64,000 nt of DNA from an uncultured virus (IMG/VR IMGVR_UViG_3300036398_005010) (taxonomy: Duplodnaviria; Heunggongvirae; Uroviricota; Caudoviricetes). How positions within the stretch are numbered: the stretch's first letter is position 1; every line of letters starts with the position of its first letter. Position numbers and translations under genes: made by a program. Shown here one piece after another: positions 1 to 64,000 of the stretch. The DNA lies in IMG/VR virus record IMGVR_UViG_3300036398_005010; one strand, written 5' to 3'. The notes under the pieces were generated by a model. The model ran no database searches. It saw only the letters and a program-made list of their open reading frames with translations, and was not told the DNA's origin.

Positions 1-198
1 TCTAATACTACGGTATTAGCTAATTCCGGCGCTCCTAATAACAGCAACATTCTATTTTATGCTCGACCAGGGACACCACCCGATTCTTACGCCACATCAC
101 GCCTAGCCTTCTACTCCATCGGCGAATTCCTAAACCTCGCCCTGCTCGACGCCCGCGTGACCGCTCTGATCAACGCCATCGCGGCTGCTATACCGTAA
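1..198 (+). CDS. C-terminal end of a probable tail/tail-fibre-associated protein (partial)
   Basis: Open frame 1 ending RLAFYSIGEFLNLALLDARVTALINAIAAAIP*. The first ~90 nt are AT-rich relative to the genome. Function inferred from resemblance to cyanophage tail-region proteins. Confidence 0.55.
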   Translation, partial: SNTTVLANSGAPNNSNILFYARPGTPPDSYATSRLAFYSIGEFLNLALLDARVTALINAIAAAIP

Positions 199-202
199 AG
201 CA

Positions 203-376
203 ATGAACACACTTACCACCACTCAGAACACTCTGGCCCATCGTCCGCCCGAAACGCTGCTTTCGTTCAGCATCGGCCCAGCCTGCGACCTTGCAGAACT
301 GGGCCGAGAGTTCAAGGCATGGCTCAGAACGCCAATCAAGCCTGAAGAAATCGAGAGGCCAAACCGCACCTCGTAG
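203..376 (+). CDS. small hypothetical protein (57 aa)
   Basis: ATG 4 nt after the previous stop; MNTLTTTQ...RPNRTS*; followed by a terminator. Confidence 0.55.
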   Translation: MNTLTTTQNTLAHRPPETLLSFSIGPACDLAELGREFKAWLRTPIKPEEIERPNRTS

Positions 377-426
377 TGTCCCCGTCTACGGGCTGCCCTG
401 CAATCCCACCACCCATCCACCACCCC

Positions 427-458
427 ACCGGGCACCGCGCCAACGGGCCCGGTTTTTT
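427..458 (+). terminator. intrinsic terminator
   Basis: ACCGGGC...GCCCGGT stem followed by a T tract. Confidence 0.75.
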
Positions 459-523
459 CGTGCCATGTCCACCAGAGCGCAAGATGTGGCTTACGCTTGC
501 TTGCAAGCGATTCGTAGCGGTTC

Positions 524-1153
524 ATGCTCCTGAACGATGTCGAGATCACCCGGCTGGCAGAAGCCGGGATGATCACCCCGTTCACCCCGGACCTGGTGCG
601 CCAGGTGGAGGAGACCAGAAGCTGGGAGCAGGGCACAGCGGCGATCAGCAGGTCGGGGAAGCGGCAGGTGATCAGCTTTGGCGCCAGCAGCTACGGCTAC
701 GACCTGCGGCTGTCACCCAAGGAGTTCCTGGTGTTCCGGCATGTACCCGGCACGGTGGTCAACCCCAAGCGGTTCAACACCGAGAACCTCGAGCCGGTGA
801 AGCTGCATAGCGACGAAGACGGCGACTTCTTCGTGCTGCCGGCGCACTCCTACGGACTGGGAGTGGCGATGGAGCACCTGGACCTGCCGGTTGACATCAC
901 GGCCCTGTTCATCGGCAAGAGCACATACGCCCGCTGCGGCGTGATCGCCAATCTCACGCCCGGGGAGGCTGGCTGGCGGGGGCATCTGACCCTGGAGTTC
1001 AGCAACAGCAGTGGCGCAGACGTGCGCATCTACGCCGGTGAAGGCGTCGTGCAGGCCCTGTTCTTCCGCGGCAACCCCTGCCGCGTGAGCTACGAAAGTC
1101 GGGCCGGCAAGTACCAGGGCCAGCCGGAGCGGGTGGTGACCGCGGTGGCCTAG
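524..1153 (+). CDS. dcd: dCTP deaminase
   Basis: Motifs SSYGYDLRL, GKSTYARCG, EAGWRGHLTLE, GKYQGQ. Confidence 0.95.
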   Translation: MLLNDVEITRLAEAGMITPFTPDLVRQVEETRSWEQGTAAISRSGKRQVISFGASSYGYDLRLSPKEFLVFRHVPGTVVNPKRFNTENLEPVKLHSDEDGDFFVLPAHSYGLGVAMEHLDLPVDITALFIGKSTYARCGVIANLTPGEAGWRGHLTLEFSNSSGADVRIYAGEGVVQALFFRGNPCRVSYESRAGKYQGQPERVVTAVA

Positions 1154-1413
1154 CCCCAGCCGCGGGCGTCCATCAGCTTGATCACGTTGGAGACGTTGAT
1201 CTCCAGAGTGCGGCGGGACTGGCGGGTGATCCAGCGGTAGTGCTTGCCTTCCACCCAGCCCGGACGGGTGATCCGCCGCCGCAGGGTGCGCTCGGAGAGG
1301 CCCAGCATGGCAGCGGCTGTCGCCGTGGTGAACCAGGTCCGCGGTATCGGGGTGCGCCGGACAGGGGGCGCCTGGGCCGCCAGGCCGCGGCCAGCTCTGA
1401 GGACTTCCATCAA
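1150..1413 (-). CDS. HTH/excisionase-like DNA-binding protein
   Basis: TTATAAAMLGLSERTLRR helix-turn-helix, W.EGKHY motif. Confidence 0.65.
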   Translation of the reverse strand: MMEVLRAGRGLAAQAPPVRRTPIPRTWFTTATAAAMLGLSERTLRRRITRPGWVEGKHYRWITRQSRRTLEINVSNVIKLMDARGWG

Positions 1414-1540
1414 GGAGAGGACGGGAGGGCCGCAGTGTAAGCCCTGGCTGCCTGCTTGTGAGCCTATGGGGCGCTTGCAACAGCGGCAACCAGACGCCCG
1501 CTCAAACTGCGTAGCGTGGCGTGAGCTGAGGCTGGCGCCT

Positions 1541-2110
1541 GTGGCGGAACGATGGGAAGAGCTTGTCTTTTACCTGGTCGATCTCTCTCCGGCAGATGCC
1601 AGGCGGCGGTTCCGCCAAGGCATCAAGCAGGCCTGGGCTGGCTGCTGCGCCTACTGCGGCGAGGCGCCCCCGGCGGCCTCTCTGACCCTGGATCACGTCA
1701 AGCCCAGGGCCAAGGGCGGCAGCACGCTGCGCTCCAACCTGGTGCCCGCCTGCCGGCGCTGCAATACCGACAAGGGCAGCACGGCTTGCTGGCGCAGCTG
1801 GTACCGCGGCACACCATGGTTCTGCTCGCACCGCGAGGCGAGAATAGAGGCCTGGCTGCAACCGGCGGCCATCCCCCTGCAGCTGGTCACCACGGAGGTC
1901 TGTGATGATGCTCGATCTCAGCCTGGAGCAGCAGTTCCAGTTGCGGCAGTTGAGGGGAGAGATCGAGGATCTGAGCCGGGCCGAGCTGATTGCCCTGGTG
2001 ATCGACGAGCGCAGGGACTACCTGCTGCAGGGCAACTACCTGCGATCGGTGATGGTGGAAGCGGGAATGGAGGTGGAGGAGCCGATGGACATCTACCTTG
2101 CGCTGCCTGA
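1541..2110 (+). CDS. HNH endonuclease (McrA-like); 3' part overlaps the NblA-like gene
   Basis: CAYCG...TLDHVKPRAKGG...NLVPACRRCNTDKG; GTG start at 1541 is inferred. Confidence 0.85.
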   Translation: MAERWEELVFYLVDLSPADARRRFRQGIKQAWAGCCAYCGEAPPAASLTLDHVKPRAKGGSTLRSNLVPACRRCNTDKGSTACWRSWYRGTPWFCSHREARIEAWLQPAAIPLQLVTTEVCDDARSQPGAAVPVAAVEGRDRGSEPGRADCPGDRRAQGLPAAGQLPAIGDGGSGNGGGGADGHLPCAA

Positions 2111-2261
2111 GACCGACGAAGAGATGATCGCGACATTCGGGCACATGCCCAGCAACGAGGAGCTGGCGGCCTACGTCGGCGAACGTGTTGAGGCCTGCCA
2201 GGAAGCCGCCAGAATGGATGTCGACATCGAAGCCATTGCGCTCGGGATGGAGGAATCGTGA
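1905..2261 (+). CDS. nblA: NblA-like phycobilisome degradation protein with acidic C-terminal extension
   Basis: LSLEQQFQLRQL..EIEDLSRAELIAL...R..LLQGNY matches the NblA pattern. Confidence 0.7.
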   Translation: MMLDLSLEQQFQLRQLRGEIEDLSRAELIALVIDERRDYLLQGNYLRSVMVEAGMEVEEPMDIYLALPETDEEMIATFGHMPSNEELAAYVGERVEACQEAARMDVDIEAIALGMEES

Positions 2262-3565
2262 TCAGCCCGAACGCCAGAGCCCTGCTGGACACGATCAGGC
2301 TTGCAGAGGGCACAAGCGGACCCCAGGGCTACAACACGATGTTCACGGGCAAAACGTTCAGCGATCTGTCCAGGCATCCAAACCAGGTCAACCGAGGGGG
2401 CGGCTACGCTTCGGCGGCGGCAGGTGCATACCAGTTTCTCCCGGCTACCTGGGAAGGGGCCGCCAAGGAGTTAGGGCTCAAGGATTTCTCGCCCGCCAAT
2501 CAGGACTTAGCTGCCCTGCAGCTGATTCGCCGTCGCGGGGTTGACCCTGACAAGCCCTTGACGCGCGAGACCCTGGCCAAGCTGGCGCCGGAATGGGCCT
2601 CTTTGCCGACGATGCAGGGAGCGAGCTACTACGGTCAGCCGGTCAAGGCAGCAGACAAGCTGCTGTCTCATTACCAGAGCCGCCTGGGAGGGAACGGCGC
2701 ACCGATGGCGCCTTTTGCGCCTTCGGCAACAGCAGCTTCAAGCCCTGCGCCAACCCGGGCTGGCTCGCCCCTGGAGGCCGTGGCTGCCGGGATCCTCGGC
2801 GGCGCGAGCGGGACGGGAGGCTTTCGCATGGCCGCCCCATTCGCCATGGCCCCCAAGATCACCCCCGCGGGAGCCAGCGGTCCCGCAGGGGTGGCGGGAG
2901 CGATCCTGGACAACAGCTTCGCTGGGGCGGTGGGCAAGCAGCGCATGGCTGCCAGCAGCGCCCTGCTGCCCGGCCTGTTCAAGGCCGCTACCGGTGTATC
3001 GATTGAGGACCTTGGACCCCTGGTGGCCGCTAGAGGCGAATTGCCTGGCTCTCAGGCGATCCCTGATTTCGATGTGCCTGTGCCGCAGTTCAATGCGCCA
3101 CAGGCGGGCATGCCAGCAGGCGCGTCGAGCGGACTGCGAATGGGGCGCCTCGGTGGTGCAACGACCAATCGCACCAGGGATCCCGATGCTGAGCAGAGCG
3201 GCTACGACCTTGTCAAGCCAGGCGGGGTGGGAGCGCCGATCGTGGCGCCAGTGGACCTGGAGATCACCGGCAAGGGATTCCAGGGGCAGGGCAGCGGGGA
3301 GTCGGGGCGCGGCTACGGCAACTGGCTGAGCGGCAAGTTCACAGGGGCAGACGGCAAGCCCTACGAGCTCCTTCTTGGGCATCTCAATGACTACAGCGTC
3401 AAGCCAGGCATGAAGGTCCCCCGCGGCACCGTTCTCGGTAGCCAGGGTGTAACCGGACGGGCGTTTGGTGCGCACGTCACGACTCACGTCAATGCCCTGT
3501 CAGGTGGTAATCCCTGGCAGGAGCTGGATCGCCTCACGAATATGTGGACGGCACCAGCTGGCTAG
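2258..3565 (+). CDS. peptidoglycan hydrolase: lambda-type lysozyme, Ala/Pro/Gly linker, M23-peptidase-like domain
   Basis: ALLDTIRLAEGT, SAAAGAYQFL, DFSPANQD, LAPEWASLP; C-terminal GYD..PGGVGAPIVAP, GYGNW, GHL, GSQGVTGRAFGAH. Confidence 0.85.
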   Translation: MISPNARALLDTIRLAEGTSGPQGYNTMFTGKTFSDLSRHPNQVNRGGGYASAAAGAYQFLPATWEGAAKELGLKDFSPANQDLAALQLIRRRGVDPDKPLTRETLAKLAPEWASLPTMQGASYYGQPVKAADKLLSHYQSRLGGNGAPMAPFAPSATAASSPAPTRAGSPLEAVAAGILGGASGTGGFRMAAPFAMAPKITPAGASGPAGVAGAILDNSFAGAVGKQRMAASSALLPGLFKAATGVSIEDLGPLVAARGELPGSQAIPDFDVPVPQFNAPQAGMPAGASSGLRMGRLGGATTNRTRDPDAEQSGYDLVKPGGVGAPIVAPVDLEITGKGFQGQGSGESGRGYGNWLSGKFTGADGKPYELLLGHLNDYSVKPGMKVPRGTVLGSQGVTGRAFGAHVTTHVNALSGGNPWQELDRLTNMWTAPAG

Positions 3566-3596
3566 CCTGGGCTGGTTGTTGACCTGAGGCAGGTCG

Positions 3597-3917
3597 ATGC
3601 CATCGCATCCCGATCTGGCCAAAGCCTCCGCGATCCTGGGCATGGTCGGCGCCGCCCTGGTGCTTGGGCTCAATGTGGCTGTGGGAGCGCTCTACATCCG
3701 CGACTGCCGGGTGAGCGGCGGCACCTTCAATGAGTGCTGGGATCGTGGCCTGTCGATCTCGGGCCTGGGCTCCGGCGGCCCACTGGCGGCCGCGCTGGGC
3801 ATTGGCGGCTATGTGATCGGTGCCAGCAAGGGCCGCAAGGAGGGTCTCGAGGAGGGCTATCAGCAGGGGTATTGGACCCTGAATCCAGAACTGCACTCCG
3901 ACAATCCCGAGCCATGA
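3597..3917 (+). CDS. membrane protein (possible holin/lysis accessory)
   Basis: Two hydrophobic segments; follows the lysin. Confidence 0.5.
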   Translation: MPSHPDLAKASAILGMVGAALVLGLNVAVGALYIRDCRVSGGTFNECWDRGLSISGLGSGGPLAAALGIGGYVIGASKGRKEGLEEGYQQGYWTLNPELHSDNPEP

Positions 3918-4157
3918 GCGATCTCCATGTGATGGGCGATGCGCTGGTCGCCTCGCTGCTGGCGCCGGTTGTGAGGTTGATCGTCCAGAAAGCGTTCCTG
4001 GAGCCCGCGGCGGCCTGGGCCGGGTAGACCGGACTCAAGAAAGCGATCGAGGGCATCCGGCAGGTCTAGACGCGAAAGCCTGAACAATCGCGCTGAAAGG
4101 CGCTTCTATTGGGTAGATTTGTCACAAGCACCTTGGATCGGTGCTCACAGATTTCCC

Positions 4158-4565
4158 ATGATCACCACCATCGCAATCGCGGCTACCACGGGGTTTGCCG
4201 GATTGGCCATCGGCACCAGTGCGGCCAACTTCGGGTTGCGCCGCCGGCTGGACGGCCTAGAGGGATGGGCCATGGAGGAGCTGGTCACCAAACAGGAGAT
4301 CAGTGAAGCTTTCCAGCGAGTCTCAGTGATCGAGGCACAGCGGGAAGCAGTGCTTGCTCAGCAGCTCAACCAGATGCGCGCCCAGATCGCCCAGGTGCAG
4401 CCCATCTTTCGCCAGGGGGCCCAGAGCGGGGCGTTCCAGCAGGAGGTGCCAGGGCGGGCCCAGGCAGGCCCTACCCCGGCTGAGGTGAACGCCCTGTTGA
4501 CCCAGCAGCTCAGTGGCATCAACGAGCGGCTGCAGCAAGTGATGTCTCAGCAGATGCCCGGCTGA
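4158..4565 (+). CDS. hypothetical protein, N-terminal hydrophobic segment plus Gln-rich coiled coil
   Basis: Phage-like ORF MITTIAIAATTGFAGLAIG... Confidence 0.6.
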   Translation: MITTIAIAATTGFAGLAIGTSAANFGLRRRLDGLEGWAMEELVTKQEISEAFQRVSVIEAQREAVLAQQLNQMRAQIAQVQPIFRQGAQSGAFQQEVPGRAQAGPTPAEVNALLTQQLSGINERLQQVMSQQMPG

Positions 4566-5067
4566 TCTCCTTGCCGCGAGGCGAGAAGGTCACGCACTCA
4601 TTGGCGAAGGCGGTGCCCTCGAGCAGTGGGTCAGGGAAGCCCATGGTGCAGTAGCCGAGCCACTGGTTGCACTGCTCGCAGCGATGCCCCTTGTCGGGTA
4701 CAAGGGCCTCTGCTGCGCGGATGATCTGTGGCAGTCGGTCGCGGTAGACCAGGCCGGCGCGCACCTGGCGGATCAGCTCACGGCTGCGGTTCAAGATGCG
4801 GGCCAGCTGGCAGTTGTTGAGGTCGACCCGCTGGAAGATCATCAGCAGCTGCTCATCGGTGAGGTCGGGCTCACCTGGGGCTTTGCGTCGCCTGGGCTTG
4901 GCCTTGACCACCGGCTGGGGCACTGGGTCGTTGGAGCGCTCGTGCGCGGTCCAGCGATGGCCGCAGAACGTGTTCTGGCAGGCCAGGCGGCGGCGCTTGT
5001 CGCCGTTGGCGAGCTTGCGGATTTCGATGACGCGAGCTTTGGTCTCGCAGCGAGGACAGTGGTGCAT
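4519..5067 (-). CDS. Zn-ribbon (NrdR N-terminus-like) DNA-binding protein
   Basis: MHHCPRC...RRRLAC..CGHRWTAHE, central HTH-like segment, C-terminal CxxC. Confidence 0.65.
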   Translation of the reverse strand: MHHCPRCETKARVIEIRKLANGDKRRRLACQNTFCGHRWTAHERSNDPVPQPVVKAKPRRRKAPGEPDLTDEQLLMIFQRVDLNNCQLARILNRSRELIRQVRAGLVYRDRLPQIIRAAEALVPDKGHRCEQCNQWLGYCTMGFPDPLLEGTAFANECVTFSPRGKEISRASAETSLAAAAR

Positions 5068-5122
5068 GCGTTCAGCGGTTGCCTTGGCTTGCTGAGTGGT
5101 GGAATTGGATTGCGCCTAGCCT

Positions 5123-5470
5123 GTGAGCTGCATCAAGCAGGACGTGGATCGACGCTACAGCCAGGCGAGAGGTGCCGGGGGCGTCCGGGCCAGTGATTCG
5201 GGGACCAGGCGGCGCGAGGCCTATGCCCGGGCCCAGATCGCCAGGGGGCGGGTCAATGCCCGGGCAGCGCGCACCGGCGGCAACGAACGGGGCCCCAAGA
5301 GCATCGACCCCTACGCGGCCGTGGACATCCTCAGGGGACGGGCTGCTCTGCGGGCAGAGCGTGATCAGGTGTTCCAGGAGGAGGGCTCGGGCGCTTATGG
5401 CTCCGGCCCCGCCCTCGCTGCCGCCCGCCGACAGGACGAGGAGCAGCAGGATCTCCTGCCGGGATTGTGA
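5123..5470 (+). CDS. hypothetical basic protein
   Basis: GTG start directly after a CCTAGCCT -10-like element. Confidence 0.45.
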   Translation: MSCIKQDVDRRYSQARGAGGVRASDSGTRRREAYARAQIARGRVNARAARTGGNERGPKSIDPYAAVDILRGRAALRAERDQVFQEEGSGAYGSGPALAAARRQDEEQQDLLPGL

Positions 5471-5999
5471 GCAGCCGGGCCCGGACGCAGGTGTCGTTGA
5501 AGGGTTGCTTGATCGGCTCCAGGAGCAGGTTGGATCCCTCCGGTGACCAAAGGTCCGCGAAGTCGCTGCTGCTGCAATCGGCGAGCGAGAAGATGCACAG
5601 CCCCCCGCTGCGCCAGGCGGAGTGTTCATCACGGGGGTCCCACCAGCGGGTAACCCGGAAGGGGCTTTCACCCAGGTCGCGGTAGCCGGGGACGAGCTGG
5701 TGGATGGCATGCAGCTCGGCGGCCAGGGCCAGGATGGCGTTGTTGGTGCCCTCATCCAGTGCCCTGCAGTCCCGGCTGCCCCTGGGCAGGACATGACGCC
5801 AGGAGATCCAGCTGTCGTAGACGACGGCGCGATCCAGCAGCAGCCAGCCATCGATCGGGTGGAGGAACTCATCCTCGTCGCTGTAGGCGTAGGGCAGGTG
5901 CGGGCTCACGACTCTTTTGTGGAGGCGGTTCCGCCGAAGGCGTAGGGCTTGCCCACGGACACCTGGTAGGACTCCTGCCAGCGGCTCTCGCCGCTCCAT
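5331..5999 (-). CDS. hypothetical protein (true start probably near 5909)
   Basis: In tandem with the minus-strand operon; globular composition over 5470-5909. Confidence 0.5.
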   Translation of the reverse strand: MERREPLAGVLPGVRGQALRLRRNRLHKRVVSPHLPYAYSDEDEFLHPIDGWLLLDRAVVYDSWISWRHVLPRGSRDCRALDEGTNNAILALAAELHAIHQLVPGYRDLGESPFRVTRWWDPRDEHSAWRSGGLCIFSLADCSSSDFADLWSPEGSNLLLEPIKQPFNDTCVRARLLTIPAGDPAAPRPVGGRQRGRGRSHKRPSPPPGTPDHALPAEQPVP

Positions 6000-6541
6000 T
6001 CGTCCAGGACAACCCGGCCGTACGGGGAGGCCGCAGCATGGAAGCGGGCCAGGCCCTCACGGAAGGCGCCCGATGGGGACGGGGGTGGCAGGTAGACGAT
6101 GGCAGACCAGTCTGCCGGCAGCACCCGGGCGGTCTGCTCCAGTTCGTCGTCCCAGAAGCGCGGCGCCAGGCGGCGGAATGGCAGGCAGATCGGAAAGTCC
6201 CACAGCCACGGGCAGGAGGCCAGGATCTCGTTGCTGCCGCTCCAGAAGATGGCCTCGTTGATGCTGCCGGCGCGGTACTCGCACAGCAGCTTGTTGGCCA
6301 GGGCGCGGCCGCGGCGCAAGCCGTTGGGCACGGCCAGGAGCGCGCGCTTGCTGCCGCCGGGGGACCAGTGGCGGCCGGTGGCGATCGCCATGTCCTCGTC
6401 TCGCTCCAGGTAGCGGGAGGCCTGAACGACGTGGTTGATCTCGGCGTTGCTGTAGGGGTCCAGATCAATGGCCCCCATGGTGCAGCGGGCCACCTCGACG
6501 ACATGAGCCGGAGGCAGCAGGGTGGGCAGGGTCTTGGCCAT
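5906..6541 (-). CDS. phage N6-adenine DNA methyltransferase-like protein, catalytic motif degenerate
   Basis: MGAIDLDPYSNAEINHVVQASRY resembles phage MTase motif I; the expected NPPY is replaced by AVPN. Confidence 0.55.
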   Translation of the reverse strand: MAKTLPTLLPPAHVVEVARCTMGAIDLDPYSNAEINHVVQASRYLERDEDMAIATGRHWSPGGSKRALLAVPNGLRRGRALANKLLCEYRAGSINEAIFWSGSNEILASCPWLWDFPICLPFRRLAPRFWDDELEQTARVLPADWSAIVYLPPPSPSGAFREGLARFHAAASPYGRVVLDEWSGESRWQESYQVSVGKPYAFGGTASTKES

Positions 6542-6544
6542 GGC

Positions 6545-6988
6545 TCAGAGGGTGTGGGACTCCTGCAGCTCCTGGATGGCTCGGGCGGGGTACTCGCGGG
6601 GCACGACCAGCAGGCTGGCCTGGCTCTTGTCGATGAGCAGGAACAGGGCGTTGTGCTCGGTGTCGGTGACCCGGATGCGGCTGATCACATCCCGCAGAAA
6701 GCGGGAGTTGTGGATGTCGCCGGCCGCCTCTGCTGCCAGCAGGTCTTCGCAGAAGGACTCGAGGGGGGTGTAGTAGGCATCGCGGCCGCTGCCGGCCAGC
6801 TTGAGCACCAGGGCGCCGGGGCCGTGGCGCTCCAGGAAGGAGTCGAACAGCTGGATCTGGTCGGCCAGGATGGCCTCACAGGCGCGGGTGTTGATGGCGA
6901 TGGCGGCCTCGGTTTCGCCGCCGGTGCCGGTGCTGCCCAGCTCAGGGAACAGCCGGCGCATGAGATCGACGCGGGAGGGACGGGCCAT
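6545..6988 (-). CDS. hypothetical protein
   Basis: ATG start, operon-like spacing. Confidence 0.7.
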   Translation of the reverse strand: MARPSRVDLMRRLFPELGSTGTGGETEAAIAINTRACEAILADQIQLFDSFLERHGPGALVLKLAGSGRDAYYTPLESFCEDLLAAEAAGDIHNSRFLRDVISRIRVTDTEHNALFLLIDKSQASLLVVPREYPARAIQELQESHTL

Positions 6989-6991
6989 GGT

Positions 6992-7183
6992 TCAGGTCTC
7001 CTCTCGGGGGGCCCACTCGCCGCACCAGTCGGTGTCCCGCACGCGTGGCCACGACCACAGACTTTCGATCTCAGGGGTCGGCGGCATGCGGCGGCAGACC
7101 TGGCCACCTGGCGGCCAACGGCGGGAGTAGTAGCAGTTCAAGCAGGCCTGCTCGCTGCTGGGCGGATGGTTGAGTTTGCTCAC
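6992..7183 (-). CDS. small Cys-rich phage protein
   Basis: CLNCYY...CRRMPP...WPRV...DWCGEW pattern; GTG start. Confidence 0.7.
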   Translation of the reverse strand: MSKLNHPPSSEQACLNCYYSRRWPPGGQVCRRMPPTPEIESLWSWPRVRDTDWCGEWAPREET

Positions 7184-7187
7184 GGCG

Positions 7188-7901
7188 TCAGGGGGCGAGG
7201 ATGGCTTTGCTGCGGCGCTCGGAGGCCCAGGCGGCGTGGATCTCGGGCACCCAGTCCCGGTAGCAGACCTCGGCGAGCTCCATCGCCCAGCGGATCTCGT
7301 CCTGGGCGTCGGCCTTGAGGCGGACGTCGAGCAGGTGCAGCCAGGAACGGGCGTTGCCGGTGAGCAGCACGTTCTGGAAGTAGGAGGTGGGCAGCACGTA
7401 ACGGGCGTGCTCCTCGGAGACGCCCTCGGCGCGCAGGTCGGCGTAGTCCTGGGCGGCATTGAGGCAGAGCTGGCGCATGCGCGCAATGTGATTCGTGCTC
7501 CACTCGTAGCTGTCGCCCTGGCGGTCGCGGTAGACGCCAGACGGGCGGATGTAGAAGACCTCTTCCACGGGGATCTCGCCGCGGGCAACGCGCTCGATCC
7601 TGGTCCCCGAGTAGCGCTGGGACTGGACATCGAATGTCACGCCGACCCGATGCGTGCGCAGCTGCACCATCGTGTTGTGATCGACCTGCAGCAACAGCGA
7701 CAGGGTGGGGTGCTCCAGGGGGCCCCAGTGCCCCCGCTTGCCATCGAGGAGACGCTTGACGGCGATCTGGCCGCAGCGGTCCTCCGGCAGGGTGGTGTCG
7801 GGGTGGAAGTCTTCTGAGTAGTCGTTGTGGAGAGCGAGATAGATCAGCCGCTGCGGCATTTCAGTCGCAGCGACCACTTCGCAGCGGAAGGGGTTCCTCA
7901 C
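7188..7901 (-). CDS. thyX: FAD-dependent thymidylate synthase
   Basis: GHWGPLEH, QLRTHR...FDVQSQRY, EHARYVLP, LDVRLKADAQDEIR. Confidence 0.95.
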   Translation of the reverse strand: MRNPFRCEVVAATEMPQRLIYLALHNDYSEDFHPDTTLPEDRCGQIAVKRLLDGKRGHWGPLEHPTLSLLLQVDHNTMVQLRTHRVGVTFDVQSQRYSGTRIERVARGEIPVEEVFYIRPSGVYRDRQGDSYEWSTNHIARMRQLCLNAAQDYADLRAEGVSEEHARYVLPTSYFQNVLLTGNARSWLHLLDVRLKADAQDEIRWAMELAEVCYRDWVPEIHAAWASERRSKAILAP

Positions 7902-7990
7902 GTAGGGATGAGCCGTTCAGGGCGCACCCTACAGCCTGAGTTTGATCAATGCAAGCTGTGGCAGGCGGGGGCGCAGACAGAGCTTGCGAC

Positions 7991-8941
7991 TTAGCTGATC
8001 TGGATCCGCCTGTTCATCCGGTTGGCCATGTCGATCATGTCCTTGGCGCTGAGCACGTCAGGGGCTTTGGGCAGGACGCTGGCAAACTGCTGCAGCATGG
8101 TGCCGGACTGGTAGCGATCGGCCTCGGCGCGGTCCTGCATCCAGCCGGAGTAGTTGGCGTTGTTGACCCCGAGGCGGTCGGCGTAGTTGGCAACGCCCTC
8201 GACCGCCTGGCCGGGCGTGATGCCGTTGGGGAACATCTCGGGCGGCCGGCCCTCGGGGGTGCGGCCGGAGAGGTGGTCCCGGGCACGCTGGTAAGCGGTG
8301 GCCGCGGCGCTGCCTGCGGTGGAGCCGGTCGAGCCACCGGTGCCGCCAGGGGTGGGCCTGGCCTTGCCGGCGGACTTGCTCTTGCCGTCCTTGCCGGCGG
8401 ACCGAGCGGCAGAGGTGTAGATCGGCAACTGGTACTTGCCGCCACCGGTGCGAATGGGGCCGCCCCCCTTGACATTTCCTTGGAGGTAAATGCCGGGATC
8501 GGTGAAATTGACAAAGCGGCTGACAACCATCCCCTTGCCGGGGGTCAAGGAGCCACCGGCCTTGTCGACCTTCCTGTTGATCTTGTCCGCCTGCTTCTGA
8601 CTCAGGGGCACGACCGGGTTGGAACCCGGAACGCCGTAGGCGAAACGATCGATGGGTGCACCACCAGGAACGACGGCCTGCCCCTTGCTGTTGACCTTGA
8701 CCGTGGCACCACCACCGACGACCTGGACCTTGCTGCTGCCGCCGGAACCGCCGCTGCTGCCTCGATCGATGTAGGTCTGAGCCTTGTCGCCGGTCTTCAT
8801 GGAGCCGGCCACCGCCTGGATCTGCTTCTGCGAGAGGCCCTTGTCTTCGAGCTTCTTGACCTCGGACTTGTTGAGCTTGTCGCCGGAGACGTACTTCTGG
8901 GCCCTCTCCAGCGCCTCCTGCTTGCTGTTCTTTTTGGACAC
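7991..8941 (-). CDS. Lys/Gly-rich hypothetical protein (possible virion protein)
   Basis: 316-aa ORF preceded by CCTAGAATC promoter-like motif. Confidence 0.65.
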   Translation of the reverse strand: MSKKNSKQEALERAQKYVSGDKLNKSEVKKLEDKGLSQKQIQAVAGSMKTGDKAQTYIDRGSSGGSGGSSKVQVVGGGATVKVNSKGQAVVPGGAPIDRFAYGVPGSNPVVPLSQKQADKINRKVDKAGGSLTPGKGMVVSRFVNFTDPGIYLQGNVKGGGPIRTGGGKYQLPIYTSAARSAGKDGKSKSAGKARPTPGGTGGSTGSTAGSAAATAYQRARDHLSGRTPEGRPPEMFPNGITPGQAVEGVANYADRLGVNNANYSGWMQDRAEADRYQSGTMLQQFASVLPKAPDVLSAKDMIDMANRMNRRIQIS

Positions 8942-8970
8942 CGGGGGAGAGCCTGGACTGCGGCTTGATT

Positions 8971-9624
8971 CTAGGAGTGGCTGCCGAGTGGCCCATCAGA
9001 GCCGGCGCGCCGGCTGATCCAGTCGATGTTCATGCGCTCGATCTTCTCGTAGCTCTTGGGGTTGTGCTCACGGGTGAGCTGCAGGAACTCATCGGTGTCG
9101 CTGCGCAGGCGAGTCAGGGCACCGACCAGGTCGATCGAACTCAGCCGGCGGTTGTGGTGGAAGTGGGGGACGCCTTTGACCCTGTGGTGCAGAGGGTTGC
9201 AGCAGAACTTGTCGCCACAGATGTGATCGATCGGCAGGCGGCCGATGTCGCCCCAGGTGAACCAGGTGGCGACCCGCGGGGCGGAGTACTGGCGGCTGCT
9301 GCCCCAGTGGCGCGGGAAGCGGAAGTAGCTGGTGGAGCCGTCGGCGTAGATCGGCCCCTGCCAGGGCCAGCACTCGGAGGGGTCCTTGATGTGAACGAAG
9401 GACCAGAACTCCAGAAAGCGGCGCCGGTACCGGGGGTGAATCTGGCGGATGTCCAGGGACAGGCGCCCCTCCGTCAGGGCTGCGATGCAGCGCACGCAGG
9501 CATGGCTGTCGTCGTAGCGGGGGATGTTGCCATCCAGGCTGCCGCGGGAGTGATCCAGGATCGGGCAGATCGGACCACTGGTGATGCGGCTGTGCAGGTC
9601 TTCAGGGATCGCCCAGCGTGCCAT
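8971..9624 (-). CDS. HNH/His-Cys-box-like endonuclease domain protein
   Basis: FWSFV...ECWPWQG...IDHICGDKFCCNPLH. Confidence 0.7.
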   Translation of the reverse strand: MARWAIPEDLHSRITSGPICPILDHSRGSLDGNIPRYDDSHACVRCIAALTEGRLSLDIRQIHPRYRRRFLEFWSFVHIKDPSECWPWQGPIYADGSTSYFRFPRHWGSSRQYSAPRVATWFTWGDIGRLPIDHICGDKFCCNPLHHRVKGVPHFHHNRRLSSIDLVGALTRLRSDTDEFLQLTREHNPKSYEKIERMNIDWISRRAGSDGPLGSHS

Positions 9625-9627
9625 AAA

Positions 9628-9948
9628 TCAACTCCGGTTGATGTGACCTGATTCCTTGTTGACCAGGGGGTAGCCCTTGGGGCACCTCCAGCCGCCGCCC
9701 ATGCCAACCAGCTGGCGGCGCTTGGGCAGCAGGACGAGATCGTCCATCGCCCAGAGCTCCAGGCGACTCAGGGCCAGCCCCTCGGGAATGACCTCGACTC
9801 GGGGGCGGGGGTAGGTGCGATCGATCAGGCCGGTCATCAGGCCCAGGCGCGGCTGCTTGCCCCGGGCGCAGAGCTCCACCCGCAGGCCGCGTTGCACCTG
9901 CTCGGCCTTCAGGGGTGAGGGTTTGGGCAGCAGCTTGATGTCAGCCAT
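9628..9948 (-). CDS. hypothetical protein
   Basis: Coupled to neighbouring genes. Confidence 0.65.
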   Translation of the reverse strand: MADIKLLPKPSPLKAEQVQRGLRVELCARGKQPRLGLMTGLIDRTYPRPRVEVIPEGLALSRLELWAMDDLVLLPKRRQLVGMGGGWRCPKGYPLVNKESGHINRS

Positions 9949-10486
9949 GGGGTCCCTCGCTCAGCGGGGTGACGTCCACCACGCGGAACAGGACACCGGT
10001 TTCGGCGGCCAACTCGCGGATCAGCTGCATGTCGAACTGCAGCCGTTCAGGGATCTGGAAGCCAGGGGTGGTGATCACGGCGCAACCGGACTCGACCAGG
10101 AGCGCCGCGGAGCGGGCGTCGGTGGGCGCCGGCCAGATGTAGGCGGAGCTGTTGCGCAGGGATGCCCCGCTTGCTGCAGCAATCGCTACAGCAGCCTGCT
10201 CGGCGCTGAGCAACAGGCCTGAGCGGACAGCCCGATCCCGCCGGCGGGCCATGGTGGAGCGCATCGAGCCAGGGAAGGTGTCACAGGCCGCGGCCAGCAG
10301 GCGGCCGGCGGAAGCGATCACGCAGCCCGAGCGGTTCAAAGGGTCGACCGACTGAGCGGCGTAGTGGCGGGCGATGGCCAGCATGCGCAGGTCTTCTGTA
10401 CCCAGGGGCGCCGGCAAGGGCGGAGCTGCCGGATGGAGGATGTCGATCAGCAGGTTGCTGCTGCCCTTGGAAGAGGGATCTGCCAT
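9941..10486 (-). CDS. dCMP deaminase-fold protein lacking Zn ligands
   Basis: A..YAAQSVDP..RSGCVI, SAEQAA (HAE site), PTDARSAALLVESG (PCxxC site). Confidence 0.65.
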   Translation of the reverse strand: MADPSSKGSSNLLIDILHPAAPPLPAPLGTEDLRMLAIARHYAAQSVDPLNRSGCVIASAGRLLAAACDTFPGSMRSTMARRRDRAVRSGLLLSAEQAAVAIAAASGASLRNSSAYIWPAPTDARSAALLVESGCAVITTPGFQIPERLQFDMQLIRELAAETGVLFRVVDVTPLSEGPHG

Positions 10487-11082
10487 CAGATCTTCTCCAT
10501 GGACAGAAGGGAATCGACCGTCCAGAAAAGGTCGCTGAGGCTGGTGCCGTTGTTGAGGACCACGGCGGTGATCCCGGGGCAGCCCTTGAGGCCCCCCTCA
10601 GAGGCGTGAGCCAGGGAGTCCTGGGCGGCTTCTTCGGCGCCGGGGCGATCCACCAGCCAGACGCGGCCGCCGATCGAGGTGAACAGGTCGACCTCATTGG
10701 GGAAGCGGACGTCGTCAACAACGACCGGGGTGCCCTGGCGCAGCAGCGAACGGGCGGTGTTGACCCAACACTGCAGCCAGACATCGGCGCAGATCTGCTC
10801 GCGCCCCCATTCAGTGCCCAGGGTCCGCAGCAGGTGGCGGCCGGTGACGCCGATGCCTGGGATGACCTCGTTGCGGTCCCGGTAGACGACCCGCTTGATG
10901 TCTTCCGGTGAGAGGGTGCCGAGGTGGGTCAGGAAAACCTCGGCCATCTCCTTGAGGGGCCGGGCAAAGGGGACCAGGGCAAACCCCTTGCCGGCCAGGT
11001 GGCCGGCGATGGTGCTCTTGCCGCTGCCAGGAGCGTGGGAGGTCAGGCCAATCAGCAGGGGTTCGGAGGCGGAAGGTTCCAT
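10486..11082 (-). CDS. deoxynucleoside monophosphate kinase
   Basis: LIGLT..PGSGKST, FARPLKE, RHLLRTLGTEWGR, VVDDVRFPNE, HASE. Confidence 0.9.
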   Translation of the reverse strand: MEPSASEPLLIGLTSHAPGSGKSTIAGHLAGKGFALVPFARPLKEMAEVFLTHLGTLSPEDIKRVVYRDRNEVIPGIGVTGRHLLRTLGTEWGREQICADVWLQCWVNTARSLLRQGTPVVVDDVRFPNEVDLFTSIGGRVWLVDRPGAEEAAQDSLAHASEGGLKGCPGITAVVLNNGTSLSDLFWTVDSLLSMEKI

Positions 11083-11085
11083 GGC

Positions 11086-11424
11086 TCAGCCCTCCACGTC
11101 GGCACCGGAGCCCACGGGCTGTTCCTCGGCGTCGGGGACTGACGGACGCCAGCCGGATTGCCAGATCGCCCGGGCCCGCTCCTGCAGCTCTTCGACGGAG
11201 AGGTTCCAGGCCTTGAGGGCCTGGAGGATCGTCTCGGCAAGATCGGGCGAGAGGCGGGAATCGCGGTAGCGGATGTACAGACGGGAGGCGTTGACGATGT
11301 CCGACTCCGAGGGAGCGGAGACGCCCGCCAGGGCTTCAATGACCGGCCGGTCCAGCAGGTCGAGCGGGTGGGGGTGCTCGATGGAGGCGACCGGCGTGGG
11401 CCTCCAGGGAAGAGGGACCGGCAT
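11086..11424 (-). CDS. DUF3288-family protein (cyanobacterial)
   Basis: HPL...DR...ASRLYIRY...LKAWNLS.EEL..RARAIWQSGWRP; start uncertain. Confidence 0.7.
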   Translation of the reverse strand: MPVPLPWRPTPVASIEHPHPLDLLDRPVIEALAGVSAPSESDIVNASRLYIRYRDSRLSPDLAETILQALKAWNLSVEELQERARAIWQSGWRPSVPDAEEQPVGSGADVEG

Positions 11425-11539
11425 GGAAATGCAGGACGGAACGGGCGGATCGTACTGCCAGGCGGTTGCCCTGGCTAGTGGGCTGAGAGATGGATCTGGC
11501 AGGTGCCGGGCTGTCTCAATGAGACGGGGAGGGGCGGCA

Positions 11540-12160
11540 GGGGGTGTAACGGCGCCTTCTGTAACGCCACGAAAACGAAGACGATTTGGCAAAACCCTTG
11601 TGGCAGAGCGGGTTTTGAAACTCGGAAAACTTGTGTAGCGTCACGTCACGCCATTCGCCTAGACTTTTCTTGAAGGAAGTTTCCCTCTGGTGGGTTGTTC
11701 AGAACCCGCATGAATACTAGCCCGGAGGAAAAGAGGAGTCCGGGCAGACGATGACCAAACGGTGAGATTAGTGAGACGGAAGTGAGACGAGGAGGTCGGC
11801 GAGGGAGGGAGGGCGTAGCCCCCGGAAACAGCTTCCCTCAATAAAGGTCTAGACCAATGGCGTTACGGTGTTACGCCGTGACGGTTCTCAGCAGAACGAG
11901 TCGTGCCAACGGGTCTCGAGGAAATGATGGCGTTACGCTCGCACCCGAAAGTCGAAGCATTCCCGGCCATCTCATTCTGGACCCAGGTGTCAGGCCTGAA
12001 AACAGCAGGGTTCACGACTGGTCTCAGGAGACTCACCCTTCTGCTGGCCTGTCTCAGTGTCGTGGCAAGTCTCTTGAGACTCACGCTTCTCCAAAGAAAA
12101 ACCCCGGCGACCAAACCGGGGCTCCTGTTCTCATTGACCGCCTCAGCAGTCAGTCCGCAA
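11540..12160. other. putative replication origin / non-coding region
   Basis: No convincing ORF; repeated TGTAACG/CGTTAC, ATGGCGTTACG x2 and GTGAGA x3, directly downstream of the primase-helicase. Confidence 0.45.
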
Positions 12161-12168
12161 GATACGCG

Positions 12169-14700
12169 CTATTGGTACTTCCGCCAAAAGCGTGTGGGGG
12201 TTCCCTGAATTCGGGCCAGGGTGTTCTCGTAGCCCATGCGCCGCAGTTCATCAGAGATCTGGCGGGTCATGGCAGTACTGCGATCGACGCCCAGGCCCAG
12301 CCACTCAAAGACGTCGGCCATGGTGTAGGCCGGCTGCCCCTTGTGGACGAAGCTGCACTGCCTGGCTAGGGCGGTGCGCAGTGAACCCTCCAGCGGGCTG
12401 TCGAGGCTGTGGACCCCGTGGACCGGTTCCACTCGGGTGAGTTCGTAGGAGCTGAACTCGTGGACCGGGCTGTCCAGGTAGGCCTGGTAGGCGGCTGCCC
12501 AGATCCGGTCCCGGTCGAGCTTGAGTCGGTCGAGGTCGATGATCTTGATGTTGGGGTCCTCTGGAGCAGGGACCTTGCCAGGCACCCGGATCGGCATGAA
12601 GCGGCGGTTGCCGGTGGGGTCGACCATGAAGTTCATGGAGTTGGTCGCCCCGCAGAGCACGAAGGATCTCGGGAAGGAGCGCTCGTTCTCGTATTTGCGG
12701 GCTGAGCGGTCGTTGGCCACGCTGATTAGGTTCTTGAGTTCCTCGGTGTACTGCCGCTTGAAGTAGCGCTCAACCTCATCGAGTAGAACCAGCCAGCCGG
12801 CATGGAGGGCGTGGGGCTTCTCCTTGAGGTAGGCGATCCCCTGCTGGATGGTTGTCACCCAGGGGTAGTCGTTGTTCAGGGGACTGGGCGGGGTGAGGTA
12901 CTGAAAGAAGTTGGACTTGCCCAAGTTCTGGGGGCCGACCAGGATCAGCATCCAGCTGTGTGGGCAGCCAGGGTTGATGGTTCGGGCGACGGCACCCACC
13001 AGGAAACGGCGCAGCACCTCGTCGGCGTAGAGCCGGCCGCAGGGCAGCCGAGGGTTATCGGTCGACTCCTCGCTCACCCCCAGCAGCACCTGGGCCAGCT
13101 CATCGAAGTAGCTGATTGGATCAGCGTTCTTGCGGCAATGCTCCAGGTAGGTCTTGACCGGGTTGTAGGCGTTCTCCTCACCCAGGATCCGGGTGACGTC
13201 GGTGACCAGCGTTTTGGGCATGTTGCGCCCAGCGAGCTCCGAGACCGGCACATAAGCCATGGTCGGATCGCCGATCACCCGGGGCTTGTGCATGGGCCCG
13301 TACTCCAGGTTGTAGGTGAGGGTGTTGAGCCGCAGGGACGGATAGCGCTTGCGCACGGCGTCCTTGATGACCGGGATCGTGAGGTCGTCGCCGCCCGTGG
13401 ATTTCTTGCTGCGGCCCTTTTTGCCGCCCCTCAGGAGCGGGTCGCCGCTGAGATCTGGCTGCTCACCAGGTGGCGGATCGGCCTCGTGGGCGTGGATCAG
13501 ATCGAGGCCGAGATCCTCAAAGGGATCGTCGGGGTCGTCCAGCTCGGACGGCAGGGGCGGCGGCTCCGGGGTGGAAAAGTAGGGGGCCGGCGCTTCCGGC
13601 GCTGGCTGCTCTGGAGCGGGCGGCTTTTGCGTTGCCGAGGTGGGGATTACTGGTTTGTTCAGCTCCCGCCAGCCCTGCAGCGTGGCCTCGGTGATCTCGA
13701 AGATCGAGGGGGTCGGCGCCGGAGCGGCTGGCCGCTGCTCGGGATCGAGATCCAGGAAGTCGTCTTCACAGCCCATGAAGTCGGCCATGGCGTAGCCGGC
13801 CGCGGCTACCTGAAAGCCGCCGCCGCTTTTGCGCAGGTGCTCAGGCATGGAGCGGCGCCAGTTGGGATCCTGCTCGCCGGCCAGGAAGAACAGCGTGGCC
13901 AGTGAGGAGCGGCCTGAGAATCCCCGGAAGAAGCGCTCGTTGGCCTGGCGGGCGTTCTTGCCTTTGCCGTGGTGGCCGCGGGAGGCCCAGTCCGACCAGG
14001 CGGGGTAGAGATCGGCGCCAGCCGAGGCAGCTGCAGCGGTGATGCGGATGAAGCGATCGCGCTCACCATCGGCGGTGGGCTCGAGCACCTCCTCAAGGAC
14101 GTGGATCGCCTGGCCGATGTCGATGTCGTCGTAGTCGCCGGTGGCTTCCAGGCGCTGCTTCTGCTGGCGGACCAGCTCACGGGCCCGCTGCAGGAGCTCA
14201 TCCGGCAGGGCCTGGTCAGGGTGGAGCCACTGCTGCTCACCGGTGCTGCAGCCATAGAAGAGGCGGCAGGGGTCGCTGCAGCTCTTGTCGCCGCCGAACT
14301 CGCGGATCAGCAGGGTGACCAGGGCCTTGTAGAGCTCCGGGTCACTGATGCGCTCCTGCAGCCGGAAGATGACACGGAAGCGGTGCTGGCCGGGCTCGGG
14401 CCGGTGGCTGGAGGTGGTGTACAGCAGGGCGGCGTGGGCCGCCATCGGGTGCTGGCGAAACCCATCGAGGTCAAGGCCTTCGTCGATGTCGATCACCACC
14501 AGGTCGGCGTGCAGGAACACCTCCGAGCTGCGGTGCTGGGATCGCATCGCCGCCGGGATGAAGGCGCGGCCAGCGGCGATCAGTTCGGCGAGGCCTTCTA
14601 GGGTGGTCTCGCAGCGTTGCCAGTTGTCGGCGTACTCAGACAGCCAGGCGGGCGGCTTGTTGCGGATCGCCGGGTGGACGGAGAGGACGAGATCACCCAT
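12169..14700 (-). CDS. DNA primase-helicase (AEP-type primase, PriCT-like domain, VirE/VapE P-loop helicase)
   Basis: VVIDID, YTTSSH...RFRVIF, DPCRLFY; GPQNLGKS, LLDE, FVLCGATN..F.VDPTGNRRF. Confidence 0.9.
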   Translation of the reverse strand: MGDLVLSVHPAIRNKPPAWLSEYADNWQRCETTLEGLAELIAAGRAFIPAAMRSQHRSSEVFLHADLVVIDIDEGLDLDGFRQHPMAAHAALLYTTSSHRPEPGQHRFRVIFRLQERISDPELYKALVTLLIREFGGDKSCSDPCRLFYGCSTGEQQWLHPDQALPDELLQRARELVRQQKQRLEATGDYDDIDIGQAIHVLEEVLEPTADGERDRFIRITAAAASAGADLYPAWSDWASRGHHGKGKNARQANERFFRGFSGRSSLATLFFLAGEQDPNWRRSMPEHLRKSGGGFQVAAAGYAMADFMGCEDDFLDLDPEQRPAAPAPTPSIFEITEATLQGWRELNKPVIPTSATQKPPAPEQPAPEAPAPYFSTPEPPPLPSELDDPDDPFEDLGLDLIHAHEADPPPGEQPDLSGDPLLRGGKKGRSKKSTGGDDLTIPVIKDAVRKRYPSLRLNTLTYNLEYGPMHKPRVIGDPTMAYVPVSELAGRNMPKTLVTDVTRILGEENAYNPVKTYLEHCRKNADPISYFDELAQVLLGVSEESTDNPRLPCGRLYADEVLRRFLVGAVARTINPGCPHSWMLILVGPQNLGKSNFFQYLTPPSPLNNDYPWVTTIQQGIAYLKEKPHALHAGWLVLLDEVERYFKRQYTEELKNLISVANDRSARKYENERSFPRSFVLCGATNSMNFMVDPTGNRRFMPIRVPGKVPAPEDPNIKIIDLDRLKLDRDRIWAAAYQAYLDSPVHEFSSYELTRVEPVHGVHSLDSPLEGSLRTALARQCSFVHKGQPAYTMADVFEWLGLGVDRSTAMTRQISDELRRMGYENTLARIQGTPTRFWRKYQ

Positions 14701-15167
14701 CAGGCGCACTCCTGGGCCAGACCCAGTGCGGCCTCAGGCGACAGGCCGCGGTGAATGCGGCTGTAGACGGTGTCGCGGGAGAGGCCGAGCCGCTGGCACC
14801 AGTCGCGGATCGGGAGTGTTTCACCCTGGTGGCTGATGAGTAGCCGTGGTGTTCGCCCGGGGCGGGTGCAGGCCCCCCAGGTGCAGTTGCTCGGGCGGTA
14901 GGGGAGGGATGGATCGGGGCGTACCAGGCCCAACTCCCGGGACGGGCAGAGTCCCATGTCCTTGACAAACAAGTCGAAGGACTGAACCCAGGGCATGTAG
15001 ACGGGGCAGCGCGGGCGGTCTTCCGCCGGTTGGGACTCCCATTGCCGGTAGACGCGCATGAGTTGGCTCCAGCGGCGGTGGGTGACCTGGAGACCCTCTG
15101 ACGCCTGGGCACCCCGCGGCTGCAGGGTGGAGCGAAGGCGCAGGCGCCTGATCGAGCGACTGGTCAT
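14700..15167 (-). CDS. degenerate HNH homing-endonuclease-like protein
   Basis: W..SFDLFVKDMG.CPS..L.L.R.D....Y.PSNCTW plus C-terminal HTH; catalytic residues look altered. Confidence 0.55.
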   Translation of the reverse strand: MTSRSIRRLRLRSTLQPRGAQASEGLQVTHRRWSQLMRVYRQWESQPAEDRPRCPVYMPWVQSFDLFVKDMGLCPSRELGLVRPDPSLPYRPSNCTWGACTRPGRTPRLLISHQGETLPIRDWCQRLGLSRDTVYSRIHRGLSPEAALGLAQECA

Positions 15168-15364
15168 GCGTGGGTGCTTGCTGTGGCAGGCGGCCAGTCT
15201 GCCGCGTGTTGCAGCAGATTGCCAGCTATTAAGTCGCATGAAGGGGGAAAGTGTTTATCAGGGCTGGCAACTAGGTTTAGGTTCCGGTCGTCAGTTACCA
15301 GGGCTGGCAGCGGCGGTCGGCCGTGGCCGTTGCATTTAACCCAATTGTTTGGCAGCATGAGCCC

Positions 15365-16024
15365 ATGTCCCCACTCACAAAAACGAAAGCCAAGGTGTCC
15401 GCCTCAGAGGCGGATTCCGAGCGGCTGGTGCGCTTCGCCAAGGCGTTGCGCCAGGCGATGATCGTCAATGAGATCAGCGAGCGCCGCATGGCAGCCATGC
15501 TAGGCATCACCAGCGGCACCACGCAGAAGTACTTCCGCGGCGAGGTCGACCCCCTGAAGGTGGGCACGGGCGTGAACCGCGGGCTGGCCCGGCTGCTGGG
15601 TGTGAGCCTGGATCAGCTGGTGGATTACTACGAGACGGGCAGCTACGCCAAGGAGATGGACGCGGGGCTCAGCTTTGAGAAGGTGGCCAGCTGGATGCAG
15701 TCCAGCGATGGCATTGAGCACATCGGCAGCATCCTGCAGGCCGCGGCCAAGGTGTGTCAGCGGGGTGCCGTGGCAGACCTATCGGCCGCTGCCCCTGCTG
15801 CTCCACTGAAGCCGTTCACCTGGCCGCTTGAGGAACTCAAGAGCGCCGGGGTGTCGGAGGCCCTGCAGGAGCGCATGGGCCTGACAGTAGAGGCATTGCG
15901 GGCCCTGGTCGAAGACGGGCAGTTCGACGGGGAGCTGGTGGAGGCGTTCAGCGTGGCCACCAACCTGGACCCGAAGGAGGTGCACAAGGCCTTCAAGGGG
16001 CGGAAAGCCATACCGCAGGAGTGA
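15365..16024 (+). CDS. XRE-family HTH transcriptional regulator
   Basis: ISERRMAAMLGITSGTTQKYFRGE...LARLLGVSLDQL; divergent from the replication operon. Confidence 0.75.
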   Translation: MSPLTKTKAKVSASEADSERLVRFAKALRQAMIVNEISERRMAAMLGITSGTTQKYFRGEVDPLKVGTGVNRGLARLLGVSLDQLVDYYETGSYAKEMDAGLSFEKVASWMQSSDGIEHIGSILQAAAKVCQRGAVADLSAAAPAAPLKPFTWPLEELKSAGVSEALQERMGLTVEALRALVEDGQFDGELVEAFSVATNLDPKEVHKAFKGRKAIPQE

Positions 16025-16186
16025 GCAAAGCTGGCACCAGCAGAGGTAAGCTGACCCAGGTCGCCTTGAGAAAGCGACGCTTCGCCGAGAGGCGGAGAGG
16101 ACGGGCGGGACCCTGAGAAAGTCCCGCCACCACCCCCGAGACCAGGATTGAGTCGCAGCTAGACTCAGTCCTGGCATTGGGAAACC

Positions 16187-16777
16187 GTGGACTTCCAGCA
16201 GCCTCAGGAAGTGTTTTCCCGGATCTACGGGCCACTGTTTGGCAGTGCAGGCTTCCCGGGGCGAGCTACCGAGTCAGCAGAGGCCAGGGCTTTTGAGCAG
16301 GCGGGATTGAATTACGCCGCCGTCCAGGAAGCCCGCCGCCGGGAGGCGAGCAGATCCCTGCTGCAGGCGGCTGCCAAGCGCGGTGAGTCGTATCAGCTGA
16401 GCCTGCCGGGGATGAATCCCACGCTGATGGCGCTGAGGTCGCCGCTGGGGCTGAGCCCGCAGGAGATGGCCGCGGCCGGGGTTGTCGGCTACGGCTGGCA
16501 GCGCAGCCCTGAAGCTGCTGGCCAGCAGATGGAGCTGAGCCTGGGTGACCTGGCGGCAGCGGCGAACGCAAGGGTTCCGCTACGGAGGCCCAGTCCGACT
16601 GCTGGCGGCGGTGGCCGTCCACCTGGAGCACCGCCGATCGGTCCGATCAACCTGCCGCCCGGCCCGGCTGCCGCAGGAGCGATGCGCCTGGCCGGCGCCC
16701 GGCTGCCGCAGCTGCTGGCGTATGCCCTGGCTGGCGCGGGAGGGGCCGCTGGGTCCTGGTTATCGTGGGGTGACTGA
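16187..16777 (+). CDS. hypothetical Ala/Gly/Pro-rich protein (putative virion-internal)
   Basis: GTG start after CTAGACT; internal RLAG motif. Confidence 0.6.
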   Translation: MDFQQPQEVFSRIYGPLFGSAGFPGRATESAEARAFEQAGLNYAAVQEARRREASRSLLQAAAKRGESYQLSLPGMNPTLMALRSPLGLSPQEMAAAGVVGYGWQRSPEAAGQQMELSLGDLAAAANARVPLRRPSPTAGGGGRPPGAPPIGPINLPPGPAAAGAMRLAGARLPQLLAYALAGAGGAAGSWLSWGD

Positions 16778-16788
16778 GGGGCTCAACT

Positions 16789-17346
16789 ATGACCCGGATG
16801 GCAGCACTCGGCCAGTGGCTGATGCGCGAGCCCATGGCAGCAGGCATGGGCCAGGGTGTCCTGTCTGCCGGGTTGTCGGCCTACGGGAATCTGGCCGAGG
16901 AGAACGATCGCAGCAAGGGCGATCAGCGAATGATTCTGGAGTCGCTCCTGGCTGGCGCCGGTGGCGGCCTGGCGGCGGCTAAGGCGCGGCAGTTCATGAA
17001 CAGGAAGTCGGTCGCCATGACGGGACAGGCGCTGGAGGCGCTCAGGGTCCGGCATCCGCAGGTCCATGGACGCCTGCAGCAGGCATATCGCAGTTCGCCG
17101 TTGGCCGGCCGGGTGCCGCCGTCCACATTGATGAACCTGGGCGTGACCTCCCTGGCCGCTGGTGTTGGCGCCGGGATCGGGGGCGGCAACCTGGCGCCAT
17201 TCCTGGCGGACCAGGCGGGGCTGCTTCAGGTGCCGGGTTCCTGGACCCAGCGCGCTGATGACTGGAACTGGGATCGCCAGATCCCTGCGGAAGAAGCCAT
17301 CGCCCAGGCCGTGGCCCAGCGGCTGGCCGAGATGGGGGTCTCATGA
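16789..17346 (+). CDS. hypothetical protein, N-terminus MTRMAA
   Basis: Coupled operon; Gly-zipper-like segments. Confidence 0.7.
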   Translation: MTRMAALGQWLMREPMAAGMGQGVLSAGLSAYGNLAEENDRSKGDQRMILESLLAGAGGGLAAAKARQFMNRKSVAMTGQALEALRVRHPQVHGRLQQAYRSSPLAGRVPPSTLMNLGVTSLAAGVGAGIGGGNLAPFLADQAGLLQVPGSWTQRADDWNWDRQIPAEEAIAQAVAQRLAEMGVS

Positions 17347-17909
17347 GATTCGCAGGAGAACTGGCCCTGATCGGAGCGGCTGGCAGCGGGGCAGCCCTGG
17401 CTGCTGATCAGTTGGCCCATGACGAAATGGATCGCCTGGCCCAGGGCAGCAAGGACTTCAGGGCCGCGGTTGCGGCCCAGCCTGAGGAGCTGGTGATGGC
17501 CTATGAGCAGGTGTTCTCCCAGGGGGAGATGAGCATGATGGACCGGGTTGTCGCTGCCGGGATCCTGGATGGTCAAATGCTCCCAGCTGATGGCGAAGTC
17601 CAGGCCGATTCACCGGCGGGCAAGAAGGGGATCGAGCTTGCCATGCAGATCCGCCAGGCCAGGCCTGATCTGGCTGCATCACTGGCGACCTTGGCGGCTA
17701 AGGACATCGACCTGATGGCGAAGCAGTCAGAGAAGGGAGTGACCACGATGGACGTGATCTCCGCCGGCGAGATGGGCTCTGGCGTCTCTCCGATCCCGGC
17801 AGTCCTGGCCGGCGCTGGTGTCGGCGGCGGCACTGCTGCCCTGGCGGCCCTCATGCGCAAGCGTGGCGGCGGCGGTGATCCGTTCCAGGTGCGGAGGGCT
17901 GGCTCGTGA
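17343..17909 (+). CDS. hypothetical protein, N-terminus MRFAGE
   Basis: ATGA overlap with upstream gene. Confidence 0.7.
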   Translation: MRFAGELALIGAAGSGAALAADQLAHDEMDRLAQGSKDFRAAVAAQPEELVMAYEQVFSQGEMSMMDRVVAAGILDGQMLPADGEVQADSPAGKKGIELAMQIRQARPDLAASLATLAAKDIDLMAKQSEKGVTTMDVISAGEMGSGVSPIPAVLAGAGVGGGTAALAALMRKRGGGGDPFQVRRAGS

Positions 17910-19579
17910 CCGAGAGAGAGCAGGCGCTTGAGAGGGCCCGGCAGGCGCAGCAGGAGTTGCTGAAAAGAAATCAGGGGCTTCAGGGGTTTCAGCCTGGCGC
18001 CCAGGGACTCGGGAGATTGATTGGTCAGTCGCCAGCCAGCCAGCTCGGGCAAGGGGTCATACAAGGCTCGCGGGAGCAGGTAGACACGGCTGCTTACCCA
18101 GGAAGCGGAAACAGGGCATCGCTCAAGTCGGTGGCAAGAGAGTTTACTGATTTGTATGGCCTGGAACTACAGCCACAGCTGGAAGGGTCTCCATTCGCGT
18201 TTCACGATGGCGCGCACAAGGTGGTTAACGCTCCGGCAACCATCTATGGAGAGCTTCTCCAGAACGCTGCTGACAAAGCGGCGTTCGGAGAGCTTTACAA
18301 CTCTGGAACAATTCAAGGCAATCCAGCAAGTTACTTGCCGGAAGAGCTCTTGGAACTGAGAAAAAGAGACGGAGAAAGACTAAAGTCTTCGTTTGTCAAC
18401 TATGGCTTTATGCCGGAAAGGCAGGACTACGAGTCTTACAAAAAACGCTCAATAGAACAGGGAGCCGACCCACAAGCGTTCGAGAGGGGCTCCGGCACAT
18501 GGCAACAGCAGGTGCTTTACAGGGCGAATGAGCAAGAGGGGGATTTGAACTCTGTAATTAAAGTTGCAAATGAAAGATTCAGAAAGGGTGATCAAACCTT
18601 TTTCCAGGGCTCGGGAGACTGGAATCCAGAAGAAGGCTTCATGCCTTCGCCAGACTTAAGAAATCCTCAAAGGGTTGATCCAGATGATATGAATATCGCT
18701 AAGTCGAGAGGCAAGGCATTTGCTCAGGACCTGGTTCGCGGGTATCAGGAAGCGGTCAAGTCGGGCGAGTACAAACCGACAAGGCCCGTACTGGGTGGCG
18801 CAATTCATGCGGCTGATCTTTCAGATGCTGCCATGAGCGGCTCCTTGCAGGTGGGAAGAGGATGGCAGGACGAAGGGATCTTTCCCTACGTAGACAGGAT
18901 CAATCAATTATCGAATCCTCCCGCCAGGATCAATGCAGCGCCAGACGATCTTGAATGGGGCCTGGAACTTGCCAGCAAGGCCCGCAGAGGAAGAGCGGTT
19001 GACCGGGTCAGCGGCGCCATCCGCACCGGGGCCAACGCCACCACCGACATCGCCGGCTCGGTGCCGTTGTTCGACCCGGAGTTTCGCCAGGCGGTGGAGC
19101 AAGGCCGACCCAGCGCTGCTGCGGGCATCGTGGCCAGGGACTACGCCATCGGCACCGCTGCTGCTCCGGTCGCGGGGGTAGGGGCGGGTGTTCTGCAGCG
19201 CGTGGCACCGAGGGCCGCAGCCCGGGTCCTGCCGGCAGTCGCGGGCGCCACCCGGGTCGGCAACCCAGTCGCCGTGGTGTCCCAACTTGGAGGCGACAGC
19301 CGCCAGACCCAGGCCCAGGCGGTGGCCGCCCGCCAGAGGGCTGCGGCCCAGCTGAACGCTGCACACCAAGCCAGGCAGCGGGGCGGGCGCTGGGGCATCG
19401 GCTCTCTGCGCTTGCCGGAGCTGGGTATCAGCGAGGCGGGTGGACTGCTATTTGGTGGCAACAGAAGCGGCCGCCAGGTCGGCACCAGGGCGGTGCTTGG
19501 CGGAAAGCCGGTCGTCTGGACCGGCGACAGCTACGGGTGGCAATCGCCGGCCTCTGCTGCCAAGGTCGGGGTGAGGTGA
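17906..19579 (+). CDS. mosaic 557-aa protein with lower-GC central domain
   Basis: Continuous ORF; GC-rich termini, AT-richer core ~18100-18960. Confidence 0.75.
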   Translation: MTEREQALERARQAQQELLKRNQGLQGFQPGAQGLGRLIGQSPASQLGQGVIQGSREQVDTAAYPGSGNRASLKSVAREFTDLYGLELQPQLEGSPFAFHDGAHKVVNAPATIYGELLQNAADKAAFGELYNSGTIQGNPASYLPEELLELRKRDGERLKSSFVNYGFMPERQDYESYKKRSIEQGADPQAFERGSGTWQQQVLYRANEQEGDLNSVIKVANERFRKGDQTFFQGSGDWNPEEGFMPSPDLRNPQRVDPDDMNIAKSRGKAFAQDLVRGYQEAVKSGEYKPTRPVLGGAIHAADLSDAAMSGSLQVGRGWQDEGIFPYVDRINQLSNPPARINAAPDDLEWGLELASKARRGRAVDRVSGAIRTGANATTDIAGSVPLFDPEFRQAVEQGRPSAAAGIVARDYAIGTAAAPVAGVGAGVLQRVAPRAAARVLPAVAGATRVGNPVAVVSQLGGDSRQTQAQAVAARQRAAAQLNAAHQARQRGGRWGIGSLRLPELGISEAGGLLFGGNRSGRQVGTRAVLGGKPVVWTGDSYGWQSPASAAKVGVR

Positions 19580-19583
19580 CCCC

Positions 19584-19895
19584 ATGAGAATGGCAGGAGA
19601 CGAGCAGGTGCTGCGACTGCTCGCAATGGATTCCAAGGACATCATCGACTTGGAGGAAGCGGTCAAGACTGGAGCGGTGAGCAAGGCGTTCCGCAATATC
19701 GTCGGCTACTTGGGCCACGCCGAGGCGGCAGCCAGGGCGGCGCTCCCTGGTTCCGTTTCCCTGGCCGCAAGGGTCGATCCGTACATGAGGGTCTTGGCAA
19801 GCCCGACCTCTACCCAGGATCAACAGATGGCGGCGATGACAGCCATGGCGGAGATCATGGGGTCCCGATCCAAGACACAAGAAAAGTTGGCGTGA
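19584..19895 (+). CDS. hypothetical protein, N-terminus MRMAGD
   Basis: Shares a PYM.V...S...QQ.AA...M..M segment with 20027..20275. Confidence 0.7.
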   Translation: MRMAGDEQVLRLLAMDSKDIIDLEEAVKTGAVSKAFRNIVGYLGHAEAAARAALPGSVSLAARVDPYMRVLASPTSTQDQQMAAMTAMAEIMGSRSKTQEKLA

Positions 19896-19904
19896 GGCGA
19901 CCCC

Positions 19905-20021
19905 ATGAGAATGGCCGGAGACAAGCTCGCTGCTGCCTGCTGGAAGGGCTACGAAGCAATCGGCACAAAGACCAAGGGCGGCCGTAAGGTGCCCAACTGC
20001 GTGCCGGTCAAAAAGGGGTGA
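19905..20021 (+). CDS. 38-aa protein MRMAGDKLAAACWKGYEAIGTKTKGGRKVPNCVPVKKG
   Basis: Hand translation; the CWKGY...VPNCVP module resembles a small module recurrent in phage proteins; below the ORF-track cutoff. Confidence 0.8.
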   Translation: MRMAGDKLAAACWKGYEAIGTKTKGGRKVPNCVPVKKG

Positions 20022-20026
20022 CGAGC

Positions 20027-20275
20027 ATGACGCGGATGGCTGGTCAGAACCTGGTATCACTGGTCGCTCCATACATGGAGGTCTTTCAGAACCGGTCCTC
20101 AGCGCCAAGTCAACAACAGGCTGCCGCAGTCGGCTTGATGGATCTAATGGAGCGACTGGGAGTTGGACCAGTGATGGATCCAAGAGACTACAGGACTGAC
20201 GACGGCTTGTGGCGAAGCGAGCTGCTGCCCTGGGATGTCACAATTGATCAAGCTATTCAGGACGGCATCTGGTGA
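20027..20275 (+). CDS. hypothetical protein, N-terminus MTRMAGQ
   Basis: ATG at 20027. Confidence 0.7.
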   Translation: MTRMAGQNLVSLVAPYMEVFQNRSSAPSQQQAAAVGLMDLMERLGVGPVMDPRDYRTDDGLWRSELLPWDVTIDQAIQDGIW

Positions 20276-20517
20276 TGACGGGGCGTGAACTACTGGAGAT
20301 GGAAGCCGCGCGGTTCGAAGCGCTTTCCTCCGCTGAGCAGGAGGAGGAGCTGAGAGGCCAGAGAGAGGCGGGATGGCTTGTCAGGCAGAGGGACAGGGCG
20401 ATAATCGCGCCCAGCCCTTCCCGGGTTGCCGCCTGGCCAGCGGAACCCGAGCAGCGCTCAACAGAAAGCGCCACGGCGATACCGTTCGCCCCGTTGTATT
20501 TCGCCCCGCTGCTTTGA
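20275..20517 (+). CDS. hypothetical protein
   Basis: TGATG coupling. Confidence 0.55.
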   Translation: MTGRELLEMEAARFEALSSAEQEEELRGQREAGWLVRQRDRAIIAPSPSRVAAWPAEPEQRSTESATAIPFAPLYFAPLL

Positions 20518-20551
20518 CGGGGTGGCGACGGCAGTGATCTGCGACAGTGAG

Positions 20552-20803
20552 CTAAGCCGGCCCCACGCCCAGCCCCGGCAGCGGCTGCTTGCTCCCGGGC
20601 GGCAGTCGCCGGCAGGGGAATTGCTTGCAGCAGCGATCAGCTGGTAGACCCGGGATGGGGCAGACAACAGCAGCCCGCAGGTCGGGGTCCCGCTCGGGTC
20701 TGGGCTTCGGGTTCTCGGGAGTTTCAGCCGGTGGATCGACCACCTGGGCGGGCTCGAGTCCCAGTCCCTCGCCTGCCATGCGGTAGCGCGGCTGCTCTGG
20801 CAT
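20552..20803 (-). CDS. hypothetical protein (RMAGE near N-terminus, Cys-rich C-terminus)
   Basis: TGATG coupling with 20803..21012. Confidence 0.55.
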   Translation of the reverse strand: MPEQPRYRMAGEGLGLEPAQVVDPPAETPENPKPRPERDPDLRAAVVCPIPGLPADRCCKQFPCRRLPPGSKQPLPGLGVGPA

Positions 20804-21012
20804 CAGAGGCCGGCGTGATCGCCACCGCGTTCCCGCCTGGCGTGCTTGGCAGCGACGCGCTCCTTGAGGCGGGCTGCGAAGTCCCCAGGCCTGCGCTCGC
20901 TGCTGCTCTCTCGGGGCTCGCGGCCGCGGATCATCTCCTTGGCGCGGTCCTTGTGGCGATCCAGTGTGCCGCGCCGCCGGCTGCTGTGGTCTGCCTGATC
21001 CTTGTGATTCAC
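20803..21012 (-). CDS. small basic hypothetical protein
   Basis: GTGA overlap with the exonuclease. Confidence 0.5.
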   Translation of the reverse strand: MNHKDQADHSSRRRGTLDRHKDRAKEMIRGREPRESSSERRPGDFAARLKERVAAKHARRERGGDHAGL

Positions 21013-21815
21013 GAGATCGCGAGAAGCCTCTCCTTCATGGTAGGCAGGGCGATCACGTTGTTTGCCGAGGCTTCCGCTTCAGCGAGCTCCTGCTCCTGGG
21101 CGATCAGGCGGTAGTAGTCACCGACCCGCTGCAGCCACTTGTAGCGGAAGCGATCCATCTCATCGCCGCGCAGGATGAAGCTCTGATCGATCTCGGGGGT
21201 CGTGACCATGATCTGGCCGACGTCGACGGAGATGTCGAGGGTTTCTTCCAGGGCGATGGCGTAGGCCGCCAGCTGGACTCCGCACTTGTTGAACTTGCTC
21301 CAGCCGCCGAACTGAGCCCGGTTGTCCTCCCTGGGGTAGTAGCGGCTGTAGGGAGCAACGGAGCTCTTGAAGTCCGCCAGCCAGATGGCGCCTTTGCGCA
21401 GGCCAACCAGGTCGGGGCAGCCGCAGTAGCGGTGCTGGTGAGACCAGACCCGGGAGATACCCTCCTCGCCGATACAGAAGGACCACTCAGGCCGCAGGGG
21501 TTTCTCGGACCAGATGAAGGAGTCGTAGCGATCGAGGTGCTTGGAGAGCCCGTCCCAGTACGGGAGGAGCTCTTCAGGGACATCGATGGGGCGACCGCGG
21601 ATGTAGGCCTCGCAGGCGGCGTGGATGATGGAGCCCCGCTTGGCTGCTGCCTCCCGGGCGCCAGGGTTACGCAGGTTCCATTGGGCAAGGGTCTGCTGGG
21701 CTTTGGCGCCGGCGGTCTTGCCGAGGATGGCCGTCACCGACGGGTAGGCCTTGGTGGCATCGTCACCGGTGCGGTAGTAGCGGACCCCGTTGATCTCGAA
21801 CCGCGTCGGCAGCAT
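21009..21815 (-). CDS. PD-(D/E)XK exonuclease (Cas4/MGME1-like)
   Basis: YPSVTAILG, RGSIIHAACE, YCGCPDLVG, LADFKSS, QLAAYA. Confidence 0.85.
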   Translation of the reverse strand: MLPTRFEINGVRYYRTGDDATKAYPSVTAILGKTAGAKAQQTLAQWNLRNPGAREAAAKRGSIIHAACEAYIRGRPIDVPEELLPYWDGLSKHLDRYDSFIWSEKPLRPEWSFCIGEEGISRVWSHQHRYCGCPDLVGLRKGAIWLADFKSSVAPYSRYYPREDNRAQFGGWSKFNKCGVQLAAYAIALEETLDISVDVGQIMVTTPEIDQSFILRGDEMDRFRYKWLQRVGDYYRLIAQEQELAEAEASANNVIALPTMKERLLAIS

Positions 21816-21922
21816 CCACCCGTCTCACACTGAGACCAGGCTAGCGGGATGAGAATGTCGCTTTGTGAGACGTGGCAGGCGCTTGCGTGAGTCGCTGAAT
21901 TCGCGGTCCTTGTATTTTTGGA

Positions 21923-22351
21923 TCAGTCCCTAGTCTCTTGCATCCTTCGATCAATCTCCAACCGCGCCTGCCGCTGCTCATTGTCCGAACAAGGGGAATG
22001 GCCACAGAGGCCCTCTTCTTCCATGAAGTAGCCGTGCCCTCGCAGTATCCAGCGAAAGCGAGCCGCGTCGGCTGCCTCGCTTTCGTCCACCGGGACTGGT
22101 CGGCGTTCTTCGTGTAGTCGCTTGATGAGGTAATCACGATTGGGAACAGAAATGTCCTTGCTGATGAGTTGCTTGATGGCGTTCAACTCGTAATCGGCGC
22201 CAGCGCGATACAGCCAAAGAGCGAACGACTGAAGCCGGCTTTCGGTCATCGTCACCAATCCAGTCTTGCCACCGTATGAGTATTCGGGTTGATCTAGGAA
22301 GGTTTGCAGGAGGCCGTCTGGCAATGAGACGGGGTGATCGTTTTGGTCCAT
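21923..22351 (-). CDS. hypothetical protein
   Basis: ATG, lower GC, DAARFRW module. Confidence 0.65.
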   Translation of the reverse strand: MDQNDHPVSLPDGLLQTFLDQPEYSYGGKTGLVTMTESRLQSFALWLYRAGADYELNAIKQLISKDISVPNRDYLIKRLHEERRPVPVDESEAADAARFRWILRGHGYFMEEEGLCGHSPCSDNEQRQARLEIDRRMQETRD

Positions 22352-22384
22352 GGTGGTGTTGATGGTTTGGGTCTCAATGGCTTT

Positions 22385-22639
22385 TCAGGTGCGAATGCAG
22401 TCCTCCCACTGCACAGCGCCGGAGATCTCTTCGCAGCCGACGATGGCGCAGTTGTCGGTGAGCCAGTCCTCGCAGAGCAGTGAAAGCAACCGCTGCCGAT
22501 TGGTGGGCTCGGCCCAGTGGTCCGGGTCGAAGTCCTTCATGCGACTGTCATCGAGGGATACGCCGAGGCAGTAGCGGTTGATCGACATCTCATAGGTCGG
22601 ATGGACCACGGAGACGAGCAGGTGGATGTAGCGCTTCAT
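22385..22639 (-). CDS. hypothetical protein
   Basis: ATGA-coupled. Confidence 0.6.
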   Translation of the reverse strand: MKRYIHLLVSVVHPTYEMSINRYCLGVSLDDSRMKDFDPDHWAEPTNRQRLLSLLCEDWLTDNCAIVGCEEISGAVQWEDCIRT

Positions 22640-22905
22640 GGGGATTCCAGGTCGTCGGCCATCAAGCGAAGCTCGTTTGCGACGAAAGACATACCATTTA
22701 GGCATGTGGTTGCCAGAATGTCTGACGCCTCTTGATAGTTTCGCCTGCTGGGCGCCACCTGATCCGCAGCAGCGTGGAGGGCGGCGGCGGCGAGTTGTGC
22801 GTTTTCCCCGCTGAAATCCATGTTCACTTGATACATGGCATCCAGCACCGCCTGAGCCGCTGGGGAGAGGACCATTTTCGTGGGGCCAGGAAATTGGTCA
22901 GCCAC
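22636..22905 (-). CDS. hypothetical protein (LSPAAQAVLDA module)
   Basis: Coupled; recurrent cyanophage-type module. Confidence 0.65.
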   Translation of the reverse strand: MADQFPGPTKMVLSPAAQAVLDAMYQVNMDFSGENAQLAAAALHAAADQVAPSRRNYQEASDILATTCLNGMSFVANELRLMADDLESP

Positions 22906-23773
22906 GGTCGGCCTCCCGTCGAAGCTCGGCCACCACTTCCGCCACCACTTCCGCTGCGGAGTCGCACCACTGCCCTTGAATAGCTTCCAAAAACGCCGCC
23001 ACCTCGCGGATTGCGGCGCGGCAGTCGTTGATCACGTATTCATCCTGTGGGCAACTGCTGTCGAGGGCCATTGCCACCCTCTCCACCAACCCCCCAGCGG
23101 GCTGGGCCTCGGCGCTGGCGGCGCGGAGTTCGGGCATGGGCGGCACCTCCGCACCGGGCACCGGCAGGGCGTTGTGGGGGAGCCAGTGGGACGCGCATCG
23201 GACGGCGGCCTTGAAAGTTGTCAGCTCCCAAAAGGTTGAATATCCACCACGGCCACCATCAGCTACTGCCAGTGTCAGCCACCAACACCTCCCCTCCGCA
23301 TCGCAATCCTCCGGCCCCGGCAATCGCTCTGCCACGGGCAACGGCTCGATGGTGGGGCGGGTGTAGCGGGTGAGAGCGCCTTGGACCATGTTCGCAATTC
23401 GGGGGATGCGGTGCGCGTTGTCCCCCCAATGCCCTTGCTGCTCTAACCATTGGCAAACATCCCAGTGGCTCGGCCCCGCCGGCTCGGGCTGGGCCCGTGG
23501 TGATGACGCACGTTCGATCAATGCTGATCGGTACTGGTCCACTGATTGGAATAATGCTGCATAGGCATCGTGCCCAAGTAATGCCAACCAGTAAGACTGG
23601 TTCATGGGACGGCCATCTGTGATTGGCCCCACCCCCTCCGGCTTGGACTGGGCCAGGGCGGCGCGGGCGTTGTCTATTGCCGCCAGGAAATCACCCTCGG
23701 CAGCGGCGGCGTCATGGTGAACGGCATCAGATGCGCGAACGAGCTCAGCACACAACTCTCTCCAGTTAGCCAT
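22898..23773 (-). CDS. mosaic hypothetical protein (WRELCAEL and ERLPGPEDCDAEGRCW modules)
   Basis: Patchwork of short modules with GC shifts. Confidence 0.7.
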   Translation of the reverse strand: MANWRELCAELVRASDAVHHDAAAAEGDFLAAIDNARAALAQSKPEGVGPITDGRPMNQSYWLALLGHDAYAALFQSVDQYRSALIERASSPRAQPEPAGPSHWDVCQWLEQQGHWGDNAHRIPRIANMVQGALTRYTRPTIEPLPVAERLPGPEDCDAEGRCWWLTLAVADGGRGGYSTFWELTTFKAAVRCASHWLPHNALPVPGAEVPPMPELRAASAEAQPAGGLVERVAMALDSSCPQDEYVINDCRAAIREVAAFLEAIQGQWCDSAAEVVAEVVAELRREADRG

Positions 23774-24380
23774 TGGTGGATTCCCCGGAGATGAGGCCTT
23801 TGGCGATCAGGACATCGCGAGCCGCGGGACGCAGGTTGCCGTCTGGATCAAAGAGGGCATAGGCAACGTCGGCAAACCGCAGCTGCTCGGATGCGGAAAA
23901 GCCAGCTTGGTAGGCGCGTGTGGCGATCAAGTCGTAGCGATCTCGGCGGCCGTAGGGAGGCTCGTCCAGGGTTGAGGCAAAGTTCGATGCTTCTGCCTTC
24001 CAGCAGTCAACCTGATGCCTTGTTGGAGCAACAGGTGGGCCGCCCTTGCCATTTGTGAATACATCTTCATCCAAGTAGAAGACTGGTTCTTGCCAGATAC
24101 GCTGACGAAAAGAGATGTAGGGTTCGTTGGCCATTGGACTCCTTCTCTTCAGAGATGACTTGGCCACATTCTGGGCACTGCCAGTAGAGGCTTCTGCTGT
24201 CAGCCATAAATCTCCTTCACTTGCGGGGGTAGATGAATTGGGGTTCACACGCACATGCAAGGAACTTGTTTGGCCTCCATGTTGAAAGTTGCTCCACCAC
24301 TGCCGGAGTGCGTACGCTTCAATAGATGTCTCAGGAATGACATCAAGAGTTCCGGTTGAATTGATAGTTGCTTTCATCAC
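23766..24380 (-). CDS. hypothetical protein, lower GC (possibly two fused modules; internal ATG at 24134)
   Basis: ORF track. Confidence 0.55.
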   Translation of the reverse strand: MMKATINSTGTLDVIPETSIEAYALRQWWSNFQHGGQTSSLHVRVNPNSSTPASEGDLWLTAEASTGSAQNVAKSSLKRRSPMANEPYISFRQRIWQEPVFYLDEDVFTNGKGGPPVAPTRHQVDCWKAEASNFASTLDEPPYGRRDRYDLIATRAYQAGFSASEQLRFADVAYALFDPDGNLRPAARDVLIAKGLISGESTNG

Positions 24381-24628
24381 TCGTAGTCCTCCTGTTGAGT
24401 GGGTTGCGAGCTGACAAGCATGACAGGGGTTTCGACCTGTTCGATGATTTTCATGGCCCTGGATACCTCTTCTTGGGAGCGAAGGATCCGACCAACAAGG
24501 TCCTCTTTGCTGGCAAGAATGGCGTCAACGGCAGCCACTCTGCGAGCGAGAGAGGCGTAAGCCAGAGCAAAGTTGGGCGGAATGATCTCAAGAGCCTCGA
24601 GGGCAAAGAATTCAGTTGGGTTGGTCAT
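24377..24628 (-). CDS. hypothetical protein
   Basis: ATG at 24628. Confidence 0.55.
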   Translation of the reverse strand: MTNPTEFFALEALEIIPPNFALAYASLARRVAAVDAILASKEDLVGRILRSQEEVSRAMKIIEQVETPVMLVSSQPTQQEDYE

Positions 24629-25085
24629 TTGGAGAACTGGATTGAGGTGGATTTCCTGGGAACAATGTTGAGCCCTGCATCTCGGACTCGATGTAGTCCA
24701 GGCCCTCTCTGCTGCCCCGATACTCATCGAGCGTGCGCAGCAGCTGACGGGCCAGGACGGCGGAGCCCTTGGTCATCTCGGCGATATAGTCGCCACCGGC
24801 TCCGGCGGTCTGGCCGTCGAGGCGGTCGCTGAGCACGGGGCCCAGGATGGCGGCGTACATCAGGACCATGGGGTCGGTCTGGTAGGCGCGGAAGCTGCTG
24901 CCTCCGGCCGTGAAGCCGTCGACGATCTTGGTGAGGTCCGCAAGGGCCTTGTTCAGCTGGCGCAGGAGTTGCTCAGTCTTCTGCTGCTGAGAGGCCAGGG
25001 TGTCCAGGGCTTGGCGGATGCCAGTCACCTCGACGACCAGGGCATCAGAGGTCGGACTGGTCGAATTCGGGGACGATGGTGCCAT
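24612..25085 (-). CDS. hypothetical coiled-coil protein
   Basis: Phage-like codon usage. Confidence 0.65.
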   Translation of the reverse strand: MAPSSPNSTSPTSDALVVEVTGIRQALDTLASQQQKTEQLLRQLNKALADLTKIVDGFTAGGSSFRAYQTDPMVLMYAAILGPVLSDRLDGQTAGAGGDYIAEMTKGSAVLARQLLRTLDEYRGSREGLDYIESEMQGSTLFPGNPPQSSSPNDQPN

Positions 25086-25284
25086 CGAAGTTCTTACAGA
25101 GGAGCAGTGTCGATCGATCGATCGGGTCGAGGCAGTGCCAGGCCTGGTTGATCTCGTTTTCATCATGGCGCTGGAAGAGAAGACGCACCTGGCTTTTGTG
25201 AGTGGCCTGGCGCAAGGCCTCCAGGATCAGGGGATTGCAGGGCAAGGAAGGCCGGCTGCTGCTCGATGGTGTCGATGTGGGCAT
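25045..25284 (-). CDS. hypothetical protein
   Basis: ATG at 25284. Confidence 0.5.
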   Translation of the reverse strand: MPTSTPSSSSRPSLPCNPLILEALRQATHKSQVRLLFQRHDENEINQAWHCLDPIDRSTLLLCKNFDGTIVPEFDQSDL

Positions 25285-25501
25285 ATCGCCCGATGTGTCT
25301 TGCATAGATCAAGGAGTCAAGAGCGGAGTGGCAGTCGCAGACGGGGGTGCCAGGAGGGGCGACCAAAAGGAAGCCGCTGTGGCGGCCGCAGGGGAAGGCG
25401 TGGCCAGGGCTGGTGAGCTGATCACGGAAGTCGGAAAGGAGAGAACGAGCGGCCAGTGAAAGTTGCATACGTCTAAATTGAAGGCACGACTGTTAAAACC
25501 T

Positions 25502-25801
25502 ATGGAACACCCTGAGAGCTGTGGCAGCCAGGCACTTGAGCCATCAGTGGGAGAACTGTTGCGGTTGAGACAGTTCTTGAGCGGGATCGAGAAGCTGGGA
25601 GAAAAAGAACTGAGAGAGCTATGCGGACAGTTGGCGCACCATGTGCTGGTGCTCCACCCTTCTGTTGTGCGATTCCTGGTGAAGGAGATCGCTGGCGCAC
25701 CGTTCACTGCCCAGCACCGAGACGAGATCCGTCAGGAGGTGGTGGCAGCCGTCAGAAAAGGCGCCAGCGGAATCGCTGACGCCGAGACTAAAGACCTCTA
25801 G
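25502..25801 (+). CDS. divergent NblA-like helical hairpin protein
   Basis: LEPSVGELLRLRQFLSGIEKLGEKELRELCGQL resembles NblA spacing; isolated plus-strand gene. Confidence 0.45.
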   Translation: MEHPESCGSQALEPSVGELLRLRQFLSGIEKLGEKELRELCGQLAHHVLVLHPSVVRFLVKEIAGAPFTAQHRDEIRQEVVAAVRKGASGIADAETKDL

Positions 25802-25921
25802 GTTGGCAGCAACCAAAGAACGAGAGCCCTTTGGCAGACCAGGCCCAACAGGAGGCCAGGTAGCACCAGCAGGCTGATGATTACTGCGGACCTGATCGAG
25901 TTCCTCCAGTAGGCCATTGGG

Positions 25922-26608
25922 TCACCAGCCCCCTGCTGCACCAATCTCGTGGTCGGCGCCCAGGTCGTCGCGGCGGGTGAGCGGCGTCGAGGACTCCGGG
26001 GCGGCAGTGGGCTCTGAAGGTTTGCCGCAGAAGGGGTCGCCGCCCTCGTAAAGAGCGGGCAGCCAGATGCCGTCCCTGGCGTCAAGCCAGCGCTGCTGGT
26101 CAGCCTTGGTGGCCACCTTGAGGGTGGGCACGACCGTGTAACTGGTGTCGGTTTTGAGGCCTTTGCGGCTGATCGTCAGGTAGAAGTTGGCCAGCTCGCC
26201 GTTGTTGATCTCGTAGTCCTCCATGTCGAGGACCGCTTCGATCTGCTCGCGGATCTTGCCTTGGGTGATGTCGAAGATCTGGAACTCATCGGGAGCCTCC
26301 TTGCGCAGGCAGCACCAGGAGAGGAAGAAGACCGGCTTGTCCTTCTCGCCGGTGCCCTGGATCTTGCCCTCGTAGGTCAGACCGACGTCGTCGAGGTAGT
26401 TCTTGGGGAACTGGGGGAAGCGCCTGGGGCGGCCCTCCATCGTGAAGTAGGTGTAGCCGGCGACAGCGTGGCCAGTGTAGGGGGTGCCGCACAGGCGTAG
26501 GGTTGTGGACTCGCCGTCCTTGAGCTTCTTGGCGTTGAAGTAGCGGGAGGAGGAGGAGGAGTCTTCAGGGGTGTAGGAGCCCTTGGGGAAGAGGTCTGCG
26601 AGTGGCAT
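25922..26608 (-). CDS. putative ssDNA-binding/recombination protein (OB-fold-like)
   Basis: YFNAKKLKDGESTTLRL...FDITQGKIREQI...LTISRKGLKTDTSYTVVP; acidic tail. Confidence 0.55.
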   Translation of the reverse strand: MPLADLFPKGSYTPEDSSSSSRYFNAKKLKDGESTTLRLCGTPYTGHAVAGYTYFTMEGRPRRFPQFPKNYLDDVGLTYEGKIQGTGEKDKPVFFLSWCCLRKEAPDEFQIFDITQGKIREQIEAVLDMEDYEINNGELANFYLTISRKGLKTDTSYTVVPTLKVATKADQQRWLDARDGIWLPALYEGGDPFCGKPSEPTAAPESSTPLTRRDDLGADHEIGAAGGW

Positions 26609-26634
26609 GGATGGATGGGATGGGTGGAGAAGAG

Positions 26635-27315
26635 TCAGTTCCAGTCGGAAGTGGTGCCGATGTCATCCGGTGTGCCCATGTAGGACTCCTGGTCGTAGCC
26701 AACGGCTGTGGTGCCAGCGGCTGGGTTGCCGCCGCCGCCTTTGTTGCGGTGGATGCGAATCGAGCGGGCGCGAACCTCGCAGTAGGGCTCACCTTTGGCC
26801 GAGGTCATCTGGCTCAGGGAGCCGGACACCTGGATCAGGGCCCCGGTGAGGATGCGCTCGAGCTTCTCGAGGTTGTAGCCAAAGCCGCGGATGCGGTACC
26901 AGTCGGTGATCTCGACCGGGTCCTCGGTGTCCGGTTGGCGGACGTAGCGGTTGATCGCGATCGAGCGGCTGGCGCTCTTACCGGATTCAGCCATGCGACA
27001 TTCGCCGCCGACGTGGCCGACGACGACAACCTCATTGAGGTACTGGTCAGGGTGGGCATCACAGACCACGCCGGTGGTGATCTGTGGAGTGTTGCCATCG
27101 TTGATCAGGCAGACCTCCCCGCTGGCAATCAGCAGGTCGCCACTCTTCTTGGCCAGCAGGGCGGTCGCAGACGCAGTGCCAGAGATGGCACGCAGGACGA
27201 CCGATACCGGCTGGCTGCCCTGGACGGCGGCGGGGACGTGAATGACCTCGCGTCCGTCCAGGGTGGTGGTAGTGGGCTGGTCTTCGAGGGCAACGATGAG
27301 CGATGCGTAGCTCAT
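26635..27315 (-). CDS. ssb: single-stranded DNA-binding protein with tandem OB domains
   Basis: LNEVVVVGHVGGE...SIAINRY...TDWYRIRGFG...GALIQVSGSL; acidic tail. Confidence 0.75.
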   Translation of the reverse strand: MSYASLIVALEDQPTTTTLDGREVIHVPAAVQGSQPVSVVLRAISGTASATALLAKKSGDLLIASGEVCLINDGNTPQITTGVVCDAHPDQYLNEVVVVGHVGGECRMAESGKSASRSIAINRYVRQPDTEDPVEITDWYRIRGFGYNLEKLERILTGALIQVSGSLSQMTSAKGEPYCEVRARSIRIHRNKGGGGNPAAGTTAVGYDQESYMGTPDDIGTTSDWN

Positions 27316-27401
27316 GGGCACCAGTGAAGGGCAAGCCAACATACCCCAGATGCTTGCCTTGGCAAGCGCCCGGCAAGGGGATGCAGCTGAACGATGACTC
27401 T

Positions 27402-28010
27402 TTATGCAGAATCTGCATAATCGGCCAGCCAGGGCGGCACCGGTGGGATCGGCTGGGCCACCTGGGGCATGATCAGCACCAGGCAGCCAAGCGCGTCGCT
27501 CTGCAGGCGCAGGGGACCGCCGTGGTAGCCGCTGATCACCAGCTGGTCGCTCTCCTCGTTGATGGTCCGCACGGCCTTGGTGAGCAGGCCCAGGTCGTAG
27601 CGGCCGGCCGTGGTGCTCAGTTCTGGCTCCTCTCCCCAGAGGCGCAGAACCTCAGCTATGGCCTCCTGCAGGGGCGGCTGCTCGCTGCACGGGGCAATGG
27701 GGAAGTCCTGGCTCTTGGAGTGCTCCTTGTAGTAGGTGGTGACGGTGGCCGTGTCGCCGTCGATCGTGAGCTCACGCTGGGCGCTCTTGATGCCCTTGCT
27801 GGCTGAGACCAGGTCTTTGTCTGGCAGGAAGGTGGCGGCTGCTGCGGCGTGACCGTTGGGGTCGAAGCCAAGGAAGGTGGCGGCACCCCGGTCGCTGGCT
27901 GTGACGCAGATGCCGCCGGCCAGCGGGCTCAAGGTGACGCCCTGGAATGGGGCCCACTTGCCGGTGAACTGGGCCGCGAGATTGAAGAGGGAGGAACGGA
28001 GTCGGAACAT
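27402..28010 (-). CDS. DNA polymerase beta-clamp-like protein
   Basis: FQGVTL...VTASDRG and C-terminal PLRL...LVLIMP patterns. Confidence 0.5.
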   Translation of the reverse strand: MFRLRSSLFNLAAQFTGKWAPFQGVTLSPLAGGICVTASDRGAATFLGFDPNGHAAAAATFLPDKDLVSASKGIKSAQRELTIDGDTATVTTYYKEHSKSQDFPIAPCSEQPPLQEAIAEVLRLWGEEPELSTTAGRYDLGLLTKAVRTINEESDQLVISGYHGGPLRLQSDALGCLVLIMPQVAQPIPPVPPWLADYADSA

Positions 28011-28286
28011 GGCGCAGAGTCGTCGATGGGTGTCCAGCGCCAGGGGAGCTGCCACTCAGCGAGCTGCTGGTTGGCGGCGGACAGCTCGTGGTCCTGAACG
28101 GTGGGCGTCCACTCGGGGCAGATCGGGGATTGGGTAACGAGGTGCAACAGGAGGACGCGGGTCCAGGCCATGGGCTCCGGTTGGAGCTTCACCCTACGGC
28201 GCGGGTGCATGCTGTGTCTTGCGCCGTGGAAGATTGTGGCAGGTTTCCGTCGATAGGATGGGGCGAGTCCGTGACGGCTCAACCGG

Positions 28287-28604
28287 TTGTTGCCCGTGCC
28301 CTCAGAAGACGTCTCGCACGCTGACATCTACCGGTCCCTGGGGATCCTGGAAGGGAAGCTGGACGCTGTCGTACAGGCACTGACACAGCGCAACCAGGAG
28401 TTCGAGACGGCGCTCAAGCGGATTGGCGATCTGGAGAAGACCGTGGCCAAGGGCCTGGGGATGGCGATGACCTTCTCGGTGGCGCTGCCGATCGTGATCA
28501 GCGGCATCGGCCTGCTGCTCACGCTGGGGCTTTTTCGGGTGGGGCCACCTGCTGCCGCGCCGCAGACGCCTCATCCTTCGGGCGTTCATGGCCACGCTCC
28601 TTGA
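28287..28604 (+). CDS. coiled-coil plus single-TM protein (XhlA/holin-like)
   Basis: IYRSLGILEGKLD...RIGDLEK then hydrophobic helix; ATAGGAT upstream. Confidence 0.6.
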   Translation: MLPVPSEDVSHADIYRSLGILEGKLDAVVQALTQRNQEFETALKRIGDLEKTVAKGLGMAMTFSVALPIVISGIGLLLTLGLFRVGPPAAAPQTPHPSGVHGHAP

Positions 28605-28815
28605 TCGGGGCCGCCTCTGCGGGGCAGAAGCGGCGGTTGTAGTGGGGCTCAAGGATGGCCAGCCACTGGGAGCTGGTGAGCCGGCGGCCGGTGCGCTCGT
28701 TGAGCTCAGCGGTGGCACTGGGTTCGCCATGGGGGATGGCCTGGGCCTCGAGGGCGACAGCGATGGTGAGCCTGAGCAGGCAGTGGGCCGTGAGCTCGAG
28801 TTGGTCATGCGGCAT
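28519..28815 (-). CDS. hypothetical protein
   Basis: ATG at 28815. Confidence 0.5.
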   Translation of the reverse strand: MPHDQLELTAHCLLRLTIAVALEAQAIPHGEPSATAELNERTGRRLTSSQWLAILEPHYNRRFCPAEAAPIKERGHERPKDEASAARQQVAPPEKAPA

Positions 28816-29572
28816 GCCCGCGGCCGTAACCACTGAACAGGCCGGCCTTGCGGCGCAAGCGGATGGCATTGCCGGCCTCTGAGCCCGGCTGCTGGCCGCC
28901 GTGTGAGAGGTGGCAGAAGTGGGTGGGCTCGTCCTGCCAGGCCAGCTTGTCGGTGTAGTCGATCTCCAGGCCCAGGGCTGCTGCCTCCTCGGGGTGGTTG
29001 ACCACCCGAGCAGTGCGCGGGAAGAGGCCGGCCTCCAGCAGGTAGTCGAACTTGCCGCCCCAGGAGGCGGTGACCCGCAGGTTGGCTGGTAGGGGCATGA
29101 GCCCGGTCGGGGCGGGGCTGTCCTCCAGGAAGATGAACAGGTTCTTGGTGTAGAGGTAGTGGATCAGCTCGGGGGTGGCTGCGCTGCAGGCGATGATGGC
29201 GTCACGCAGGGCGGTTGAGTAGCAGTCGCCGCCGGTGAACCAGCGCAGGTGAGTGGACTTGTGAGTCCTGGCTGCCGAGATGCCGGCCATCAGGAGCTCG
29301 GCCATCGGGCCGGCCTCGAGCGGGGCGATCAGCTCGAAGTTGCGCCAGCGGGCCTTGCGCACTGTGGTGAAGCGGCACTCGGCCGAGGCTTCGTGGCAGC
29401 GAAAGCGCTGCTGCGGGCCGTCGATGATCGTGCCGGTGACGCGATCGGCCTTGGCTAGGCAGTGCAGAGCGCCCGGGCAGGTGAAGCCGGACGGGAGCGC
29501 AAAGGTGAGGGTGGAGTCAGGCAGCTTGGAGTTGCCTTCCCCGAAGAAAGGGATGCCGTTGGAGATGAGCAT
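28805..29572 (-). CDS. GP88-family protein (radical-SAM-like phage protein)
   Basis: GNSKL...TFALPSGFTCPGA..C, RWFTGGD.YS, YLYTK, NLRVTASWGG. Confidence 0.75.
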   Translation of the reverse strand: MLISNGIPFFGEGNSKLPDSTLTFALPSGFTCPGALHCLAKADRVTGTIIDGPQQRFRCHEASAECRFTTVRKARWRNFELIAPLEAGPMAELLMAGISAARTHKSTHLRWFTGGDCYSTALRDAIIACSAATPELIHYLYTKNLFIFLEDSPAPTGLMPLPANLRVTASWGGKFDYLLEAGLFPRTARVVNHPEEAAALGLEIDYTDKLAWQDEPTHFCHLSHGGQQPGSEAGNAIRLRRKAGLFSGYGRGHAA

Positions 29573-29591
29573 GAGACGTGAGAGGACGCAT

Positions 29592-29622
29592 GAAAAAGCC
29601 CCGGGCCGAGAAGCCGCGGGGC
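29592..29622 (-). terminator. intrinsic terminator-like hairpin
   Basis: Minus strand GCCCCGCGGC-TTCTCG-GCCCGGGGC-TTTTTC. Confidence 0.65.
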
Positions 29623-29649
29623 GATGGAGATGGGTGATTGCCCTGGCTG

Positions 29650-30129
29650 CTATGGATGGGCAGCCTGGGCGACGCGGACAGCGGCGAGCTGCTGCTCCAA
29701 GGCGGCGGGCTCACCGGCGTCGATGGCGTCGTGGTGGTAGTAGGCCGAGGCCCAGGGGACGAAGTCGGGGTCTTCTGGCAGCGGGTTGCCTTCGGTGAGC
29801 CAGTCGAGTTCGGTCATGCCGCAGGGGGCATGCCAGATCCCGTCGGCGACGTACCAGCGGGCGGCGAGACGGGTGGCTGTCCAGGCAGGGACTCGCGCAG
29901 TGCGCAGCCCGAAGGAGCGGGACCGGGCGCGCCACTGGAGCCGGATACGGTCATCGGGCATGCCAGTCCAGTCGGGATCGTTTTCAGTGATCCAGCGGCG
30001 CATGGCCGAGAGGCGGTCCGCGTGAAACCCGTAGTGGGGCTCCGGTCGCCAGGCCATGACGGGCTGTGTGCCGTGCTCCAGGCTGCCGCGTTGGACGGGC
30101 TTGAGGTGTTCGATGATCCAGAGGGTCAT
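29650..30129 (-). CDS. hypothetical protein
   Basis: ATGA-coupled. Confidence 0.6.
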   Translation of the reverse strand: MTLWIIEHLKPVQRGSLEHGTQPVMAWRPEPHYGFHADRLSAMRRWITENDPDWTGMPDDRIRLQWRARSRSFGLRTARVPAWTATRLAARWYVADGIWHAPCGMTELDWLTEGNPLPEDPDFVPWASAYYHHDAIDAGEPAALEQQLAAVRVAQAAHP

Positions 30130-30365
30130 GGAGAGAAGATGGAGGAAGGGTCGCCGATTTCGCATAAGTACATCTGCTTGCTTTCTTCGTTGATGGTCTC
30201 GAAGTTGGCCCCGTTGCGGTCGCACCAGTGACGCAGGTCGCAAAGAAGATCACCGAGCGCGTACTCGGGGCCTGATCCGGTTGTGTCTCGAAAATGGTTG
30301 AGCGCCTCACCGGCCCATTGGGCGCGGGCGTCGTTCATTCGATCTGGATCTGGAGGGAGGGTCAT
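30126..30365 (-). CDS. hypothetical phage protein (DLLCDLRHWCD family)
   Basis: N..RA.WA..AL..F...DLLCDLRHWCD motif. Confidence 0.75.
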   Translation of the reverse strand: MTLPPDPDRMNDARAQWAGEALNHFRDTTGSGPEYALGDLLCDLRHWCDRNGANFETINEESKQMYLCEIGDPSSIFSP

Positions 30366-30619
30366 GGTTCAAACAGGTAGTAACGGAATCTGAATAGGCG
30401 CTGGTGTGGCTTCTTCTTTGGGCTGCGCCCGGGGACTGGGTTCCACTTCTCCAGAACCACTGATCGGCCCTGGGCGAGGTTCCGGTCCACATGGCGCATG
30501 GCGCCGTTGATGGTTGAACACCAGATGCCGTTCTTCCAGCAGCCGCCATGGGCGTAGGGGAGGAACGAGCAGTCGTCGAGGCGCACATACCAGCGCCGCC
30601 TTTTGAGGCGTGGCATCAC
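30362..30619 (-). CDS. hypothetical protein
   Basis: Coupled. Confidence 0.55.
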   Translation of the reverse strand: MMPRLKRRRWYVRLDDCSFLPYAHGGCWKNGIWCSTINGAMRHVDRNLAQGRSVVLEKWNPVPGRSPKKKPHQRLFRFRYYLFEP

Positions 30620-31071
30620 TCACACCTCACGGGCGGCGGCAGTCCCTTGTCCGCTCGCCGCACAGCGACGAACGCACAGGGGTAGGTGGCACGCAGGTGG
30701 CGGGCGTAGTCGTGGGCGAAGTGGCGAGCACCCTTGCCGTCGGGGTCGTCGTCGCAGGTGAAGGTCGTCCCGCAGGATTGCCAGGCCCAGGGCTTGTGGT
30801 GCTCGGTGAACCCGCCAAGAGCGCGTGCAAGGGTGTGTGCGCCTGGCTCAGCGATCCACACGTCGTAGGTGGGGCCGGGTTCGGGCTCGATCTCATGGGC
30901 GGGGACGAAGACTTCGGCCTGGACCCAGTAGCCATTCCGCTCGGTGTCGTGGGTGTAGTGGCCGGCGCTTTCGCGGCCGATGATGCGGATCTCGGGGGAG
31001 TCGCCGAATTGGCCTACCTCGTGATAGGCGATGGCGGCCTGAGCGAGGCGACGAGGAAACGAGTTGGTCAT
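30616..31071 (-). CDS. hypothetical protein
   Basis: Contains a G.WVQA.V.V module also present in 31393..31722 and 37316..37714. Confidence 0.65.
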   Translation of the reverse strand: MTNSFPRRLAQAAIAYHEVGQFGDSPEIRIIGRESAGHYTHDTERNGYWVQAEVFVPAHEIEPEPGPTYDVWIAEPGAHTLARALGGFTEHHKPWAWQSCGTTFTCDDDPDGKGARHFAHDYARHLRATYPCAFVAVRRADKGLPPPVRCE

Positions 31072-31189
31072 TTGTCATCTATGCGATAGAAATAAGCCCA
31101 GCACTTGCCGCGTTGTACGCGGACGCAGCGGGAGTTTGAGAATCCACCACGGCGGTAGAAGTCGGCTTTTGATATTTGTTCGTAGCCAA

Positions 31190-31393
31190 TCATTGTTTGA
31201 AAGTGTCAGAGTGAATAATGCTTTGAACGATGGCATCAGTGGTGTCACCGTCGCCGCTAGACGTGAGAAACTTTCGGAGGGAAGCTTTGTCAGGGAACGA
31301 CTTAATGAAAGCTTGTAGTGCTTCATCGAAGTCCTCAATATCGGAATCGAACTGATTGGATAAGCGAGCGTCAAAGTAGTGGGTGTACGGCAT
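31190..31393 (-). CDS. hypothetical protein, low GC
   Basis: Start codon supplied by the junction repeat. Confidence 0.55.
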   Translation of the reverse strand: MPYTHYFDARLSNQFDSDIEDFDEALQAFIKSFPDKASLRKFLTSSGDGDTTDAIVQSIIHSDTFKQ

Positions 31394-31722
31394 CAGTCAT
31401 CACCGGCAGCAGCCGGGGCGAAAAAGCTGTCAACTTTGGTGGGGCCGGGCTCGGGGTCAGGGTCGTCCACCCACACCCAGGCCCGAACCCAAGCACCGCC
31501 AGCTTCAGGCACGCGGGAGATCTCGGCAAAAACCTCGATACTTATGTGAGGGCCGGCATACTTGCGTTGAGCAAGGTTGACGTAGGGGTTGATGTTGCTC
31601 ATTGAGATGGTGTGCGGAACGTAGGTGAGCCGAGAAAGGATGCCGGCAACGGCTAGCTGGTGTAGCTGTTGGCGCGTGGATGGGTCTTGCAGGAAGGCTT
31701 TGATGTCGAGGCGCTTGATCAT
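31393..31722 (-). CDS. hypothetical protein ending APAAAGDD
   Basis: ORF track. Confidence 0.65.
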   Translation of the reverse strand: MIKRLDIKAFLQDPSTRQQLHQLAVAGILSRLTYVPHTISMSNINPYVNLAQRKYAGPHISIEVFAEISRVPEAGGAWVRAWVWVDDPDPEPGPTKVDSFFAPAAAGDD

Positions 31723-31928
31723 TCAGCTAGCTTGTCTGCAATGGACAGGCAACGCGGGCAACACTTGTTGGCAGGGCTGTGCCGGTGTTCGGCGGAGACC
31801 CATACTTCAGGATCTTTGACACCGCACAGTGTGAGACCCGTTTGGATGAAGTCATTGCGCAGGATGTGCGCAGGCGTATTGCGCAACTCATAAGCACGCC
31901 GCGCGGCTTTTTGTTGATGCCAGTTCAT
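31719..31928 (-). CDS. small Zn-finger-like protein
   Basis: H...TLCG...CCPRC. Confidence 0.6.
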   Translation of the reverse strand: MNWHQQKAARRAYELRNTPAHILRNDFIQTGLTLCGVKDPEVWVSAEHRHSPANKCCPRCLSIADKLAE

Positions 31929-32092
31929 GTCTCCTCCGCGTCACAGATGCGGGCATCGACCCACTCCCAGTAGCCCAGGCGGGTGGAGTCTTCAACGACC
32001 TCGGCCTGCCATTCGGAGAGGCCGTAATCGGGATGTTCGCCCCAGTGGCCGCCATTGGCAGCCTTTAGGCATTGGATGTCAGGGTTATTCAT
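31925..32092 (-). CDS. 55-aa hypothetical phage protein
   Basis: Hand translation MNNPDIQ...WGEHPDY..SEWQAEV...TRLGYWEWV...; coupled at both ends. Confidence 0.75.
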   Translation of the reverse strand: MNNPDIQCLKAANGGHWGEHPDYGLSEWQAEVVEDSTRLGYWEWVDARICDAEET

Positions 32093-32439
32093 CAGTGTTC
32101 ATAGGTAGGGATTCCTTCTACAATGTCTCCCTCGGGATCAAGAAGGATCCAGTTGCATCCGTAGGTTTCACGAGCAGTAATGCAGAGACTGAGCAGCCAC
32201 CCAGGGATAGGGCCTTCTTCTTGGCAGGGGTCTTCTTCGTAGGCCCAGATCCAGGCCATTTCCCAGTCCAGTGAACCCATCGAAGCGGCGTCGGGCTGCC
32301 AGATGCCCCAGTGCCAGGGAGTCAGGTTTTCGTTAAGGCTAGGCATGTGTCTAGTAGACACACGCAGTACGCGATCAACACGGCAGCCCTTGAGTTCGCT
32401 CGTGCCAGAGCGGAAGGAATAGCTAACAGAGGAACTCAT
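32092..32439 (-). CDS. hypothetical protein (DUF5983-like)
   Basis: LRVSTRH...AR..GCNWILLDPEG..VEGIPTYE. Confidence 0.6.
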   Translation of the reverse strand: MSSSVSYSFRSGTSELKGCRVDRVLRVSTRHMPSLNENLTPWHWGIWQPDAASMGSLDWEMAWIWAYEEDPCQEEGPIPGWLLSLCITARETYGCNWILLDPEGDIVEGIPTYEH

Positions 32440-32687
32440 CAGTCATCACCGGCAGCAGCCGGGGCGGGGGTTGGGCGATTCCAGCCTTTGGCATAGGTTT
32501 CTTCGGCGTCACGCTTTGCGGCGTGAAAGGTTGGCCATGGTCCCATGCAATGATCCATGTAATCTCTCCAGAACCATTCTCCTGTGTCGTATTCCCAGAT
32601 CTCGATCAAGGAAAAGACTGAACCGCCTGGAAAAGGATTCTCAAGTCGCAAGTAGAATGGCTGCCTCCTAGCTTTAGCATCATTCAT
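32439..32687 (-). CDS. hypothetical cassette gene ending APAAAGDD
   Basis: Exactly bounded by two junction repeats; low GC. Confidence 0.7.
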   Translation of the reverse strand: MNDAKARRQPFYLRLENPFPGGSVFSLIEIWEYDTGEWFWRDYMDHCMGPWPTFHAAKRDAEETYAKGWNRPTPAPAAAGDD

Positions 32688-33142
32688 CAGTCATCACCGG
32701 CAGCAGCCGGGGCGAGGTCGGGGCGAATGGAGCGCAAGCGTTCCCAGTGTTCTGGCTTGAACCAGTTGGTTTCACCGCTTATCGCCTTTTCGATCAGGCG
32801 CTGATCGAGGAGGTGCTGACGAACTTGATGAAGTTGCTTCAGAGCCTTGACGGGTTGAGTGGTGCCCGCAAGGGAGAAGCCTGGGCGCCTTGCAGTACGA
32901 ACATCGGTTTCCAATACGGAGAGAAGCAGCAGGGCTTCTTCGCAGGCGTTCAAGGCACTGGCAACTCCCACCGATGGATAGCTGAATTTGTTGGCCTCGA
33001 GGAGGAGTGCCCCGTAGGCTTGCAAGAGCTTCTCTTCCACGGCCACCAACGAGGACTGTCGATATGAAGAGCGAACGTAAGACTCCCGGATTGAGGGAAT
33101 AGCGTACTTCCGAAAGGCTTCTGAGCCGACATAGATTTTCAT
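32687..33142 (-). CDS. hypothetical cassette gene ending APAAAGDD
   Basis: Exactly bounded by two junction repeats; lower GC. Confidence 0.7.
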   Translation of the reverse strand: MKIYVGSEAFRKYAIPSIRESYVRSSYRQSSLVAVEEKLLQAYGALLLEANKFSYPSVGVASALNACEEALLLLSVLETDVRTARRPGFSLAGTTQPVKALKQLHQVRQHLLDQRLIEKAISGETNWFKPEHWERLRSIRPDLAPAAAGDD

Positions 33143-33729
33143 CAGGATTCACCGGCTTTCGCCGGGGCGAGGGGGAGCGTGGTGATTTGCGTGAAGCGCA
33201 GCTTCTTCGGCGGCACGATCACCGTGGGCTCGATCGTGGTTCTGGGGGTCCAGAACTCGTCGAAGGCGCGGGCCATGGCGGCGCGGTCCTGGGCGCCCCA
33301 GCCCGAGCGTCCTCCTTCGTGCCGGGGGTGCGCTCGCCAGCTGGGGGCGATGATGCTGGCTATCGCGTAGAAAAAATCAGGCGCGGACCACCAGAGCTCA
33401 GTGAGGGTGCATGTCATCAGCTCGCCGACGTAGCGGGTCATGGGCTGAAGCTCCGAGAGGCTGTAGATCTTGGTTGGCCTATCGGGATCCGTAGAGAACT
33501 CAACCAGGCCGTGAGGCTTCTCGCGCCTGTCCACGACCGCCAAGTGCATGTCAAAGTCGCGGCAGTCCTTGCGGGTGGTCTTAGCCAGAGGGACGTAGGC
33601 CGTGGAGAGGCCGGCCTCGTGGATGATGCGGGTGGCGACGATCTCCGGGGTGATGGAGTGGAAGTCGCTCAGCTCATGGTGCTCGAGCAGGGCGTCCTTG
33701 AGCTTGGTGGCGATGGTGTAGTCGATCAT
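33142..33729 (-). CDS. hypothetical protein ending APAKAGES
   Basis: ATG at 33729. Confidence 0.7.
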   Translation of the reverse strand: MIDYTIATKLKDALLEHHELSDFHSITPEIVATRIIHEAGLSTAYVPLAKTTRKDCRDFDMHLAVVDRREKPHGLVEFSTDPDRPTKIYSLSELQPMTRYVGELMTCTLTELWWSAPDFFYAIASIIAPSWRAHPRHEGGRSGWGAQDRAAMARAFDEFWTPRTTIEPTVIVPPKKLRFTQITTLPLAPAKAGES

Positions 33730-34292
33730 GAGGATTGAGAGAGGACGGGGTTGACAATGTCGACCCACTTGATCTGGTGAGCCTTGAGGCGGATGTAGCT
33801 GTTGAGCATCAGTCCTTTGCGGCCGAGGTCCTGGGTGACCTCGTACTGCCGGCCGACGTGGGACGCCTCGAAGTGATCGCCCAGGCGGATGGTGCTGCCG
33901 ACTGATGGGCGGACGCGTTTGCGGCTGACTGCTTGCTGCGCGTGGTGGTCACGCACGAAGTCCCGCCAGGTGCGCCGGCTGCCGCGATGGCCATCGACGG
34001 GGCACGATGGCGGCTCAGGAGCCCGGTCAAGCCAGCGCAGTGGGCAGTCGTAGTGGAAGGGGCCCATGGATTCGTCCATGTCCTTGTAGCCCCAGCAGCC
34101 GTTGTCGCGCTGCAGCAGGAATAGACCGATGAGGGGGTCCTGGTTCTTGGGCTTGATCAGGACCCAGAGCCTGTTGCCACGGACGGCGTGACCCATCAGG
34201 GCGAGGGTGCCGCCAGCAAAGAAGTTCCGGGTGAGGATTTCCTTGACGAAGGAGTCCTTGGATTGAGGGTGAGTGTTGTAGAGCCAGCCCAT
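33726..34292 (-). CDS. DUF6927-like protein
   Basis: MGWL...WGYKDMDESMGP..YDCP..WLD...WR..VR. Confidence 0.7.
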   Translation of the reverse strand: MGWLYNTHPQSKDSFVKEILTRNFFAGGTLALMGHAVRGNRLWVLIKPKNQDPLIGLFLLQRDNGCWGYKDMDESMGPFHYDCPLRWLDRAPEPPSCPVDGHRGSRRTWRDFVRDHHAQQAVSRKRVRPSVGSTIRLGDHFEASHVGRQYEVTQDLGRKGLMLNSYIRLKAHQIKWVDIVNPVLSQSS

Positions 34293-34495
34293 CAGGATTC
34301 ACCGGCTGCTGCCGGGGCGAGGGTTAACGAACTGGAGCCTTCGGGGTTGAGGATCACCGACGAGAAGGCCTTGCCCTCTTGGGACCAGAGGGTGACCTTG
34401 TAGCCGTCACCAAGTGGGGTGATGCTCAGGTCGCACTTGTGTTCAGAGGTGATCCATGTTTCGTAGCCTCGGGGCAGAAACTTGGGAATGCTCAT
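34292..34495 (-). CDS. hypothetical cassette gene ending APAAAGES
   Basis: Exactly bounded by two junction repeats. Confidence 0.7.
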   Translation of the reverse strand: MSIPKFLPRGYETWITSEHKCDLSITPLGDGYKVTLWSQEGKAFSSVILNPEGSSSLTLAPAAAGES

Positions 34496-34818
34496 CAGTC
34501 ATCACCGGCAGCAGCCGGGACTAGGGGGATTGAAGCATTGAGACGGTCGATTCCATCAATGCAGTGGATGTAGCGCCGCTTGAGGCGATGCGCTTCAACG
34601 GTGAGTTGATGGGCTCGCTGATATGAGTTGATCGCCTGCTGGCGAAAGAACTCCGCATGCTGATCTCGGAGGATCTGCCCGGCCCACAGCGCATCGGTGG
34701 CTGTTTTGTAGCACTGCTCGTGGTAGCGAGCGCGCTCCAGGAGTTGCTGTGCCTGGTGGTTGAAGTCGAAGCCGATGCGTGCAAGAGCGCCGATCGCTTC
34801 TGAGTTGGTGGTGCTCAT
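34495..34818 (-). CDS. hypothetical protein ending VPAAAGDD
   Basis: ORF track. Confidence 0.65.
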   Translation of the reverse strand: MSTTNSEAIGALARIGFDFNHQAQQLLERARYHEQCYKTATDALWAGQILRDQHAEFFRQQAINSYQRAHQLTVEAHRLKRRYIHCIDGIDRLNASIPLVPAAAGDD

Positions 34819-35156
34819 TGGCCGTCGGTTTCATCAACGGGAACCAGTCGCAGTGCTTGCGTCTTGAGGCCTGTGTGCCGCTCAAAGGCGGCCAGCGCTT
34901 CCGGGGAGTTGCCGCCGATGTGCCAGGCGTAGTCGCCTGTCGGAGTGGTGGATTCCATCCAGTCGTACACCGTGAAGACCGTGCCGTTGTGGCAGCGGAA
35001 GCACCATTCAGCCGTGGTCTTGTCGCCCATGAGGACATGCGGTATGGCAAGCAGGGCGACCAAGACGGTGTAGTTCGTTATGCAGTAGCCCTGCAGGCTG
35101 GTGCCGCCCGGATTGCCGCGGCCGAGCACGGCCAGCGGATGGAGGTTGGAGCTCAT
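34815..35156 (-). CDS. conserved phage hypothetical protein
   Basis: GTSLQGY...DKTTAEW...FTVYDW...WHIGG motif. Confidence 0.75.
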   Translation of the reverse strand: MSSNLHPLAVLGRGNPGGTSLQGYCITNYTVLVALLAIPHVLMGDKTTAEWCFRCHNGTVFTVYDWMESTTPTGDYAWHIGGNSPEALAAFERHTGLKTQALRLVPVDETDGQ

Positions 35157-35422
35157 GGCCGGCGCAGGTAGACGGGACAGAGCTGTGAGACGCTGTCGAC
35201 GAACTCAGCGGTATCGACAGTGGTGGTCGTGCCGCTGTAGTTGATCATTGGCGAGTTGCGATGCGGGGCCGCGTTCTCGGTGAGGGCCATCCGCAGAGCA
35301 GTGTCGAAGTCGAGCCCAAGCGAGCGGAGCCGGCAGTAGCGAGAAGCCGCGAGGTTGGGGTAGAACTGCGCCATGGCTGGCGGTGCCGCCAGTAGCGCAA
35401 GCACGAGGAGGAGCGGTTTCAC
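35153..35422 (-). CDS. signal-peptide-bearing small protein
   Basis: MKPLLLVLALLAAPPAMA|Q; two Cys. Confidence 0.7.
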   Translation of the reverse strand: MKPLLLVLALLAAPPAMAQFYPNLAASRYCRLRSLGLDFDTALRMALTENAAPHRNSPMINYSGTTTTVDTAEFVDSVSQLCPVYLRRP

Positions 35423-35685
35423 GTAGCAGAAGAGAGCGGAGTGGAGGCGTAGCGAATGGCGGAGCGGAGCTTGGCGAGGCAGTGATCCCTGCTGCCCCGG
35501 GCCCAGATCTCGTCGGCCGGGACATAGGGGCTGATGTCGGCGAGGATCCGATGAATGAAGTAGGTGCGCGGATGTGAAGCCTTGGCGCGCACCGTGAAGG
35601 AGTAGCGGGGAGCCTTCTCACCCCAGCGCTTGAAGGACAGCTGGTTGAGTTGCTCCACCGCTTGGGGAATCGTGAGCTGGGTCAT
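35419..35685 (-). CDS. hypothetical protein (MTQLTIPQAVEQLNQLSF...)
   Basis: 5' end duplicated at 36675-36729. Confidence 0.65.
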   Translation of the reverse strand: MTQLTIPQAVEQLNQLSFKRWGEKAPRYSFTVRAKASHPRTYFIHRILADISPYVPADEIWARGSRDHCLAKLRSAIRYASTPLSSAT

Positions 35686-36037
35686 GGGGCTTGGTGAGGC
35701 GGCTGTGCAGGAGGCGGGCCGGTCTGCTGGCCCAACGGGGGCATTGCAGTAGCTCCAGGTAGTGATCGAAGGTGGGCACAAAGCCGAGGTCTTCGAAGAC
35801 GTGCTGATTGGCCAGCAGCGAGGTGGGCACCTTGCGCCCCTGGCTGTTGGTGATCGTCACCCCGAAGACTTGTTCGGCGTCCTTGATGCCCTGGGTATGG
35901 TGGGCGAGCATGCGATGCAGCAAGCGGTCGGTGCCGGCGCGGCCGCGGTCCATCCATTGATGGAGAGCGTGGTAGTCCTCGGGCGCGCCGCCGAAGGCAT
36001 TGGCGCTGCTAATGGAGTGATAGTGATAGTGCGACAT
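35618..36037 (-). CDS. DUF6915-like protein
   Basis: H.YHS.SSA..FGG.PEDY..LH.WMD...HR...HH..GI...QHV.EDLG.VPT. Confidence 0.75.
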   Translation of the reverse strand: MSHYHYHSISSANAFGGAPEDYHALHQWMDRGRAGTDRLLHRMLAHHTQGIKDAEQVFGVTITNSQGRKVPTSLLANQHVFEDLGFVPTFDHYLELLQCPRWASRPARLLHSRLTKPHDPAHDSPSGGATQPAVLQALG

Positions 36038-36729
36038 CAGAGCTCGTATTCGTAGTCGTTGGTTTCGATGATGCGCTCGGAGTGCGAGAGCGAGATGCGG
36101 ACAACGGAGGGATCCTCCTCGTCGGCTGTGATGACGATCTTTCCGTAGCCGCCTTCATTGATCTCGAAGCCGGGGTTGCGTCCGTAGGCGAGATCCCAGC
36201 CGAGGTCGCTGATCAGCTTCTCCGCTGTGACGTTGGCGGGCTCGCCTGCTGTGACCCAGCCGACACCTGGCTGCCATTCGCCGGGTTGATGGGTTCGTCC
36301 CTGGGCGACCTCGTCAGGCAAGGGCTGATAATCTGAGATCTCAACCGAGAACGGAACGACGCAATCGGAGGTCTTGTTGCCGCCGTAGAAAATGGATTCG
36401 ACGTTGCCGCTGTCGCCGGATCCGTCGTACTCGATCTCGATATACTGGAGCTCGGGGTTCTGGGCGCGGAGGTAAAGGAAGAGTGTCCGCAGTCCAGCTG
36501 CTGCATCATCAGCCGCAGAGGCGACCTTGGATATATGGTTGCGGTAGATCGTGTCGAAGTCCATGCTTGCGATGGAAGCGGAGGCTTGAGCGTCGGAAGT
36601 CATTGAAGGAAAAGAAGGAAACGAAGGCAGACGTGTGCACTGCTGAGCGGGCACACTCAGAGCGCATAGATCAAAAGGACAACTGGTTGAGTTGCTCCAT
36701 CGCTTGGGGAATCGTGAGCTGAGCCATGG
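35633..36729. repeat. 55-bp direct repeat (35633-35687 / 36675-36729, 51/55 identical) flanking a two-gene cassette
   Basis: Direct alignment. Confidence 0.9.
36037..36603 (-). CDS. DUF6878-like protein
   Basis: EIEYDGSGDSG.VE...PGFEINEGGYG. Confidence 0.75.
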   Translation of the reverse strand: MTSDAQASASIASMDFDTIYRNHISKVASAADDAAAGLRTLFLYLRAQNPELQYIEIEYDGSGDSGNVESIFYGGNKTSDCVVPFSVEISDYQPLPDEVAQGRTHQPGEWQPGVGWVTAGEPANVTAEKLISDLGWDLAYGRNPGFEINEGGYGKIVITADEEDPSVVRISLSHSERIIETNDYEYEL

Positions 36730-36731
36730 TG

Positions 36732-36902
36732 TCAATCCGGGAGTGTTCCCTGTTCGAGGTCATCGATGCAGCGGCCGGTGGCCCGCACTGCGTTGGCGAT
36801 GTTGTCGAGGGTGTCGGAGTTCCACTCCTTGCCGTCGAGCAGGCTCTGGATGAGATCCATGGCGCGCTCGTCGCTGATGTAGCTGTGGGTGGACTTGGGC
36901 AT
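36732..36902 (-). CDS. 56-aa hypothetical protein
   Basis: Hand translation MPKSTHSY...LLDGKEWNSDTLDNIANAVR... Confidence 0.65.
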   Translation of the reverse strand: MPKSTHSYISDERAMDLIQSLLDGKEWNSDTLDNIANAVRATGRCIDDLEQGTLPD

Positions 36903-36905
36903 GGA

Positions 36906-37289
36906 TCAGATGGCATAGATCAACTGGTCGTCGCCCAGGTACAGCTCGATCTCGCCCTGCTTGTGACAGAGCTCAGTGAGCTTCTGGCCGAACTCTTTGT
37001 CCCAGTCGCCGTCCCAGAAGCCGGAGCCGCAGCGGTTGCGGGTGAGGATCCAGTCGTGGGCCATACGGGCCTGCTCGTCCCCCTGGGTGGGGTCGATCAT
37101 GGTGAGGCGATGCTCAACTGGATCGAAGCCGAGCTCAAAAGCCTGGAACCAGAAGGCGGCCCATTCAGCCCAGAGCTTGGCGCGCAGCTCCGGGCTGAGC
37201 TTGGCGTCGCCCTTGTCGGCGTAGAGAATGTCGTCAGGTGCGATCCAGAGCAGGGCCTGGATGGCGTGTTGGAAGGGGTCGTTGGACAT
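36906..37289 (-). CDS. conserved phage hypothetical protein
   Basis: ALLW...AHDWILTRNRCGSGFWDG...LYLGDD motif. Confidence 0.75.
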   Translation of the reverse strand: MSNDPFQHAIQALLWIAPDDILYADKGDAKLSPELRAKLWAEWAAFWFQAFELGFDPVEHRLTMIDPTQGDEQARMAHDWILTRNRCGSGFWDGDWDKEFGQKLTELCHKQGEIELYLGDDQLIYAI

Positions 37290-37315
37290 GTGCGGATTGG
37301 AGAGAATGGTGAGAG

Positions 37316-37714
37316 CTACTCGTCTGCATCGGGATCCTCGCCGGCGTCAATTCCTGCCTCCTTGTCAGGTACCCATAGCCAGGCCTGAACGTAGGCGCCT
37401 TCGTCGCAGCCTTTGCTGACGATGGCGTCGTCGTCGACCTCTAGCTCGCCCTCCTTGGAAATAGTGAGGCGTTGAGCTGCCTCGATGTAGCGGCGGTCAT
37501 CGTCCGTCGAGTTGGCCGCCACCCAGGCCTTCTGATAGGAAGCGAAGGTCAGCTCCTTGATGAGAGCGTTGCACAGGTGCCGTGCCATCACCGCAGGGGA
37601 GATGTTCCGCGGGATGGGAAAGTAGAGCAGCTGCTCTTCAATGAAACTCCTGAGATGAAATAGTGGACTGGGGGTGGGGAGCTTGGAGTGCGCGAGGGGA
37701 TCGGGTTGATTCAT
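37316..37714 (-). CDS. hypothetical protein
   Basis: EGELEVDDDAIVSKG..GAYVQAWLWV motif. Confidence 0.7.
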   Translation of the reverse strand: MNQPDPLAHSKLPTPSPLFHLRSFIEEQLLYFPIPRNISPAVMARHLCNALIKELTFASYQKAWVAANSTDDDRRYIEAAQRLTISKEGELEVDDDAIVSKGCDEGAYVQAWLWVPDKEAGIDAGEDPDADE

Positions 37715-37787
37715 GAGGGGAGGGATGATAATGATGACTGCTACGGCAGCTACCTGTGAAGCCACCCAAGAACCTGAGCGGCTACCG

Positions 37788-37985
37788 ATGAAACCACCGA
37801 AGATCCTGAGCAGGCATGACCTGGATGACGACCGCTGCATTGAGCAGCTGGAGGACGAGCGAGGCCGGACCTACTACCGGGCGTGCACGGATGGCGGCGC
37901 AATCTGCAGGTCCTGCGAGGACTTGTGGATGGCGCAGATGTACGCCGATCAGATGTGCCTCAAGCGGCAGCTGAAGCCGGAGTGA
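37788..37985 (+). CDS. small hypothetical protein
   Basis: IEQLED..GRTYYRAC..G.ICRSCEDLWMA; isolated plus-strand gene. Confidence 0.55.
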   Translation: MKPPKILSRHDLDDDRCIEQLEDERGRTYYRACTDGGAICRSCEDLWMAQMYADQMCLKRQLKPE

Positions 37986-39333
37986 GCTGCGGCAGCAGGG
38001 CCTGCTCGGTGATGATGCGGGAGAAGATCTTGGCCTCGGCGTGCTCGTGCTGGGCGCTGCCGTCATCGCCGTAGTCGTGGGCCGCCTCGTGGACGATGAC
38101 GCGGATAGTGGCCTCGAGGCTGTCGAGGTTCTTGCGGGCGATGTTGATGCGGAAGGTCTCGGACTTCTGATCGAAGGAGTGGGTGCCGAGGATGTTGTCG
38201 TCGCGGAAGTCGACGACCCGCAGGCGCTGGGCAATGGGGGCGAGGCCCAGGGCTGCGGCCGAGGGCTCGATCAGGGAGAGTGCCAACTGCAGGTTGTGGA
38301 GCTCAAGCGGGTTGAGCTCGAGGCTGGTGTAGGTCTCAACCACGTCGCCGCGGCGCTCAGCGCGCAGCCTCTCCAGCGAGAGCTCAGAGTGCTCCCGGAA
38401 GAAGTTGCACACCTCGGGTGTGGTGATCAGGCCGATCTTGCCGAGATGACCGGCGTCGTTGGCCTCGGCCTGGTTCTTGACCGGAACGGCGTGCTCGCCA
38501 TAGGCATCACGCCAGGCCTGGGCGACGCGTTCCAGGTGCTGCTCTGGGCAGTAGCGATTGCCGACGCCTTTGGCGTCTTCGCAGCCGGACTGCAGGTGAA
38601 CCAGGAGCCGGGCCGGAGAGATACCATCTCGGCAGAGGGCGCTGATCCAGGCGTGGCCGATGTGATAGTCGAAATCGAAGGAGTTGACCATCCGCCTGTC
38701 GCGGTCGGTGCGGACGCCGCCGGTCAGGTTGTAGCCGGCGGCCAGGTTGTCTCGGGTCTCGACATGGATGCCTTTGACGTAGATGCGGCCGCGCTGCTGC
38801 TCATCGGTGAGGATCAAGCCCTCCGAGGTGTCGATGGCCGCCAGCCCCTGTTGCAGGTCAATGAAGCGGAGCTGGAAGTCGGCCCACTCGGCGGGTGTGA
38901 TCTCGATGCGAACCGAGAAGCATTGGTGCGTGCTGGGCGTGGAGCGCCGGCGCGTGTTGACGGTGAGGACTGGCTGCCCAGGGAATGCCTTGGACTCGGC
39001 CAGGGTGCAGTCCCAGTTCTCGTCGTGGTTGACGATCTGAAGCTTGCGGCCGGCGCGAACCAGGGCCAGGGCGCCCAGTTTCAGACCTTCTCCGAAGTGG
39101 CCGCGGGCGTCTGAGTCGTCAGCCTTGGAGGTGACGCCCATCAGCCAGACGGAGCGGTCGAGCTTGACGCCGAAGTTGGCGACGATGAGCATGCCGTCCG
39201 TCTGGTTGTAGTTGATGTGCATGGGGTGGCCCTTGTCGCGGGCGTCCAGGGCGTTCTGGATGGCCTCGCGAACGCCCTCCCAGACGCCCCAGTCGGAGAC
39301 GTACTGGTCGGAGATGGTGAGCTGGAATTTCAT
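37960..39333 (-). CDS. GHKL (HATPase_c) ATPase with C-terminal HExxH motif
   Basis: REAIQNALDA, G.TSK...RGHFGEGLKLG; HEAAH. Confidence 0.8.
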   Translation of the reverse strand: MKFQLTISDQYVSDWGVWEGVREAIQNALDARDKGHPMHINYNQTDGMLIVANFGVKLDRSVWLMGVTSKADDSDARGHFGEGLKLGALALVRAGRKLQIVNHDENWDCTLAESKAFPGQPVLTVNTRRRSTPSTHQCFSVRIEITPAEWADFQLRFIDLQQGLAAIDTSEGLILTDEQQRGRIYVKGIHVETRDNLAAGYNLTGGVRTDRDRRMVNSFDFDYHIGHAWISALCRDGISPARLLVHLQSGCEDAKGVGNRYCPEQHLERVAQAWRDAYGEHAVPVKNQAEANDAGHLGKIGLITTPEVCNFFREHSELSLERLRAERRGDVVETYTSLELNPLELHNLQLALSLIEPSAAALGLAPIAQRLRVVDFRDDNILGTHSFDQKSETFRINIARKNLDSLEATIRVIVHEAAHDYGDDGSAQHEHAEAKIFSRIITEQALLPQLTPASAAA

Positions 39334-39367
39334 GGGGCGAGAGATGAGAGGACGAAGACGGAAAAGA

Positions 39368-40069
39368 TCAGGCGGCGACGCGGTAGTTGCGTTCCTGCCT
39401 GCGGCGGAGGTAGTCATTGATTCGCAGGGCCCTGGCGGCCTTTCGCTGCGACTCGGCGTCTCCGGTCGTGGCCCCGTCGAGCCACTCCTGGATGGTCTCC
39501 ATGGAGATCGATTCTTCGGCGATGCCGCGTTCGTCTTTGATTTGCCGGCAGGCGAAGAGGTGGTCGACGTAGCAGGCCAGGACGCAGCCGACCTGGTTGT
39601 GATCCCAGTCAGAGACGCGGGGCCAGGAGCAGAGGCTGTTTGGGTAGTGACTGATGAAGCCGCTGCGGCTGGTGAACCATTCGTTGATTTTGTCGTCGAG
39701 TCGCTTGCCGCGTACGACGCGAAGCATTACCGCCAGGGACGAGCGATCGAGCTTGGCGAACAGTCTGTCGGCGGTGAAGTTGTATTCGCGAGGGGATTGC
39801 ATTTCCTCGTAGTCGAGGGGGATGCCGATCACCCGAGCGAGAGCGTCGACATAGGCCTTGGCGTATTTGTTACGGACGTAGCCATAGTTGACGTTCGAGT
39901 AGAACATCTCATAGAGATTTTCATTGAGGATTTCACCAGAGTCGTCGATGAACATTTGCTCTTCGGCAAAGTCGATGGCTTGGTCGTGAGAAGACTCGTA
40001 AAAGCCGGCGAATGGCACCAAGGCTGAGAAGCTGGTGCGCTTGCATTCACCGGCGCATGGGTCATTCAT
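39368..40069 (-). CDS. conserved phage hypothetical protein
   Basis: PFAGFYES...SPREYNFTADR...FTSRSGFISHY. Confidence 0.75.
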   Translation of the reverse strand: MNDPCAGECKRTSFSALVPFAGFYESSHDQAIDFAEEQMFIDDSGEILNENLYEMFYSNVNYGYVRNKYAKAYVDALARVIGIPLDYEEMQSPREYNFTADRLFAKLDRSSLAVMLRVVRGKRLDDKINEWFTSRSGFISHYPNSLCSWPRVSDWDHNQVGCVLACYVDHLFACRQIKDERGIAEESISMETIQEWLDGATTGDAESQRKAARALRINDYLRRRQERNYRVAA

Positions 40070-40094
40070 GGGGTGAGAGAGGAGAGGATGAAGG

Positions 40095-40781
40095 TCAGGA
40101 GGATTTGCTGCAAGCCTTATGGACGGAACCGATAGACACCTTGAAGGCGGCCGAAATTCGCCTGTAGGTTTCACCGGCTGCGCGCATGGCTCGCATCTGC
40201 TCGCGCATTTCTTCGGTGACCCGGAAGTGTGGGTGGCTGGAGCTACGGCGTGCGCCCTTGAGCAGCTTCTCTGGCTCCATTCCGGCGCGGTCGATATGGC
40301 GCCATGAGCGATTGGCGCAGATGTCGAATGCGCAGGTAATGGTGACGCCGAAGCGTCGGCCGATTTCTGCATAGGTCAACCCTTGTAGCCTGAGGCCAAG
40401 GATTTGAATGATTGCGTCATCGGACAAGACGGAATTGCCGTGTTCTTGCCCTTTGGGAGCAATGCTTCTTCCTGCCTTGATGCGGTCGTCGGTGTTCTCC
40501 TGGCAGGTGCCCAGGTAGAGGTGGCCCGGGTTGACGCACGAAGTGTTGTGGCACTTGTGTAGTACATGCAGGGATGTGTCGCTGATGGGCCCATTGCTGA
40601 GCTCCCAGCTGACGCGATGGGCTCTGGCCGGCCTGGACGCTCGGACTCCGATCGACCCATAGCCGCGGCGGTCCTTGCTGGCTGTCCAGATCCAGCAGGG
40701 AGTGTCGACGTACGGCCCGACGGGGCCGCACTTGTCGACTTTCTCCCAGAACCGCTCCTCGAGAGGTCGCTTTGCTGGCAT
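40095..40781 (-). CDS. HNH homing endonuclease with C-terminal HTH repeats
   Basis: ERFWEKVDK..CWIWT...AHRVSW...VLHKCHN..CVNPGHL.LGT..EN. Confidence 0.9.
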   Translation of the reverse strand: MPAKRPLEERFWEKVDKCGPVGPYVDTPCWIWTASKDRRGYGSIGVRASRPARAHRVSWELSNGPISDTSLHVLHKCHNTSCVNPGHLYLGTCQENTDDRIKAGRSIAPKGQEHGNSVLSDDAIIQILGLRLQGLTYAEIGRRFGVTITCAFDICANRSWRHIDRAGMEPEKLLKGARRSSSHPHFRVTEEMREQMRAMRAAGETYRRISAAFKVSIGSVHKACSKSS

Positions 40782-40784
40782 GGG

Positions 40785-41858
40785 TCAGAGAGCTATGGCC
40801 AGCTCGCGGGCGCGCTGGATAACGCTTTTGCCGGTACCGAAGAGGGCCGAGTGAGTACGGCGTAGGCCGGCACCGGCTGTCTTGGTGGAAGACTCCACCT
40901 GGGTGACAGCGTTGAACGCAGCCCAGGCGGTATTGGCGACACCGGGAATGTCGTGGCCAAGGCCGTAGTTCCAGGCTTCCTTGAGTTGAGCCCAGCGGCG
41001 TGGCATGTCCTCCACCGACGCTGGACGGGTGTCACCGTCGGGGAGTTGAACCGGGGGCAGGGAGTAGACGCGCTCGAGGTAATGGCGGAAGCCGTCGTAA
41101 GTGACGGCCTTGGATTGCAGCATCTGCATCTCAGTGATGACAGTTGGCAGCTGCTGACGGCCCAGGTCGATCTGCCCGATGAGTGAGTCGATCTGGCCGA
41201 TCTCGAAGGTGTTGTGACGGATCCGCATGTGCTTGTTGTTGCGGTCGGCGTCCGTCATGGCGAAGCCGAGTGTGTTCGCGCAGACAACTCTGACCGGGGT
41301 CAGCATGGCGCCGAGGGCGGTCTTGCCGTCGTGGCCGAGATAGCCAACGAAGTTGAGGTTGACGGTGTCGCCAGGCAGGACGTCTTTGGTGGCGCCGCGG
41401 ATCTTGGCAGTGAAGGCCACCTTGGCGCCGCCGCGCAGGACGACGACGGTGTCCATGTCGACCTCCTCGCGCAGGGCAGAGGCGAAGTCGAGCAGGCGCT
41501 GGTTGGGGATGACCTGGTAGCCAGGGCTGGCGGTGCCGAGGATCTTGCGCTCATCGGGCCGCCAGATGGCAACGCGGTTCTCGCGCATGGAGATCAGCCG
41601 TTCTTCGAGGGCCTCCTGGATATGAGCGGTGCGCTCTTCGGGGGAGGAGAACTCGCGGTCGGCTGCCTGGGCGACAGCATCGAGCAGGTCCTGGGACTTG
41701 ATGTCGCCGGCCCAGAGCTGCAGTTGGTCGACCGGGAAGAGGGCGCCGGCGCGGCGGAAGGCTTCCTCCGCGGGGAGCGTGCCTTCGAGGACGGTGCCAA
41801 GGCCGTGCCAGGCGCGTTCGCCGTTGAGCATGACGCCGGAGGTGAATTCGTGAGCCAT
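40785..41858 (-). CDS. DUF932-family phage/plasmid protein
   Basis: MAHE...AWHGLG, Y.VIPN, GHDG...TPVRVVCANTL, TAWAAFNAVT. Confidence 0.9.
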   Translation of the reverse strand: MAHEFTSGVMLNGERAWHGLGTVLEGTLPAEEAFRRAGALFPVDQLQLWAGDIKSQDLLDAVAQAADREFSSPEERTAHIQEALEERLISMRENRVAIWRPDERKILGTASPGYQVIPNQRLLDFASALREEVDMDTVVVLRGGAKVAFTAKIRGATKDVLPGDTVNLNFVGYLGHDGKTALGAMLTPVRVVCANTLGFAMTDADRNNKHMRIRHNTFEIGQIDSLIGQIDLGRQQLPTVITEMQMLQSKAVTYDGFRHYLERVYSLPPVQLPDGDTRPASVEDMPRRWAQLKEAWNYGLGHDIPGVANTAWAAFNAVTQVESSTKTAGAGLRRTHSALFGTGKSVIQRARELAIAL

Positions 41859-41902
41859 GGAGAGAAGAGGGTTGAGAGGACGGGGTTGGAAGGTGTTAAA
41901 GG

Positions 41903-42448
41903 TCAGCCGAGTTCGTCGCTGAAGCGCGCATAGAAGTGCTTCTCGAACTCGGCTTCTGAGATGCCGAGGGCGCCGAGCATGGCGTCGCTGACCAGCAAGC
42001 GGCGCAGGGCCTGCTTGCCGTCGTGGCCCAGGTCTTTGATGGACTGGAGCCGTTCGCCGGTGAACGATGCCGTCATCGGCTTGAGCACGGTGTAGACCAG
42101 TTCCTGGCTGGCCAGCAGCATGCGGATGTCGGCGTCGGCGCGGGTGGCGATTGCCAGGTCGAGCGGGTTGTTGATCTTGGTGTGCGGCTCGACTGTGGTC
42201 TTGATCCCGTGGACCACGGCATCAAGCAGGAAGCTGACCAGGTGGAGCAGCTGCGGCATGATCACGCCGCCGCCATCGAGCACGATCTGCTCGATGACGA
42301 CGGTCAGATCCAGGAGGCCGCAGCTGGGATCGGAGACCGGCAGGGTGGGCAGGGTCGTGCTGCGCGGCGGCAGCCCGCCCTCCTTGCGGAGGTTGCGGAT
42401 GCGCTCGAGCAGCTGGGACGGAGAGACGCTGTCGGGGATGTCACTCAT
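41903..42448 (-). CDS. hypothetical protein
   Basis: ATG at 42448. Confidence 0.65.
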   Translation of the reverse strand: MSDIPDSVSPSQLLERIRNLRKEGGLPPRSTTLPTLPVSDPSCGLLDLTVVIEQIVLDGGGVIMPQLLHLVSFLLDAVVHGIKTTVEPHTKINNPLDLAIATRADADIRMLLASQELVYTVLKPMTASFTGERLQSIKDLGHDGKQALRRLLVSDAMLGALGISEAEFEKHFYARFSDELG

Positions 42449-43010
42449 GAGGTTCTGGAAGAGGCGGTTGCCCGAAGGCTCGCCGGAGGTGGTTGACGGC
42501 GATCTCCAGGTCGTCGATCGAGGGGCCGATAGCCGTGGCTCGCACCTCCGGCTGCTCGATCCCGTCGGAGTCGAGGGGTATAACCCGGAAGAACGTAGCC
42601 GAATGTCCGACTTTCGTCTGCAGCTTGACAGCCGTGTCTGGCATGTCAAGCGCGGTGAGGGCGCCGAGCAGGGAGCGGACAGACCAGGGGGTCTGCTGCT
42701 CCTGGGTGGCCGGGTCGGTGGAGCCCCGGCAGGGCAGGCGCAGGACGACCGTGCTGTTGATCGGGGTCAGCAGCACCAGGTCGAGGTACGGTCTGGAGCC
42801 GTACTTAGATCCTTCGCCGTGGAAGGTGATGTCGGCGCCGACCGGGGCGCCGATGATGGCGGGACATTCGGGCCCGGGATTGTCGGCGGTCTCGCCGTAG
42901 ATGTAGAGGGTGCCGCTGGCGGAGATGCCGACGGTGGTGACGTCGGGCTCAGGTGTGGCGGGAACGACCCAGGCGGGGAGAGCCGGGTCGAGGGTTGCGA
43001 GATTGCTCAT
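42441..43010 (-). CDS. hypothetical protein
   Basis: ATG 24 nt after leader element. Confidence 0.7.
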   Translation of the reverse strand: MSNLATLDPALPAWVVPATPEPDVTTVGISASGTLYIYGETADNPGPECPAIIGAPVGADITFHGEGSKYGSRPYLDLVLLTPINSTVVLRLPCRGSTDPATQEQQTPWSVRSLLGALTALDMPDTAVKLQTKVGHSATFFRVIPLDSDGIEQPEVRATAIGPSIDDLEIAVNHLRRAFGQPPLPEPHE

Positions 43011-43061
43011 CGGAGACTGAAAGGAACGCAAGTGTGTGCACTGCTGAGAGTGCTCAACTGA

Positions 43062-43235
43062 TCAGCCAAGGGTTTTCTCGGGCTGCCAATCGAGGGGCAG
43101 CTGGATCTGCTGGGGGAGGTTGTGGATGATGCGCAGCAGGGATCGCCGCTCACGCAGCAGGCGTTCCCTGGTGTGTTCGTCGTTGATGCGCGGCAGGATG
43201 CTGTTGATCGTGTCGACACGTTCTTGGTGGGACAT
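43062..43235 (-). CDS. 57-aa hypothetical protein (MSHQERVDTIN...QQIQLPLDW...)
   Basis: Hand translation. Confidence 0.65.
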   Translation of the reverse strand: MSHQERVDTINSILPRINDEHTRERLLRERRSLLRIIHNLPQQIQLPLDWQPEKTLG

Positions 43236-43236
43236 T

Positions 43237-43581
43237 TCAGTCGGCTCTCAGGAGATTGGAATCTGGCTGAATTCCGCTATCAAGGAGACCGCGGTTAAGT
43301 AGCTCCTCGACAATGTCACGGTAGACAGGATATAGATCGTCGATCTGAGCACTGGCGAGTCTGAGCCACTCTTCTTCGGCGGCCATTTGCGCCATTTCAC
43401 CCTGAAAGCAGGGTGGATCGGGAATCTCGATTCTCTCGAACTGCCTCTCAAGGAATCTTTTGACATTGATGAGATGCTCATCACTCATGCTACAAATAGG
43501 CAGATGTCGCCCGTCTCTGGTGGTCCAGGCCGGGCCCTCTTGGTCTGAGTCGATCGCGTCGACGCGGTCTTGGTGGGACAT
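43237..43581 (-). CDS. hypothetical protein, lower GC, N-terminus duplicated from the downstream gene
   Basis: WTTRDG..I..MSDEHLIN motif; begins MSHQDRVDAID. Confidence 0.7.
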   Translation of the reverse strand: MSHQDRVDAIDSDQEGPAWTTRDGRHLPICSMSDEHLINVKRFLERQFERIEIPDPPCFQGEMAQMAAEEEWLRLASAQIDDLYPVYRDIVEELLNRGLLDSGIQPDSNLLRAD

Positions 43582-43589
43582 GGCTATAC

Positions 43590-44213
43590 TCAGTAGGAAG
43601 TCATGCCCTTGACGTCGTCCTCGGTGAGCTCAATTCCGACCTGGCGGAAGTACGGAATTGAAGCAATCGCGCAGAGTTTTTGAGCAACATCAGCGCGTCT
43701 TGCTTCGCCAACGGATGACGAGATCAGGGCGTATTGCAGCAGGAAACTGCGGCTCACCTCAAGGTTGATCTTGAGGAAGGCCGCCGGGAGCTGGCAGCCC
43801 TTGATGGCCTGCTCCTGGGCTTGGCGGCGGCGGACCGCCGAGGGACGGACGCCACCGGAGGCGACGAGCTCGCCCAGTTGTTCCGATCGGACGGCCGGCG
43901 GGGAGGCAGGGAGACGATCAGGGTCTCCCCACCCGGACTCAGGATCAAGAGGGAGCGAAGGCTCAGGTAGCTCCTGAGGCTCAGGCTCGTCCACGCCGAA
44001 GTCCAGAGTGAGGACAGAGGCCTTGAGGACTTCGTCGTAGATGACGCAGCTGTCGTCAAAGGCGAATCCTTTCTTGACGATGTCGCTGATGCTGGGCGGG
44101 AAGATGACGGTGCACTCGCCACCAGCTGCTGTCTGCTTGCTGTAGTAGGCGTAGTGCCAGCCCCCGTGGCGGAGGCTGGGCTTGGGGTCAGAGGTGATGT
44201 GGCGGACTGCCAT
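43590..44213 (-). CDS. hypothetical protein
   Basis: ATG after pyrimidine-rich leader. Confidence 0.65.
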   Translation of the reverse strand: MAVRHITSDPKPSLRHGGWHYAYYSKQTAAGGECTVIFPPSISDIVKKGFAFDDSCVIYDEVLKASVLTLDFGVDEPEPQELPEPSLPLDPESGWGDPDRLPASPPAVRSEQLGELVASGGVRPSAVRRRQAQEQAIKGCQLPAAFLKINLEVSRSFLLQYALISSSVGEARRADVAQKLCAIASIPYFRQVGIELTEDDVKGMTSY

Positions 44214-44427
44214 GTTGAGATGGAGAGACAGAGAGGAGACGACTGGAGCCAGCCCCGCACCTGCTGCCCCTGGTCGCCAGGGAGGAGCAGCGCGTCGCTG
44301 ATGCGGGGCATGGAGGGATCGCACAACTGGTTGAGTGCGAGGCGGCCGCGGCCGGACAGGGGCGACAGGAGGGCCTGCCCGGCCGGCGTTGTGACGTGAA
44401 GGAGGTCAGGCCGCGGGGCCTGGCCGC

Positions 44428-45102
44428 TCACTTGATGGACCAGTTGGTGCGCTTGTCGAGGCGGGCGCCGGCGACGGGGTCACCGGCTTTGAGCTGGGCC
44501 TTGATGGCGGCCTTGTCGGGCACGCCGCTGCAGGCCAGCTCGTACTCGGAGGGGGCGATCTCATAGAGGTCGCGCAGGGTTTCGGTGATCACGGCGGTGA
44601 TCTGGTCAGCGGCCTCGGCGTGGCCGGGCTGCAGCTTGAGCTTCACCTCGAAGCGCTTGAGGGAGTCGGGCACCAGCTCGGGGTCGACCTCGACGGCCTC
44701 GCTGGGGCGGGAGGCGACGGTGAACTCGGGCAGAGGAAAATTCTTCTGCCCGGGGTTGAGGGCGGTGAGGCAGCGGGTGAGGTAGTCGAGCAGGCGCTCG
44801 GCGGCGCGCTCTTCAGCGGCGGCCTTCTCGAGGCGGTCGGCTGCCACCTGGCGGAGGTGGGCCGCCTTGGCGAGCAGGGACTCGTGCACATGGCAGATGG
44901 CGTTCGCCTTGCGGTGCAAGACCGCCTGGTTGTCGGCGGCCTTCTCGAGGAGCTCAGTGATCAGGGCCTGGGCCTGCTCCTGCTGCTCGGGGTCATCGGA
45001 GTTGGCGAGGTCCAGGGCTAGGGCCAGCTGTCCGTCGACTTCCTGGACCTCGAGGGTGAGTTCGTACAAGGAGGTCTTGGGCTTGGAGGGGGTCAGGGTC
45101 AT
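44428..45102 (-). CDS. siphovirus Gp157-like protein
   Basis: SLYELT...K...I...S.AVEVD...PDKAAIKAQLKAG..V.GARL. Confidence 0.8.
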   Translation of the reverse strand: MTLTPSKPKTSLYELTLEVQEVDGQLALALDLANSDDPEQQEQAQALITELLEKAADNQAVLHRKANAICHVHESLLAKAAHLRQVAADRLEKAAAEERAAERLLDYLTRCLTALNPGQKNFPLPEFTVASRPSEAVEVDPELVPDSLKRFEVKLKLQPGHAEAADQITAVITETLRDLYEIAPSEYELACSGVPDKAAIKAQLKAGDPVAGARLDKRTNWSIK

Positions 45103-45295
45103 GGAGGGAGCGATGGATTTGCTGGATGTAGGAATCGGCCAGGTCCACCAAGGCCTCGATCCGGGCCAAGGCGTCGTGCTCGTAGAGCGGTGAACTTGGA
45201 CGGATGTCGGCCCGCGCCCGCTTGGCTGCCTGGTGGGCAGCGTTGCGCAGGCGGTAAAGCGGCCCGGCCGGGGCGGACCTGGAGATACTTGGCAT
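44993..45295 (-). CDS. hypothetical protein
   Basis: ATG at 45295. Confidence 0.45.
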   Translation of the reverse strand: MPSISRSAPAGPLYRLRNAAHQAAKRARADIRPSSPLYEHDALARIEALVDLADSYIQQIHRSLHDPDPLQAQDLLVRTHPRGPGSRRTAGPSPGPRQLR

Positions 45296-45340
45296 GGGAG
45301 TGGAGCCCCGGCACGTAGATGCGTGCCAGGGCAACCAGTA

Positions 45341-45727
45341 TCACGCAGCCACGGGCTCCGGCTTGGCGCCGTTGCTGCTGACCACGGGAATCGCAGCGGC
45401 AGCCTTGGCTGCCTTGGCGGCCTCCCGCAGGGCCTGCTTGCGCAGGTGGGCGGCGTAGATGGACTCGGCGGAGAGGCTGTGCACCTCGCCGTCGACGCCG
45501 GCGAAGGTCTTGCCGTGGAAGATCTCGCCGCCGGGGGCGATGTACTGGTCGGTGGGGTCCTCCTCGCCGAGGATCTCGAGCAGGTGCTCGGATTTGAAGC
45601 TGGTCCGCAGCGTGGTTTCCCGCTGGGCCTGGCCGGCCTTGCGGGCGGTGATCAGGCCAACCTCGAAGGTGGACCAGTTCTGACCGGAGAAGAAGCGGAG
45701 CTCGAGGGGACCGAGTGAGAGTTGCAT
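45341..45727 (-). CDS. hypothetical protein
   Basis: ATG 46 nt after leader element. Confidence 0.7.
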   Translation of the reverse strand: MQLSLGPLELRFFSGQNWSTFEVGLITARKAGQAQRETTLRTSFKSEHLLEILGEEDPTDQYIAPGGEIFHGKTFAGVDGEVHSLSAESIYAAHLRKQALREAAKAAKAAAAIPVVSSNGAKPEPVAA

Positions 45728-45835
45728 GAGAGTGGAGACAGAGAGGGTGAACAGTGGGCCTCTCAACAGGCGATGTGCACTGCTGAGAGGCCTCAATCAA
45801 CAGACCTAGAATCCAGAAATCGAGACAGGGCAACC

Positions 45836-46336
45836 ATGCTGCGGCAGTTCCGGGACAACTTCATGAGCGCGGCACGGGGCGGCGAGCAGTGGGTGGCTGC
45901 GGAAGCCGCCAAGCGAGCGGCCGCGGACAAGGCTGCTGGCATGGCAGCCAGCCAGGAGTACATGATGAGCAGGCCGGCCGAGACGGTGGCCGGACGAGTT
46001 GCCAGCCAGTTCGGCAAAGGCGAGAAGTGGCGGGATCAGATGGTGAGGAACCTGAGCGATCCGGGCAGAAGGTCCAGGATTGCGGCTGCTCTTGCCCCGC
46101 AGCTCAATCGGGGGCCCTTCCAGTTGACGAAACGCGGGTTTGGGGAGGCCATGAACCAGGGGATCGCCGAGAACAAGTACATCCGCCGGGGGCTGCTGCC
46201 GACCGCGATTGGCGGTGGCGGCCTGATGGCCGGCGCTGCTGTGACGACTGGCGCTCAGAACCTGATGGCTCTGATGCAGTACATGCAGGCCGGCGATCAG
46301 CAGCAGGAGCGGGTGGAACAGAGCCCGCTGGCCTGA
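45836..46336 (+). CDS. hypothetical protein (putative virion-internal type)
   Basis: After CCTAGAATC; Gly/Ala/Gln-rich C-terminus. Confidence 0.7.
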   Translation: MLRQFRDNFMSAARGGEQWVAAEAAKRAAADKAAGMAASQEYMMSRPAETVAGRVASQFGKGEKWRDQMVRNLSDPGRRSRIAAALAPQLNRGPFQLTKRGFGEAMNQGIAENKYIRRGLLPTAIGGGGLMAGAAVTTGAQNLMALMQYMQAGDQQQERVEQSPLA

Positions 46337-46340
46337 GCGG

Positions 46341-46571
46341 ATGGATAGCCGCTTCGCGGGCGATGAGGTGTCCCTGGGCCTCCTGATGGAGGAGGAGCTG
46401 ATTCGTGCTGCGCAGTTGGAGATGATCGCGCTGTTCACGCTCCAGCAGGAGCAGGAGCGGATGCGCGAGATCATGCGTCTGCGCAGCGACAAGCTGACAG
46501 GGACGTCGGCTGCGGGGTTAATGCGTGGGGCGTGGGTGAGTGGGGCAGAGGGAGTGGAGGGCTATGCCTAA
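46341..46571 (+). CDS. hypothetical protein, N-terminus MDSRFAGD
   Basis: Coupled to 45836. Confidence 0.6.
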   Translation: MDSRFAGDEVSLGLLMEEELIRAAQLEMIALFTLQQEQERMREIMRLRSDKLTGTSAAGLMRGAWVSGAEGVEGYA

Positions 46572-46834
46572 AAGGCGTCATAGGCGGAGGGGATTGGGTT
46601 GTCGCAGTGAGAGCACCGCAGGGTGGCGTCCTCCCAGTTGATGGTGGCTGCCACCACGCACCAGCCGTCGGTGCCGGTGGTGGTGGCAATGAGCTTGCGT
46701 TCGCTCTTGCAGCAGTCGCTGCAGAGTGGCTGGCCGTCGTTGGTGATGGCGTACCTGGGGTAAAGCCCAGGGAAACTGATCGGCTCGCGGACCAGGGAAT
46801 CCGCCAGCCGGAGGGAGCGGGATTGAGTGGTCAT
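46568..46834 (-). CDS. small Zn-binding phage protein
   Basis: FPGLYP..DG..LC.DC...NWED..L.C.HC...I.SAY. Confidence 0.75.
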   Translation of the reverse strand: MTTQSRSLRLADSLVREPISFPGLYPRYAITNDGQPLCSDCCKSERKLIATTTGTDGWCVVAATINWEDATLRCSHCDNPIPSAYDAF

Positions 46835-47472
46835 GCCTCTTGGTGGGCGATGGATGCCAGCCAGGGGATGACGTCGAGCTTGCTGTCGTAGAAGTGGTTT
46901 GCGGCCTCCGTGCCGAGAAGCAGGAGCCCGGCGAGGTGGGAACCATGCAGCTTCTCGAGGATCTCGCCTACAGGTCCCGCCTGTTGGATCGCCCATCCTG
47001 CGAGGCAGTGGGTGGTTCCGCATTTGCTGTGCCAGTTGGTCATGTCCAGGTGGTCAGGCTGATCCAGGACCTGCTGGGCGACTGCCTTGAGTCGCTCCTG
47101 TGAGTCGGAGGCGATAGGCAGTCCTACGGCGCCGTTCAGGTTGGCGCCGCCCAGGTTGGCGTCGTTCAGGCTGGCGCCGCGCAGGTTGGCGTCGCGCAGG
47201 TTGGCGTCGCGCAGGTCGGCGCCGCCCAGGTTGGCGTCGTTCAGGCTGGCGCCGCGCAGGTTGGCGCCGTTCAGGTAGGCGTCGCGCAGGTCGGCGCCGC
47301 GCAGGTTGGCGTCGCGCAGGTTGGCGTCGCGCAGGTCGGCGCCGCCCAGGTTGGCGTCGTTCAGGCTGGCGCCGCGCAGGTCGGCGCCGCGCAGGTTGGC
47401 GCGCTTACCGCCGGGATGGGTCCTCAGCCAGAGGGCGTGAAGGCGCAGGGTTTCAGGAAGATCGACTGGCAT
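46831..47472 (-). CDS. pentapeptide repeat protein
   Basis: A(N/D/S)L(R/G/N)(G/D) repeats, 15-bp periodicity ~47130-47400; C-terminal MTNWH..CGTTHCLAGWA. Confidence 0.95.
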   Translation of the reverse strand: MPVDLPETLRLHALWLRTHPGGKRANLRGADLRGASLNDANLGGADLRDANLRDANLRGADLRDAYLNGANLRGASLNDANLGGADLRDANLRDANLRGASLNDANLGGANLNGAVGLPIASDSQERLKAVAQQVLDQPDHLDMTNWHSKCGTTHCLAGWAIQQAGPVGEILEKLHGSHLAGLLLLGTEAANHFYDSKLDVIPWLASIAHQEA

Positions 47473-47495
47473 GACAAGAGGGGTGGGTGGGGTGG

Positions 47496-47723
47496 TCAGA
47501 GGGCACCGGCCTCCAGGGCAGCGAGCAGCTCGCGCTCCTGGTCGTCGGCGATGGCCGTCAGGACGGCGACCTGTGATGGGGTGAGGTCCCGCTCCCGGAT
47601 GGTAACGAAGGTCGTCCCCGGGAACAGGGGCCGCAGCTGCTGCACCAGGCGCTCCACCTGGCGGGCGGAGGCGCGGACGCAGATGCCCGGGTCTGCTGGG
47701 GATTGGTAGATGTCGAGGAACAT
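47496..47723 (-). CDS. hypothetical protein
   Basis: TGATG coupling. Confidence 0.6.
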   Translation of the reverse strand: MFLDIYQSPADPGICVRASARQVERLVQQLRPLFPGTTFVTIRERDLTPSQVAVLTAIADDQERELLAALEAGAL

Positions 47724-48040
47724 CAGGAGTGAGCGAGAGGACGGTTGGCGGCCATCTCGAGGAGGACGGCCTTGGGGAGATTGCGGCGGGTGCCGACGAT
47801 CTCCTGGAGCTGCCGACGCGTGAGCGCCGAGAGGTCTTCCGCAGAGACGGAGAGTTCGCCTGCTGTGGCAGGCGGGGGTAGAGGTGGATCAGCCGCCGGC
47901 GCGAGCAGCCGGGGCTGGGGAGTGGTCTTGGGAGCGAGGATGAGTTCCCTGGCGATGAAGATCGCCACGGGGGTGAGCCTGCGGGCGACAGCCAGGGTGA
48001 CGGCTGCTGCCCACAGGCAGGCGTTCAGGAAGAGGCGCAT
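47723..48040 (-). CDS. membrane-anchored protein with SAP-like C-terminus
   Basis: Hydrophobic N-terminus; LSALTRRQLQEIVG...K..L. Confidence 0.55.
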   Translation of the reverse strand: MRLFLNACLWAAAVTLAVARRLTPVAIFIARELILAPKTTPQPRLLAPAADPPLPPPATAGELSVSAEDLSALTRRQLQEIVGTRRNLPKAVLLEMAANRPLAHS

Positions 48041-48216
48041 CAGCGTCGGCAGGGGGGACGGAGGACGGACCAGGCAGCGCACTGGGGCACCGGATTACCG
48101 GATGCCCTGGCTGCCAGGTCCTTGATGTCGTTGCCGGTAGCCGGGACAAGGAAGCCGGCGGCAACGAGGATCACCAGCAGCTGGGCTGTGGTGATGGTGC
48201 GTTGGATGGTTTGCAT
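48040..48216 (-). CDS. small membrane/secreted protein
   Basis: Hydrophobic N-terminus, coupled. Confidence 0.55.
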   Translation of the reverse strand: MQTIQRTITTAQLLVILVAAGFLVPATGNDIKDLAARASGNPVPQCAAWSVLRPPCRR

Positions 48217-48275
48217 GAGAGGAAGCCCCACCCGGGCGGGCGGGGCAGAGAGGACGGACGGAGATGGAGCGCGAC

Positions 48276-48977
48276 TCAGAAGGGCACTTCCTCGTCGGTG
48301 GGCTCGCCGTAGCCGGCGGCAACCGGGGCGCTTGCCGCAGCTTGCACCGGCTGGGCCGGCGCGTCAAGCCGCGGCAGGGGCTTGAAGTGGCTGAGCATCC
48401 ACTCGGAGCGAGGTTCTCCGATGCGGAAGAGCTTCTCGCCGTTGTCGCCCGTGAGGGCGGTCTCGTAGACGGGGGTGCCGTCTTCGAGGTGGCCGACCAG
48501 GGCGCCGCGGACTTGCGCCCGGGGCGAGAAACCACGCTCCGTGAGTTCGTTGCGCGTGCAGTGCTCGGGGAGCCGGGGCTTTTCATAGGCGCCGATGCGG
48601 ACCAGGCGCACGTCGGAGCCGCTTTCGTAGTGGTCACGGATGCGCTCAGCGAGTTCGCCGATCGCGGTGAACCACTTGCGGGCTCCGTAAACGCGCTGGC
48701 CGGTGCGCCTGTCCAGGGAGCTGTACTGGGTGGCGATCTCGAGGATTAGGGTCTTGCCGTCGCGGCTCCAGCGCATGGTGTCCCGATCGAAGGACGGGCA
48801 GTCGCGCTGGATCCAGACGGTTTGCTCCAGCTGGTCGCGGCGCTCGGGCTCCTGGGCCTCGGAGGCCTGGGCTTCGAGCTGCTGCTCCAGGTCGTTGTTG
48901 CGACCTTGGGCGACAGCCAGGGCTGCCTGCAGCTCGGCGATGCGGGCTTCCAGCTGGGTCTTGGTGATGGTGGGCAT
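48276..48977 (-). CDS. SSB-like OB-fold protein with N-terminal coiled coil and inserted module
   Basis: KWFTAIGELAERI....G..VRIGAY and acidic tail DEEVPF. Confidence 0.6.
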   Translation of the reverse strand: MPTITKTQLEARIAELQAALAVAQGRNNDLEQQLEAQASEAQEPERRDQLEQTVWIQRDCPSFDRDTMRWSRDGKTLILEIATQYSSLDRRTGQRVYGARKWFTAIGELAERIRDHYESGSDVRLVRIGAYEKPRLPEHCTRNELTERGFSPRAQVRGALVGHLEDGTPVYETALTGDNGEKLFRIGEPRSEWMLSHFKPLPRLDAPAQPVQAAASAPVAAGYGEPTDEEVPF

Positions 48978-49121
48978 TGAGAGGACCCGGTGGTGTTCCG
49001 GGGTGAGAAGGACGTTGAGCCGCACAACAGGGCGTGTGCACTGCTGAGCGAGCTCACGAAGAAAAGCCCCACCCCAGGGATCCGGGGTGGGGCGTGAAGG
49101 GGGTGCCAGATGTGGCGTTGG

Positions 49122-49571
49122 TCAGAAAGGTACTGGGTCGCCTGGGGTGGACGATGGACGCTTGAGATGCGAATAGCCGGGGCCCATGTGGTGATAGCCG
49201 TCCCAGTCGGAATCGGATCCAGGGCGAAGGTAATACTGCCTGAGATTTCCATAGGGCTCAGGCAGTCCGTTAGACCAAGTCTGAAGGGACGGAATGTAGG
49301 GAGCTCGGCTTTCGGGAGAGTAGCGAGCGGCGAGCTGGTCGCGCTCGACCATTTCCTGCCAGGCGAGGGCGGCAGCCTGGGGACTGTCCCAGACCACGGG
49401 GACTAGGTTCTCGTCGAGATAGCCGCTTGGGGTGTTAGGCGGCAGGGACTTTGCTCGCCTGAGATGAGCGTTTAAGATGGCATCGACCTGGTCTTGACGC
49501 AGGGGCTGCCTAATAGGAAGATGTGGGGATCTTCCTGGCAACTGAAGGAGGTATTGGGGGTTTCTCAGCAT
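49122..49571 (-). CDS. hypothetical cassette gene, lower GC, ends VPF
   Basis: Bounded by two 53-bp repeats; CCTAGCCT upstream. Confidence 0.65.
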   Translation of the reverse strand: MLRNPQYLLQLPGRSPHLPIRQPLRQDQVDAILNAHLRRAKSLPPNTPSGYLDENLVPVVWDSPQAAALAWQEMVERDQLAARYSPESRAPYIPSLQTWSNGLPEPYGNLRQYYLRPGSDSDWDGYHHMGPGYSHLKRPSSTPGDPVPF

Positions 49572-49657
49572 TTGAATGAGTCGACTGTCTACAGGCTAGG
49601 CAGAAGCCCCACCCCAGGGATCCGGGGCGGGGCGTGAAGGGGGTGCCAGATGTGGCA

Positions 49658-49936
49658 CTAGGCCGCGATGGTCTCCAGCTGACGCCGGAGATCGCGGATG
49701 AGGGGACGGTTGGCGCCAATGATGGCGGTGGCCTGGCTGAGGCAGGCCTGGTCGACCGGGCTGATGCCGCGGCCGTCCTGGAGGTGCTCCAGGGCCTCGA
49801 GGACCCCGGAGCGAACGAGCTCCAGGGAGTAGTTGATCTGGCCGCTGAGAACGCGGCCGTCTGAGGCGGTGCGCACGTTGGCGCGGGCCAGCAGGCGGAG
49901 CTGCTGGGACATGTCGTAGATGGCAGTTTCGCTCAT
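49658..49936 (-). CDS. hypothetical protein
   Basis: Leader element upstream, repeat downstream. Confidence 0.7.
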   Translation of the reverse strand: MSETAIYDMSQQLRLLARANVRTASDGRVLSGQINYSLELVRSGVLEALEHLQDGRGISPVDQACLSQATAIIGANRPLIRDLRRQLETIAA

Positions 49937-50071
49937 CGGAGACAGGGGCGCTGAGCGCCCGGTGAGAGGACGGAGCCGTAGGCAGGTGCTGTGCACTGCT
50001 GAGATGGCTCACTGAAAAAGCCCCACCCCAGGGATCCGGGGCGAGGCGGGAAGGGGGTGCCAGATGTGGCA

Positions 50072-50218
50072 CTAGAAAGGGATTGCGGACTCGAGCCGCT
50101 CATTGATCTGGCGGTCGAGGTCCAGCGCGAGGGCTTGTGCCTCCTCGTGGGCCTGGCGATCGCCGGCCTCGAGGTTGGCATGGGCGAGCCGGCGGGCAAG
50201 GGCCAGCTCGGAGAACAT
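50072..50218 (-). CDS. 48-aa hypothetical protein ending IPF
   Basis: MFSELALARR...ESAIPF. Confidence 0.65.
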   Translation of the reverse strand: MFSELALARRLAHANLEAGDRQAHEEAQALALDLDRQINERLESAIPF

Positions 50219-50301
50219 GGTGTGGAGATCCACGGGACAAGAGCCCGGCTGCCGCCGGGGAGAGAGGACGGGGAAGGGGGTGCCAGATGTGGCACCAGTG
50301 C

Positions 50302-50448
50302 TCACCGGTGGATGAGCGGGTAGAGGGGGTCGAAGAACAGACCCCAGTCGCCGTGGGCCATACCCAGGCGGATGGTGAAGCCGAGCAGGCAGCAGCCCGC
50401 CAGGTAGACGGCGGGGCGGCGCTCGGCGAAGGAGACGATGCTGCGCAT
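50302..50448 (-). CDS. 48-aa membrane peptide
   Basis: MRSIVSF...AVYLAGCCLLGFTIRLG. Confidence 0.6.
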   Translation of the reverse strand: MRSIVSFAERRPAVYLAGCCLLGFTIRLGMAHGDWGLFFDPLYPLIHR

Positions 50449-50576
50449 CGGAGTAGCCCGGCTGCCGCCGGGGCGAAGGGTCGTGTGAGCCGGAGTCAGG
50501 TGCTGTGCACTGCTGAGGAGGCTCACGAGAAGAGCCCCGCACGGATCGCTCCGGCGGGGCAGAAGGAGAGGAAGAG

Positions 50577-50942
50577 TCAGACCTTGGCGATGGTTCCATT
50601 GGAGAACCGGTAGCGGGTCATCTCGGCGTTGCGGGCATAGCCGCGCGCCTCGAACTCGTGGCCTTCGGCCATTGTGAGGACGATCGACGCGGCGGTACCG
50701 CGCCGGTTGAACTGGATGTCCTCCTTGAGTGGAGGAAAGCCGGGAAACCGGCGGTAGTGCGTCTTGTGAGGTTGGCCGGTGCCGCACTTGCCGACGGCGG
50801 AGCCCACCTTGAAGACAAGGCGGTTGCCGATGAGGTAGGAGATCCCACCGGCGACGCGGACTTCCTGCGCACCGGCAGGGATGCTGATAGCGGGCACCCC
50901 CGAGACCTGGAAGGTGCGGGGAGTGGAGATCGTGATAGCCAT
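50577..50942 (-). CDS. hypothetical protein, first gene of the early array
   Basis: ATG 16 nt after leader element; followed by terminator-like hairpin 50534-50560. Confidence 0.7.
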   Translation of the reverse strand: MAITISTPRTFQVSGVPAISIPAGAQEVRVAGGISYLIGNRLVFKVGSAVGKCGTGQPHKTHYRRFPGFPPLKEDIQFNRRGTAASIVLTMAEGHEFEARGYARNAEMTRYRFSNGTIAKV

Positions 50943-50979
50943 GAAACGAAGCAGCGCGTGTGCACTGCTGAGGAGGTTC

Positions 50980-51760
50980 ATTGGTGGATGATGTACTGTG
51001 GATTGATCTCAATCGCAAGCGATAGCGAGTGATCAAACCGTACGCCCCCGCTGACGCGAACGCGAGGAGTGTAGGGCGTTATGCGTCGCGTGGATATGAG
51101 GCGTGATGCTATTGATGTTAGGGGTGAAAGCGGTTGCGGCGCAGGGGTTGTGGCTTGTGTGCGCGTATGCTGCGCGTGAGGGTAGGGTATAAGGAACTAG
51201 GGAAAAGATAGGGGTTGTAGCGTGGGATTATATCGCGATGAATAGGGGCGCGTGTCGCGGATTATCGCGAACAATCGCGTGGTGTTGAGGAGTGAGTGCG
51301 CTTGAGCGGCGGCCGCGGCCGATGATCATCGGCTGTTGAGCAGCTGCTGCTGCAGCGTCGCTGATGTTGCGCGCGTGATTACACTTGCTGCGCTCGTGAT
51401 TACGCTTGCTGCGCGTGTCGCTGCTGCTGCTTCTGCTCGCGTGTTAAACAATCGTCGCTGAAGATTGCTGCTGCTCTCGCTTGCTGCTATCGCATCTCGC
51501 GCTCGCTTCGCTCTTACATCGCGGCGCATCCCCTTCAGTCTCCAATTCTTTTTTTGTTTGCCCGCCTTCCAAGCGCGTAGGGGGTATTTGACGACTGCCG
51601 CGCGCCGCAAAAAATTTTGCCGGTTATATAGGGGCCGTTTGCTTCGGATCTTTGATTCATGGGGCGAAAACGCCCATCCACGTGCATGAAAGCCCTGGAA
51701 ATCGGCGCCGATAGACTGATCTGACAGCAAAACCAGCGCGGGTTCGGCCTCGCCACGCAG
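50980..51760. other. largely non-coding strand-switch region; candidate genome end / packaging site
   Basis: Divergence point of gene orientation; strong dinucleotide bias, palindromes at 51310-51321 and 51318-51333, 21-bp tandem repeat ~51372-51417, A/T tracts. Confidence 0.5.
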
Positions 51761-54736
51761 ATGTTCGAGCAAATTGGCGGCATGAGGCCCTGGCCGGCGG
51801 CGCAATCGCGGCGCAACATGCGCGGGCCGCGGCCAATGGGCCCGGCCGGGCTCGGGATGCCCCAGGAAAACGGCCCAACGCTGCTGTTTCCGCGGCGGCC
51901 AGAACCTGCGGCAGTGGCGGATCCCTTCGGATTGAGGGTCATGACCGGCCCGGCGTACGGCGAGGCCCCGTACGGAGTGCGGCCGCGGGACGGTTACACC
52001 TTCGAGCTCGCCGGAACCGTTGACGATGGGCGGCTGCGGACCGTTCCGGTCGCGCCAGATGGCGCCTACAGCACCAATTACGCCCTGGTCGCGCCCACCG
52101 GCCCGCGTTCGGCGGCCTTTTCGCCCTCTGTGTCGGTCGAGGACACGGGCAGGGTGCGGGATGACACGGCAAGACAGCTCGCGCTGCCCGGTTTTGACCT
52201 CCCGGTTGAGGATTCAGTGACCGGCTGGGGGCAGCGGCCCCCTGGATCGGGCGATCGGCGGCCCCAGAGGCCCTCGAACGCCTCGAAAAGCCAGTCCCTG
52301 CCCAACCTGATCGCAGGATTGACCGACGAAATCGAAATCTCGCCGGCTGAGAGCTACGGCGGGAACGTCCGCTACACCCTGACGCGCGACGACCTGCTGC
52401 GCGGGGCCTCGACGCCGGAGGAGGTGGAGCAGCGGCTGCGTGTGTGGAGTGGATTTGCCAGGGCAAACCCCGGCAATCGCGTGCCGCGCAGCATCGAACA
52501 GGCAGAAGCTCCTCGCCAGCCAGGTGTGCTGAACCGGCAGACCGGTCTACCGGACGATCGTCCCGTCTACCTGCGCGGCGGCTCCCTGGCCGACCAGATC
52601 GAAGCCGGTGTCCTGAATACCGACAGGGGCGGAACCCGCTCGATCGATGCCTCCGGCGAGCGAACCCTGCAGAAAGGGTCCGCCGAGCTGTACCCCTCCG
52701 GCACGGTTCCCGTCGTCATGGCGGGCCCCGGCGGCCGCCTCTCGGTCCAGGAGTTCGATCCCACGCGCCTGGTGGAAACCTGGGATGTGGACCCCGACAA
52801 CACCGCTGCGTTCCTGCGCACCAAGGACGCCAATGTCGGTGACGTCGTTCAACGGGTTCTCCAGGAGGCTCAGACCCCGGTTGTGCGTGGAAGCGAGCTC
52901 CTTCGCCGCGGATTCACGCCGCTTGAGCAGCCCGATGGCACCCTGGTTGGCAACCTGAGCGACGGCACCCCGGTCTACGCCCCCGTCGACCGTGAGACGG
53001 GTAGTCCCATCACCGGCGCCAGCGGCGAGCAGCTGTTCCGCCTGGGCTCGCCGACGAGTCGCAACGCCGACGACATCCGCGCCGGCGTGGCACCCGTGAT
53101 TGGCGGGAGCTTCCAGATGGTGCCGGACACAGGCACTTCAGTTGGCGCCGGCGGCCTTGAGGCAGGGCTGCGGCGTGGCTTCACGTTCTCCCCAGGCCGC
53201 GCCGAGGGCGGCGATCTGCCGCTGTTCAACATCACCACCCCGGAGCAGGCCAAGGCCTACGTGCGGTCGATCGTCAGCCAGTCCGGTGATCACCCCCTGG
53301 TGACCAGCCTCTACGCGATGGACTCGACCGGGCGCCCCGTGCAGCTCCTGCAGCCCGCAATCGGCGCCGACGGGCTGGCCACGGGGCACTTCAACCCAGT
53401 GCGCAGCCAGTGGATCGGCCCGGCAGCCTTGATGCCCGGTGACTCTGAAGCCGCAATCGCCGCTCGCAAGGGCGCCGAGAAGTGGGGTGCTCGGCCGGCG
53501 CAGTACGGCGGTGGTGGACTGAGCCGGGAAGACGTCTCCCTGGTTGGCCTGGCTTCAAACCTGCAGAAGGGCGCCTTCATGCAAGAGCCAGCAACGGTCG
53601 GGAATCCGCTGGCGCGCATGATCGCCTCCGGGCAGCTCCCCGTGGAAACCCTTGAGGACCCACGCCTGGCGTCGCTGTTCGCGCCCGGTAGCCAGGCCAG
53701 GATTCGACTCAACCAGGACGTGATCGCTGCCGGCGGAAGCGCGCCATTCACCGACGGACTGATGCCTGTCGTGGTAGGGCAGACCTCTCCTGGAGTGAGC
53801 CCATTCCAGGCGTTCACGGCCACCCCGCTGCCGCCCCGGGAGACCGCGCCCGTCCAGCGAGAGTTGGCCATTCCGACCCCAGGCGGCTCCACGCTTCAGC
53901 GCGCGATGGCGCAGTCCCTGTTTGGACTGCCCAGTGAAAGCCGGGGCCGGCCGTCTGGGCGTCGGGCCCCACTGCCGGTCGCCTCTGAGCCTGCGCCTCA
54001 GCCGGCGCCCGGGGAATACGTGGTCGACGCTGACGGACAGATGCGCATGACCACTGGCCCGCTACCCGATCGCTTCAGCCCGGACCCGGCCGATGCGGTC
54101 GCGGCGTACATGGCGGGCCAGGCGAGAGAGCAATGGCCGAGCGGCGTCCGCTGGACACAGGCGCGACCGCTGGAGGGAACCTGGAACGAAGGGCAGCCGT
54201 TCCCCGTGTTCCGTGGCGGAAACTCCGCACGGGGAAGAGCGGCGGCGTCTCAGCAGAACGAGTACATCCAGCCCGGGCTGCTGCCCCGCATCGGGGAAGA
54301 AGTGCGTCGATCCCTGGCGGACGTCGAGCTTCCGGTCGGGCGCGCCGCGGGTCCATACGCCAGGGCCCCTTACTACGGCGTCGACCTGGATCCCTATCAG
54401 CAGGCGGCCACCGCTCGCGGCGCTGCGCGCGGCTTCGACTACGGGGCCATGGCTGCGGCCCTGGGTGATGGCACCTCTCGCGCCGTTGCGCCGGTTCGTC
54501 GCACGGAGCCTTGGCGTCCCGATCCAACCGCCCCCGGCAGTCAGCAGCTGGTGCGTCGCATGGGCGACGTCATGACTGGCGCTCCGGTTGTGCCAGATGC
54601 GAATGTCGGCAGCCCTGAGCACGAGCGCGCGATGCGTCAGCTGGCGATGCGATTGCGCAATCGGGCACAGAGCCAGACCCTGGGCCCCGTTGACTGGAGG
54701 GCCGAGCTGTCTTCACCTGTGCAAGGGCTTCTTTGA
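51761..54736 (+). CDS. 991-aa Pro/Gly/Arg-rich protein (putative internal virion protein)
   Basis: Long ORF heading the plus-strand block; no recognisable enzyme motif. Confidence 0.8.
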   Translation: MFEQIGGMRPWPAAQSRRNMRGPRPMGPAGLGMPQENGPTLLFPRRPEPAAVADPFGLRVMTGPAYGEAPYGVRPRDGYTFELAGTVDDGRLRTVPVAPDGAYSTNYALVAPTGPRSAAFSPSVSVEDTGRVRDDTARQLALPGFDLPVEDSVTGWGQRPPGSGDRRPQRPSNASKSQSLPNLIAGLTDEIEISPAESYGGNVRYTLTRDDLLRGASTPEEVEQRLRVWSGFARANPGNRVPRSIEQAEAPRQPGVLNRQTGLPDDRPVYLRGGSLADQIEAGVLNTDRGGTRSIDASGERTLQKGSAELYPSGTVPVVMAGPGGRLSVQEFDPTRLVETWDVDPDNTAAFLRTKDANVGDVVQRVLQEAQTPVVRGSELLRRGFTPLEQPDGTLVGNLSDGTPVYAPVDRETGSPITGASGEQLFRLGSPTSRNADDIRAGVAPVIGGSFQMVPDTGTSVGAGGLEAGLRRGFTFSPGRAEGGDLPLFNITTPEQAKAYVRSIVSQSGDHPLVTSLYAMDSTGRPVQLLQPAIGADGLATGHFNPVRSQWIGPAALMPGDSEAAIAARKGAEKWGARPAQYGGGGLSREDVSLVGLASNLQKGAFMQEPATVGNPLARMIASGQLPVETLEDPRLASLFAPGSQARIRLNQDVIAAGGSAPFTDGLMPVVVGQTSPGVSPFQAFTATPLPPRETAPVQRELAIPTPGGSTLQRAMAQSLFGLPSESRGRPSGRRAPLPVASEPAPQPAPGEYVVDADGQMRMTTGPLPDRFSPDPADAVAAYMAGQAREQWPSGVRWTQARPLEGTWNEGQPFPVFRGGNSARGRAAASQQNEYIQPGLLPRIGEEVRRSLADVELPVGRAAGPYARAPYYGVDLDPYQQAATARGAARGFDYGAMAAALGDGTSRAVAPVRRTEPWRPDPTAPGSQQLVRRMGDVMTGAPVVPDANVGSPEHERAMRQLAMRLRNRAQSQTLGPVDWRAELSSPVQGLL

Positions 54737-54773
54737 GCGCCCCTAGGATAGATCTCAGCACCCGGAGATTGGA

Positions 54774-55046
54774 TTGGCCTTCAAGTTCGCCGGTGATCGG
54801 GGCGAGTACCTGGTGGCGGCCTTGAACGCGGCCCGGGAGCGCAAAGCCGATCAGCTGGACACCGGCCCGACCACCTTCGCTAAGGGCGTCCCGATGCCTG
54901 GCTCCTCTGAGGACTTCGAGAGGGTTGGCGCCAACGCAGGAGACTTCGCCCAGGAGGCCAACGACAAAGCGGCGTTCCCCTATTTCAAGCAGTTCAACGA
55001 ACGCCTGATGGCCAATCCCTTCGTCCCTGGCAGCAACCAAGCCTGA
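54774..55046 (+). CDS. hypothetical protein, N-terminus MAFKFAGD
   Basis: TTG start after CCTAGGAT. Confidence 0.65.
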   Translation: MAFKFAGDRGEYLVAALNAARERKADQLDTGPTTFAKGVPMPGSSEDFERVGANAGDFAQEANDKAAFPYFKQFNERLMANPFVPGSNQA

Positions 55047-55049
55047 CCC

Positions 55050-55595
55050 ATGATCCGTTTCGCTGGCCTCGCACTCAAGCCCCTGCTGGCCAAGGCGGCC
55101 CGCGTGGCCCTGCCGCAGACCGGCCGTGGCTGGGCGATGGACGTCGTGCCGAACACGTTCTTCGCGGGGTTGTCGGCACTCTCGCTGCCAGAGGGGACTG
55201 ACGCGGGGACCCGGGCCGGCGCGTTCGCAGAAGACATGGCGACTAGCCTGCCGCTCTCCTTGCTGGGCCGCGTTGGCGGCTACGGCATGGCGCGTGGCAT
55301 CGGCAGGATGCGCAACCGTCCTCTGTCGCAGGACAGCCTGGACATGGTCCAGGGCCTGTCTGGCGCGGGCCTTGAGACGGTCGCCTGGGGCAGCGGCCTG
55401 GTGCCGCGGCCGTTCGCTCAGGGCGCCTGGGATCGCTACAACGAGCAGATGCAGCAGGAGCAGATGCAGCAGCAGGCCATGCGTGATCAGGAGATCCGCA
55501 ACCAGGCCCTGCAGGAGCTCGGCGGCGCCGGCATGCTGATCGCTCCCTTCCAGCAGCAGCTGGCTGGCTCAGGCCTGTTTGGGGGCTACGGCTGA
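55050..55595 (+). CDS. hypothetical protein, N-terminus MIRFAG, Gln-rich
   Basis: Operon coupling. Confidence 0.75.
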   Translation: MIRFAGLALKPLLAKAARVALPQTGRGWAMDVVPNTFFAGLSALSLPEGTDAGTRAGAFAEDMATSLPLSLLGRVGGYGMARGIGRMRNRPLSQDSLDMVQGLSGAGLETVAWGSGLVPRPFAQGAWDRYNEQMQQEQMQQQAMRDQEIRNQALQELGGAGMLIAPFQQQLAGSGLFGGYG

Positions 55596-56848
55596 TGGCC
55601 CTCCCCCGGACCGGCCTGGGCCTGAGGGACATCTTCACCGAGGCCTTCTACTCCAACCCCTACCGGGCGGTCCAGGACCAGGATCTCTCGACGTTCTCGT
55701 CGATGATGCGCCGCTCGCCCGGCGTGGACCTGTACCGCCAGTACGCACCCCGCTGGATGGGTGGCTACAGCCAGCAGCAGAAGGACACCTTCGATGCGGT
55801 GCGCGCAAAGCGGCCCGAGGTGCGCAACACCAGCCTGCGGCCCGGGGATTACCCGATCCTCGATGACCAGTACCCCCTGAAGCCTGGCCGGCTGCCTGAG
55901 CTGGCCCGCCGCGGCAGCCAGGCCGCCGGTGCGCTGGCCTCCGACATCACGAACCAGGGCGCCCTGAACATCTACTGGTTCCTCAATGCCGTGGAGGCCG
56001 CATCCATGGCGGCCGGGCAGCAGGGCATGTACGGCGCCCTCAGGAAGATCCCCGACGCGCCGGCCGGCAACCCGATCCGCTCCTCGATGCTCAGGGTGGC
56101 GGCCACCTACCCGTTGGTCCTGGGGGCCGCGGCCGCATCCGGCAGCCTGTTCCGCCAGCCGGGCTATGCCGCCGTGCTGCCCTCCGAGGAAGACCGGCGC
56201 GAATCAGAGGATCCGGTCACCGAGCGACTGCTGCGCACGGTCGGCCGCGCCGGCAAGCTGCTGCCTTACGAGGAGTTCAGCCAGGAGCGACCCGATGTGT
56301 CGCGGGCCGACTACGAGCGCTACAAGGCCTACCTGTACGGCGATCGGGCTTCGATCGTTCGCGCCACCGGCGATGGCATCCATGGCCCCGAGGTGAACAT
56401 CCTTGGCAAGTCGCTGCCACTGCTGACGGGCGTCGTCCCCCTGGTGGGCGGCGTGCTGGCCGGTCGCGCCGGCGTGCGCATGGCGGGCAATCGCCTGGCT
56501 AGTGGCCGCATCGGCGGCGTGAACCAATTCAAGGAACAGGCCACCCGGCGGCACGAGGTCGACGCGGTCAGGCAGGAGATCGCCAAAGCCGGAGCCCTTG
56601 GCCAGAACACCGATCAGTTCGGCCAACAGCTCTATGACGCCCAGCGGCGCGCCAGCGCCCAGGACCGCCTGGTTGAAGGCAACCTGTTGGGTGGGGCCAT
56701 TGCCGGCACTGCGACCGGCCTGACGGTCACGGCGGCCGCGGCCAACCTGCTGGAGCAGATGCGCCGGGCTGGCGCCGCAGAAGAGTCTCGCCGCCGGCGT
56801 GATGAATGGCTGGCGGGCCGTGAGGCGCAGCAAGCACAGCCCACCTAG
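55595..56848 (+). CDS. putative internal virion protein
   Basis: TGATG coupling; hydrophobic Gly/Ala helices. Confidence 0.75.
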   Translation: MALPRTGLGLRDIFTEAFYSNPYRAVQDQDLSTFSSMMRRSPGVDLYRQYAPRWMGGYSQQQKDTFDAVRAKRPEVRNTSLRPGDYPILDDQYPLKPGRLPELARRGSQAAGALASDITNQGALNIYWFLNAVEAASMAAGQQGMYGALRKIPDAPAGNPIRSSMLRVAATYPLVLGAAAASGSLFRQPGYAAVLPSEEDRRESEDPVTERLLRTVGRAGKLLPYEEFSQERPDVSRADYERYKAYLYGDRASIVRATGDGIHGPEVNILGKSLPLLTGVVPLVGGVLAGRAGVRMAGNRLASGRIGGVNQFKEQATRRHEVDAVRQEIAKAGALGQNTDQFGQQLYDAQRRASAQDRLVEGNLLGGAIAGTATGLTVTAAAANLLEQMRRAGAAEESRRRRDEWLAGREAQQAQPT

Positions 56849-56880
56849 AATCGGGGGCGACTGCTTGCCACAGAGGGCCT

Positions 56881-57324
56881 GTGTTCGGCCGCGAAGACAA
56901 TCCCTACAGCCTGCAGTCGGCCCGACAAGGTGGCGCGCCGCAGCGCTTTGCTGACCCAGACGGGACGAGTCAGTATTTCGGGAATCAGCTCCAGGCGCAG
57001 CAGGACATCCGTGACAACTTCCTCAGGGGACGGCTGGATGATCAAACCGATGTGAAGGTTGCCACCACCACTGGTCGAATGTCTTCGTCTCCACGGGAGC
57101 GCAGCTCGCTGGGCCGAACATTAGGTGGCATCGCTGTTGACGCGGCCTCGAAGATTTTTGGCGGCGGTCAGGGTTCAGGCACTCCCTGGAACTTCGATTC
57201 GGGGCTAGACTTCCTTGGCGGTTCGTCGCCACTGCCGAGCAGCTTCTCTTCAGGTGCGGCCTCGGGTGGCCCTGACTTCAATGCCGATCTGGCCAAATCG
57301 GTGTCGTTCGACTTTCTGAGGTAG
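56881..57324 (+). CDS. Gly/Ser-rich hypothetical protein
   Basis: After CCTAGAATC. Confidence 0.65.
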   Translation: MFGREDNPYSLQSARQGGAPQRFADPDGTSQYFGNQLQAQQDIRDNFLRGRLDDQTDVKVATTTGRMSSSPRERSSLGRTLGGIAVDAASKIFGGGQGSGTPWNFDSGLDFLGGSSPLPSSFSSGAASGGPDFNADLAKSVSFDFLR

Positions 57325-57327
57325 AGC

Positions 57328-57642
57328 ATGGCCTTTGATCCTTACTCCAGCAGCAACCAGCAGATCTACGACCGATCGCGGTTCGGCGACCAGAATGCGT
57401 TCAACTCGATGACGACGGCCGGCATCGCAAGCACGGTTGCCGGGAACAAGTCATTCGAGCTGGCAGCTCAGCGGGCTGCCGAGTACCAGCGGATGATGCA
57501 GGCCAAGCAGGAGGAAAAGGAAAGCCGTGGCGGGATTTTCGGTGCTATTGGCACCGGTCTCGGAGCGGTGGCTGGATCCTTCTTCGGCGCACCACAAGTG
57601 GGAGCAGCGATTGGCGGTTCGATCGGCCGGAGTATCGCCTAG
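57328..57642 (+). CDS. glycine-zipper protein (putative ejection protein)
   Basis: GGIFGAIGTGLGAVAG...GAAIGGSIG. Confidence 0.7.
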   Translation: MAFDPYSSSNQQIYDRSRFGDQNAFNSMTTAGIASTVAGNKSFELAAQRAAEYQRMMQAKQEEKESRGGIFGAIGTGLGAVAGSFFGAPQVGAAIGGSIGRSIA

Positions 57643-57681
57643 TTCAGTCCTCCTAGAATCCAGTGATCACAGGCGAGCGTC

Positions 57682-58359
57682 ATGGTTGCCCCAAGTCGGT
57701 TCCGGTACAACCGTGGCGTCACGTCCACTCCGGGCGCTCTGCAGACTGCTGCTGGCCCCGGCTTCCGTGATCGCATGACTGCCATGGCCGGCAACCCGGG
57801 CCTGCGTGCCCTGGGGATCACCCTGGCGGGCCTGCCGATCGCATTCGGCGCGGTGGACCAGTTGGGCCGCGAAGCCGATAACGGAGCCGGCAACCTGGCC
57901 GGAGGCGTCGGCAGTGTCGTCGGCGGCATCGGCGGAGGCCTTGGCGGCGCCCTGATCGGCGGCAAGCTCGGTGGCCCGATTGGCGCCTTGGCCGGTGGCG
58001 CGCTTGGGTCCTGGGCCGGCGGCGAACTGCTTGGCGGCGCGGCCCGCGGCGTGACCAATGCCGTCACCGGGATCATGGATGACCCGCTGGCCAAGGAGAT
58101 CAAGGCCGCCGAGCGCATGGCGCGCTCGCAGATTGCCATGCAGAACGAAGCGGTCCTGTCTGGCCTGCCTGCCATGCGCGCCCTGGCTGCCCAGCGGGCG
58201 GCGGCTGAGACCGAGCGGGCTCAGCTGGCCTCCCGGATGTACGGCCAGCAGCTGTACCAGGAGGCCATGCTGGGGCCTTCCAGAGTGCCGGCCGGCGCCT
58301 ACTTTGATCCCAGTCAGGGCAACGCTCTGGCTGCCATTGCGTCGGGGGCCTTCGTCTGA
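57682..58359 (+). CDS. glycine-zipper protein (putative ejection protein)
   Basis: Extended GxxxG repeats plus helical C-terminus. Confidence 0.75.
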   Translation: MVAPSRFRYNRGVTSTPGALQTAAGPGFRDRMTAMAGNPGLRALGITLAGLPIAFGAVDQLGREADNGAGNLAGGVGSVVGGIGGGLGGALIGGKLGGPIGALAGGALGSWAGGELLGGAARGVTNAVTGIMDDPLAKEIKAAERMARSQIAMQNEAVLSGLPAMRALAAQRAAAETERAQLASRMYGQQLYQEAMLGPSRVPAGAYFDPSQGNALAAIASGAFV

Positions 58360-58823
58360 TGGCGTTCGGCAACGCCATGGTCGTCCCGGGCAGCTCCTTT
58401 GCGGACCTGATGGCCCGCGCGCCGGTGTTCAACAAGACGCCCTTCATGGAGGTGGTCGGCGGCAACGCGGGGCTGACTGGCGGTCTTGTGAACCAGACGC
58501 TCAACGCCAAGGCCAGTCTCGAGGGCGCTCGCATCCAGGCTGACGCTCTCAAGGATGTAGAGAAGCTCCGCCGGGAGACGACGATTGGAGAACGCCTGCG
58601 GGCCGTTGCCCCTGCGCTGATGCAGAGTTTTCAGAGCATCGGCGGCAATCGCCTGGCTGGGGAGCTGCTTGGCATGGATCTCACGCAGGGCTCGCTCACA
58701 CCGAACGACCTGATCGCGAGGGTCAACGATCTCCAAGGGAGCGTCAACGAAAACAGGGCCTTGCAGTACCCCTGGATCGCCAGCAGTCAGGCCGGCGCCA
58801 AGCGCCTGCTCGGCAGCAGCTGA
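58359..58823 (+). CDS. hypothetical protein
   Basis: TGATG coupling; internal RLAGE. Confidence 0.7.
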   Translation: MAFGNAMVVPGSSFADLMARAPVFNKTPFMEVVGGNAGLTGGLVNQTLNAKASLEGARIQADALKDVEKLRRETTIGERLRAVAPALMQSFQSIGGNRLAGELLGMDLTQGSLTPNDLIARVNDLQGSVNENRALQYPWIASSQAGAKRLLGSS

Positions 58824-58876
58824 GTGCCACGTCTTTCGGCTACTCCTAGGATGGGCGAAAGACGTGTCGCACAGCC

Positions 58877-59554
58877 ATGGCCTTTCTGGGGGCGCTGGAA
58901 AGAGGGTATCGAGCCTGGAACAACCTGCAAGCCATCCCTGAGCAGCAGCGCACTGAGCGCCAGTTGGCACTGGCGCAGAGGCTTGGTCAGCTCGGCCGGG
59001 ACATCGAGCGCGAGACCGCCGATGCTGACGATCAGCGCGTCCAGAACCAGGCCCTGTTGACCGAGCGACTGGCCCCCAAGGTTGCGGCCCGGGAGGAGGC
59101 CGTCAAACGCAACGAGGCCCAGCGCGCAAGTGACGCCTACCAGGATCAGGTCGACGGCACGATCGCCGTCACCCGCGCGACTGGCGACGTCCGTGGCGGA
59201 CTCATGGACAGGCAAACCGAAGGCAACATCAGGACCATCGGCGCCGAGTACGACGGCAGGACCAACCTGGCGCAGACCGTCGGCGGCGTCAACCTGACGG
59301 CTCAGGAATCCCAGCAGCGTGCTGCTGCGGCAGCCCTGGAGGGGGCGCGGAGCCAGGAGCTGGCCATGGCTGGCAAATTCATCGGCAACGAGGCCCTGGT
59401 TCCCCAGATCATCAATGCGACCCGCGGGATGCAGACCGAGCGCTTTGGGCTGATGCGAGAGCTGGCCCAGATGAATCAGCCCAGCACTTTCGAGCGGGCT
59501 GTGAGCACGGTGGGCCCCTTTGCGGTGCTCCTGGCCAGCACCTTCGCGAAGTAA
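58877..59554 (+). CDS. helical Gln/Ala-rich protein (putative ejection protein)
   Basis: After CCTAGGAT. Confidence 0.75.
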   Translation: MAFLGALERGYRAWNNLQAIPEQQRTERQLALAQRLGQLGRDIERETADADDQRVQNQALLTERLAPKVAAREEAVKRNEAQRASDAYQDQVDGTIAVTRATGDVRGGLMDRQTEGNIRTIGAEYDGRTNLAQTVGGVNLTAQESQQRAAAAALEGARSQELAMAGKFIGNEALVPQIINATRGMQTERFGLMRELAQMNQPSTFERAVSTVGPFAVLLASTFAK

Positions 59555-59557
59555 GCC

Positions 59558-60220
59558 ATGGACCCTCAGACCCTCGCCGCCGTCCGCGACTGGACCGAAA
59601 AGAACAAGGGCAACGAAGCCGTCGCCGGCGCCGCCAATGACCTCTTCTACAACTCGCTGAGCGCGCGGCTGCAGACCGATTCGGATGCCAGCTACGCCAA
59701 GACGATGATGCCTCTCTCGCTGGAATACCAGCGGGGGTCACAGAACATCGCCACCGAGGCGGACACCCGGCGGATCGCCGCAGAGGGCAGTGTCCTGCGG
59801 GACCTGACTGAGCAGCAGGGGCGGATCCAGAAGGATGTGGCCAACATCAATTCGGGGGATGTCCGCTACATCTCCGACCGGCGACTGGACGAGACCCGTT
59901 ACTCGTCGGACTCCAGCGTCAAATCCACCCAGATCGGAGCTGACGCCACCAGGGACGTCGCCAAGACCAACCTGGCAGGCACTCGCTACAGCGCGGACGC
60001 GGGCGTCAAGTCCACGCAGATCAGCTCGGACGCACAGGTGCGCTCCACCCAGATTGGCGCTGATGCCCAGCGCTATGGGTACGACAGCGAGGAACGGCAG
60101 CGCAGGATCGAGGGCGAGGAGAGCCGCAAGACCTTGACCCAGGGCACCGATGAGACCCTGCGGCTACGGGCTGACGCTCGCGGCCAGATCGCCTCCAGTG
60201 GCAAGAGGTTCTTTGGCTGA
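59558..60220 (+). CDS. protein with 11-aa repeats (putative DNA pilot/ejection protein)
   Basis: RYSSDSSVKST/QIGADATRDVA/RYSADAGVKST/QISSDAQVRST. Confidence 0.75.
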   Translation: MDPQTLAAVRDWTEKNKGNEAVAGAANDLFYNSLSARLQTDSDASYAKTMMPLSLEYQRGSQNIATEADTRRIAAEGSVLRDLTEQQGRIQKDVANINSGDVRYISDRRLDETRYSSDSSVKSTQIGADATRDVAKTNLAGTRYSADAGVKSTQISSDAQVRSTQIGADAQRYGYDSEERQRRIEGEESRKTLTQGTDETLRLRADARGQIASSGKRFFG

Positions 60221-60719
60221 CGACTTTCCCGGGGTGTCGGGGTTCCTCTCGGCCCTGGACCACGGCCAGCGGGAGCGCTTTCTGCTGGCCTGTGAGGCGC
60301 GTGAATCGCCGCTACAGGTGTGGCTGTACGCCTGCGCGATGGGCTACGAGTCGGACTTCACCGAACTGGAGTCCTGGCTGCAGAAGCGCTACCCGCAGCT
60401 GAATCGCCGCCGCATGCTCGAGGCGGAGGCCGTGCGCCTGGAGGCCGACATCGCCGCGTTGCGCGCTGATGCCGGAACCGAGGCGGCCAGGCCTTCTGAC
60501 ACGGCCCGCAATGTTGCCACTCTCACCAAGGAGTTGCGCGGACACCTCGCGGAGATCGAGCGCATGAGCAAAGGCCTCGATCGCCGCGGCCTGATCCTTT
60601 CGGGCGCCGACAAGATGCTGCGTGTTCTACAGGACATGTTCTCCGAGGACGAAGACATGCAGGTGGCCCTGGGGCAGGGCTTTGAGGTGCTCTGGACTCA
60701 ACTGAACGAAGAACGCTGA
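60213..60719 (+). CDS. putative terminase small subunit
   Basis: Helical protein directly upstream of TerL; TTG start inferred; position-based call. Confidence 0.45.
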   Translation: MADDFPGVSGFLSALDHGQRERFLLACEARESPLQVWLYACAMGYESDFTELESWLQKRYPQLNRRRMLEAEAVRLEADIAALRADAGTEAARPSDTARNVATLTKELRGHLAEIERMSKGLDRRGLILSGADKMLRVLQDMFSEDEDMQVALGQGFEVLWTQLNEER

Positions 60720-60753
60720 ACAATCGCGAGGTATATCGCTTAGATTGCGTCTT

Positions 60754-63369
60754 ATGGCTGACGCAGCGATTACCAGGGCACACAAGCAGGCCGCGCGCCT
60801 GGCCGCCAAGCGTGTCCCCCGGCGCTCCTCTGCTGATGCCACCCCCAGCGAACACGTCCGCAAAGCGCGCGAGAACTTCAGCTACTTCTGCACGGCGATG
60901 GGCAAGCCGCCGGTCGCGCACATGCAGGAGTGGCACCGGCAGCTGATCACCGGCGACAGCAACGACCACCTGATGGATGTGTCGGGCCCTAACACCTGCC
61001 TGCTGTCCCCGCGGGGGCCCCTCGATCTGGCGACACCGGTGCTGACACCGACCGGCTGGCGCCCGTTGCGCGGCATCGAACCCGGCGACGAGGTCTACGC
61101 CTCCAGCGGCCGCGTGACCGTGGTCGAGGAGGTCCTGGATTACGGCACGGCCCCCTGCTGGGAGGTGTCGTTCAGTGACGGCACCTCGATGGTCTGCGAC
61201 GACAGCCATCGTTTCGAGGTGCGCAAGGCGGCCGGCGGCCCGTGGCAGGAGTGCACCCTGGAGATGCTGCGCACGGGCGCCCTGCTGCGCCAAGGCGCCG
61301 CCCCCAGTGATGGCACTCCCTGGCTGACCCGCTGGGGCCTGCCGCGCTGGGCGGTGCCGATCACCTCGCCGGTGGCCCTGCCCGAGGCCCCGCTGGTGCT
61401 GGATCCGTACCTGATGGGCGTCCTGCTGGCGCGCGGCGGCCTTTCTGGCGCGGCGGTGCGCTTCACTAGTGGGGACGACGACCTGGTAGCCCGGGTGGCC
61501 GGCGCCCTGCCCCGCGGCTGCCAGCTGGGCCGGATCAGCGCCAAGACCATCTGCTGGTCGATCAGCGGCATCCCGGTTCACCTGCAGGGCAAGCGCACCA
61601 AGCGAGCCCCGCGCAACCCGATCCTGCCGCTGCTGGAGATCTTCGGGTTGTGGGGCTGCCGCGTGCCGGATCGGCCGATGCCGGCGGTGTTCCTGCGAGG
61701 TTCGATCTTGCAGCGGCTGGCCCTGCTACAGGGGATGCTGGACGCAGCCGGCAGCAGCCGCCCGGGCGGGGCGATCTCCCTGCCGCAGCGCTCAGAGGCG
61801 GTCGCCAATGGCCTGGCGGAACTGGTGCGTTCCCTGGGTGGGTTGGCCCAGGTCAAGCCGATCCGCCGCCCGAGCGGCGGCGATGGCTTCATGGTCGAGG
61901 TCCTGCTGCCGCCCGAGCTGGAGCCGTTCCACTCAGGCGCCAAGACCGCGCTGTACCACAAGCACTGCGAAAACCGCCGCCGGCCACTGCGCCGCACGAT
62001 CACCGGCATCCGCCCGGCGGGTGAACGGGAGATCGGCTGCATCACGGTCGAGAGCCCCCTGCAGAACTTCCTGATTCGGGACTACGTGGTCTCCTGCAAC
62101 TCGGCCAAGAGCACCGTGATCGGGCTGCTCTGCTCGTGGCTGATCGGCCGGCACACCCTGGCCAAGCAGCTGCTGCGCATCCTCTACGTGTCGTTCAACA
62201 TCGACGTGGCGCGCGGCAAGAGCCTGGCGATCAAGAACACGATCCAGTCGGGCGAGTACCAGGAGATCTTCCCCTGCGTGCGGCTCAGCAAGACCCGCAC
62301 CGCCGATGAGCTCTGGTCGATCGACTTCGATTTCGCCGGCATCGATGTGCGCGGTGAGGACGCCTTCACGCTGGCCTGCGCCGGCCTGCAGGGCACGATC
62401 ACCTCCAAGCGCTCGAGCCTGGTGATCCTGGATGACTTGATCAAATCCAAGAAGTCGATCAGCAACCCGGAGGTGCGCCGGGAGATGGAGGGCAACTGGA
62501 ACAGCGTGATCGTACCGACGATGTTCCAGGGCGCCCGGGCGATCGCCCTGGGGACCCGTTTCCACTTCGATGACATGTTCGCCACGACGTTCGTCGAGAA
62601 GAACGGCTGGCATGTGATGACCCAGGCGGCGCTGGACTTTGATGACGACGGCACGCCGCGCTCCTACTGGGAGGGGATGTGGAGCGCGCGCTACCTGCTG
62701 GAGCTGCAGCGCAAGGACCCGATCGCGTTCGCCTACCAGTACCTCAACAAGGCGGTGCGCTCCACCGAGCTGGGCATGGCGCCGGACCTGTTCGTCAAGG
62801 GGGTGGTGCCGGACGTCTTCGATGAGATCGGCGTCGGGATCGACTTCTCCTCAGGCCTGCGGGAGCGCAGCGACTACACGGTGTTCATGCTGGGCGGCCG
62901 CGTGGACGACAAGGCCTACGTGATCGACATGCGCCGGATTCGCAGCATGGGCAACATCGAGAAGATCGAGGCCCTCTGCGACATGCTGCACGAGTGGAAC
63001 CTGGTCACCAAGGACGAGGCCGGCCGCTACCTGTCGACCTTCTCCGAGGTGGCGATCTGGCCGGAGTCGGTCGGCTACCAGAAGTCGTTCGAGGGGGACT
63101 TCAAGCGGGTGGCCTACCAGGAATGGGGGCTGACCAACCTGCGCGTGCAGCCGGTGACCGGGGTGCGCGGCGACAAGCTGGCCCGCTTCCGCGGCGTGAT
63201 GGGCCTGTTCCAGACCCACCGGGTGATCTTCAACAAGTACCGGGACTTCCAGGTGGTCTTCGATGAGGTGGTCAACATGGGGCACTCGTCCCATGACGAC
63301 TGCGCTGACGCCCTGCAGATCCTGCTGGACCGGCTGTTCCGCCGCGGCAACATCGAGGTGGAGTATTGA
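60754..63369 (+). CDS. terL: terminase large subunit containing an intein
   Basis: Walker A PRG/SAKST split by intein, Walker B VILDD, GTRFH.DD, GIDF...SDYT, HDDCADA. Confidence 0.95.
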   Translation: MADAAITRAHKQAARLAAKRVPRRSSADATPSEHVRKARENFSYFCTAMGKPPVAHMQEWHRQLITGDSNDHLMDVSGPNTCLLSPRGPLDLATPVLTPTGWRPLRGIEPGDEVYASSGRVTVVEEVLDYGTAPCWEVSFSDGTSMVCDDSHRFEVRKAAGGPWQECTLEMLRTGALLRQGAAPSDGTPWLTRWGLPRWAVPITSPVALPEAPLVLDPYLMGVLLARGGLSGAAVRFTSGDDDLVARVAGALPRGCQLGRISAKTICWSISGIPVHLQGKRTKRAPRNPILPLLEIFGLWGCRVPDRPMPAVFLRGSILQRLALLQGMLDAAGSSRPGGAISLPQRSEAVANGLAELVRSLGGLAQVKPIRRPSGGDGFMVEVLLPPELEPFHSGAKTALYHKHCENRRRPLRRTITGIRPAGEREIGCITVESPLQNFLIRDYVVSCNSAKSTVIGLLCSWLIGRHTLAKQLLRILYVSFNIDVARGKSLAIKNTIQSGEYQEIFPCVRLSKTRTADELWSIDFDFAGIDVRGEDAFTLACAGLQGTITSKRSSLVILDDLIKSKKSISNPEVRREMEGNWNSVIVPTMFQGARAIALGTRFHFDDMFATTFVEKNGWHVMTQAALDFDDDGTPRSYWEGMWSARYLLELQRKDPIAFAYQYLNKAVRSTELGMAPDLFVKGVVPDVFDEIGVGIDFSSGLRERSDYTVFMLGGRVDDKAYVIDMRRIRSMGNIEKIEALCDMLHEWNLVTKDEAGRYLSTFSEVAIWPESVGYQKSFEGDFKRVAYQEWGLTNLRVQPVTGVRGDKLARFRGVMGLFQTHRVIFNKYRDFQVVFDEVVNMGHSSHDDCADALQILLDRLFRRGNIEVEY
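61018..62100 (+). mobile_element. intein (361 aa), class-3-like, with degenerate LAGLIDADG endonuclease
   Basis: Starts PLDLATPVLTPTGW, block B CDDSHRF, block F GCITV, ends VVSCN|S. Confidence 0.9.
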
Positions 63370-63416
63370 GCTCTCGCCCTGTGAGCCGCAGCAAGCGCTT
63401 TGCCTAGGATGACCCC

Positions 63417-64000
63417 ATGAGCCAGCCGACCCAGGACCGCTTCCGCCGGATCATCGAGGCGGCCCGCAACCGCGAGGGTGCCGCCGGCGTGGACACGATG
63501 ATCGTGTCGGGCCACCTGGCCCAGATGCGGCTGTTCATGATGCGGCAAGGGATCGAGTTCCTGCCGCGCCAGGACACCTACGGGTTCCGCAAGGCGTTCC
63601 TGGCCAAGGTCGTCGAGGAGAACGAAATCGATGCGCGCCTGGAGGGCGTGGTCGACGACTTCATCTCCGAGGGCAAGGGCCTGTGGTTCTTCCGGCCGGT
63701 GCGCGACAGCTACCGGATCATGTGGTTCAGCAAGGAGAACTACAGGGTCTACTACGACTCCCTGCAGGAGATCGAGGAAGTCGACCTGATCTACTCCTTC
63801 AAGGTGCGCCAGGGGCTGGGCGCGATCGCCGTGCAGGCGCCCGGCGGTTCGACCACCAAGTACGTGCGCCTGCAGGTCAAGCGCGACGAAATCATTGAGA
63901 CGATCAGCGAGGAGAAGCCGTCATTCGACACGCCGCTGATGTCGGTGATCGCTGCCAACAAGCGCACGGTGCGCAACAGCCTGGGCTTCGTGCCGGCGGT
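63417..64000 (+). CDS. probable portal protein (partial, runs off the window)
   Basis: Reading frame from ATG 63417 (MSQPTQDRFRRIIEAAR...) directly after terL; position-based call. Confidence 0.7.
   Translation, partial: MSQPTQDRFRRIIEAARNREGAAGVDTMIVSGHLAQMRLFMMRQGIEFLPRQDTYGFRKAFLAKVVEENEIDARLEGVVDDFISEGKGLWFFRPVRDSYRIMWFSKENYRVYYDSLQEIEEVDLIYSFKVRQGLGAIAVQAPGGSTTKYVRLQVKRDEIIETISEEKPSFDTPLMSVIAANKRTVRNSLGFVPA

Follow-up and report, generated by a model that had tools for sequence, protein, structure and literature searches.

The window analysed here, a stretch of 64,000 nt from an uncultured virus, is that of an S-EIV1-like cyanophage. Scanning it recovered seven exact copies of the 14-mer CTCAGCAGTGCACA, all on the minus strand and against an expectation of 0. 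Each heads a cassette with a small early gene, as set out below in the direction of transcription.

51227..51288, minus strand: sigma70-like boxes in the divergent region, where there are no genes: TCAACA-16-GATAAT, plus a perfect TATAAT at 51232-51227
50925..50986, minus strand: module copy 1, 14-mer at 50959-50972; 3′ arm of the hairpin overlaps the ATG at 50942; z −2.9
50577..50942, minus strand: cassette gene 1, 121 aa, no family match
50534..50560, minus strand: GC-rich hairpin with a bulge and a tail poor in T, ahead of copy 2; read by eye, not called by the scan
50470..50531, minus strand: module copy 2, 14-mer at 50504-50517; outer stem GUGAGCC/GGCUCAC; z −3.1
50302..50448, minus strand: cassette gene, 48 aa, cluster E
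50020..50047, minus strand: intrinsic-terminator-like hairpin of 12 bp, called by the scan; T-tail enters copy 3; 23 nt from stem end to GTGCA
49956..50017, minus strand: module copy 3, 14-mer at 49990-50003; z −1.6, marginal
49658..49936, minus strand: cassette gene, 92 aa, cluster B, with orthologues in the related records G002 and G007
49066..49093, minus strand: intrinsic-terminator-like hairpin of 12 bp, called by the scan; T-tail enters copy 4; 24 nt from stem end to GTGCA
49001..49062, minus strand: module copy 4, 14-mer at 49035-49048; z −4.2
48276..48977, minus strand: cassette gene, 233 aa, cluster C
45740..45801, minus strand: module copy 5, 14-mer at 45774-45787; 13-bp hairpin; no upstream terminator; z −5.0
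45341..45727, minus strand: cassette gene, 128 aa, cluster A; its product is the early protein with the widest conservation, occurring in 4 of 4 high-GC lineages
43001..43062, minus strand: module copy 6, 14-mer at 43035-43048; hairpin not significant; z +0.4
42441..43010, minus strand: cassette gene, 189 aa, cluster D
36600..36661, minus strand: module copy 7, 14-mer at 36634-36647; hairpin not significant; z −1.0
36037..36603, minus strand: cassette gene, 188 aa, with a DUF6878 match at its C-terminus

Designated by their starts (36634, 43035, 45774, 49035, 49990, 50504 and 50959), the copies lie 30, 24, 46, 57, 53, 55 and 16 nt, respectively, from the first plausible ATG, and the ORFs downstream encode 188, 189, 128, 233, 92, 48 and 121 aa in the same order. 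None of 100 dinucleotide shuffles contained any match. When up to three mismatches were allowed, only 4 further matches appeared, all with three mismatches, against 9.7 expected; degenerate copies are therefore absent from the window. An nhmmer profile built from 34 copies returned the same seven and nothing more. This recount confirms that the window copies are real, as claimed in an earlier note on this DNA, which had described an invariant 14-mer present seven times in one orientation, 16-57 nt before minus-strand starts. The pattern TGAG-C-N3-CTCA, which that note ascribed to most copies, is exact in four of the seven; two more deviate at a single letter, and at 36634 there is a gap of 8 nt.

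Alignment of the 34 copies revealed that the 14-mer is part of a larger module of roughly 35 nt, in which a T-run, TG and 6 variable nucleotides precede CTCAGCAGTGCACA and YTG follows 3-4 nt on. The T-run and TG (TTG/GTG) are at least 90% conserved, the 14-mer is invariant, and a pyrimidine-purine step (T34/G35) lies 5-6 nt past the core, so that the T-run/TG box, the 14-mer and T34/G35 form three blocks at fixed spacing. The distance from core to start codon, in contrast, ranges from 2 to 58 nt in the window and its relatives. Shine-Dalgarno-like letters are absent before these cassette genes. No TAnnnT occurs in columns 1-63 (the aligned −14..+34 region included) of any of the 34 copies, which upholds the absence of this sigma70 hexamer reported previously, and a promoter scan found no sigma70 promoter at the module copies. 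The upstream T-run/TG box, the fixed terminator spacing described next and the lineage-specific variants had no place in the earlier description.

In the early block, each strong terminator is followed by a module. Among 51 copies taken from three lineages, a strict finder placed a perfect-stem terminator before the module in 17; the stem ended 23 nt from GTGCA in 11 of these, 24 nt in four, 22 nt in one and 20 nt in one. Of the three window copies said to lie directly after terminator-like hairpins, two are supported by scan-called hairpins, but the hairpin before the third is bulged and was recognised by eye only. Because 12-bp GC stems with T6-7 tails stand between these small genes, the downstream genes would require either restart or antitermination. 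The sigma70-like boxes at 51227..51288 stand 255-290 nt upstream of copy 1. In the divergent region, a conserved sigma70-like promoter occurs on the opposite (+) strand only; early-strand TAnnnT is scarce there (two hexamers in G002, one in G010), and no conserved host-type promoter was seen on the early strand of either relative.

Compared with flank-shuffled controls, the hairpin around the core is more stable at 50959, 50504, 49035 and 45774 (0 of 200 shuffles equal) and marginal at 49990 (8.5% of shuffles equally stable), and none rises above the controls at 43035 and 36634. The mean z is −2.6. Of 19 independent groups, 10 have a hairpin whose stability is reached by no more than 0.5% of shuffles and which holds the core in its loop or next to it; a significant hairpin is absent in eight, 43035 and 36634 included. 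Stems measure 4-14 bp and loops 9-16 nt, with variable register and loop size; only four pairs, GCAG/CUGY, are common to all copies, and the RNAalifold energy is −1.66 kcal/mol. The coding-strand stem pairs at columns 19-36 comprise 25 GU and 8 GC. Orthologous cassettes can keep the hairpin with changed letters (GAGCC/GGCUC in the window versus GGCCC/GGGC-CC in L023), and a GCCCCA/UGGGG stem is common to the window and G010. No overall effect was seen of swapping flanks (Wilcoxon p 0.23) or of folding the sense rather than the antisense strand (p 0.60); where no more than 2% of shuffles equalled the stability, in 11 groups, the sense fold was better in eight and worse in three (in one of them by 0.2 kcal/mol). 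Some copies contain dyads (TGCAC-N10-GTGCA in G010; GTGCACT/AGTGCAC in the L025 group), GTCCTCTC and a second hairpin of GNRA type lie near the module, and some start codons are overlapped by the 3′ arm or by the core. The view of the element as a structured leader thus holds for about half of the independent copies, with matched changes between orthologues, but the hairpin is not universal and its register varies; the inner stem attributed to all copies is indeed shared, but as four pairs only. The invariant part of the element is the sequence core alone. Because the 5′ arm consists of the core and its upstream flank, the core would have to be transcribed from further upstream if the element acts as RNA.

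The exact 14-mer is also found in nine related IMG/VR phages, at 2-6 copies each, whose proteins are 27-74% identical to those of the window. In G002, which shows this same range of protein identity to the window and 67-81% DNA identity where alignable, six of seven copies carry the identical 14-mer. Such identity despite this protein divergence argues for strong selection on the signal. Relatives further removed keep the module before orthologous cassettes but with another core (CAACRGTGCAT, CYGTGCAT or an S-EIV1 version): for cassettes A-D it is CAGCAGTGCAC in the window and G002 and CYGTGCAT in G007, and the core of cassette A in G010 is CAACRGTGCAT. Across cassettes the core changes in concert, lineage by lineage, which is the behaviour expected of private promoters and of whatever reads them. 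Cassettes B and C stand in opposite order in the window and in G002, and several cassettes occur in one genome only. In G010, three cassettes have the ATG 2, 3 and 5 nt past the core, and in a fourth the ATG and a degenerate core overlap; in three cassettes it falls 27-30 nt after TTG, before any sigma70 start point that would use TTG as a −35 box, such a start lying about 35 nt after the first base of that box. This spacing makes such sigma70 geometry impossible there and would place any start point inside or just past the core. A sigma70 (group 1) promoter was rejected on these grounds and on the absence of TAnnnT.

We also searched for a reader of the element. No T7-type single-subunit RNA polymerase (PF00940) was found in five related records, in a weak search in which control genomes gave no match either, and no sigma70 region 2 was detected in five records (the control was positive in 10 of 14). 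Neither a polymerase nor a sigma factor appeared when 65 ORFs of the window and 73 of G002 were scanned against Pfam, and the DxDGD motif is absent from all large ORFs. The longest ORF of the window encodes 991 aa and those of the relatives reach 1232 aa, and no gene for a giant virion RNA polymerase was found; the largest protein without an explanation (991 aa, and 665-1232 aa in relatives) shows little conservation and has no informative match. Searching the whole window against Rfam 15 gave no match at the gathering score; seven weak matches (E 0.0035-3.9) lay far under the cut-offs and none recurred at the copies. This search, a check that the earlier note had proposed, and the literature agree with its remark that the element was not recognised as a described family. 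No integrase, HUH enzyme or recombinase appeared in the Pfam scans of the window or G002. An integron attC-type single-stranded site has a tyrosine recombinase beside it and stands at the 3′ end of promoterless cassettes; it was rejected, as the scans of the window and G002 showed no recombinase and the element sits at the 5′ end of its cassette. Of the three functions suggested earlier, a cis-acting RNA and a non-sigma70 hairpin promoter survive, but a single-stranded DNA recombination site is left without specific support, since neither an integrase nor an HUH enzyme was seen. The original proposal that the early-gene cassettes are headed by a conserved cis element of fixed orientation and non-sigma70 type is borne out.

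How might such an element work? Our tentative preference, held at a little under even chances, is for a lineage-specific non-sigma70 start signal situated in terminator-promoter joints, like the PeSLs (promoter-early stem-loops) of T4-type phages. The 14-mer would be the invariant core of a strand-specific start signal at the head of each early cassette, the module would act as a phage-specific non-sigma70 promoter, and terminator and module together would form a PeSL-like stop-and-restart joint. The reader would be either a phage polymerase that escaped recognition or the RNA polymerase of the host, diverted by an as yet unrecognised phage factor. Speculatively, the inverted repeat might offer the GC-rich core single-stranded in a loop, easing opening, or might tune the strength of individual cassettes. 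We counted in favour of the promoter reading the fixed terminator-core spacing and the three blocks, set against a variable start-codon distance; the restriction of the conserved sigma70-like promoter to the + strand of the divergent region, with early-strand TAnnnT scarce; and the B/C order swap, as at PeSL joints. Counted against it were the absence of TAnnnT together with the failure to detect a polymerase or sigma factor, the short distance from core to ATG in G010, and a hairpin 5′ arm built of core and flank. An early signal reliant on a phage factor implies that the factor must be injected or made first. It is doubtful that the modules form a private promoter class lacking a −10 hexamer, with the core often in a loop, a novel reader and joints that serve as cassette-exchange seams; just as doubtful, and jointly with it, is that the reader would be a host-polymerase-redirecting factor or a small polymerase among the unassigned ORFs.

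PeSL cassettes are described as composites of a terminator and a start signal between small early ORFs of T4-type phages, conserved inside a phage group, slightly different between groups, and tied to cassette gain, loss and reordering; their promoter half is a host sigma70-type early promoter (PMC4122927). The module resembles them in its fusion to a terminator stem-loop (15 of 17 perfect-stem copies at 23-24 nt), in a group-conserved signal with small differences between groups, and in its small early ORFs of unassigned function. The B/C order swap and the single-genome cassettes, seen at the level of whole cassettes, may be a further likeness. It differs in lacking a −10 hexamer, in belonging to an S-EIV1-like phage with a cyanobacterial host, and in an extra inverted repeat that often encloses the core. 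Like T7-type private promoters, it has a long invariant block in one orientation, often after terminators, that co-varies by lineage, and a start inside or at the edge of the block would suit the 2-5 nt ATG spacing of G010; unlike them, it has no cognate polymerase detected in the window or five related records, by a weak search. The early hairpin promoters of phage N4, read by a virion RNA polymerase, are short hairpins with 3-nt loops. They share with the module a promoter-like motif round an inverted repeat, variable stem letters and early genes split by terminators, but the module has loops of 9-16 nt, stems of 4-14 bp, no hairpin in 8 of 19 groups and no giant polymerase gene found; an N4-type promoter was rejected, as the loops are larger, the hairpin is not significant in every group and no virion polymerase was found. 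In Cluster K mycobacteriophages, SAS/ESAS elements place the SAS, with its ribosome-binding-like core, immediately before the start codon. They also combine an invariant motif of ~13-14 nt before a subset of genes with inverted repeats flanking some copies and an unproven function, but the module stands 2-58 nt from the start codon and has no Shine-Dalgarno-like letters.

The module may instead be transcribed as a leader RNA element, a possibility that, with its two variants taken together, falls appreciably short of even. In the variant in which the RNA hairpin and core in the early mRNA leader are bound or cut by a phage-specific or host factor, which by itself is rather unlikely, the element would separate cistrons, with the terminator hairpin as 3′ cap and its own hairpin as 5′ cap, or control ribosome loading. 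Ten of 19 groups whose native flanks give much more stable folds with the 14-mer than shuffled flanks do, hairpins kept in orthologous cassettes with different letters, G-U pairs in coding-strand stems, better sense folding in 8 of 11 stable groups, the neighbouring GTCCTCTC and GNRA-type hairpin, and start codons overlapped by the 3′ arm or core all point this way, and neither promoter features nor a private polymerase would be required. However, eight groups lack a significant hairpin, register and loop vary around four common pairs with a consensus energy of −1.66 kcal/mol, and neither the flank-swap nor the strand comparison gave an overall effect; strong upstream terminators would stop most polymerases before the module, and the T-run/TG box and fixed spacing have no obvious RNA role. 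The other variant, which we consider improbable, is nut- or put-like antitermination, in which polymerase from a host-type promoter of the divergent region would be made termination-resistant at each module and would then pass the terminator closing that cassette. This accounts for expression across serial strong terminators with no private polymerase, and suits both the constant order of module, gene and terminator and the position of copy 1, which follows the TATAAT/GATAAT boxes by ~255-290 nt and precedes the first terminator; the first cassette would be immediate-early and the others delayed. The lambda nut site (boxA/boxB) occurs once per early operon, with a short boxB hairpin and an arginine-rich N protein. 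Like it and HK022 put, the module is an oriented leader element with a hairpin, after an early promoter and before terminators; unlike them, it has seven sites per early region, an invariant sequence core rather than structure, and no recognised cognate factor. A lambda nut site was rejected for its seven sites and different, variable hairpin geometry. Against antitermination in general, known systems use a single site for a whole operon rather than one for each terminator, not every copy has the hairpin, no conserved early-strand host-type promoter was seen in G002 or G010, general Pfam scans of the window and G002 recognised no NusG-like or N-like protein, and a terminator paired with its own antidote in one cassette lacks a clear rationale.

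There is also a slim chance that the module is a double-stranded site for a non-polymerase phage protein, serving either as an operator or roadblock beside the terminator or as a seam at which cassettes are exchanged by recombination. An uninterrupted stretch of 14 invariant base pairs matches a protein site in size, dyads occur in G010 and the L025 group, and cassette order varies between relatives, but the module has one orientation throughout and a gene downstream in every case, the Pfam scans of the window and G002 showed no integrase, HUH enzyme or recombinase, an operator would have to act on a promoter, of which none was seen, and cassette exchange is a possible by-product of any repeat.

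S-EIV1-like phages are a widespread cyanophage lineage of fresh and marine waters in which, to our knowledge, most genes and all regulation are uncharacterised. A 14-mer that stays perfect amid 27-74% protein identity and changes in step across all cassettes between lineages would be the mark of a specific reader-signal pair. For practical purposes, the module serves as a marker of early genes and cassette borders in metagenomic cyanophage contigs. Once found, its reader would reveal either a new way in which phages seize the transcription of cyanobacteria or, in an organism with little use of Shine-Dalgarno sites, a new class of control by leader RNA.

How far can the repeated 14-mer CTCAGCAGTGCACA be regarded as a selected signal? 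As described in the earlier note, it occurs exactly seven times in the window, on the minus strand only, at 36634, 43035, 45774, 49035, 49990, 50504 and 50959, with a plausible minus-strand ATG 16-57 nt downstream of every copy, and no match arose in 100 dinucleotide-preserving shuffles. A profile built from 34 copies recovers exactly these seven sites, and allowing three mismatches in the window contributed nothing beyond background (11 matches in all versus 9.7 expected). In the window, which has a GC content of 64%, the minus strand carries the genes between about 5.9 kb and 51 kb, and the plus strand those from 51.76 kb onward; the seven copies are all found in the initial 14.4 kb of the minus-strand genes, adjoining a divergent region of 0.8 kb that contains no genes. 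The leaders are rich in pyrimidines, and no Shine-Dalgarno-like letters stand upstream of the start codons.

The window also encodes NblA, DUF3288, a pentapeptide-repeat protein, ThyX, a dNMP kinase, a VapE-type primase-helicase, SSB, a Gam-like protein, HNH endonucleases and a large terminase, whose best isolate match is Synechococcus phage S-EIVl (50% identity). NblA, a phycobilisome-degradation gene, is accompanied by a nucleotide set comprising a dCTP-deaminase-like protein, ThyX and the dNMP kinase. The terminase measures 874 aa, versus 514 aa in the relative G002; S-EIVl is matched over 58% of the query, split among three pieces, and the N-terminal part of the window protein matches helicase-loader and primase PHROGs. 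An insertion or fusion, perhaps an intein, may explain the extra length.

1902-2261 (plus), 524-1153 (plus), 7188-7901 (minus), 10486-11082 (minus): NblA and nucleotide-set genes
60745-63369, plus: large terminase, 874 aa

Across 34 distinct aligned copies (7 in the window, 27 in relatives), the 14-mer lies within a longer module, which consists, in order, of a T-rich run, TG, six variable letters, the 14-mer, two to four letters and YTG. The TG is conserved in at least 90% of these copies, the 14-mer is invariant, and within YTG the T is kept in 94% and the G in all. We surveyed upstream terminators in 51 copies (7 from the window, 29 from close relatives, 8 from the related phage G010 and 7 from the related phage G007) with a strict finder that accepts perfect stems only, and 17 were preceded by one. 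The distance from the end of the stem to GTGCA was 23 nt in 11 of these, 24 nt in four, and 22 and 20 nt in one each; additional bulged terminators were read by eye upstream of several copies. Three window copies had been said to follow terminator-like hairpins directly: two of these hairpins were called by the scan tool, whereas the third is bulged and was read by eye. Because the T-rich run is also kept in copies that have no terminator, it belongs to the module. At 6464-6631 of G010 (contig L275), about 140 nt lacking both a module and a clear ORF separate a strong terminator from the next one; this stretch could represent the remains of a cassette, or a small RNA.

The exact 14-mer was returned in 86 stretches by a scan of IMG/VR. 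Nine contigs each carry two to six exact copies in one orientation upstream of genes, a count from which 48 loci on single-match contigs were excluded. In G002, a complete relative of 83,980 bp bearing terminal repeats, seven copies lie within the opening 12 kb of the early block, and one of the seven differs by a single letter. The G002 proteins are 27-74% identical to those of the window (cassette proteins 35-60%, replication proteins 51-67%, terminase 74%), and the DNA can be aligned in patches only, at 67-81% identity, plus one 33-nt match. Because the 14-mer is letter-perfect at several orthologous joints despite this divergence, it must be under strong selection.

In relatives whose terminase identity is 60-68%, the 14-mer is absent, and the same arrangement is found with a changed core. 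The G007 core is CYGTGCATYTTT, and an intermediate core, CTCAGCAGTGCAT, occurs on contig L141. The G010 module reads T6-7, A(T/G)TGC, an N-rich spacer and CAACRGTGCAT, and follows seven of nine strong terminators; two more copies stand without one. In S-EIVl, a hairpin element with a TGACAT-type loop occurs six times, 19-30 nt upstream of start codons, and its stem varies by matched substitutions; in four of the six, CCAACTCA lies a few nucleotides after the element.

43012, 39528, 38809, 33602, 30513 and 25919, minus: 28-nt hairpin element upstream of genes in S-EIVl (contig L096)

The module is kept at orthologous cassettes, those of protein clusters A-D in the window, G002 and G007, and that of A also in G010, with a core that differs by lineage. 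The signal has therefore undergone concerted evolution within each genome, and such change points to a lineage-specific reader rather than universal host machinery. A scan of 185,579 representative prokaryote genomes with the 3-nt-linker form of the extended motif gave two single matches, both in non-cyanobacterial MAGs, which we read as chance. At least 119 stretches were returned from metagenomes; among the matches listed, about a dozen were family copies by eye, nearly all already in IMG/VR, and the remainder were single chance matches. Megablast of a phage collection with the motif region found no match. The nearest record, G001, matches window positions 1-19601 and 19883-20000 (1-20000 queried), has no match to 34000-52000 or 50000-64000, and lacks the motif. 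Literature searches with the 14-mer, its complement and a 12-mer returned unrelated primer matches only, and a keyword search gave no description of the element.

The core is commonly embedded in a hairpin. When each copy with its native flanks was compared with flank-shuffled controls in 19 independent groups, the mean z was -2.6; at most 0.5% of shuffles were as stable in 10 of the 19 groups, and eight were not significant. Several registers occur: CUCAGCAG/CUGUUGAG with a variable outer stem, CCCCACUCAGCA/UGCUGGGUGGGG, an upstream GUGCACU/AGUGCAC form and, in G010 and G007, short stems enclosing the whole core. In most registers, the TGCAY part of the core lies in or beside the loop. The hairpin is present in most lineages at cassettes A, B, C and E, and at none of D. 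Orthologous hairpins differ by matched changes: in fixed columns, 70-73% of cells are paired, versus 32-47% with the partner slid, and the covariation score exceeds nearly all shuffles (equalled by 13 of 500 and 0 of 500). The pattern TGAG-C-N3-CTCA, attributed to most copies, is exact in four of the seven in the window but not in the other three, and the inner stem proposed for all copies is common to them only as GCAG/CUGY. No Rfam family was matched in the window at gathering score, in agreement with the earlier note; below that score, weak matches lay far under the cut-offs, and none recurred at the copies.

Further features were noted around the starts. GTCCTCTC occurs 13 times in the window, always on the minus strand, and in most cases 1-25 nt ahead of a start codon; the genome has no Shine-Dalgarno sites, and this leader motif, rich in pyrimidines, is anti-Shine-Dalgarno-like. 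A second GC-rich hairpin, CCGG...CCGG with a GNRA-type or similar 4-6 nt loop, stands about 10-14 nt upstream of ATG and is kept in relatives with different letters. The divergent region contains a T-poor, GCAGCA-rich tract, AGCAAGYGTAATCACG repeated twice, and blocks conserved in G002 and G010, namely AGTCTATCG, an A-run plus GA, and TTTTTGTTGCGGCGCGCG; the last forms, on the plus strand, a sigma70-like promoter (TTGACG-16-AAAAAT, 51588-51615) directed toward the plus-strand genes.

48986, 41881, 39353, 33746, 29587 and 1422, minus: examples of GTCCTCTC
leaders of 49035, 49990 and 50504, and of relatives L023, L064, L071, L072 and L079: second GC-rich hairpin
50986-51760: gene-free divergent region

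Which protein might read the module? The proteins searched for leads include the following.

51761-54736, plus: 991-aa protein adjoining the divergent region
45341-45727, minus: most widely kept early protein, 128 aa

The 991-aa protein gave no lead from Pfam, PHROG, PDB sequence or Atlas; its relatives (665-1232 aa) are 27-44% identical in patches only, as is usual for structural or host-recognition proteins that evolve fast. No match at the PDB sequence level was obtained for the early proteins of 485, 334 and 357 aa. The 128-aa protein has 12 database homologues (52-97% identity) and a predicted fold of four strands, a helix, three strands and a long helix (pLDDT 73.6). PUR-alpha (Z 4.9) and MRP1/2-type nucleic-acid binders appear among many unrelated fold matches (Foldseek E at least 0.28, VIA Z at most 5.2), which are too weak for a named fold to be assigned to the model. 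Small NrdR/Ogr-Delta-type zinc-ribbon proteins, possible phage transcription factors, are encoded in G002 (48293-48592 and 5741-6037, one of them directly upstream of the last module copy) and in the window (4519-5067, minus). No T7-type polymerase (PF00940) was found in the window or relatives by a search in which the PF00940 control was also silent; no sigma70 region 2 was found in either, and the two-barrel DxDGD motif is absent from every large ORF.

We tentatively favour a promoter-type start signal. Strong terminators occur serially with the module after each at fixed spacing, its three sequence blocks are themselves fixedly spaced, its concerted change is specific to lineage, and its distance to the start codon is free. 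Moreover, the conserved sigma70-like promoter of the divergent region serves only the opposite strand, in G002 and G010 the early strand of the divergent region rarely shows TAnnnT, and a precedent exists in the promoter-early stem-loop (PeSL) cassettes of T4-type phages, which are terminator/promoter cassettes (PMC4122927). Three G010 cassettes have the ATG 2, 3 and 5 nt past the core, and in another the ATG overlaps a degenerate core, so that any start point is forced to the core itself, and a sigma70 geometry with TTG as the -35 box is excluded. The sigma70 TAnnnT hexamer is, as previously remarked, in none of the copies, and sigma54-like, ECF-like and extended -10 promoters do not fit in spacing or key letters (judged by eye on the 34-copy alignment and the G010 copies). 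For a promoter, the simplest role of the inverted repeat would be to expose the GC-rich core as a single strand.

A leader RNA acting in processing, stability or translation seems to us less probable. Transcription of the element would account for hairpins with G-U pairs and matched changes that take in both core and upstream flank, and for overlapped start codons; it also accords with the failure to find a promoter hallmark or private polymerase, and with the presence in the window of TATAAT and GATAAT boxes that precede the copy at 50959 by about 255-290 nt. Against a universal RNA structure, however, RNAalifold retains four pairs only (-1.66 kcal/mol), the flank-swap control is not significant overall (p 0.23), and sense and antisense folds show no overall difference (p 0.60). 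An antitermination signal is unlikely, and a DNA operator or recombination site still more so. The module is a real, strongly selected, lineage-specific cis element that defines early-gene cassettes in these phages; read as a start signal, it would be a variation on the known idea of a terminator-promoter joint.

Follow-up and report, generated by a model that had tools for sequence, protein, structure and literature searches.

Layout of the locus

The window (i.e., the whole 64-kb stretch of DNA that was analysed) belongs to a freshwater S-EIV1-like cyanophage and contains a non-coding element of ~570 bp at about 50975–51545. This element forms the divide between two divergently read halves of the genome, with early-type genes on its left and a block of lysis, terminase and virion genes on its right. 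The features of the locus are as follows.

50577–50943, minus strand: gene that opens the leftward block; its 122-aa product matches no family
50959–50972, minus strand: nearest copy of the leftward promoter-like 14-mer CTCAGCAGTGCACA (minus-strand letters), 15 nt upstream of the ATG at 50943; left border of the element
51050–51312, no strand assigned: left arm, with a G-rich, C-poor plus strand (G 113, C 38) and zero CC
51156–51170, no strand assigned: alternating purine-pyrimidine run TGTGTGCGCGTATGC, 15 nt, the longest in the entire window
51310–51333, no strand assigned: GC-rich symmetric core in which two perfect palindromes, CGGCCGCGGCCG and GCCGATGATCATCGGC, overlap
51326–51529, minus strand: ORF of 67 codons, rich in Ala, Ser, Arg and Thr (GCA, CGA and GTA codons); probably no gene
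51332–51523, no strand assigned: right arm, a 192-nt stretch lacking both CC and GG; it is internally repetitive, and its plus strand abounds in GCTGC, CTGCTG and GCGTG
51368–51415, no strand assigned: tandem repeat in the right arm, period 21 nt, 2.3 copies
51549–51555, plus strand: T7 tract followed by GTTTG, the T-run being invariant across the 10-sequence alignment
51581–51615, plus strand: conserved sigma-70-like promoter (TTGACG at 51588–51593, 16-nt GC-rich spacer, AAAAAT); right border of the element
51761–54736, plus strand: gene that opens the rightward block; its product (991 aa) matches no family and is predicted to be mostly disordered

Both core palindromes are exact, with CGGCCGCGGCCG spanning 12 bp (51310–51321) and GCCGATGATCATCGGC 16 bp (51318–51333), and the only CC steps within 480 nt fall in them. 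The left arm holds ten runs of three or four G, and since its plus strand is free of CC, its minus strand is free of GG. An A6T4 tract lies at 51609–51618. The palindromes, the 21-nt tandem repeat and the A/T tracts are all present as given in the preliminary description of this DNA.

Promoter-like elements stand on both sides, a phage-specific one facing leftward and one of host type facing rightward. The leftward motif has seven exact copies between 36634 and 50972, all in a single orientation (0.96 expected) and every one standing between a terminator-like hairpin and an ATG; one consensus is common to 27 copies in the window and its relatives. We considered whether the element is an array of decayed copies of this motif and rejected the idea, as PWMs built from the 27 copies found no excess (full motif 0 vs. 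0.3 expected; left half 52 vs. 46 ± 7; right half 0 vs. 1.1). The resemblance of the element to the leftward promoter is one of shared dinucleotide vocabulary only. The rightward sigma-70-like promoter scores 9 of 12 matches, forms a conserved block in the alignment and was found by its motif in 24 IMG/VR loci. Scanning a genome collection with the rightward motif gave 26 matches in unrelated taxa, and so no host was pinpointed by that scan; judging from its NblA gene, the phage has a cyanobacterial host.

The rightward arm carries a lysin-like gene, TerL (60745–63369) and a virion protein. A tblastn search with the 991-aa protein gave no match, and protein atlas, NCBIfam and PDB sequence searches yielded no type for this protein or for the primase domain. 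The replication genes of the phage lie at 12169–14709, 37 kb from the element, and its nucleotide-metabolism genes include a dCTP-deaminase-like gene, ThyX and a dNMP kinase.

Extent of the GG/CC loss

Around the element, CC starts on the plus strand at positions 51048, 51313, 51319 and 51530 only, which bears out the initial report of CC-free stretches at 51050–51312 and 51321–51529. The resulting gaps of 265 nt and 211 nt are the two longest CC-free gaps in the window, the third being 139 nt. The GG at 51331 is followed by the next one only at 51523, and for the 192 nt in between there is neither CC nor GG, again as first reported; the runner-up among runs free of both steps in the 64 kb measures 54 nt. 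From its composition (G 54, C 58, T 59, A 21), the right arm is expected to contain 17.5 CC and 15.2 GG, and it contains none of either, with GC (37 vs. 16.3 expected) and CG (23 vs. 16.3 expected) in excess. In the left arm no CC was observed against 5.5 expected, and 29–30 of the 38 C lie within a GC or CG step.

We assessed these absences with a first-order Markov model of the window, under which 192 nt without CC or GG has a probability of 2e-16 per start and 1.4e-11 window-wide, in agreement with the earlier judgement that a chance origin is very unlikely. When the bases of the right arm were shuffled 200,000 times, every shuffle contained CC or GG. For the 265 nt without CC the window-wide probability is 1.6e-3, and the left arm, being simply C-poor, is weaker evidence than the right arm. 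The sliding-window dinucleotide scan proposed in the preliminary description placed the minimum of the window at the element, with a (CC+GG) observed-to-expected ratio of 0.03 (i.e., the lowest 200-nt window in the 64 kb, the best elsewhere being 0.55–0.6). By comparison, the remaining intergenic DNA of the phage has CC odds of 1.00 and GG odds of 0.94, meaning that the bias is not generic to its non-coding DNA, and GC and CG steps are commoner in the element than in its surroundings. The bias is thus real, local and maintained, and goes beyond chance.

Translation of the ORF at 51326–51529 had been named as a possible full explanation. It was rejected as the cause because no ORF in the arms matches any relative's region at the protein level: protein matches across relatives are translated conserved promoter and T-tract DNA, the exceptions being L060, a near-identical twin, and a handful of short matches (15–44 aa) between closely related regions. 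The codons of this ORF also appear to us atypical for a GC-rich phage, and for both reasons it does not suffice to explain the bias. An assembly artefact was rejected as well, given that the element is also found in contigs of three out of four independent lake runs and in a 98%-identical IMG/VR contig.

Composition and words in relatives

We looked for the same bias at the syntenic place in relatives, as had been suggested, and found it, in weaker form, in all 15 non-redundant relatives (mean odds 0.60; CC odds 0.29–0.92 and GG odds 0.42–0.96, compared with flank means of 0.95 and 0.86). GC and CG steps are in excess in the region in all 15. The region is the genome-wide GG/CC extreme in two of the three complete relatives (G003 and G004), where its (CC+GG) observed-to-expected ratio of 0.57–0.58 is the minimum and the median is 0.98. 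Arms wholly free of GG/CC were found in this phage and its 98% twin only, the depletion in the relatives being partial, and neither the more distant G002 nor isolate S-EIVl (CC odds 1.23, GG odds 0.74) shows the bias.

Column identity in the interior of the element is only 39% in the alignment of 10 sequences. None of the seven differences from L001 within 51050–51529 creates a CC, or a GG in the right arm (chance 0.069), and the core (51310–51333) is unchanged in that sequence. A TTTGGCSCC core was found in eight distinct relatives and the palindromes were found here; G003 and G004 have neither. The top enriched 6-mers all alternate (CGCGTG, GCGCGT, GCGTGC and CGTGTG), and the words are strongly oriented, GCGTG being counted 74 times vs. 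9 for its complement and CTGCTG 24 times vs. 1. A search for helical phasing of GCGTG, CGCG, GCTGC and GTG found none. The possibility of a polar, Chi-like word acting genome-wide was rejected, as GCGCGTG outnumbers its complement by 15 to 1 in the window but stands at 3:6 in G004, 5:7 in G003 and 4:3 in G002.

Positions 50000–53000 gave no blastn match among GenBank phages, and the closest of the records searched (G001) has no coverage of 44000–52000. A left-anchored search with the Gp157-like protein retrieved just three loci, and one with the leftward promoter motif retrieved 12 loci, none of them ending in the region.

Candidate roles of the element

Starting from the observed anatomy, statistics and conservation of composition, we infer a link to packaging and a mechanism for the arms. 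Our best guess, offered tentatively, is that the element is a packaging recognition region or a cos/pac-type terminus region. We take it to work as DNA and not via a protein or a structured RNA. Its sequence varies so freely from one relative to the next that it cannot be aligned, while its step composition is retained: GG/CC is scarce, GC, CG and TG steps are many, purine-pyrimidine alternation is frequent, the left part is rich in G, the core is rich in GC, and the tandem repeats are short and differ between lineages. Placed where the structural arm begins, the element would be recognised for packaging, with the symmetric core at 51310–51333 as the putative place of DNA cutting; the GG/CC-poor arms may be readily deformed DNA on which packaging proteins assemble, and nowhere in them would the GG/CC-containing target of the core recur. 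A narrower version, which we regard as a long shot, holds that the arms are kept GG/CC-blank, with the core CGGCCGCGGCCG as the sole site for a GG/CC-reading enzyme within its loading zone. Such an enzyme might be the nuclease of the terminase, a nickase, or an activity that modifies DNA in a specific context, and the site of cleavage or marking would be set by the surrounding sequence desert and not by a long recognition sequence. If true, this desert principle would be relaxed in the relatives yet still visible, as 40% fewer GG/CC steps.

The position of the element is consistent with packaging, as it heads the arm with the lysin-like gene, TerL and the virion protein and lies between conserved outward promoter elements. 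Its rank as GG/CC minimum in the window and in G003 and G004, its maintained composition, the confinement of CC to the two palindromes and the pattern of the seven substitutions speak for it as well. Some contig starts also point this way: the contig of L072 starts exactly in the homologous core of a relative (between TTTGG and CCCCGGAGCG in L065), and that of L071 starts ~7 nt beyond the core, judged against L075. Among the 17 partial IMG/VR contigs with the rightward motif, the start lies inside the region in 4 and at most 1100 nt upstream of the motif in 7, and none ends within 1500 nt downstream of it. The 24 runs found are represented by contigs, whose ends need not be molecule ends and which have one depth figure each; that their alignment showed no place of clustered molecule starts or ends therefore carries no weight. 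Against packaging, contigs of three of the four lake runs bridge the region, all seven near-complete contigs (82–88 kb) with the rightward motif hold it internally, and the overlaps on which G002 and G003 close (127 and 88 nt) are of k-mer size, as is typical of circular assembly graphs. Together, the bridging contigs, the internal position and the circular closure exclude unique, non-redundant ends, and leave cos, terminal repeats and pac. Of the genome terminus first proposed, the form with a fixed end and no redundancy was thus rejected, as assemblies do not end at the site and the seven near-complete contigs run through it. Moreover, the far sides of the ~33-kb contigs that start here are unrelated, variable coding sequence and the left block is mosaic between close strains, so the contig breaks may merely mark divergence between co-occurring strains. 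Further points against packaging are that TerL is not adjacent but 9.2 kb downstream, that no small terminase subunit was recognised, that the core differs across the sub-lineage and that fully GG/CC-free arms are confined to this phage and its twin.

The main rival reading, which we consider rather doubtful, is a physical role of another kind: the region may be a cluster of non-B-prone DNA that buffers or senses torsion and uncouples or tunes the two arms. With the same reserve, its ingredients would be alternating runs (Z-DNA), palindromes (cruciform), CTG-type repeats and G-runs under negative supercoiling. The scarcity of GG/CC would then follow from neighbouring G and C being held in alternation, and the place between outward-firing promoters would make negative supercoils pile up. 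Composition that is conserved without the sequence being conserved fits such a role. Specifically, alternating runs of at least 8 nt cover 7–22% of the region vs. 0–5% of the coding flank in all 17 rows of the count (i.e., the window, its twin and the 15 relatives). The longest of these runs are 15–20 nt (up to 20 nt in relatives; 51156–51170 in the window), and runs with the Z-DNA-prone character of CG/TG alternation over ~12 nt or more are found at 51156–51170 (15 nt) and 50954–50965 (12 nt). The alternating 6-mers, the perfect 12- and 16-bp palindromes and the position between conserved divergent promoter elements also agree with it. However, a role in duplex structure would favour neither strand, whereas the words here are strongly oriented. 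GCT-type repeat that does not alternate makes up much of the right arm (CT 29, TC 16), the majority of the alternating runs are rather short for flipping from B to Z, and the strength and activity of the flanking promoters are presumed. The orientation of the words would suit a replication origin, in which lineage-specific direct repeats bind an initiator, adjoining A/T tracts melt and flanking transcription activates. This we think unlikely. The region is unique and non-coding, with its 21-nt tandem repeat and with 5 of 14 relatives clearly repetitive, A/T tracts adjoin it (51549–51555 and 51609–51618), three DnaA-box-like GTGGAT sites (7 of 9 matches) lie at 50983–51097, and the phage has its own primase-helicase. 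By contrast, the replication genes are 37 kb away, there are no more than 2.3 copies of the repeat, helical phasing of the oriented words is lacking, GTGGAT occurs in only 6 of 15 regions and the stable GC and CG steps are more frequent than in the surroundings; GC skew does not change sign across the region as an origin or a terminus would require, a point that carries little weight.

Strand-specific word content would also be expected of a transcribed untranslated leader or a non-coding RNA, a reading to which we give little credence. Outward RNA from the core without GG would have no Shine-Dalgarno-like sites, and indeed the minus strand has no GG over 480 nt except in the core, and the right-arm plus strand has none. 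The leftward RNA would be C-rich and G-poor, and folding of the minus-strand RNA of the left arm gave z = -2.62. The three other folds, however, reach z = -1.55, -0.96 and -0.56, no Rfam 15 family was found (best overlap isrG, 14.7 bits vs. a gathering score of 100), and no internal sigma-70-like promoter is conserved, with 14 of 16 regions hitless on both strands in a strict scan; nor does the phage's own promoter motif show an excess of copies, and no RNA run contains the stretch. Since the host is cyanobacterial and, to our knowledge, cyanobacteria lack Rho, a Rho-loading reading of the C-rich arm is unlikely too. It is still less probable that the bias is an unselected by-product of replication slippage, i.e., simple DNA grown from the GG/CC-free units GCT, GCG and GCGTG. 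The right arm is indeed internally repetitive (31 shared 8-mer pairs vs. 8.0 ± 4.8 in dinucleotide shuffles, with 0 of 500 reaching 31), as are, clearly, 5 of 14 relatives (0 of 200 shuffles) and, as a borderline case, a sixth (4 of 200). But the left arm is not (5 pairs vs. 2.8), the 8 non-repetitive relatives are still depleted (e.g., L073 with 0.39 and 0.42, L068 with 0.36 and 0.51), independent lineages with differing repeat units are all deficient in GG/CC, and the other intergenic DNA of the phage has no such bias. Finally, the preliminary description had suggested that a first-injected segment avoids restriction sites, CRISPR PAMs or context-specific base modification, which we now hold to be highly improbable. 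The absence is extreme, and the phage carries the dCTP-deaminase-like gene, ThyX and the dNMP kinase. Avoidance of restriction sites or PAMs is nevertheless rejected because the sites are not depleted genome-wide, adjacent early genes included (GGCC 752 vs. 812 expected, CCGG 603 vs. 565, CCWGG 531 sites). The neighbouring early genes are full of GG and CC, the 192 nt so protected contain nothing that needs expression, and a scan of 98 ORF translations found no DNA methyltransferase or G/C-modifying enzyme.

Several known systems offer likenesses. In cluster-A mycobacteriophages such as L5, cos divides an early arm read leftward from an arm read rightward, on which the lysis genes come before the terminase. 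By analogy, the element may be likened to cos regions (lambda cosQ-cosN-cosB; L5) as a few hundred non-coding bases that head the structural arm, with repeats and A/T tracts on either side of a GC-rich core of partial symmetry, and to an L5-like cos in seeming to share its place between a leftward early arm and a rightward lysis-then-terminase arm. It differs from cos in the 9.2 kb to the terminase, in showing no recognisable small subunit gene and in a core that varies within the sub-lineage, and we know of no description of a dinucleotide-level constraint (GG/CC loss) in cos regions. That Z-DNA forms upstream of active promoters is established. Z-DNA-prone 'flipon' tracts are known upstream of or between divergent promoters (cf. 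PMC3024258, PMC10474125). Such tracts resemble the element in its CG/TG alternating runs, 3- to 20-fold over the flanks and between outward promoters, but here the words favour one strand, alternation is missing from large parts and Z-DNA is putative. The ends of T7 carry short-repeat arrays beside the terminal repeat, and the injection-stop region of T5 has repeats, palindromes and DnaA boxes. Like these, the element is non-coding, with short repeats, palindromes and box-like motifs by early promoters; unlike them, it has no sequence similarity and no sign of a terminal repeat, and its hallmark is dinucleotide composition and not a repeated motif. It resembles iteron-type phage and plasmid origins in its direct repeats, oriented words, adjoining A/T tracts and presumed flanking transcription, and departs from them in its 2.3 unphased copies, its distance from the replication genes and its GC-rich, stable steps.

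S-EIV1-like cyanophages are a widespread freshwater lineage, and almost nothing is known of their cis-acting DNA. The element is the clearest non-coding landmark of their genomes, between two conserved promoter elements, and points to a place for ends, a packaging signal or an origin. If a control element conserved its dinucleotide steps alone, it would offer a clean example from nature of selection that acts on the mechanics of DNA or on a signal being absent. Step-conserved elements of this kind escape alignment-based annotation, and a compositional scan can find this one in new genomes. At least half of the element's sampled words were present in 17 of 22 lake or freshwater runs (possible sources excluded). 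In one run (X6), we observed a contig break at 51127/51156 together with a short high-depth piece in the bin 51004–51170.

A non-coding element at a divergent gene junction

The avoidance of CC and GG steps claimed in the preliminary description is real, and its positions were confirmed. Around the stretch, plus-strand CC starts only at 51048, 51313, 51319 and 51530, and GG at 51331 and next at 51523. The CC-free gaps that result, 265 and 211 nt, exceed all others in the window (the third longest is 139 nt), and the longest run without either step measures 192 nt, compared with 54 nt for the runner-up. From its own base counts, the right arm should contain 17.5 CC and 15.2 GG steps and contains none, with GC (37 vs 16.3 expected) and CG (23 vs 16.3) in excess. 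None of 200,000 base shuffles of this arm lacked both steps, and under a first-order Markov model of the window the chance of 192 nt without CC or GG is 2e-16 per start and 1.4e-11 window-wide. The left arm, G-rich and C-poor (G 113, C 38), is the weaker case (no CC vs 5.5 expected locally; window-wide probability 1.6e-3).

This stretch sits in the gap separating leftward genes (from ~4.5 kb to 50943) from rightward genes, which start at 51761 and encode a 991-aa protein, a lysin-like protein, the large terminase (TerL) and a virion protein. Between the edges of the gap lie the G-rich left arm, a GC-rich core and the right arm:

36634, 43035, 45774, 49035, 49990, 50504 and 50959 (span 36634-50972), plus-strand sequence: exact copies of the 14-mer TGTGCACTGCTGAG
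50959, plus-strand sequence: last exact copy of this 14-mer, the left edge
51050-51312: left arm
51310-51333: core, two overlapping perfect GC-rich palindromes holding the sole CC steps in 480 nt
51332-51523: right arm
Right edge: invariant T-tract and sigma-70-like promoter (TTGACG, 16-nt GC-rich spacer, AAAAAT)

The first description of the palindromes, the A/T tracts and a 21-nt repeat was accurate. The right arm is repetitive (31 shared 8-mer pairs vs 8.0 +/- 4.8 in dinucleotide-preserving shuffles, 0 of 500 reaching 31); the left arm is not (5 pairs vs 2.8). All seven copies of the 14-mer (0.96 expected) have a single orientation, each lying just downstream of a terminator-like hairpin and just upstream of the ATG of a leftward gene. 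In relatives the word takes the form ATGCACTGCTG(AG), and 27 copies, drawn from both the window and its relatives, agree on an extended consensus. The motif probably serves as a phage-specific promoter and bears no sigma-70 resemblance.

The phage genome (GC ~65%) is placed among cyanophages by its TerL, gene content and lake or freshwater occurrence. For TerL (60745-63369) the closest relative is the terminase of Synechococcus phage S-EIVl (50% identity over matched parts), and the genome also carries ThyX, a DUF3288 protein, a pentapeptide-repeat protein and NblA, a phycobilisome-degradation gene (1902-2261, plus strand; E 2.4e-8) that ties the phage to a cyanobacterial host. At least half of the words sampled from 49000-54000 were present in 17 of 22 lake or freshwater metagenome runs, possible source runs being left out. 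On the plus strand, GC skew ranges from +0.13 to +0.24 in the leftward block beside the junction and falls to ~0 in the rightward block, both in the window and in the whole record of the relative G004; the two arms thus lack mirror symmetry, the early block having a markedly C-rich coding strand.

Conservation of step composition in related phages

We located the corresponding regions of relatives by the right-hand promoter motif, which yielded 24 IMG/VR loci (L052-L075), 16 of them non-redundant including one near-identical twin. The block at 51543-51615 is conserved across the 24 loci: a T7-8 tract, GTTTG and, ~25 nt on, GGGGNNTTTNAYG-N6-GCGCGSCGCA plus a -10-like hexamer rich in A. We read it as a predicted host-type promoter at the head of the structural arm and as the best DNA marker of the sub-lineage. 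Only the two edges align across relatives, interior column identity being 39%; in close pairs, the region is conserved to the same degree as its flanks.

A milder form of the bias recurs at the syntenic position. Depletion was found in 15 of 15 non-redundant relatives (CC odds 0.29-0.92, GG odds 0.42-0.96, both with mean 0.60) relative to their coding flanks (means 0.95 and 0.86), with GC and CG odds of 1.45 and 1.28 vs 1.13 and 1.06 in flanks. CC-free runs span 93-276 nt, and runs without both steps 45-118 nt in relatives keeping at least 231 nt of the region. In the complete genomes G003 and G004, (CC+GG) observed/expected reaches its genome-wide minimum in this region (0.57-0.58 vs a median of 0.98). 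All seven differences from the close contig L001 create no CC, nor any GG in the right arm (chance 0.069). The bias is absent in the more distant G002 (TerL 60% identical) and in S-EIVl itself. On these comparisons it is a maintained property of one sub-lineage, with the window phage as the extreme case.

Strand asymmetry is likewise kept. Within the region, the left two-thirds show a GC skew of +0.2 to +0.3, and near the T-tract it is ~0; the most enriched words are CGCGTG, GCGCGT, GCGTGC and GCTGCT, and several words are oriented (word:complement GCGTG 74:9, CGCGTG 35:5, CTGCTG 24:1, TGCTGC 29:2). The core word TTTGGCSCC occurs in 8 distinct relatives (L052, L055, L065, L053, L075, L062, L070 and L073), 270-400 nt upstream of the right promoter, as the only conserved island within their spacers; in several, CCCAC..GGTGGG, with the potential to pair, precedes it. 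The window phage has its palindromes in place of this word, and G003 and G004 have neither.

The junction thus carries a unique non-coding DNA element whose sequence drifts while step composition and strand asymmetry are kept. We class it as a phage cis-acting control region, unusual in its dinucleotide-level constraint; its function we infer. The portions of the literature on related regions and on the S-EIV1 lineage available to us contain no description of a comparable region.

Origin of the bias and candidate functions

Several explanations could be dismissed. An assembly artefact is ruled out by L001, an independent IMG/VR contig carrying the region at 98.4% identity, and by contigs bridging it in three of four other lake runs. 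Contigs of the remaining run (X6) break at 51127/51156; there, summed depth over 51004-51170 is 977 vs ~182 on either side, and a short left-arm piece seems common to other, more abundant DNA in that sample. Nor is the region a gene: no ORF in either arm of the window, not even the 67-codon minus-strand frame at 51326-51529 once offered as an alternative explanation of the bias, matches anything in any relative's region. Setting aside the near-identical twin and some short matches among close regions, the ORF-translation similarity among relatives stems from the DNA of the conserved promoter and T-tract. Other intergenic DNA of the phage (pooled 6,235 nt; CC odds 1.00, GG odds 0.94) resembles its coding DNA (0.92 and 0.91), which excludes a generic intergenic bias. 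Decayed leftward-promoter copies showed no excess over dinucleotide shuffles, and a genome-wide Chi-like word (GCGCGTG, 15:1 in the window) loses its orientation in relatives.

The proposal that restriction, PAMs or base modification drive the loss fared worst and is highly improbable: GGCC (752 vs 812 expected), CCGG (603 vs 565) and CCWGG (531 sites) show no avoidance across the genome, the adjoining early genes abound in GG and CC, and 98 scanned ORF translations included no DNA methyltransferase or G/C-modifying enzyme, with a dCTP-deaminase-like gene, ThyX and a dNMP kinase as the sole nucleotide-metabolism genes. Slippage, ranked just above it, suits the repetitive right arm and is improbable as the source of the bias, since the left arm and 8 of 14 relatives are depleted without being repetitive. 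A GG-free leader or non-coding RNA, ranked fourth, is quite unlikely: an Rfam search of the region gave no match near threshold, folding is unremarkable (z -0.6 to -2.6) and no internal host-type promoter is conserved. A replication origin, third, is unlikely; the left end of the spacer (50983-51097) holds three co-oriented DnaA-box-like sites matching at 7 of 9 positions (GGTGGATGA, TGTGGATTG, CGTGGATAT), the DnaA-box-like word GTGGAT occurs in only 6 of 15 regions and is not general in relatives, and the oriented words show no helical phasing. Second, and doubtful, is a twist-absorbing non-B DNA spacer between divergent promoters: alternating purine-pyrimidine runs of at least 8 nt occupy 7-22% of the region vs 0-5% of flank (17 of 17 rows), and the window's longest (15 nt, 51156-51170) lies inside it.

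We tentatively rank first a packaging or terminus recognition region, as the preliminary description proposed. It is possible given that the region heads the structural arm, that its symmetric GC-rich core forms the sole GG/CC island, that contigs start at the core, and that L5-type phages offer an analogy. The region is internal in 7 of 7 near-complete contigs carrying the right promoter motif, and the assemblies of G002 and G003 are closed by overlaps of 127 and 88 nt, respectively; this excludes fixed ends that lack redundancy and is compatible with cos, terminal-repeat or pac ends. Among 17 partial contigs with the motif, seven have an end in the 1100 nt upstream of the motif (147, 266, 366, 392, 1031, 1049 and 1057 nt away) and none has one in the 1500 nt downstream. 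The contig behind L072 starts exactly within its relative's core (TTTGG|CCCC), that behind L071 ~7 nt further on. Such ends are suggestive of a terminus and have an alternative explanation: at their other end, the ~33-kb contigs starting at the region run into variable coding sequence that is unrelated, and close strains are mosaic in the left block, so the breaks may mark where co-occurring strains diverge.

Further features of the genome

Some palindromes are absent from the window (TCCGGA 0 vs 9.9 expected, ATGCAT 0 vs 4.9, GATATC 0 vs 4.0) and CTAG is halved (47 vs 99); such deficits may reflect host restriction systems and are independent of the GG/CC bias. TerL has 874 aa, and in five relatives (G007-G011) the tblastn match skips query residues 93-452 (window 61021-62100) and falls in a 511-521-aa open frame. 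The 360-aa insert has a weak LAGLIDADG match (E 0.005, under the curated cut-off); its further matches, to PHROG families of helicase loaders, primases and other terminases, are those expected of an intein at the ATPase motif. Two HNH endonuclease genes (1244-2110, plus strand; 40095-40781, minus strand) probably encode homing endonucleases. The early-block pentapeptide-repeat protein (46831-47472, minus strand) is coded by an 18-copy 15-nt tandem repeat (47128-47402); such proteins can mimic DNA and bind gyrase, making it of interest if the spacer senses supercoiling.
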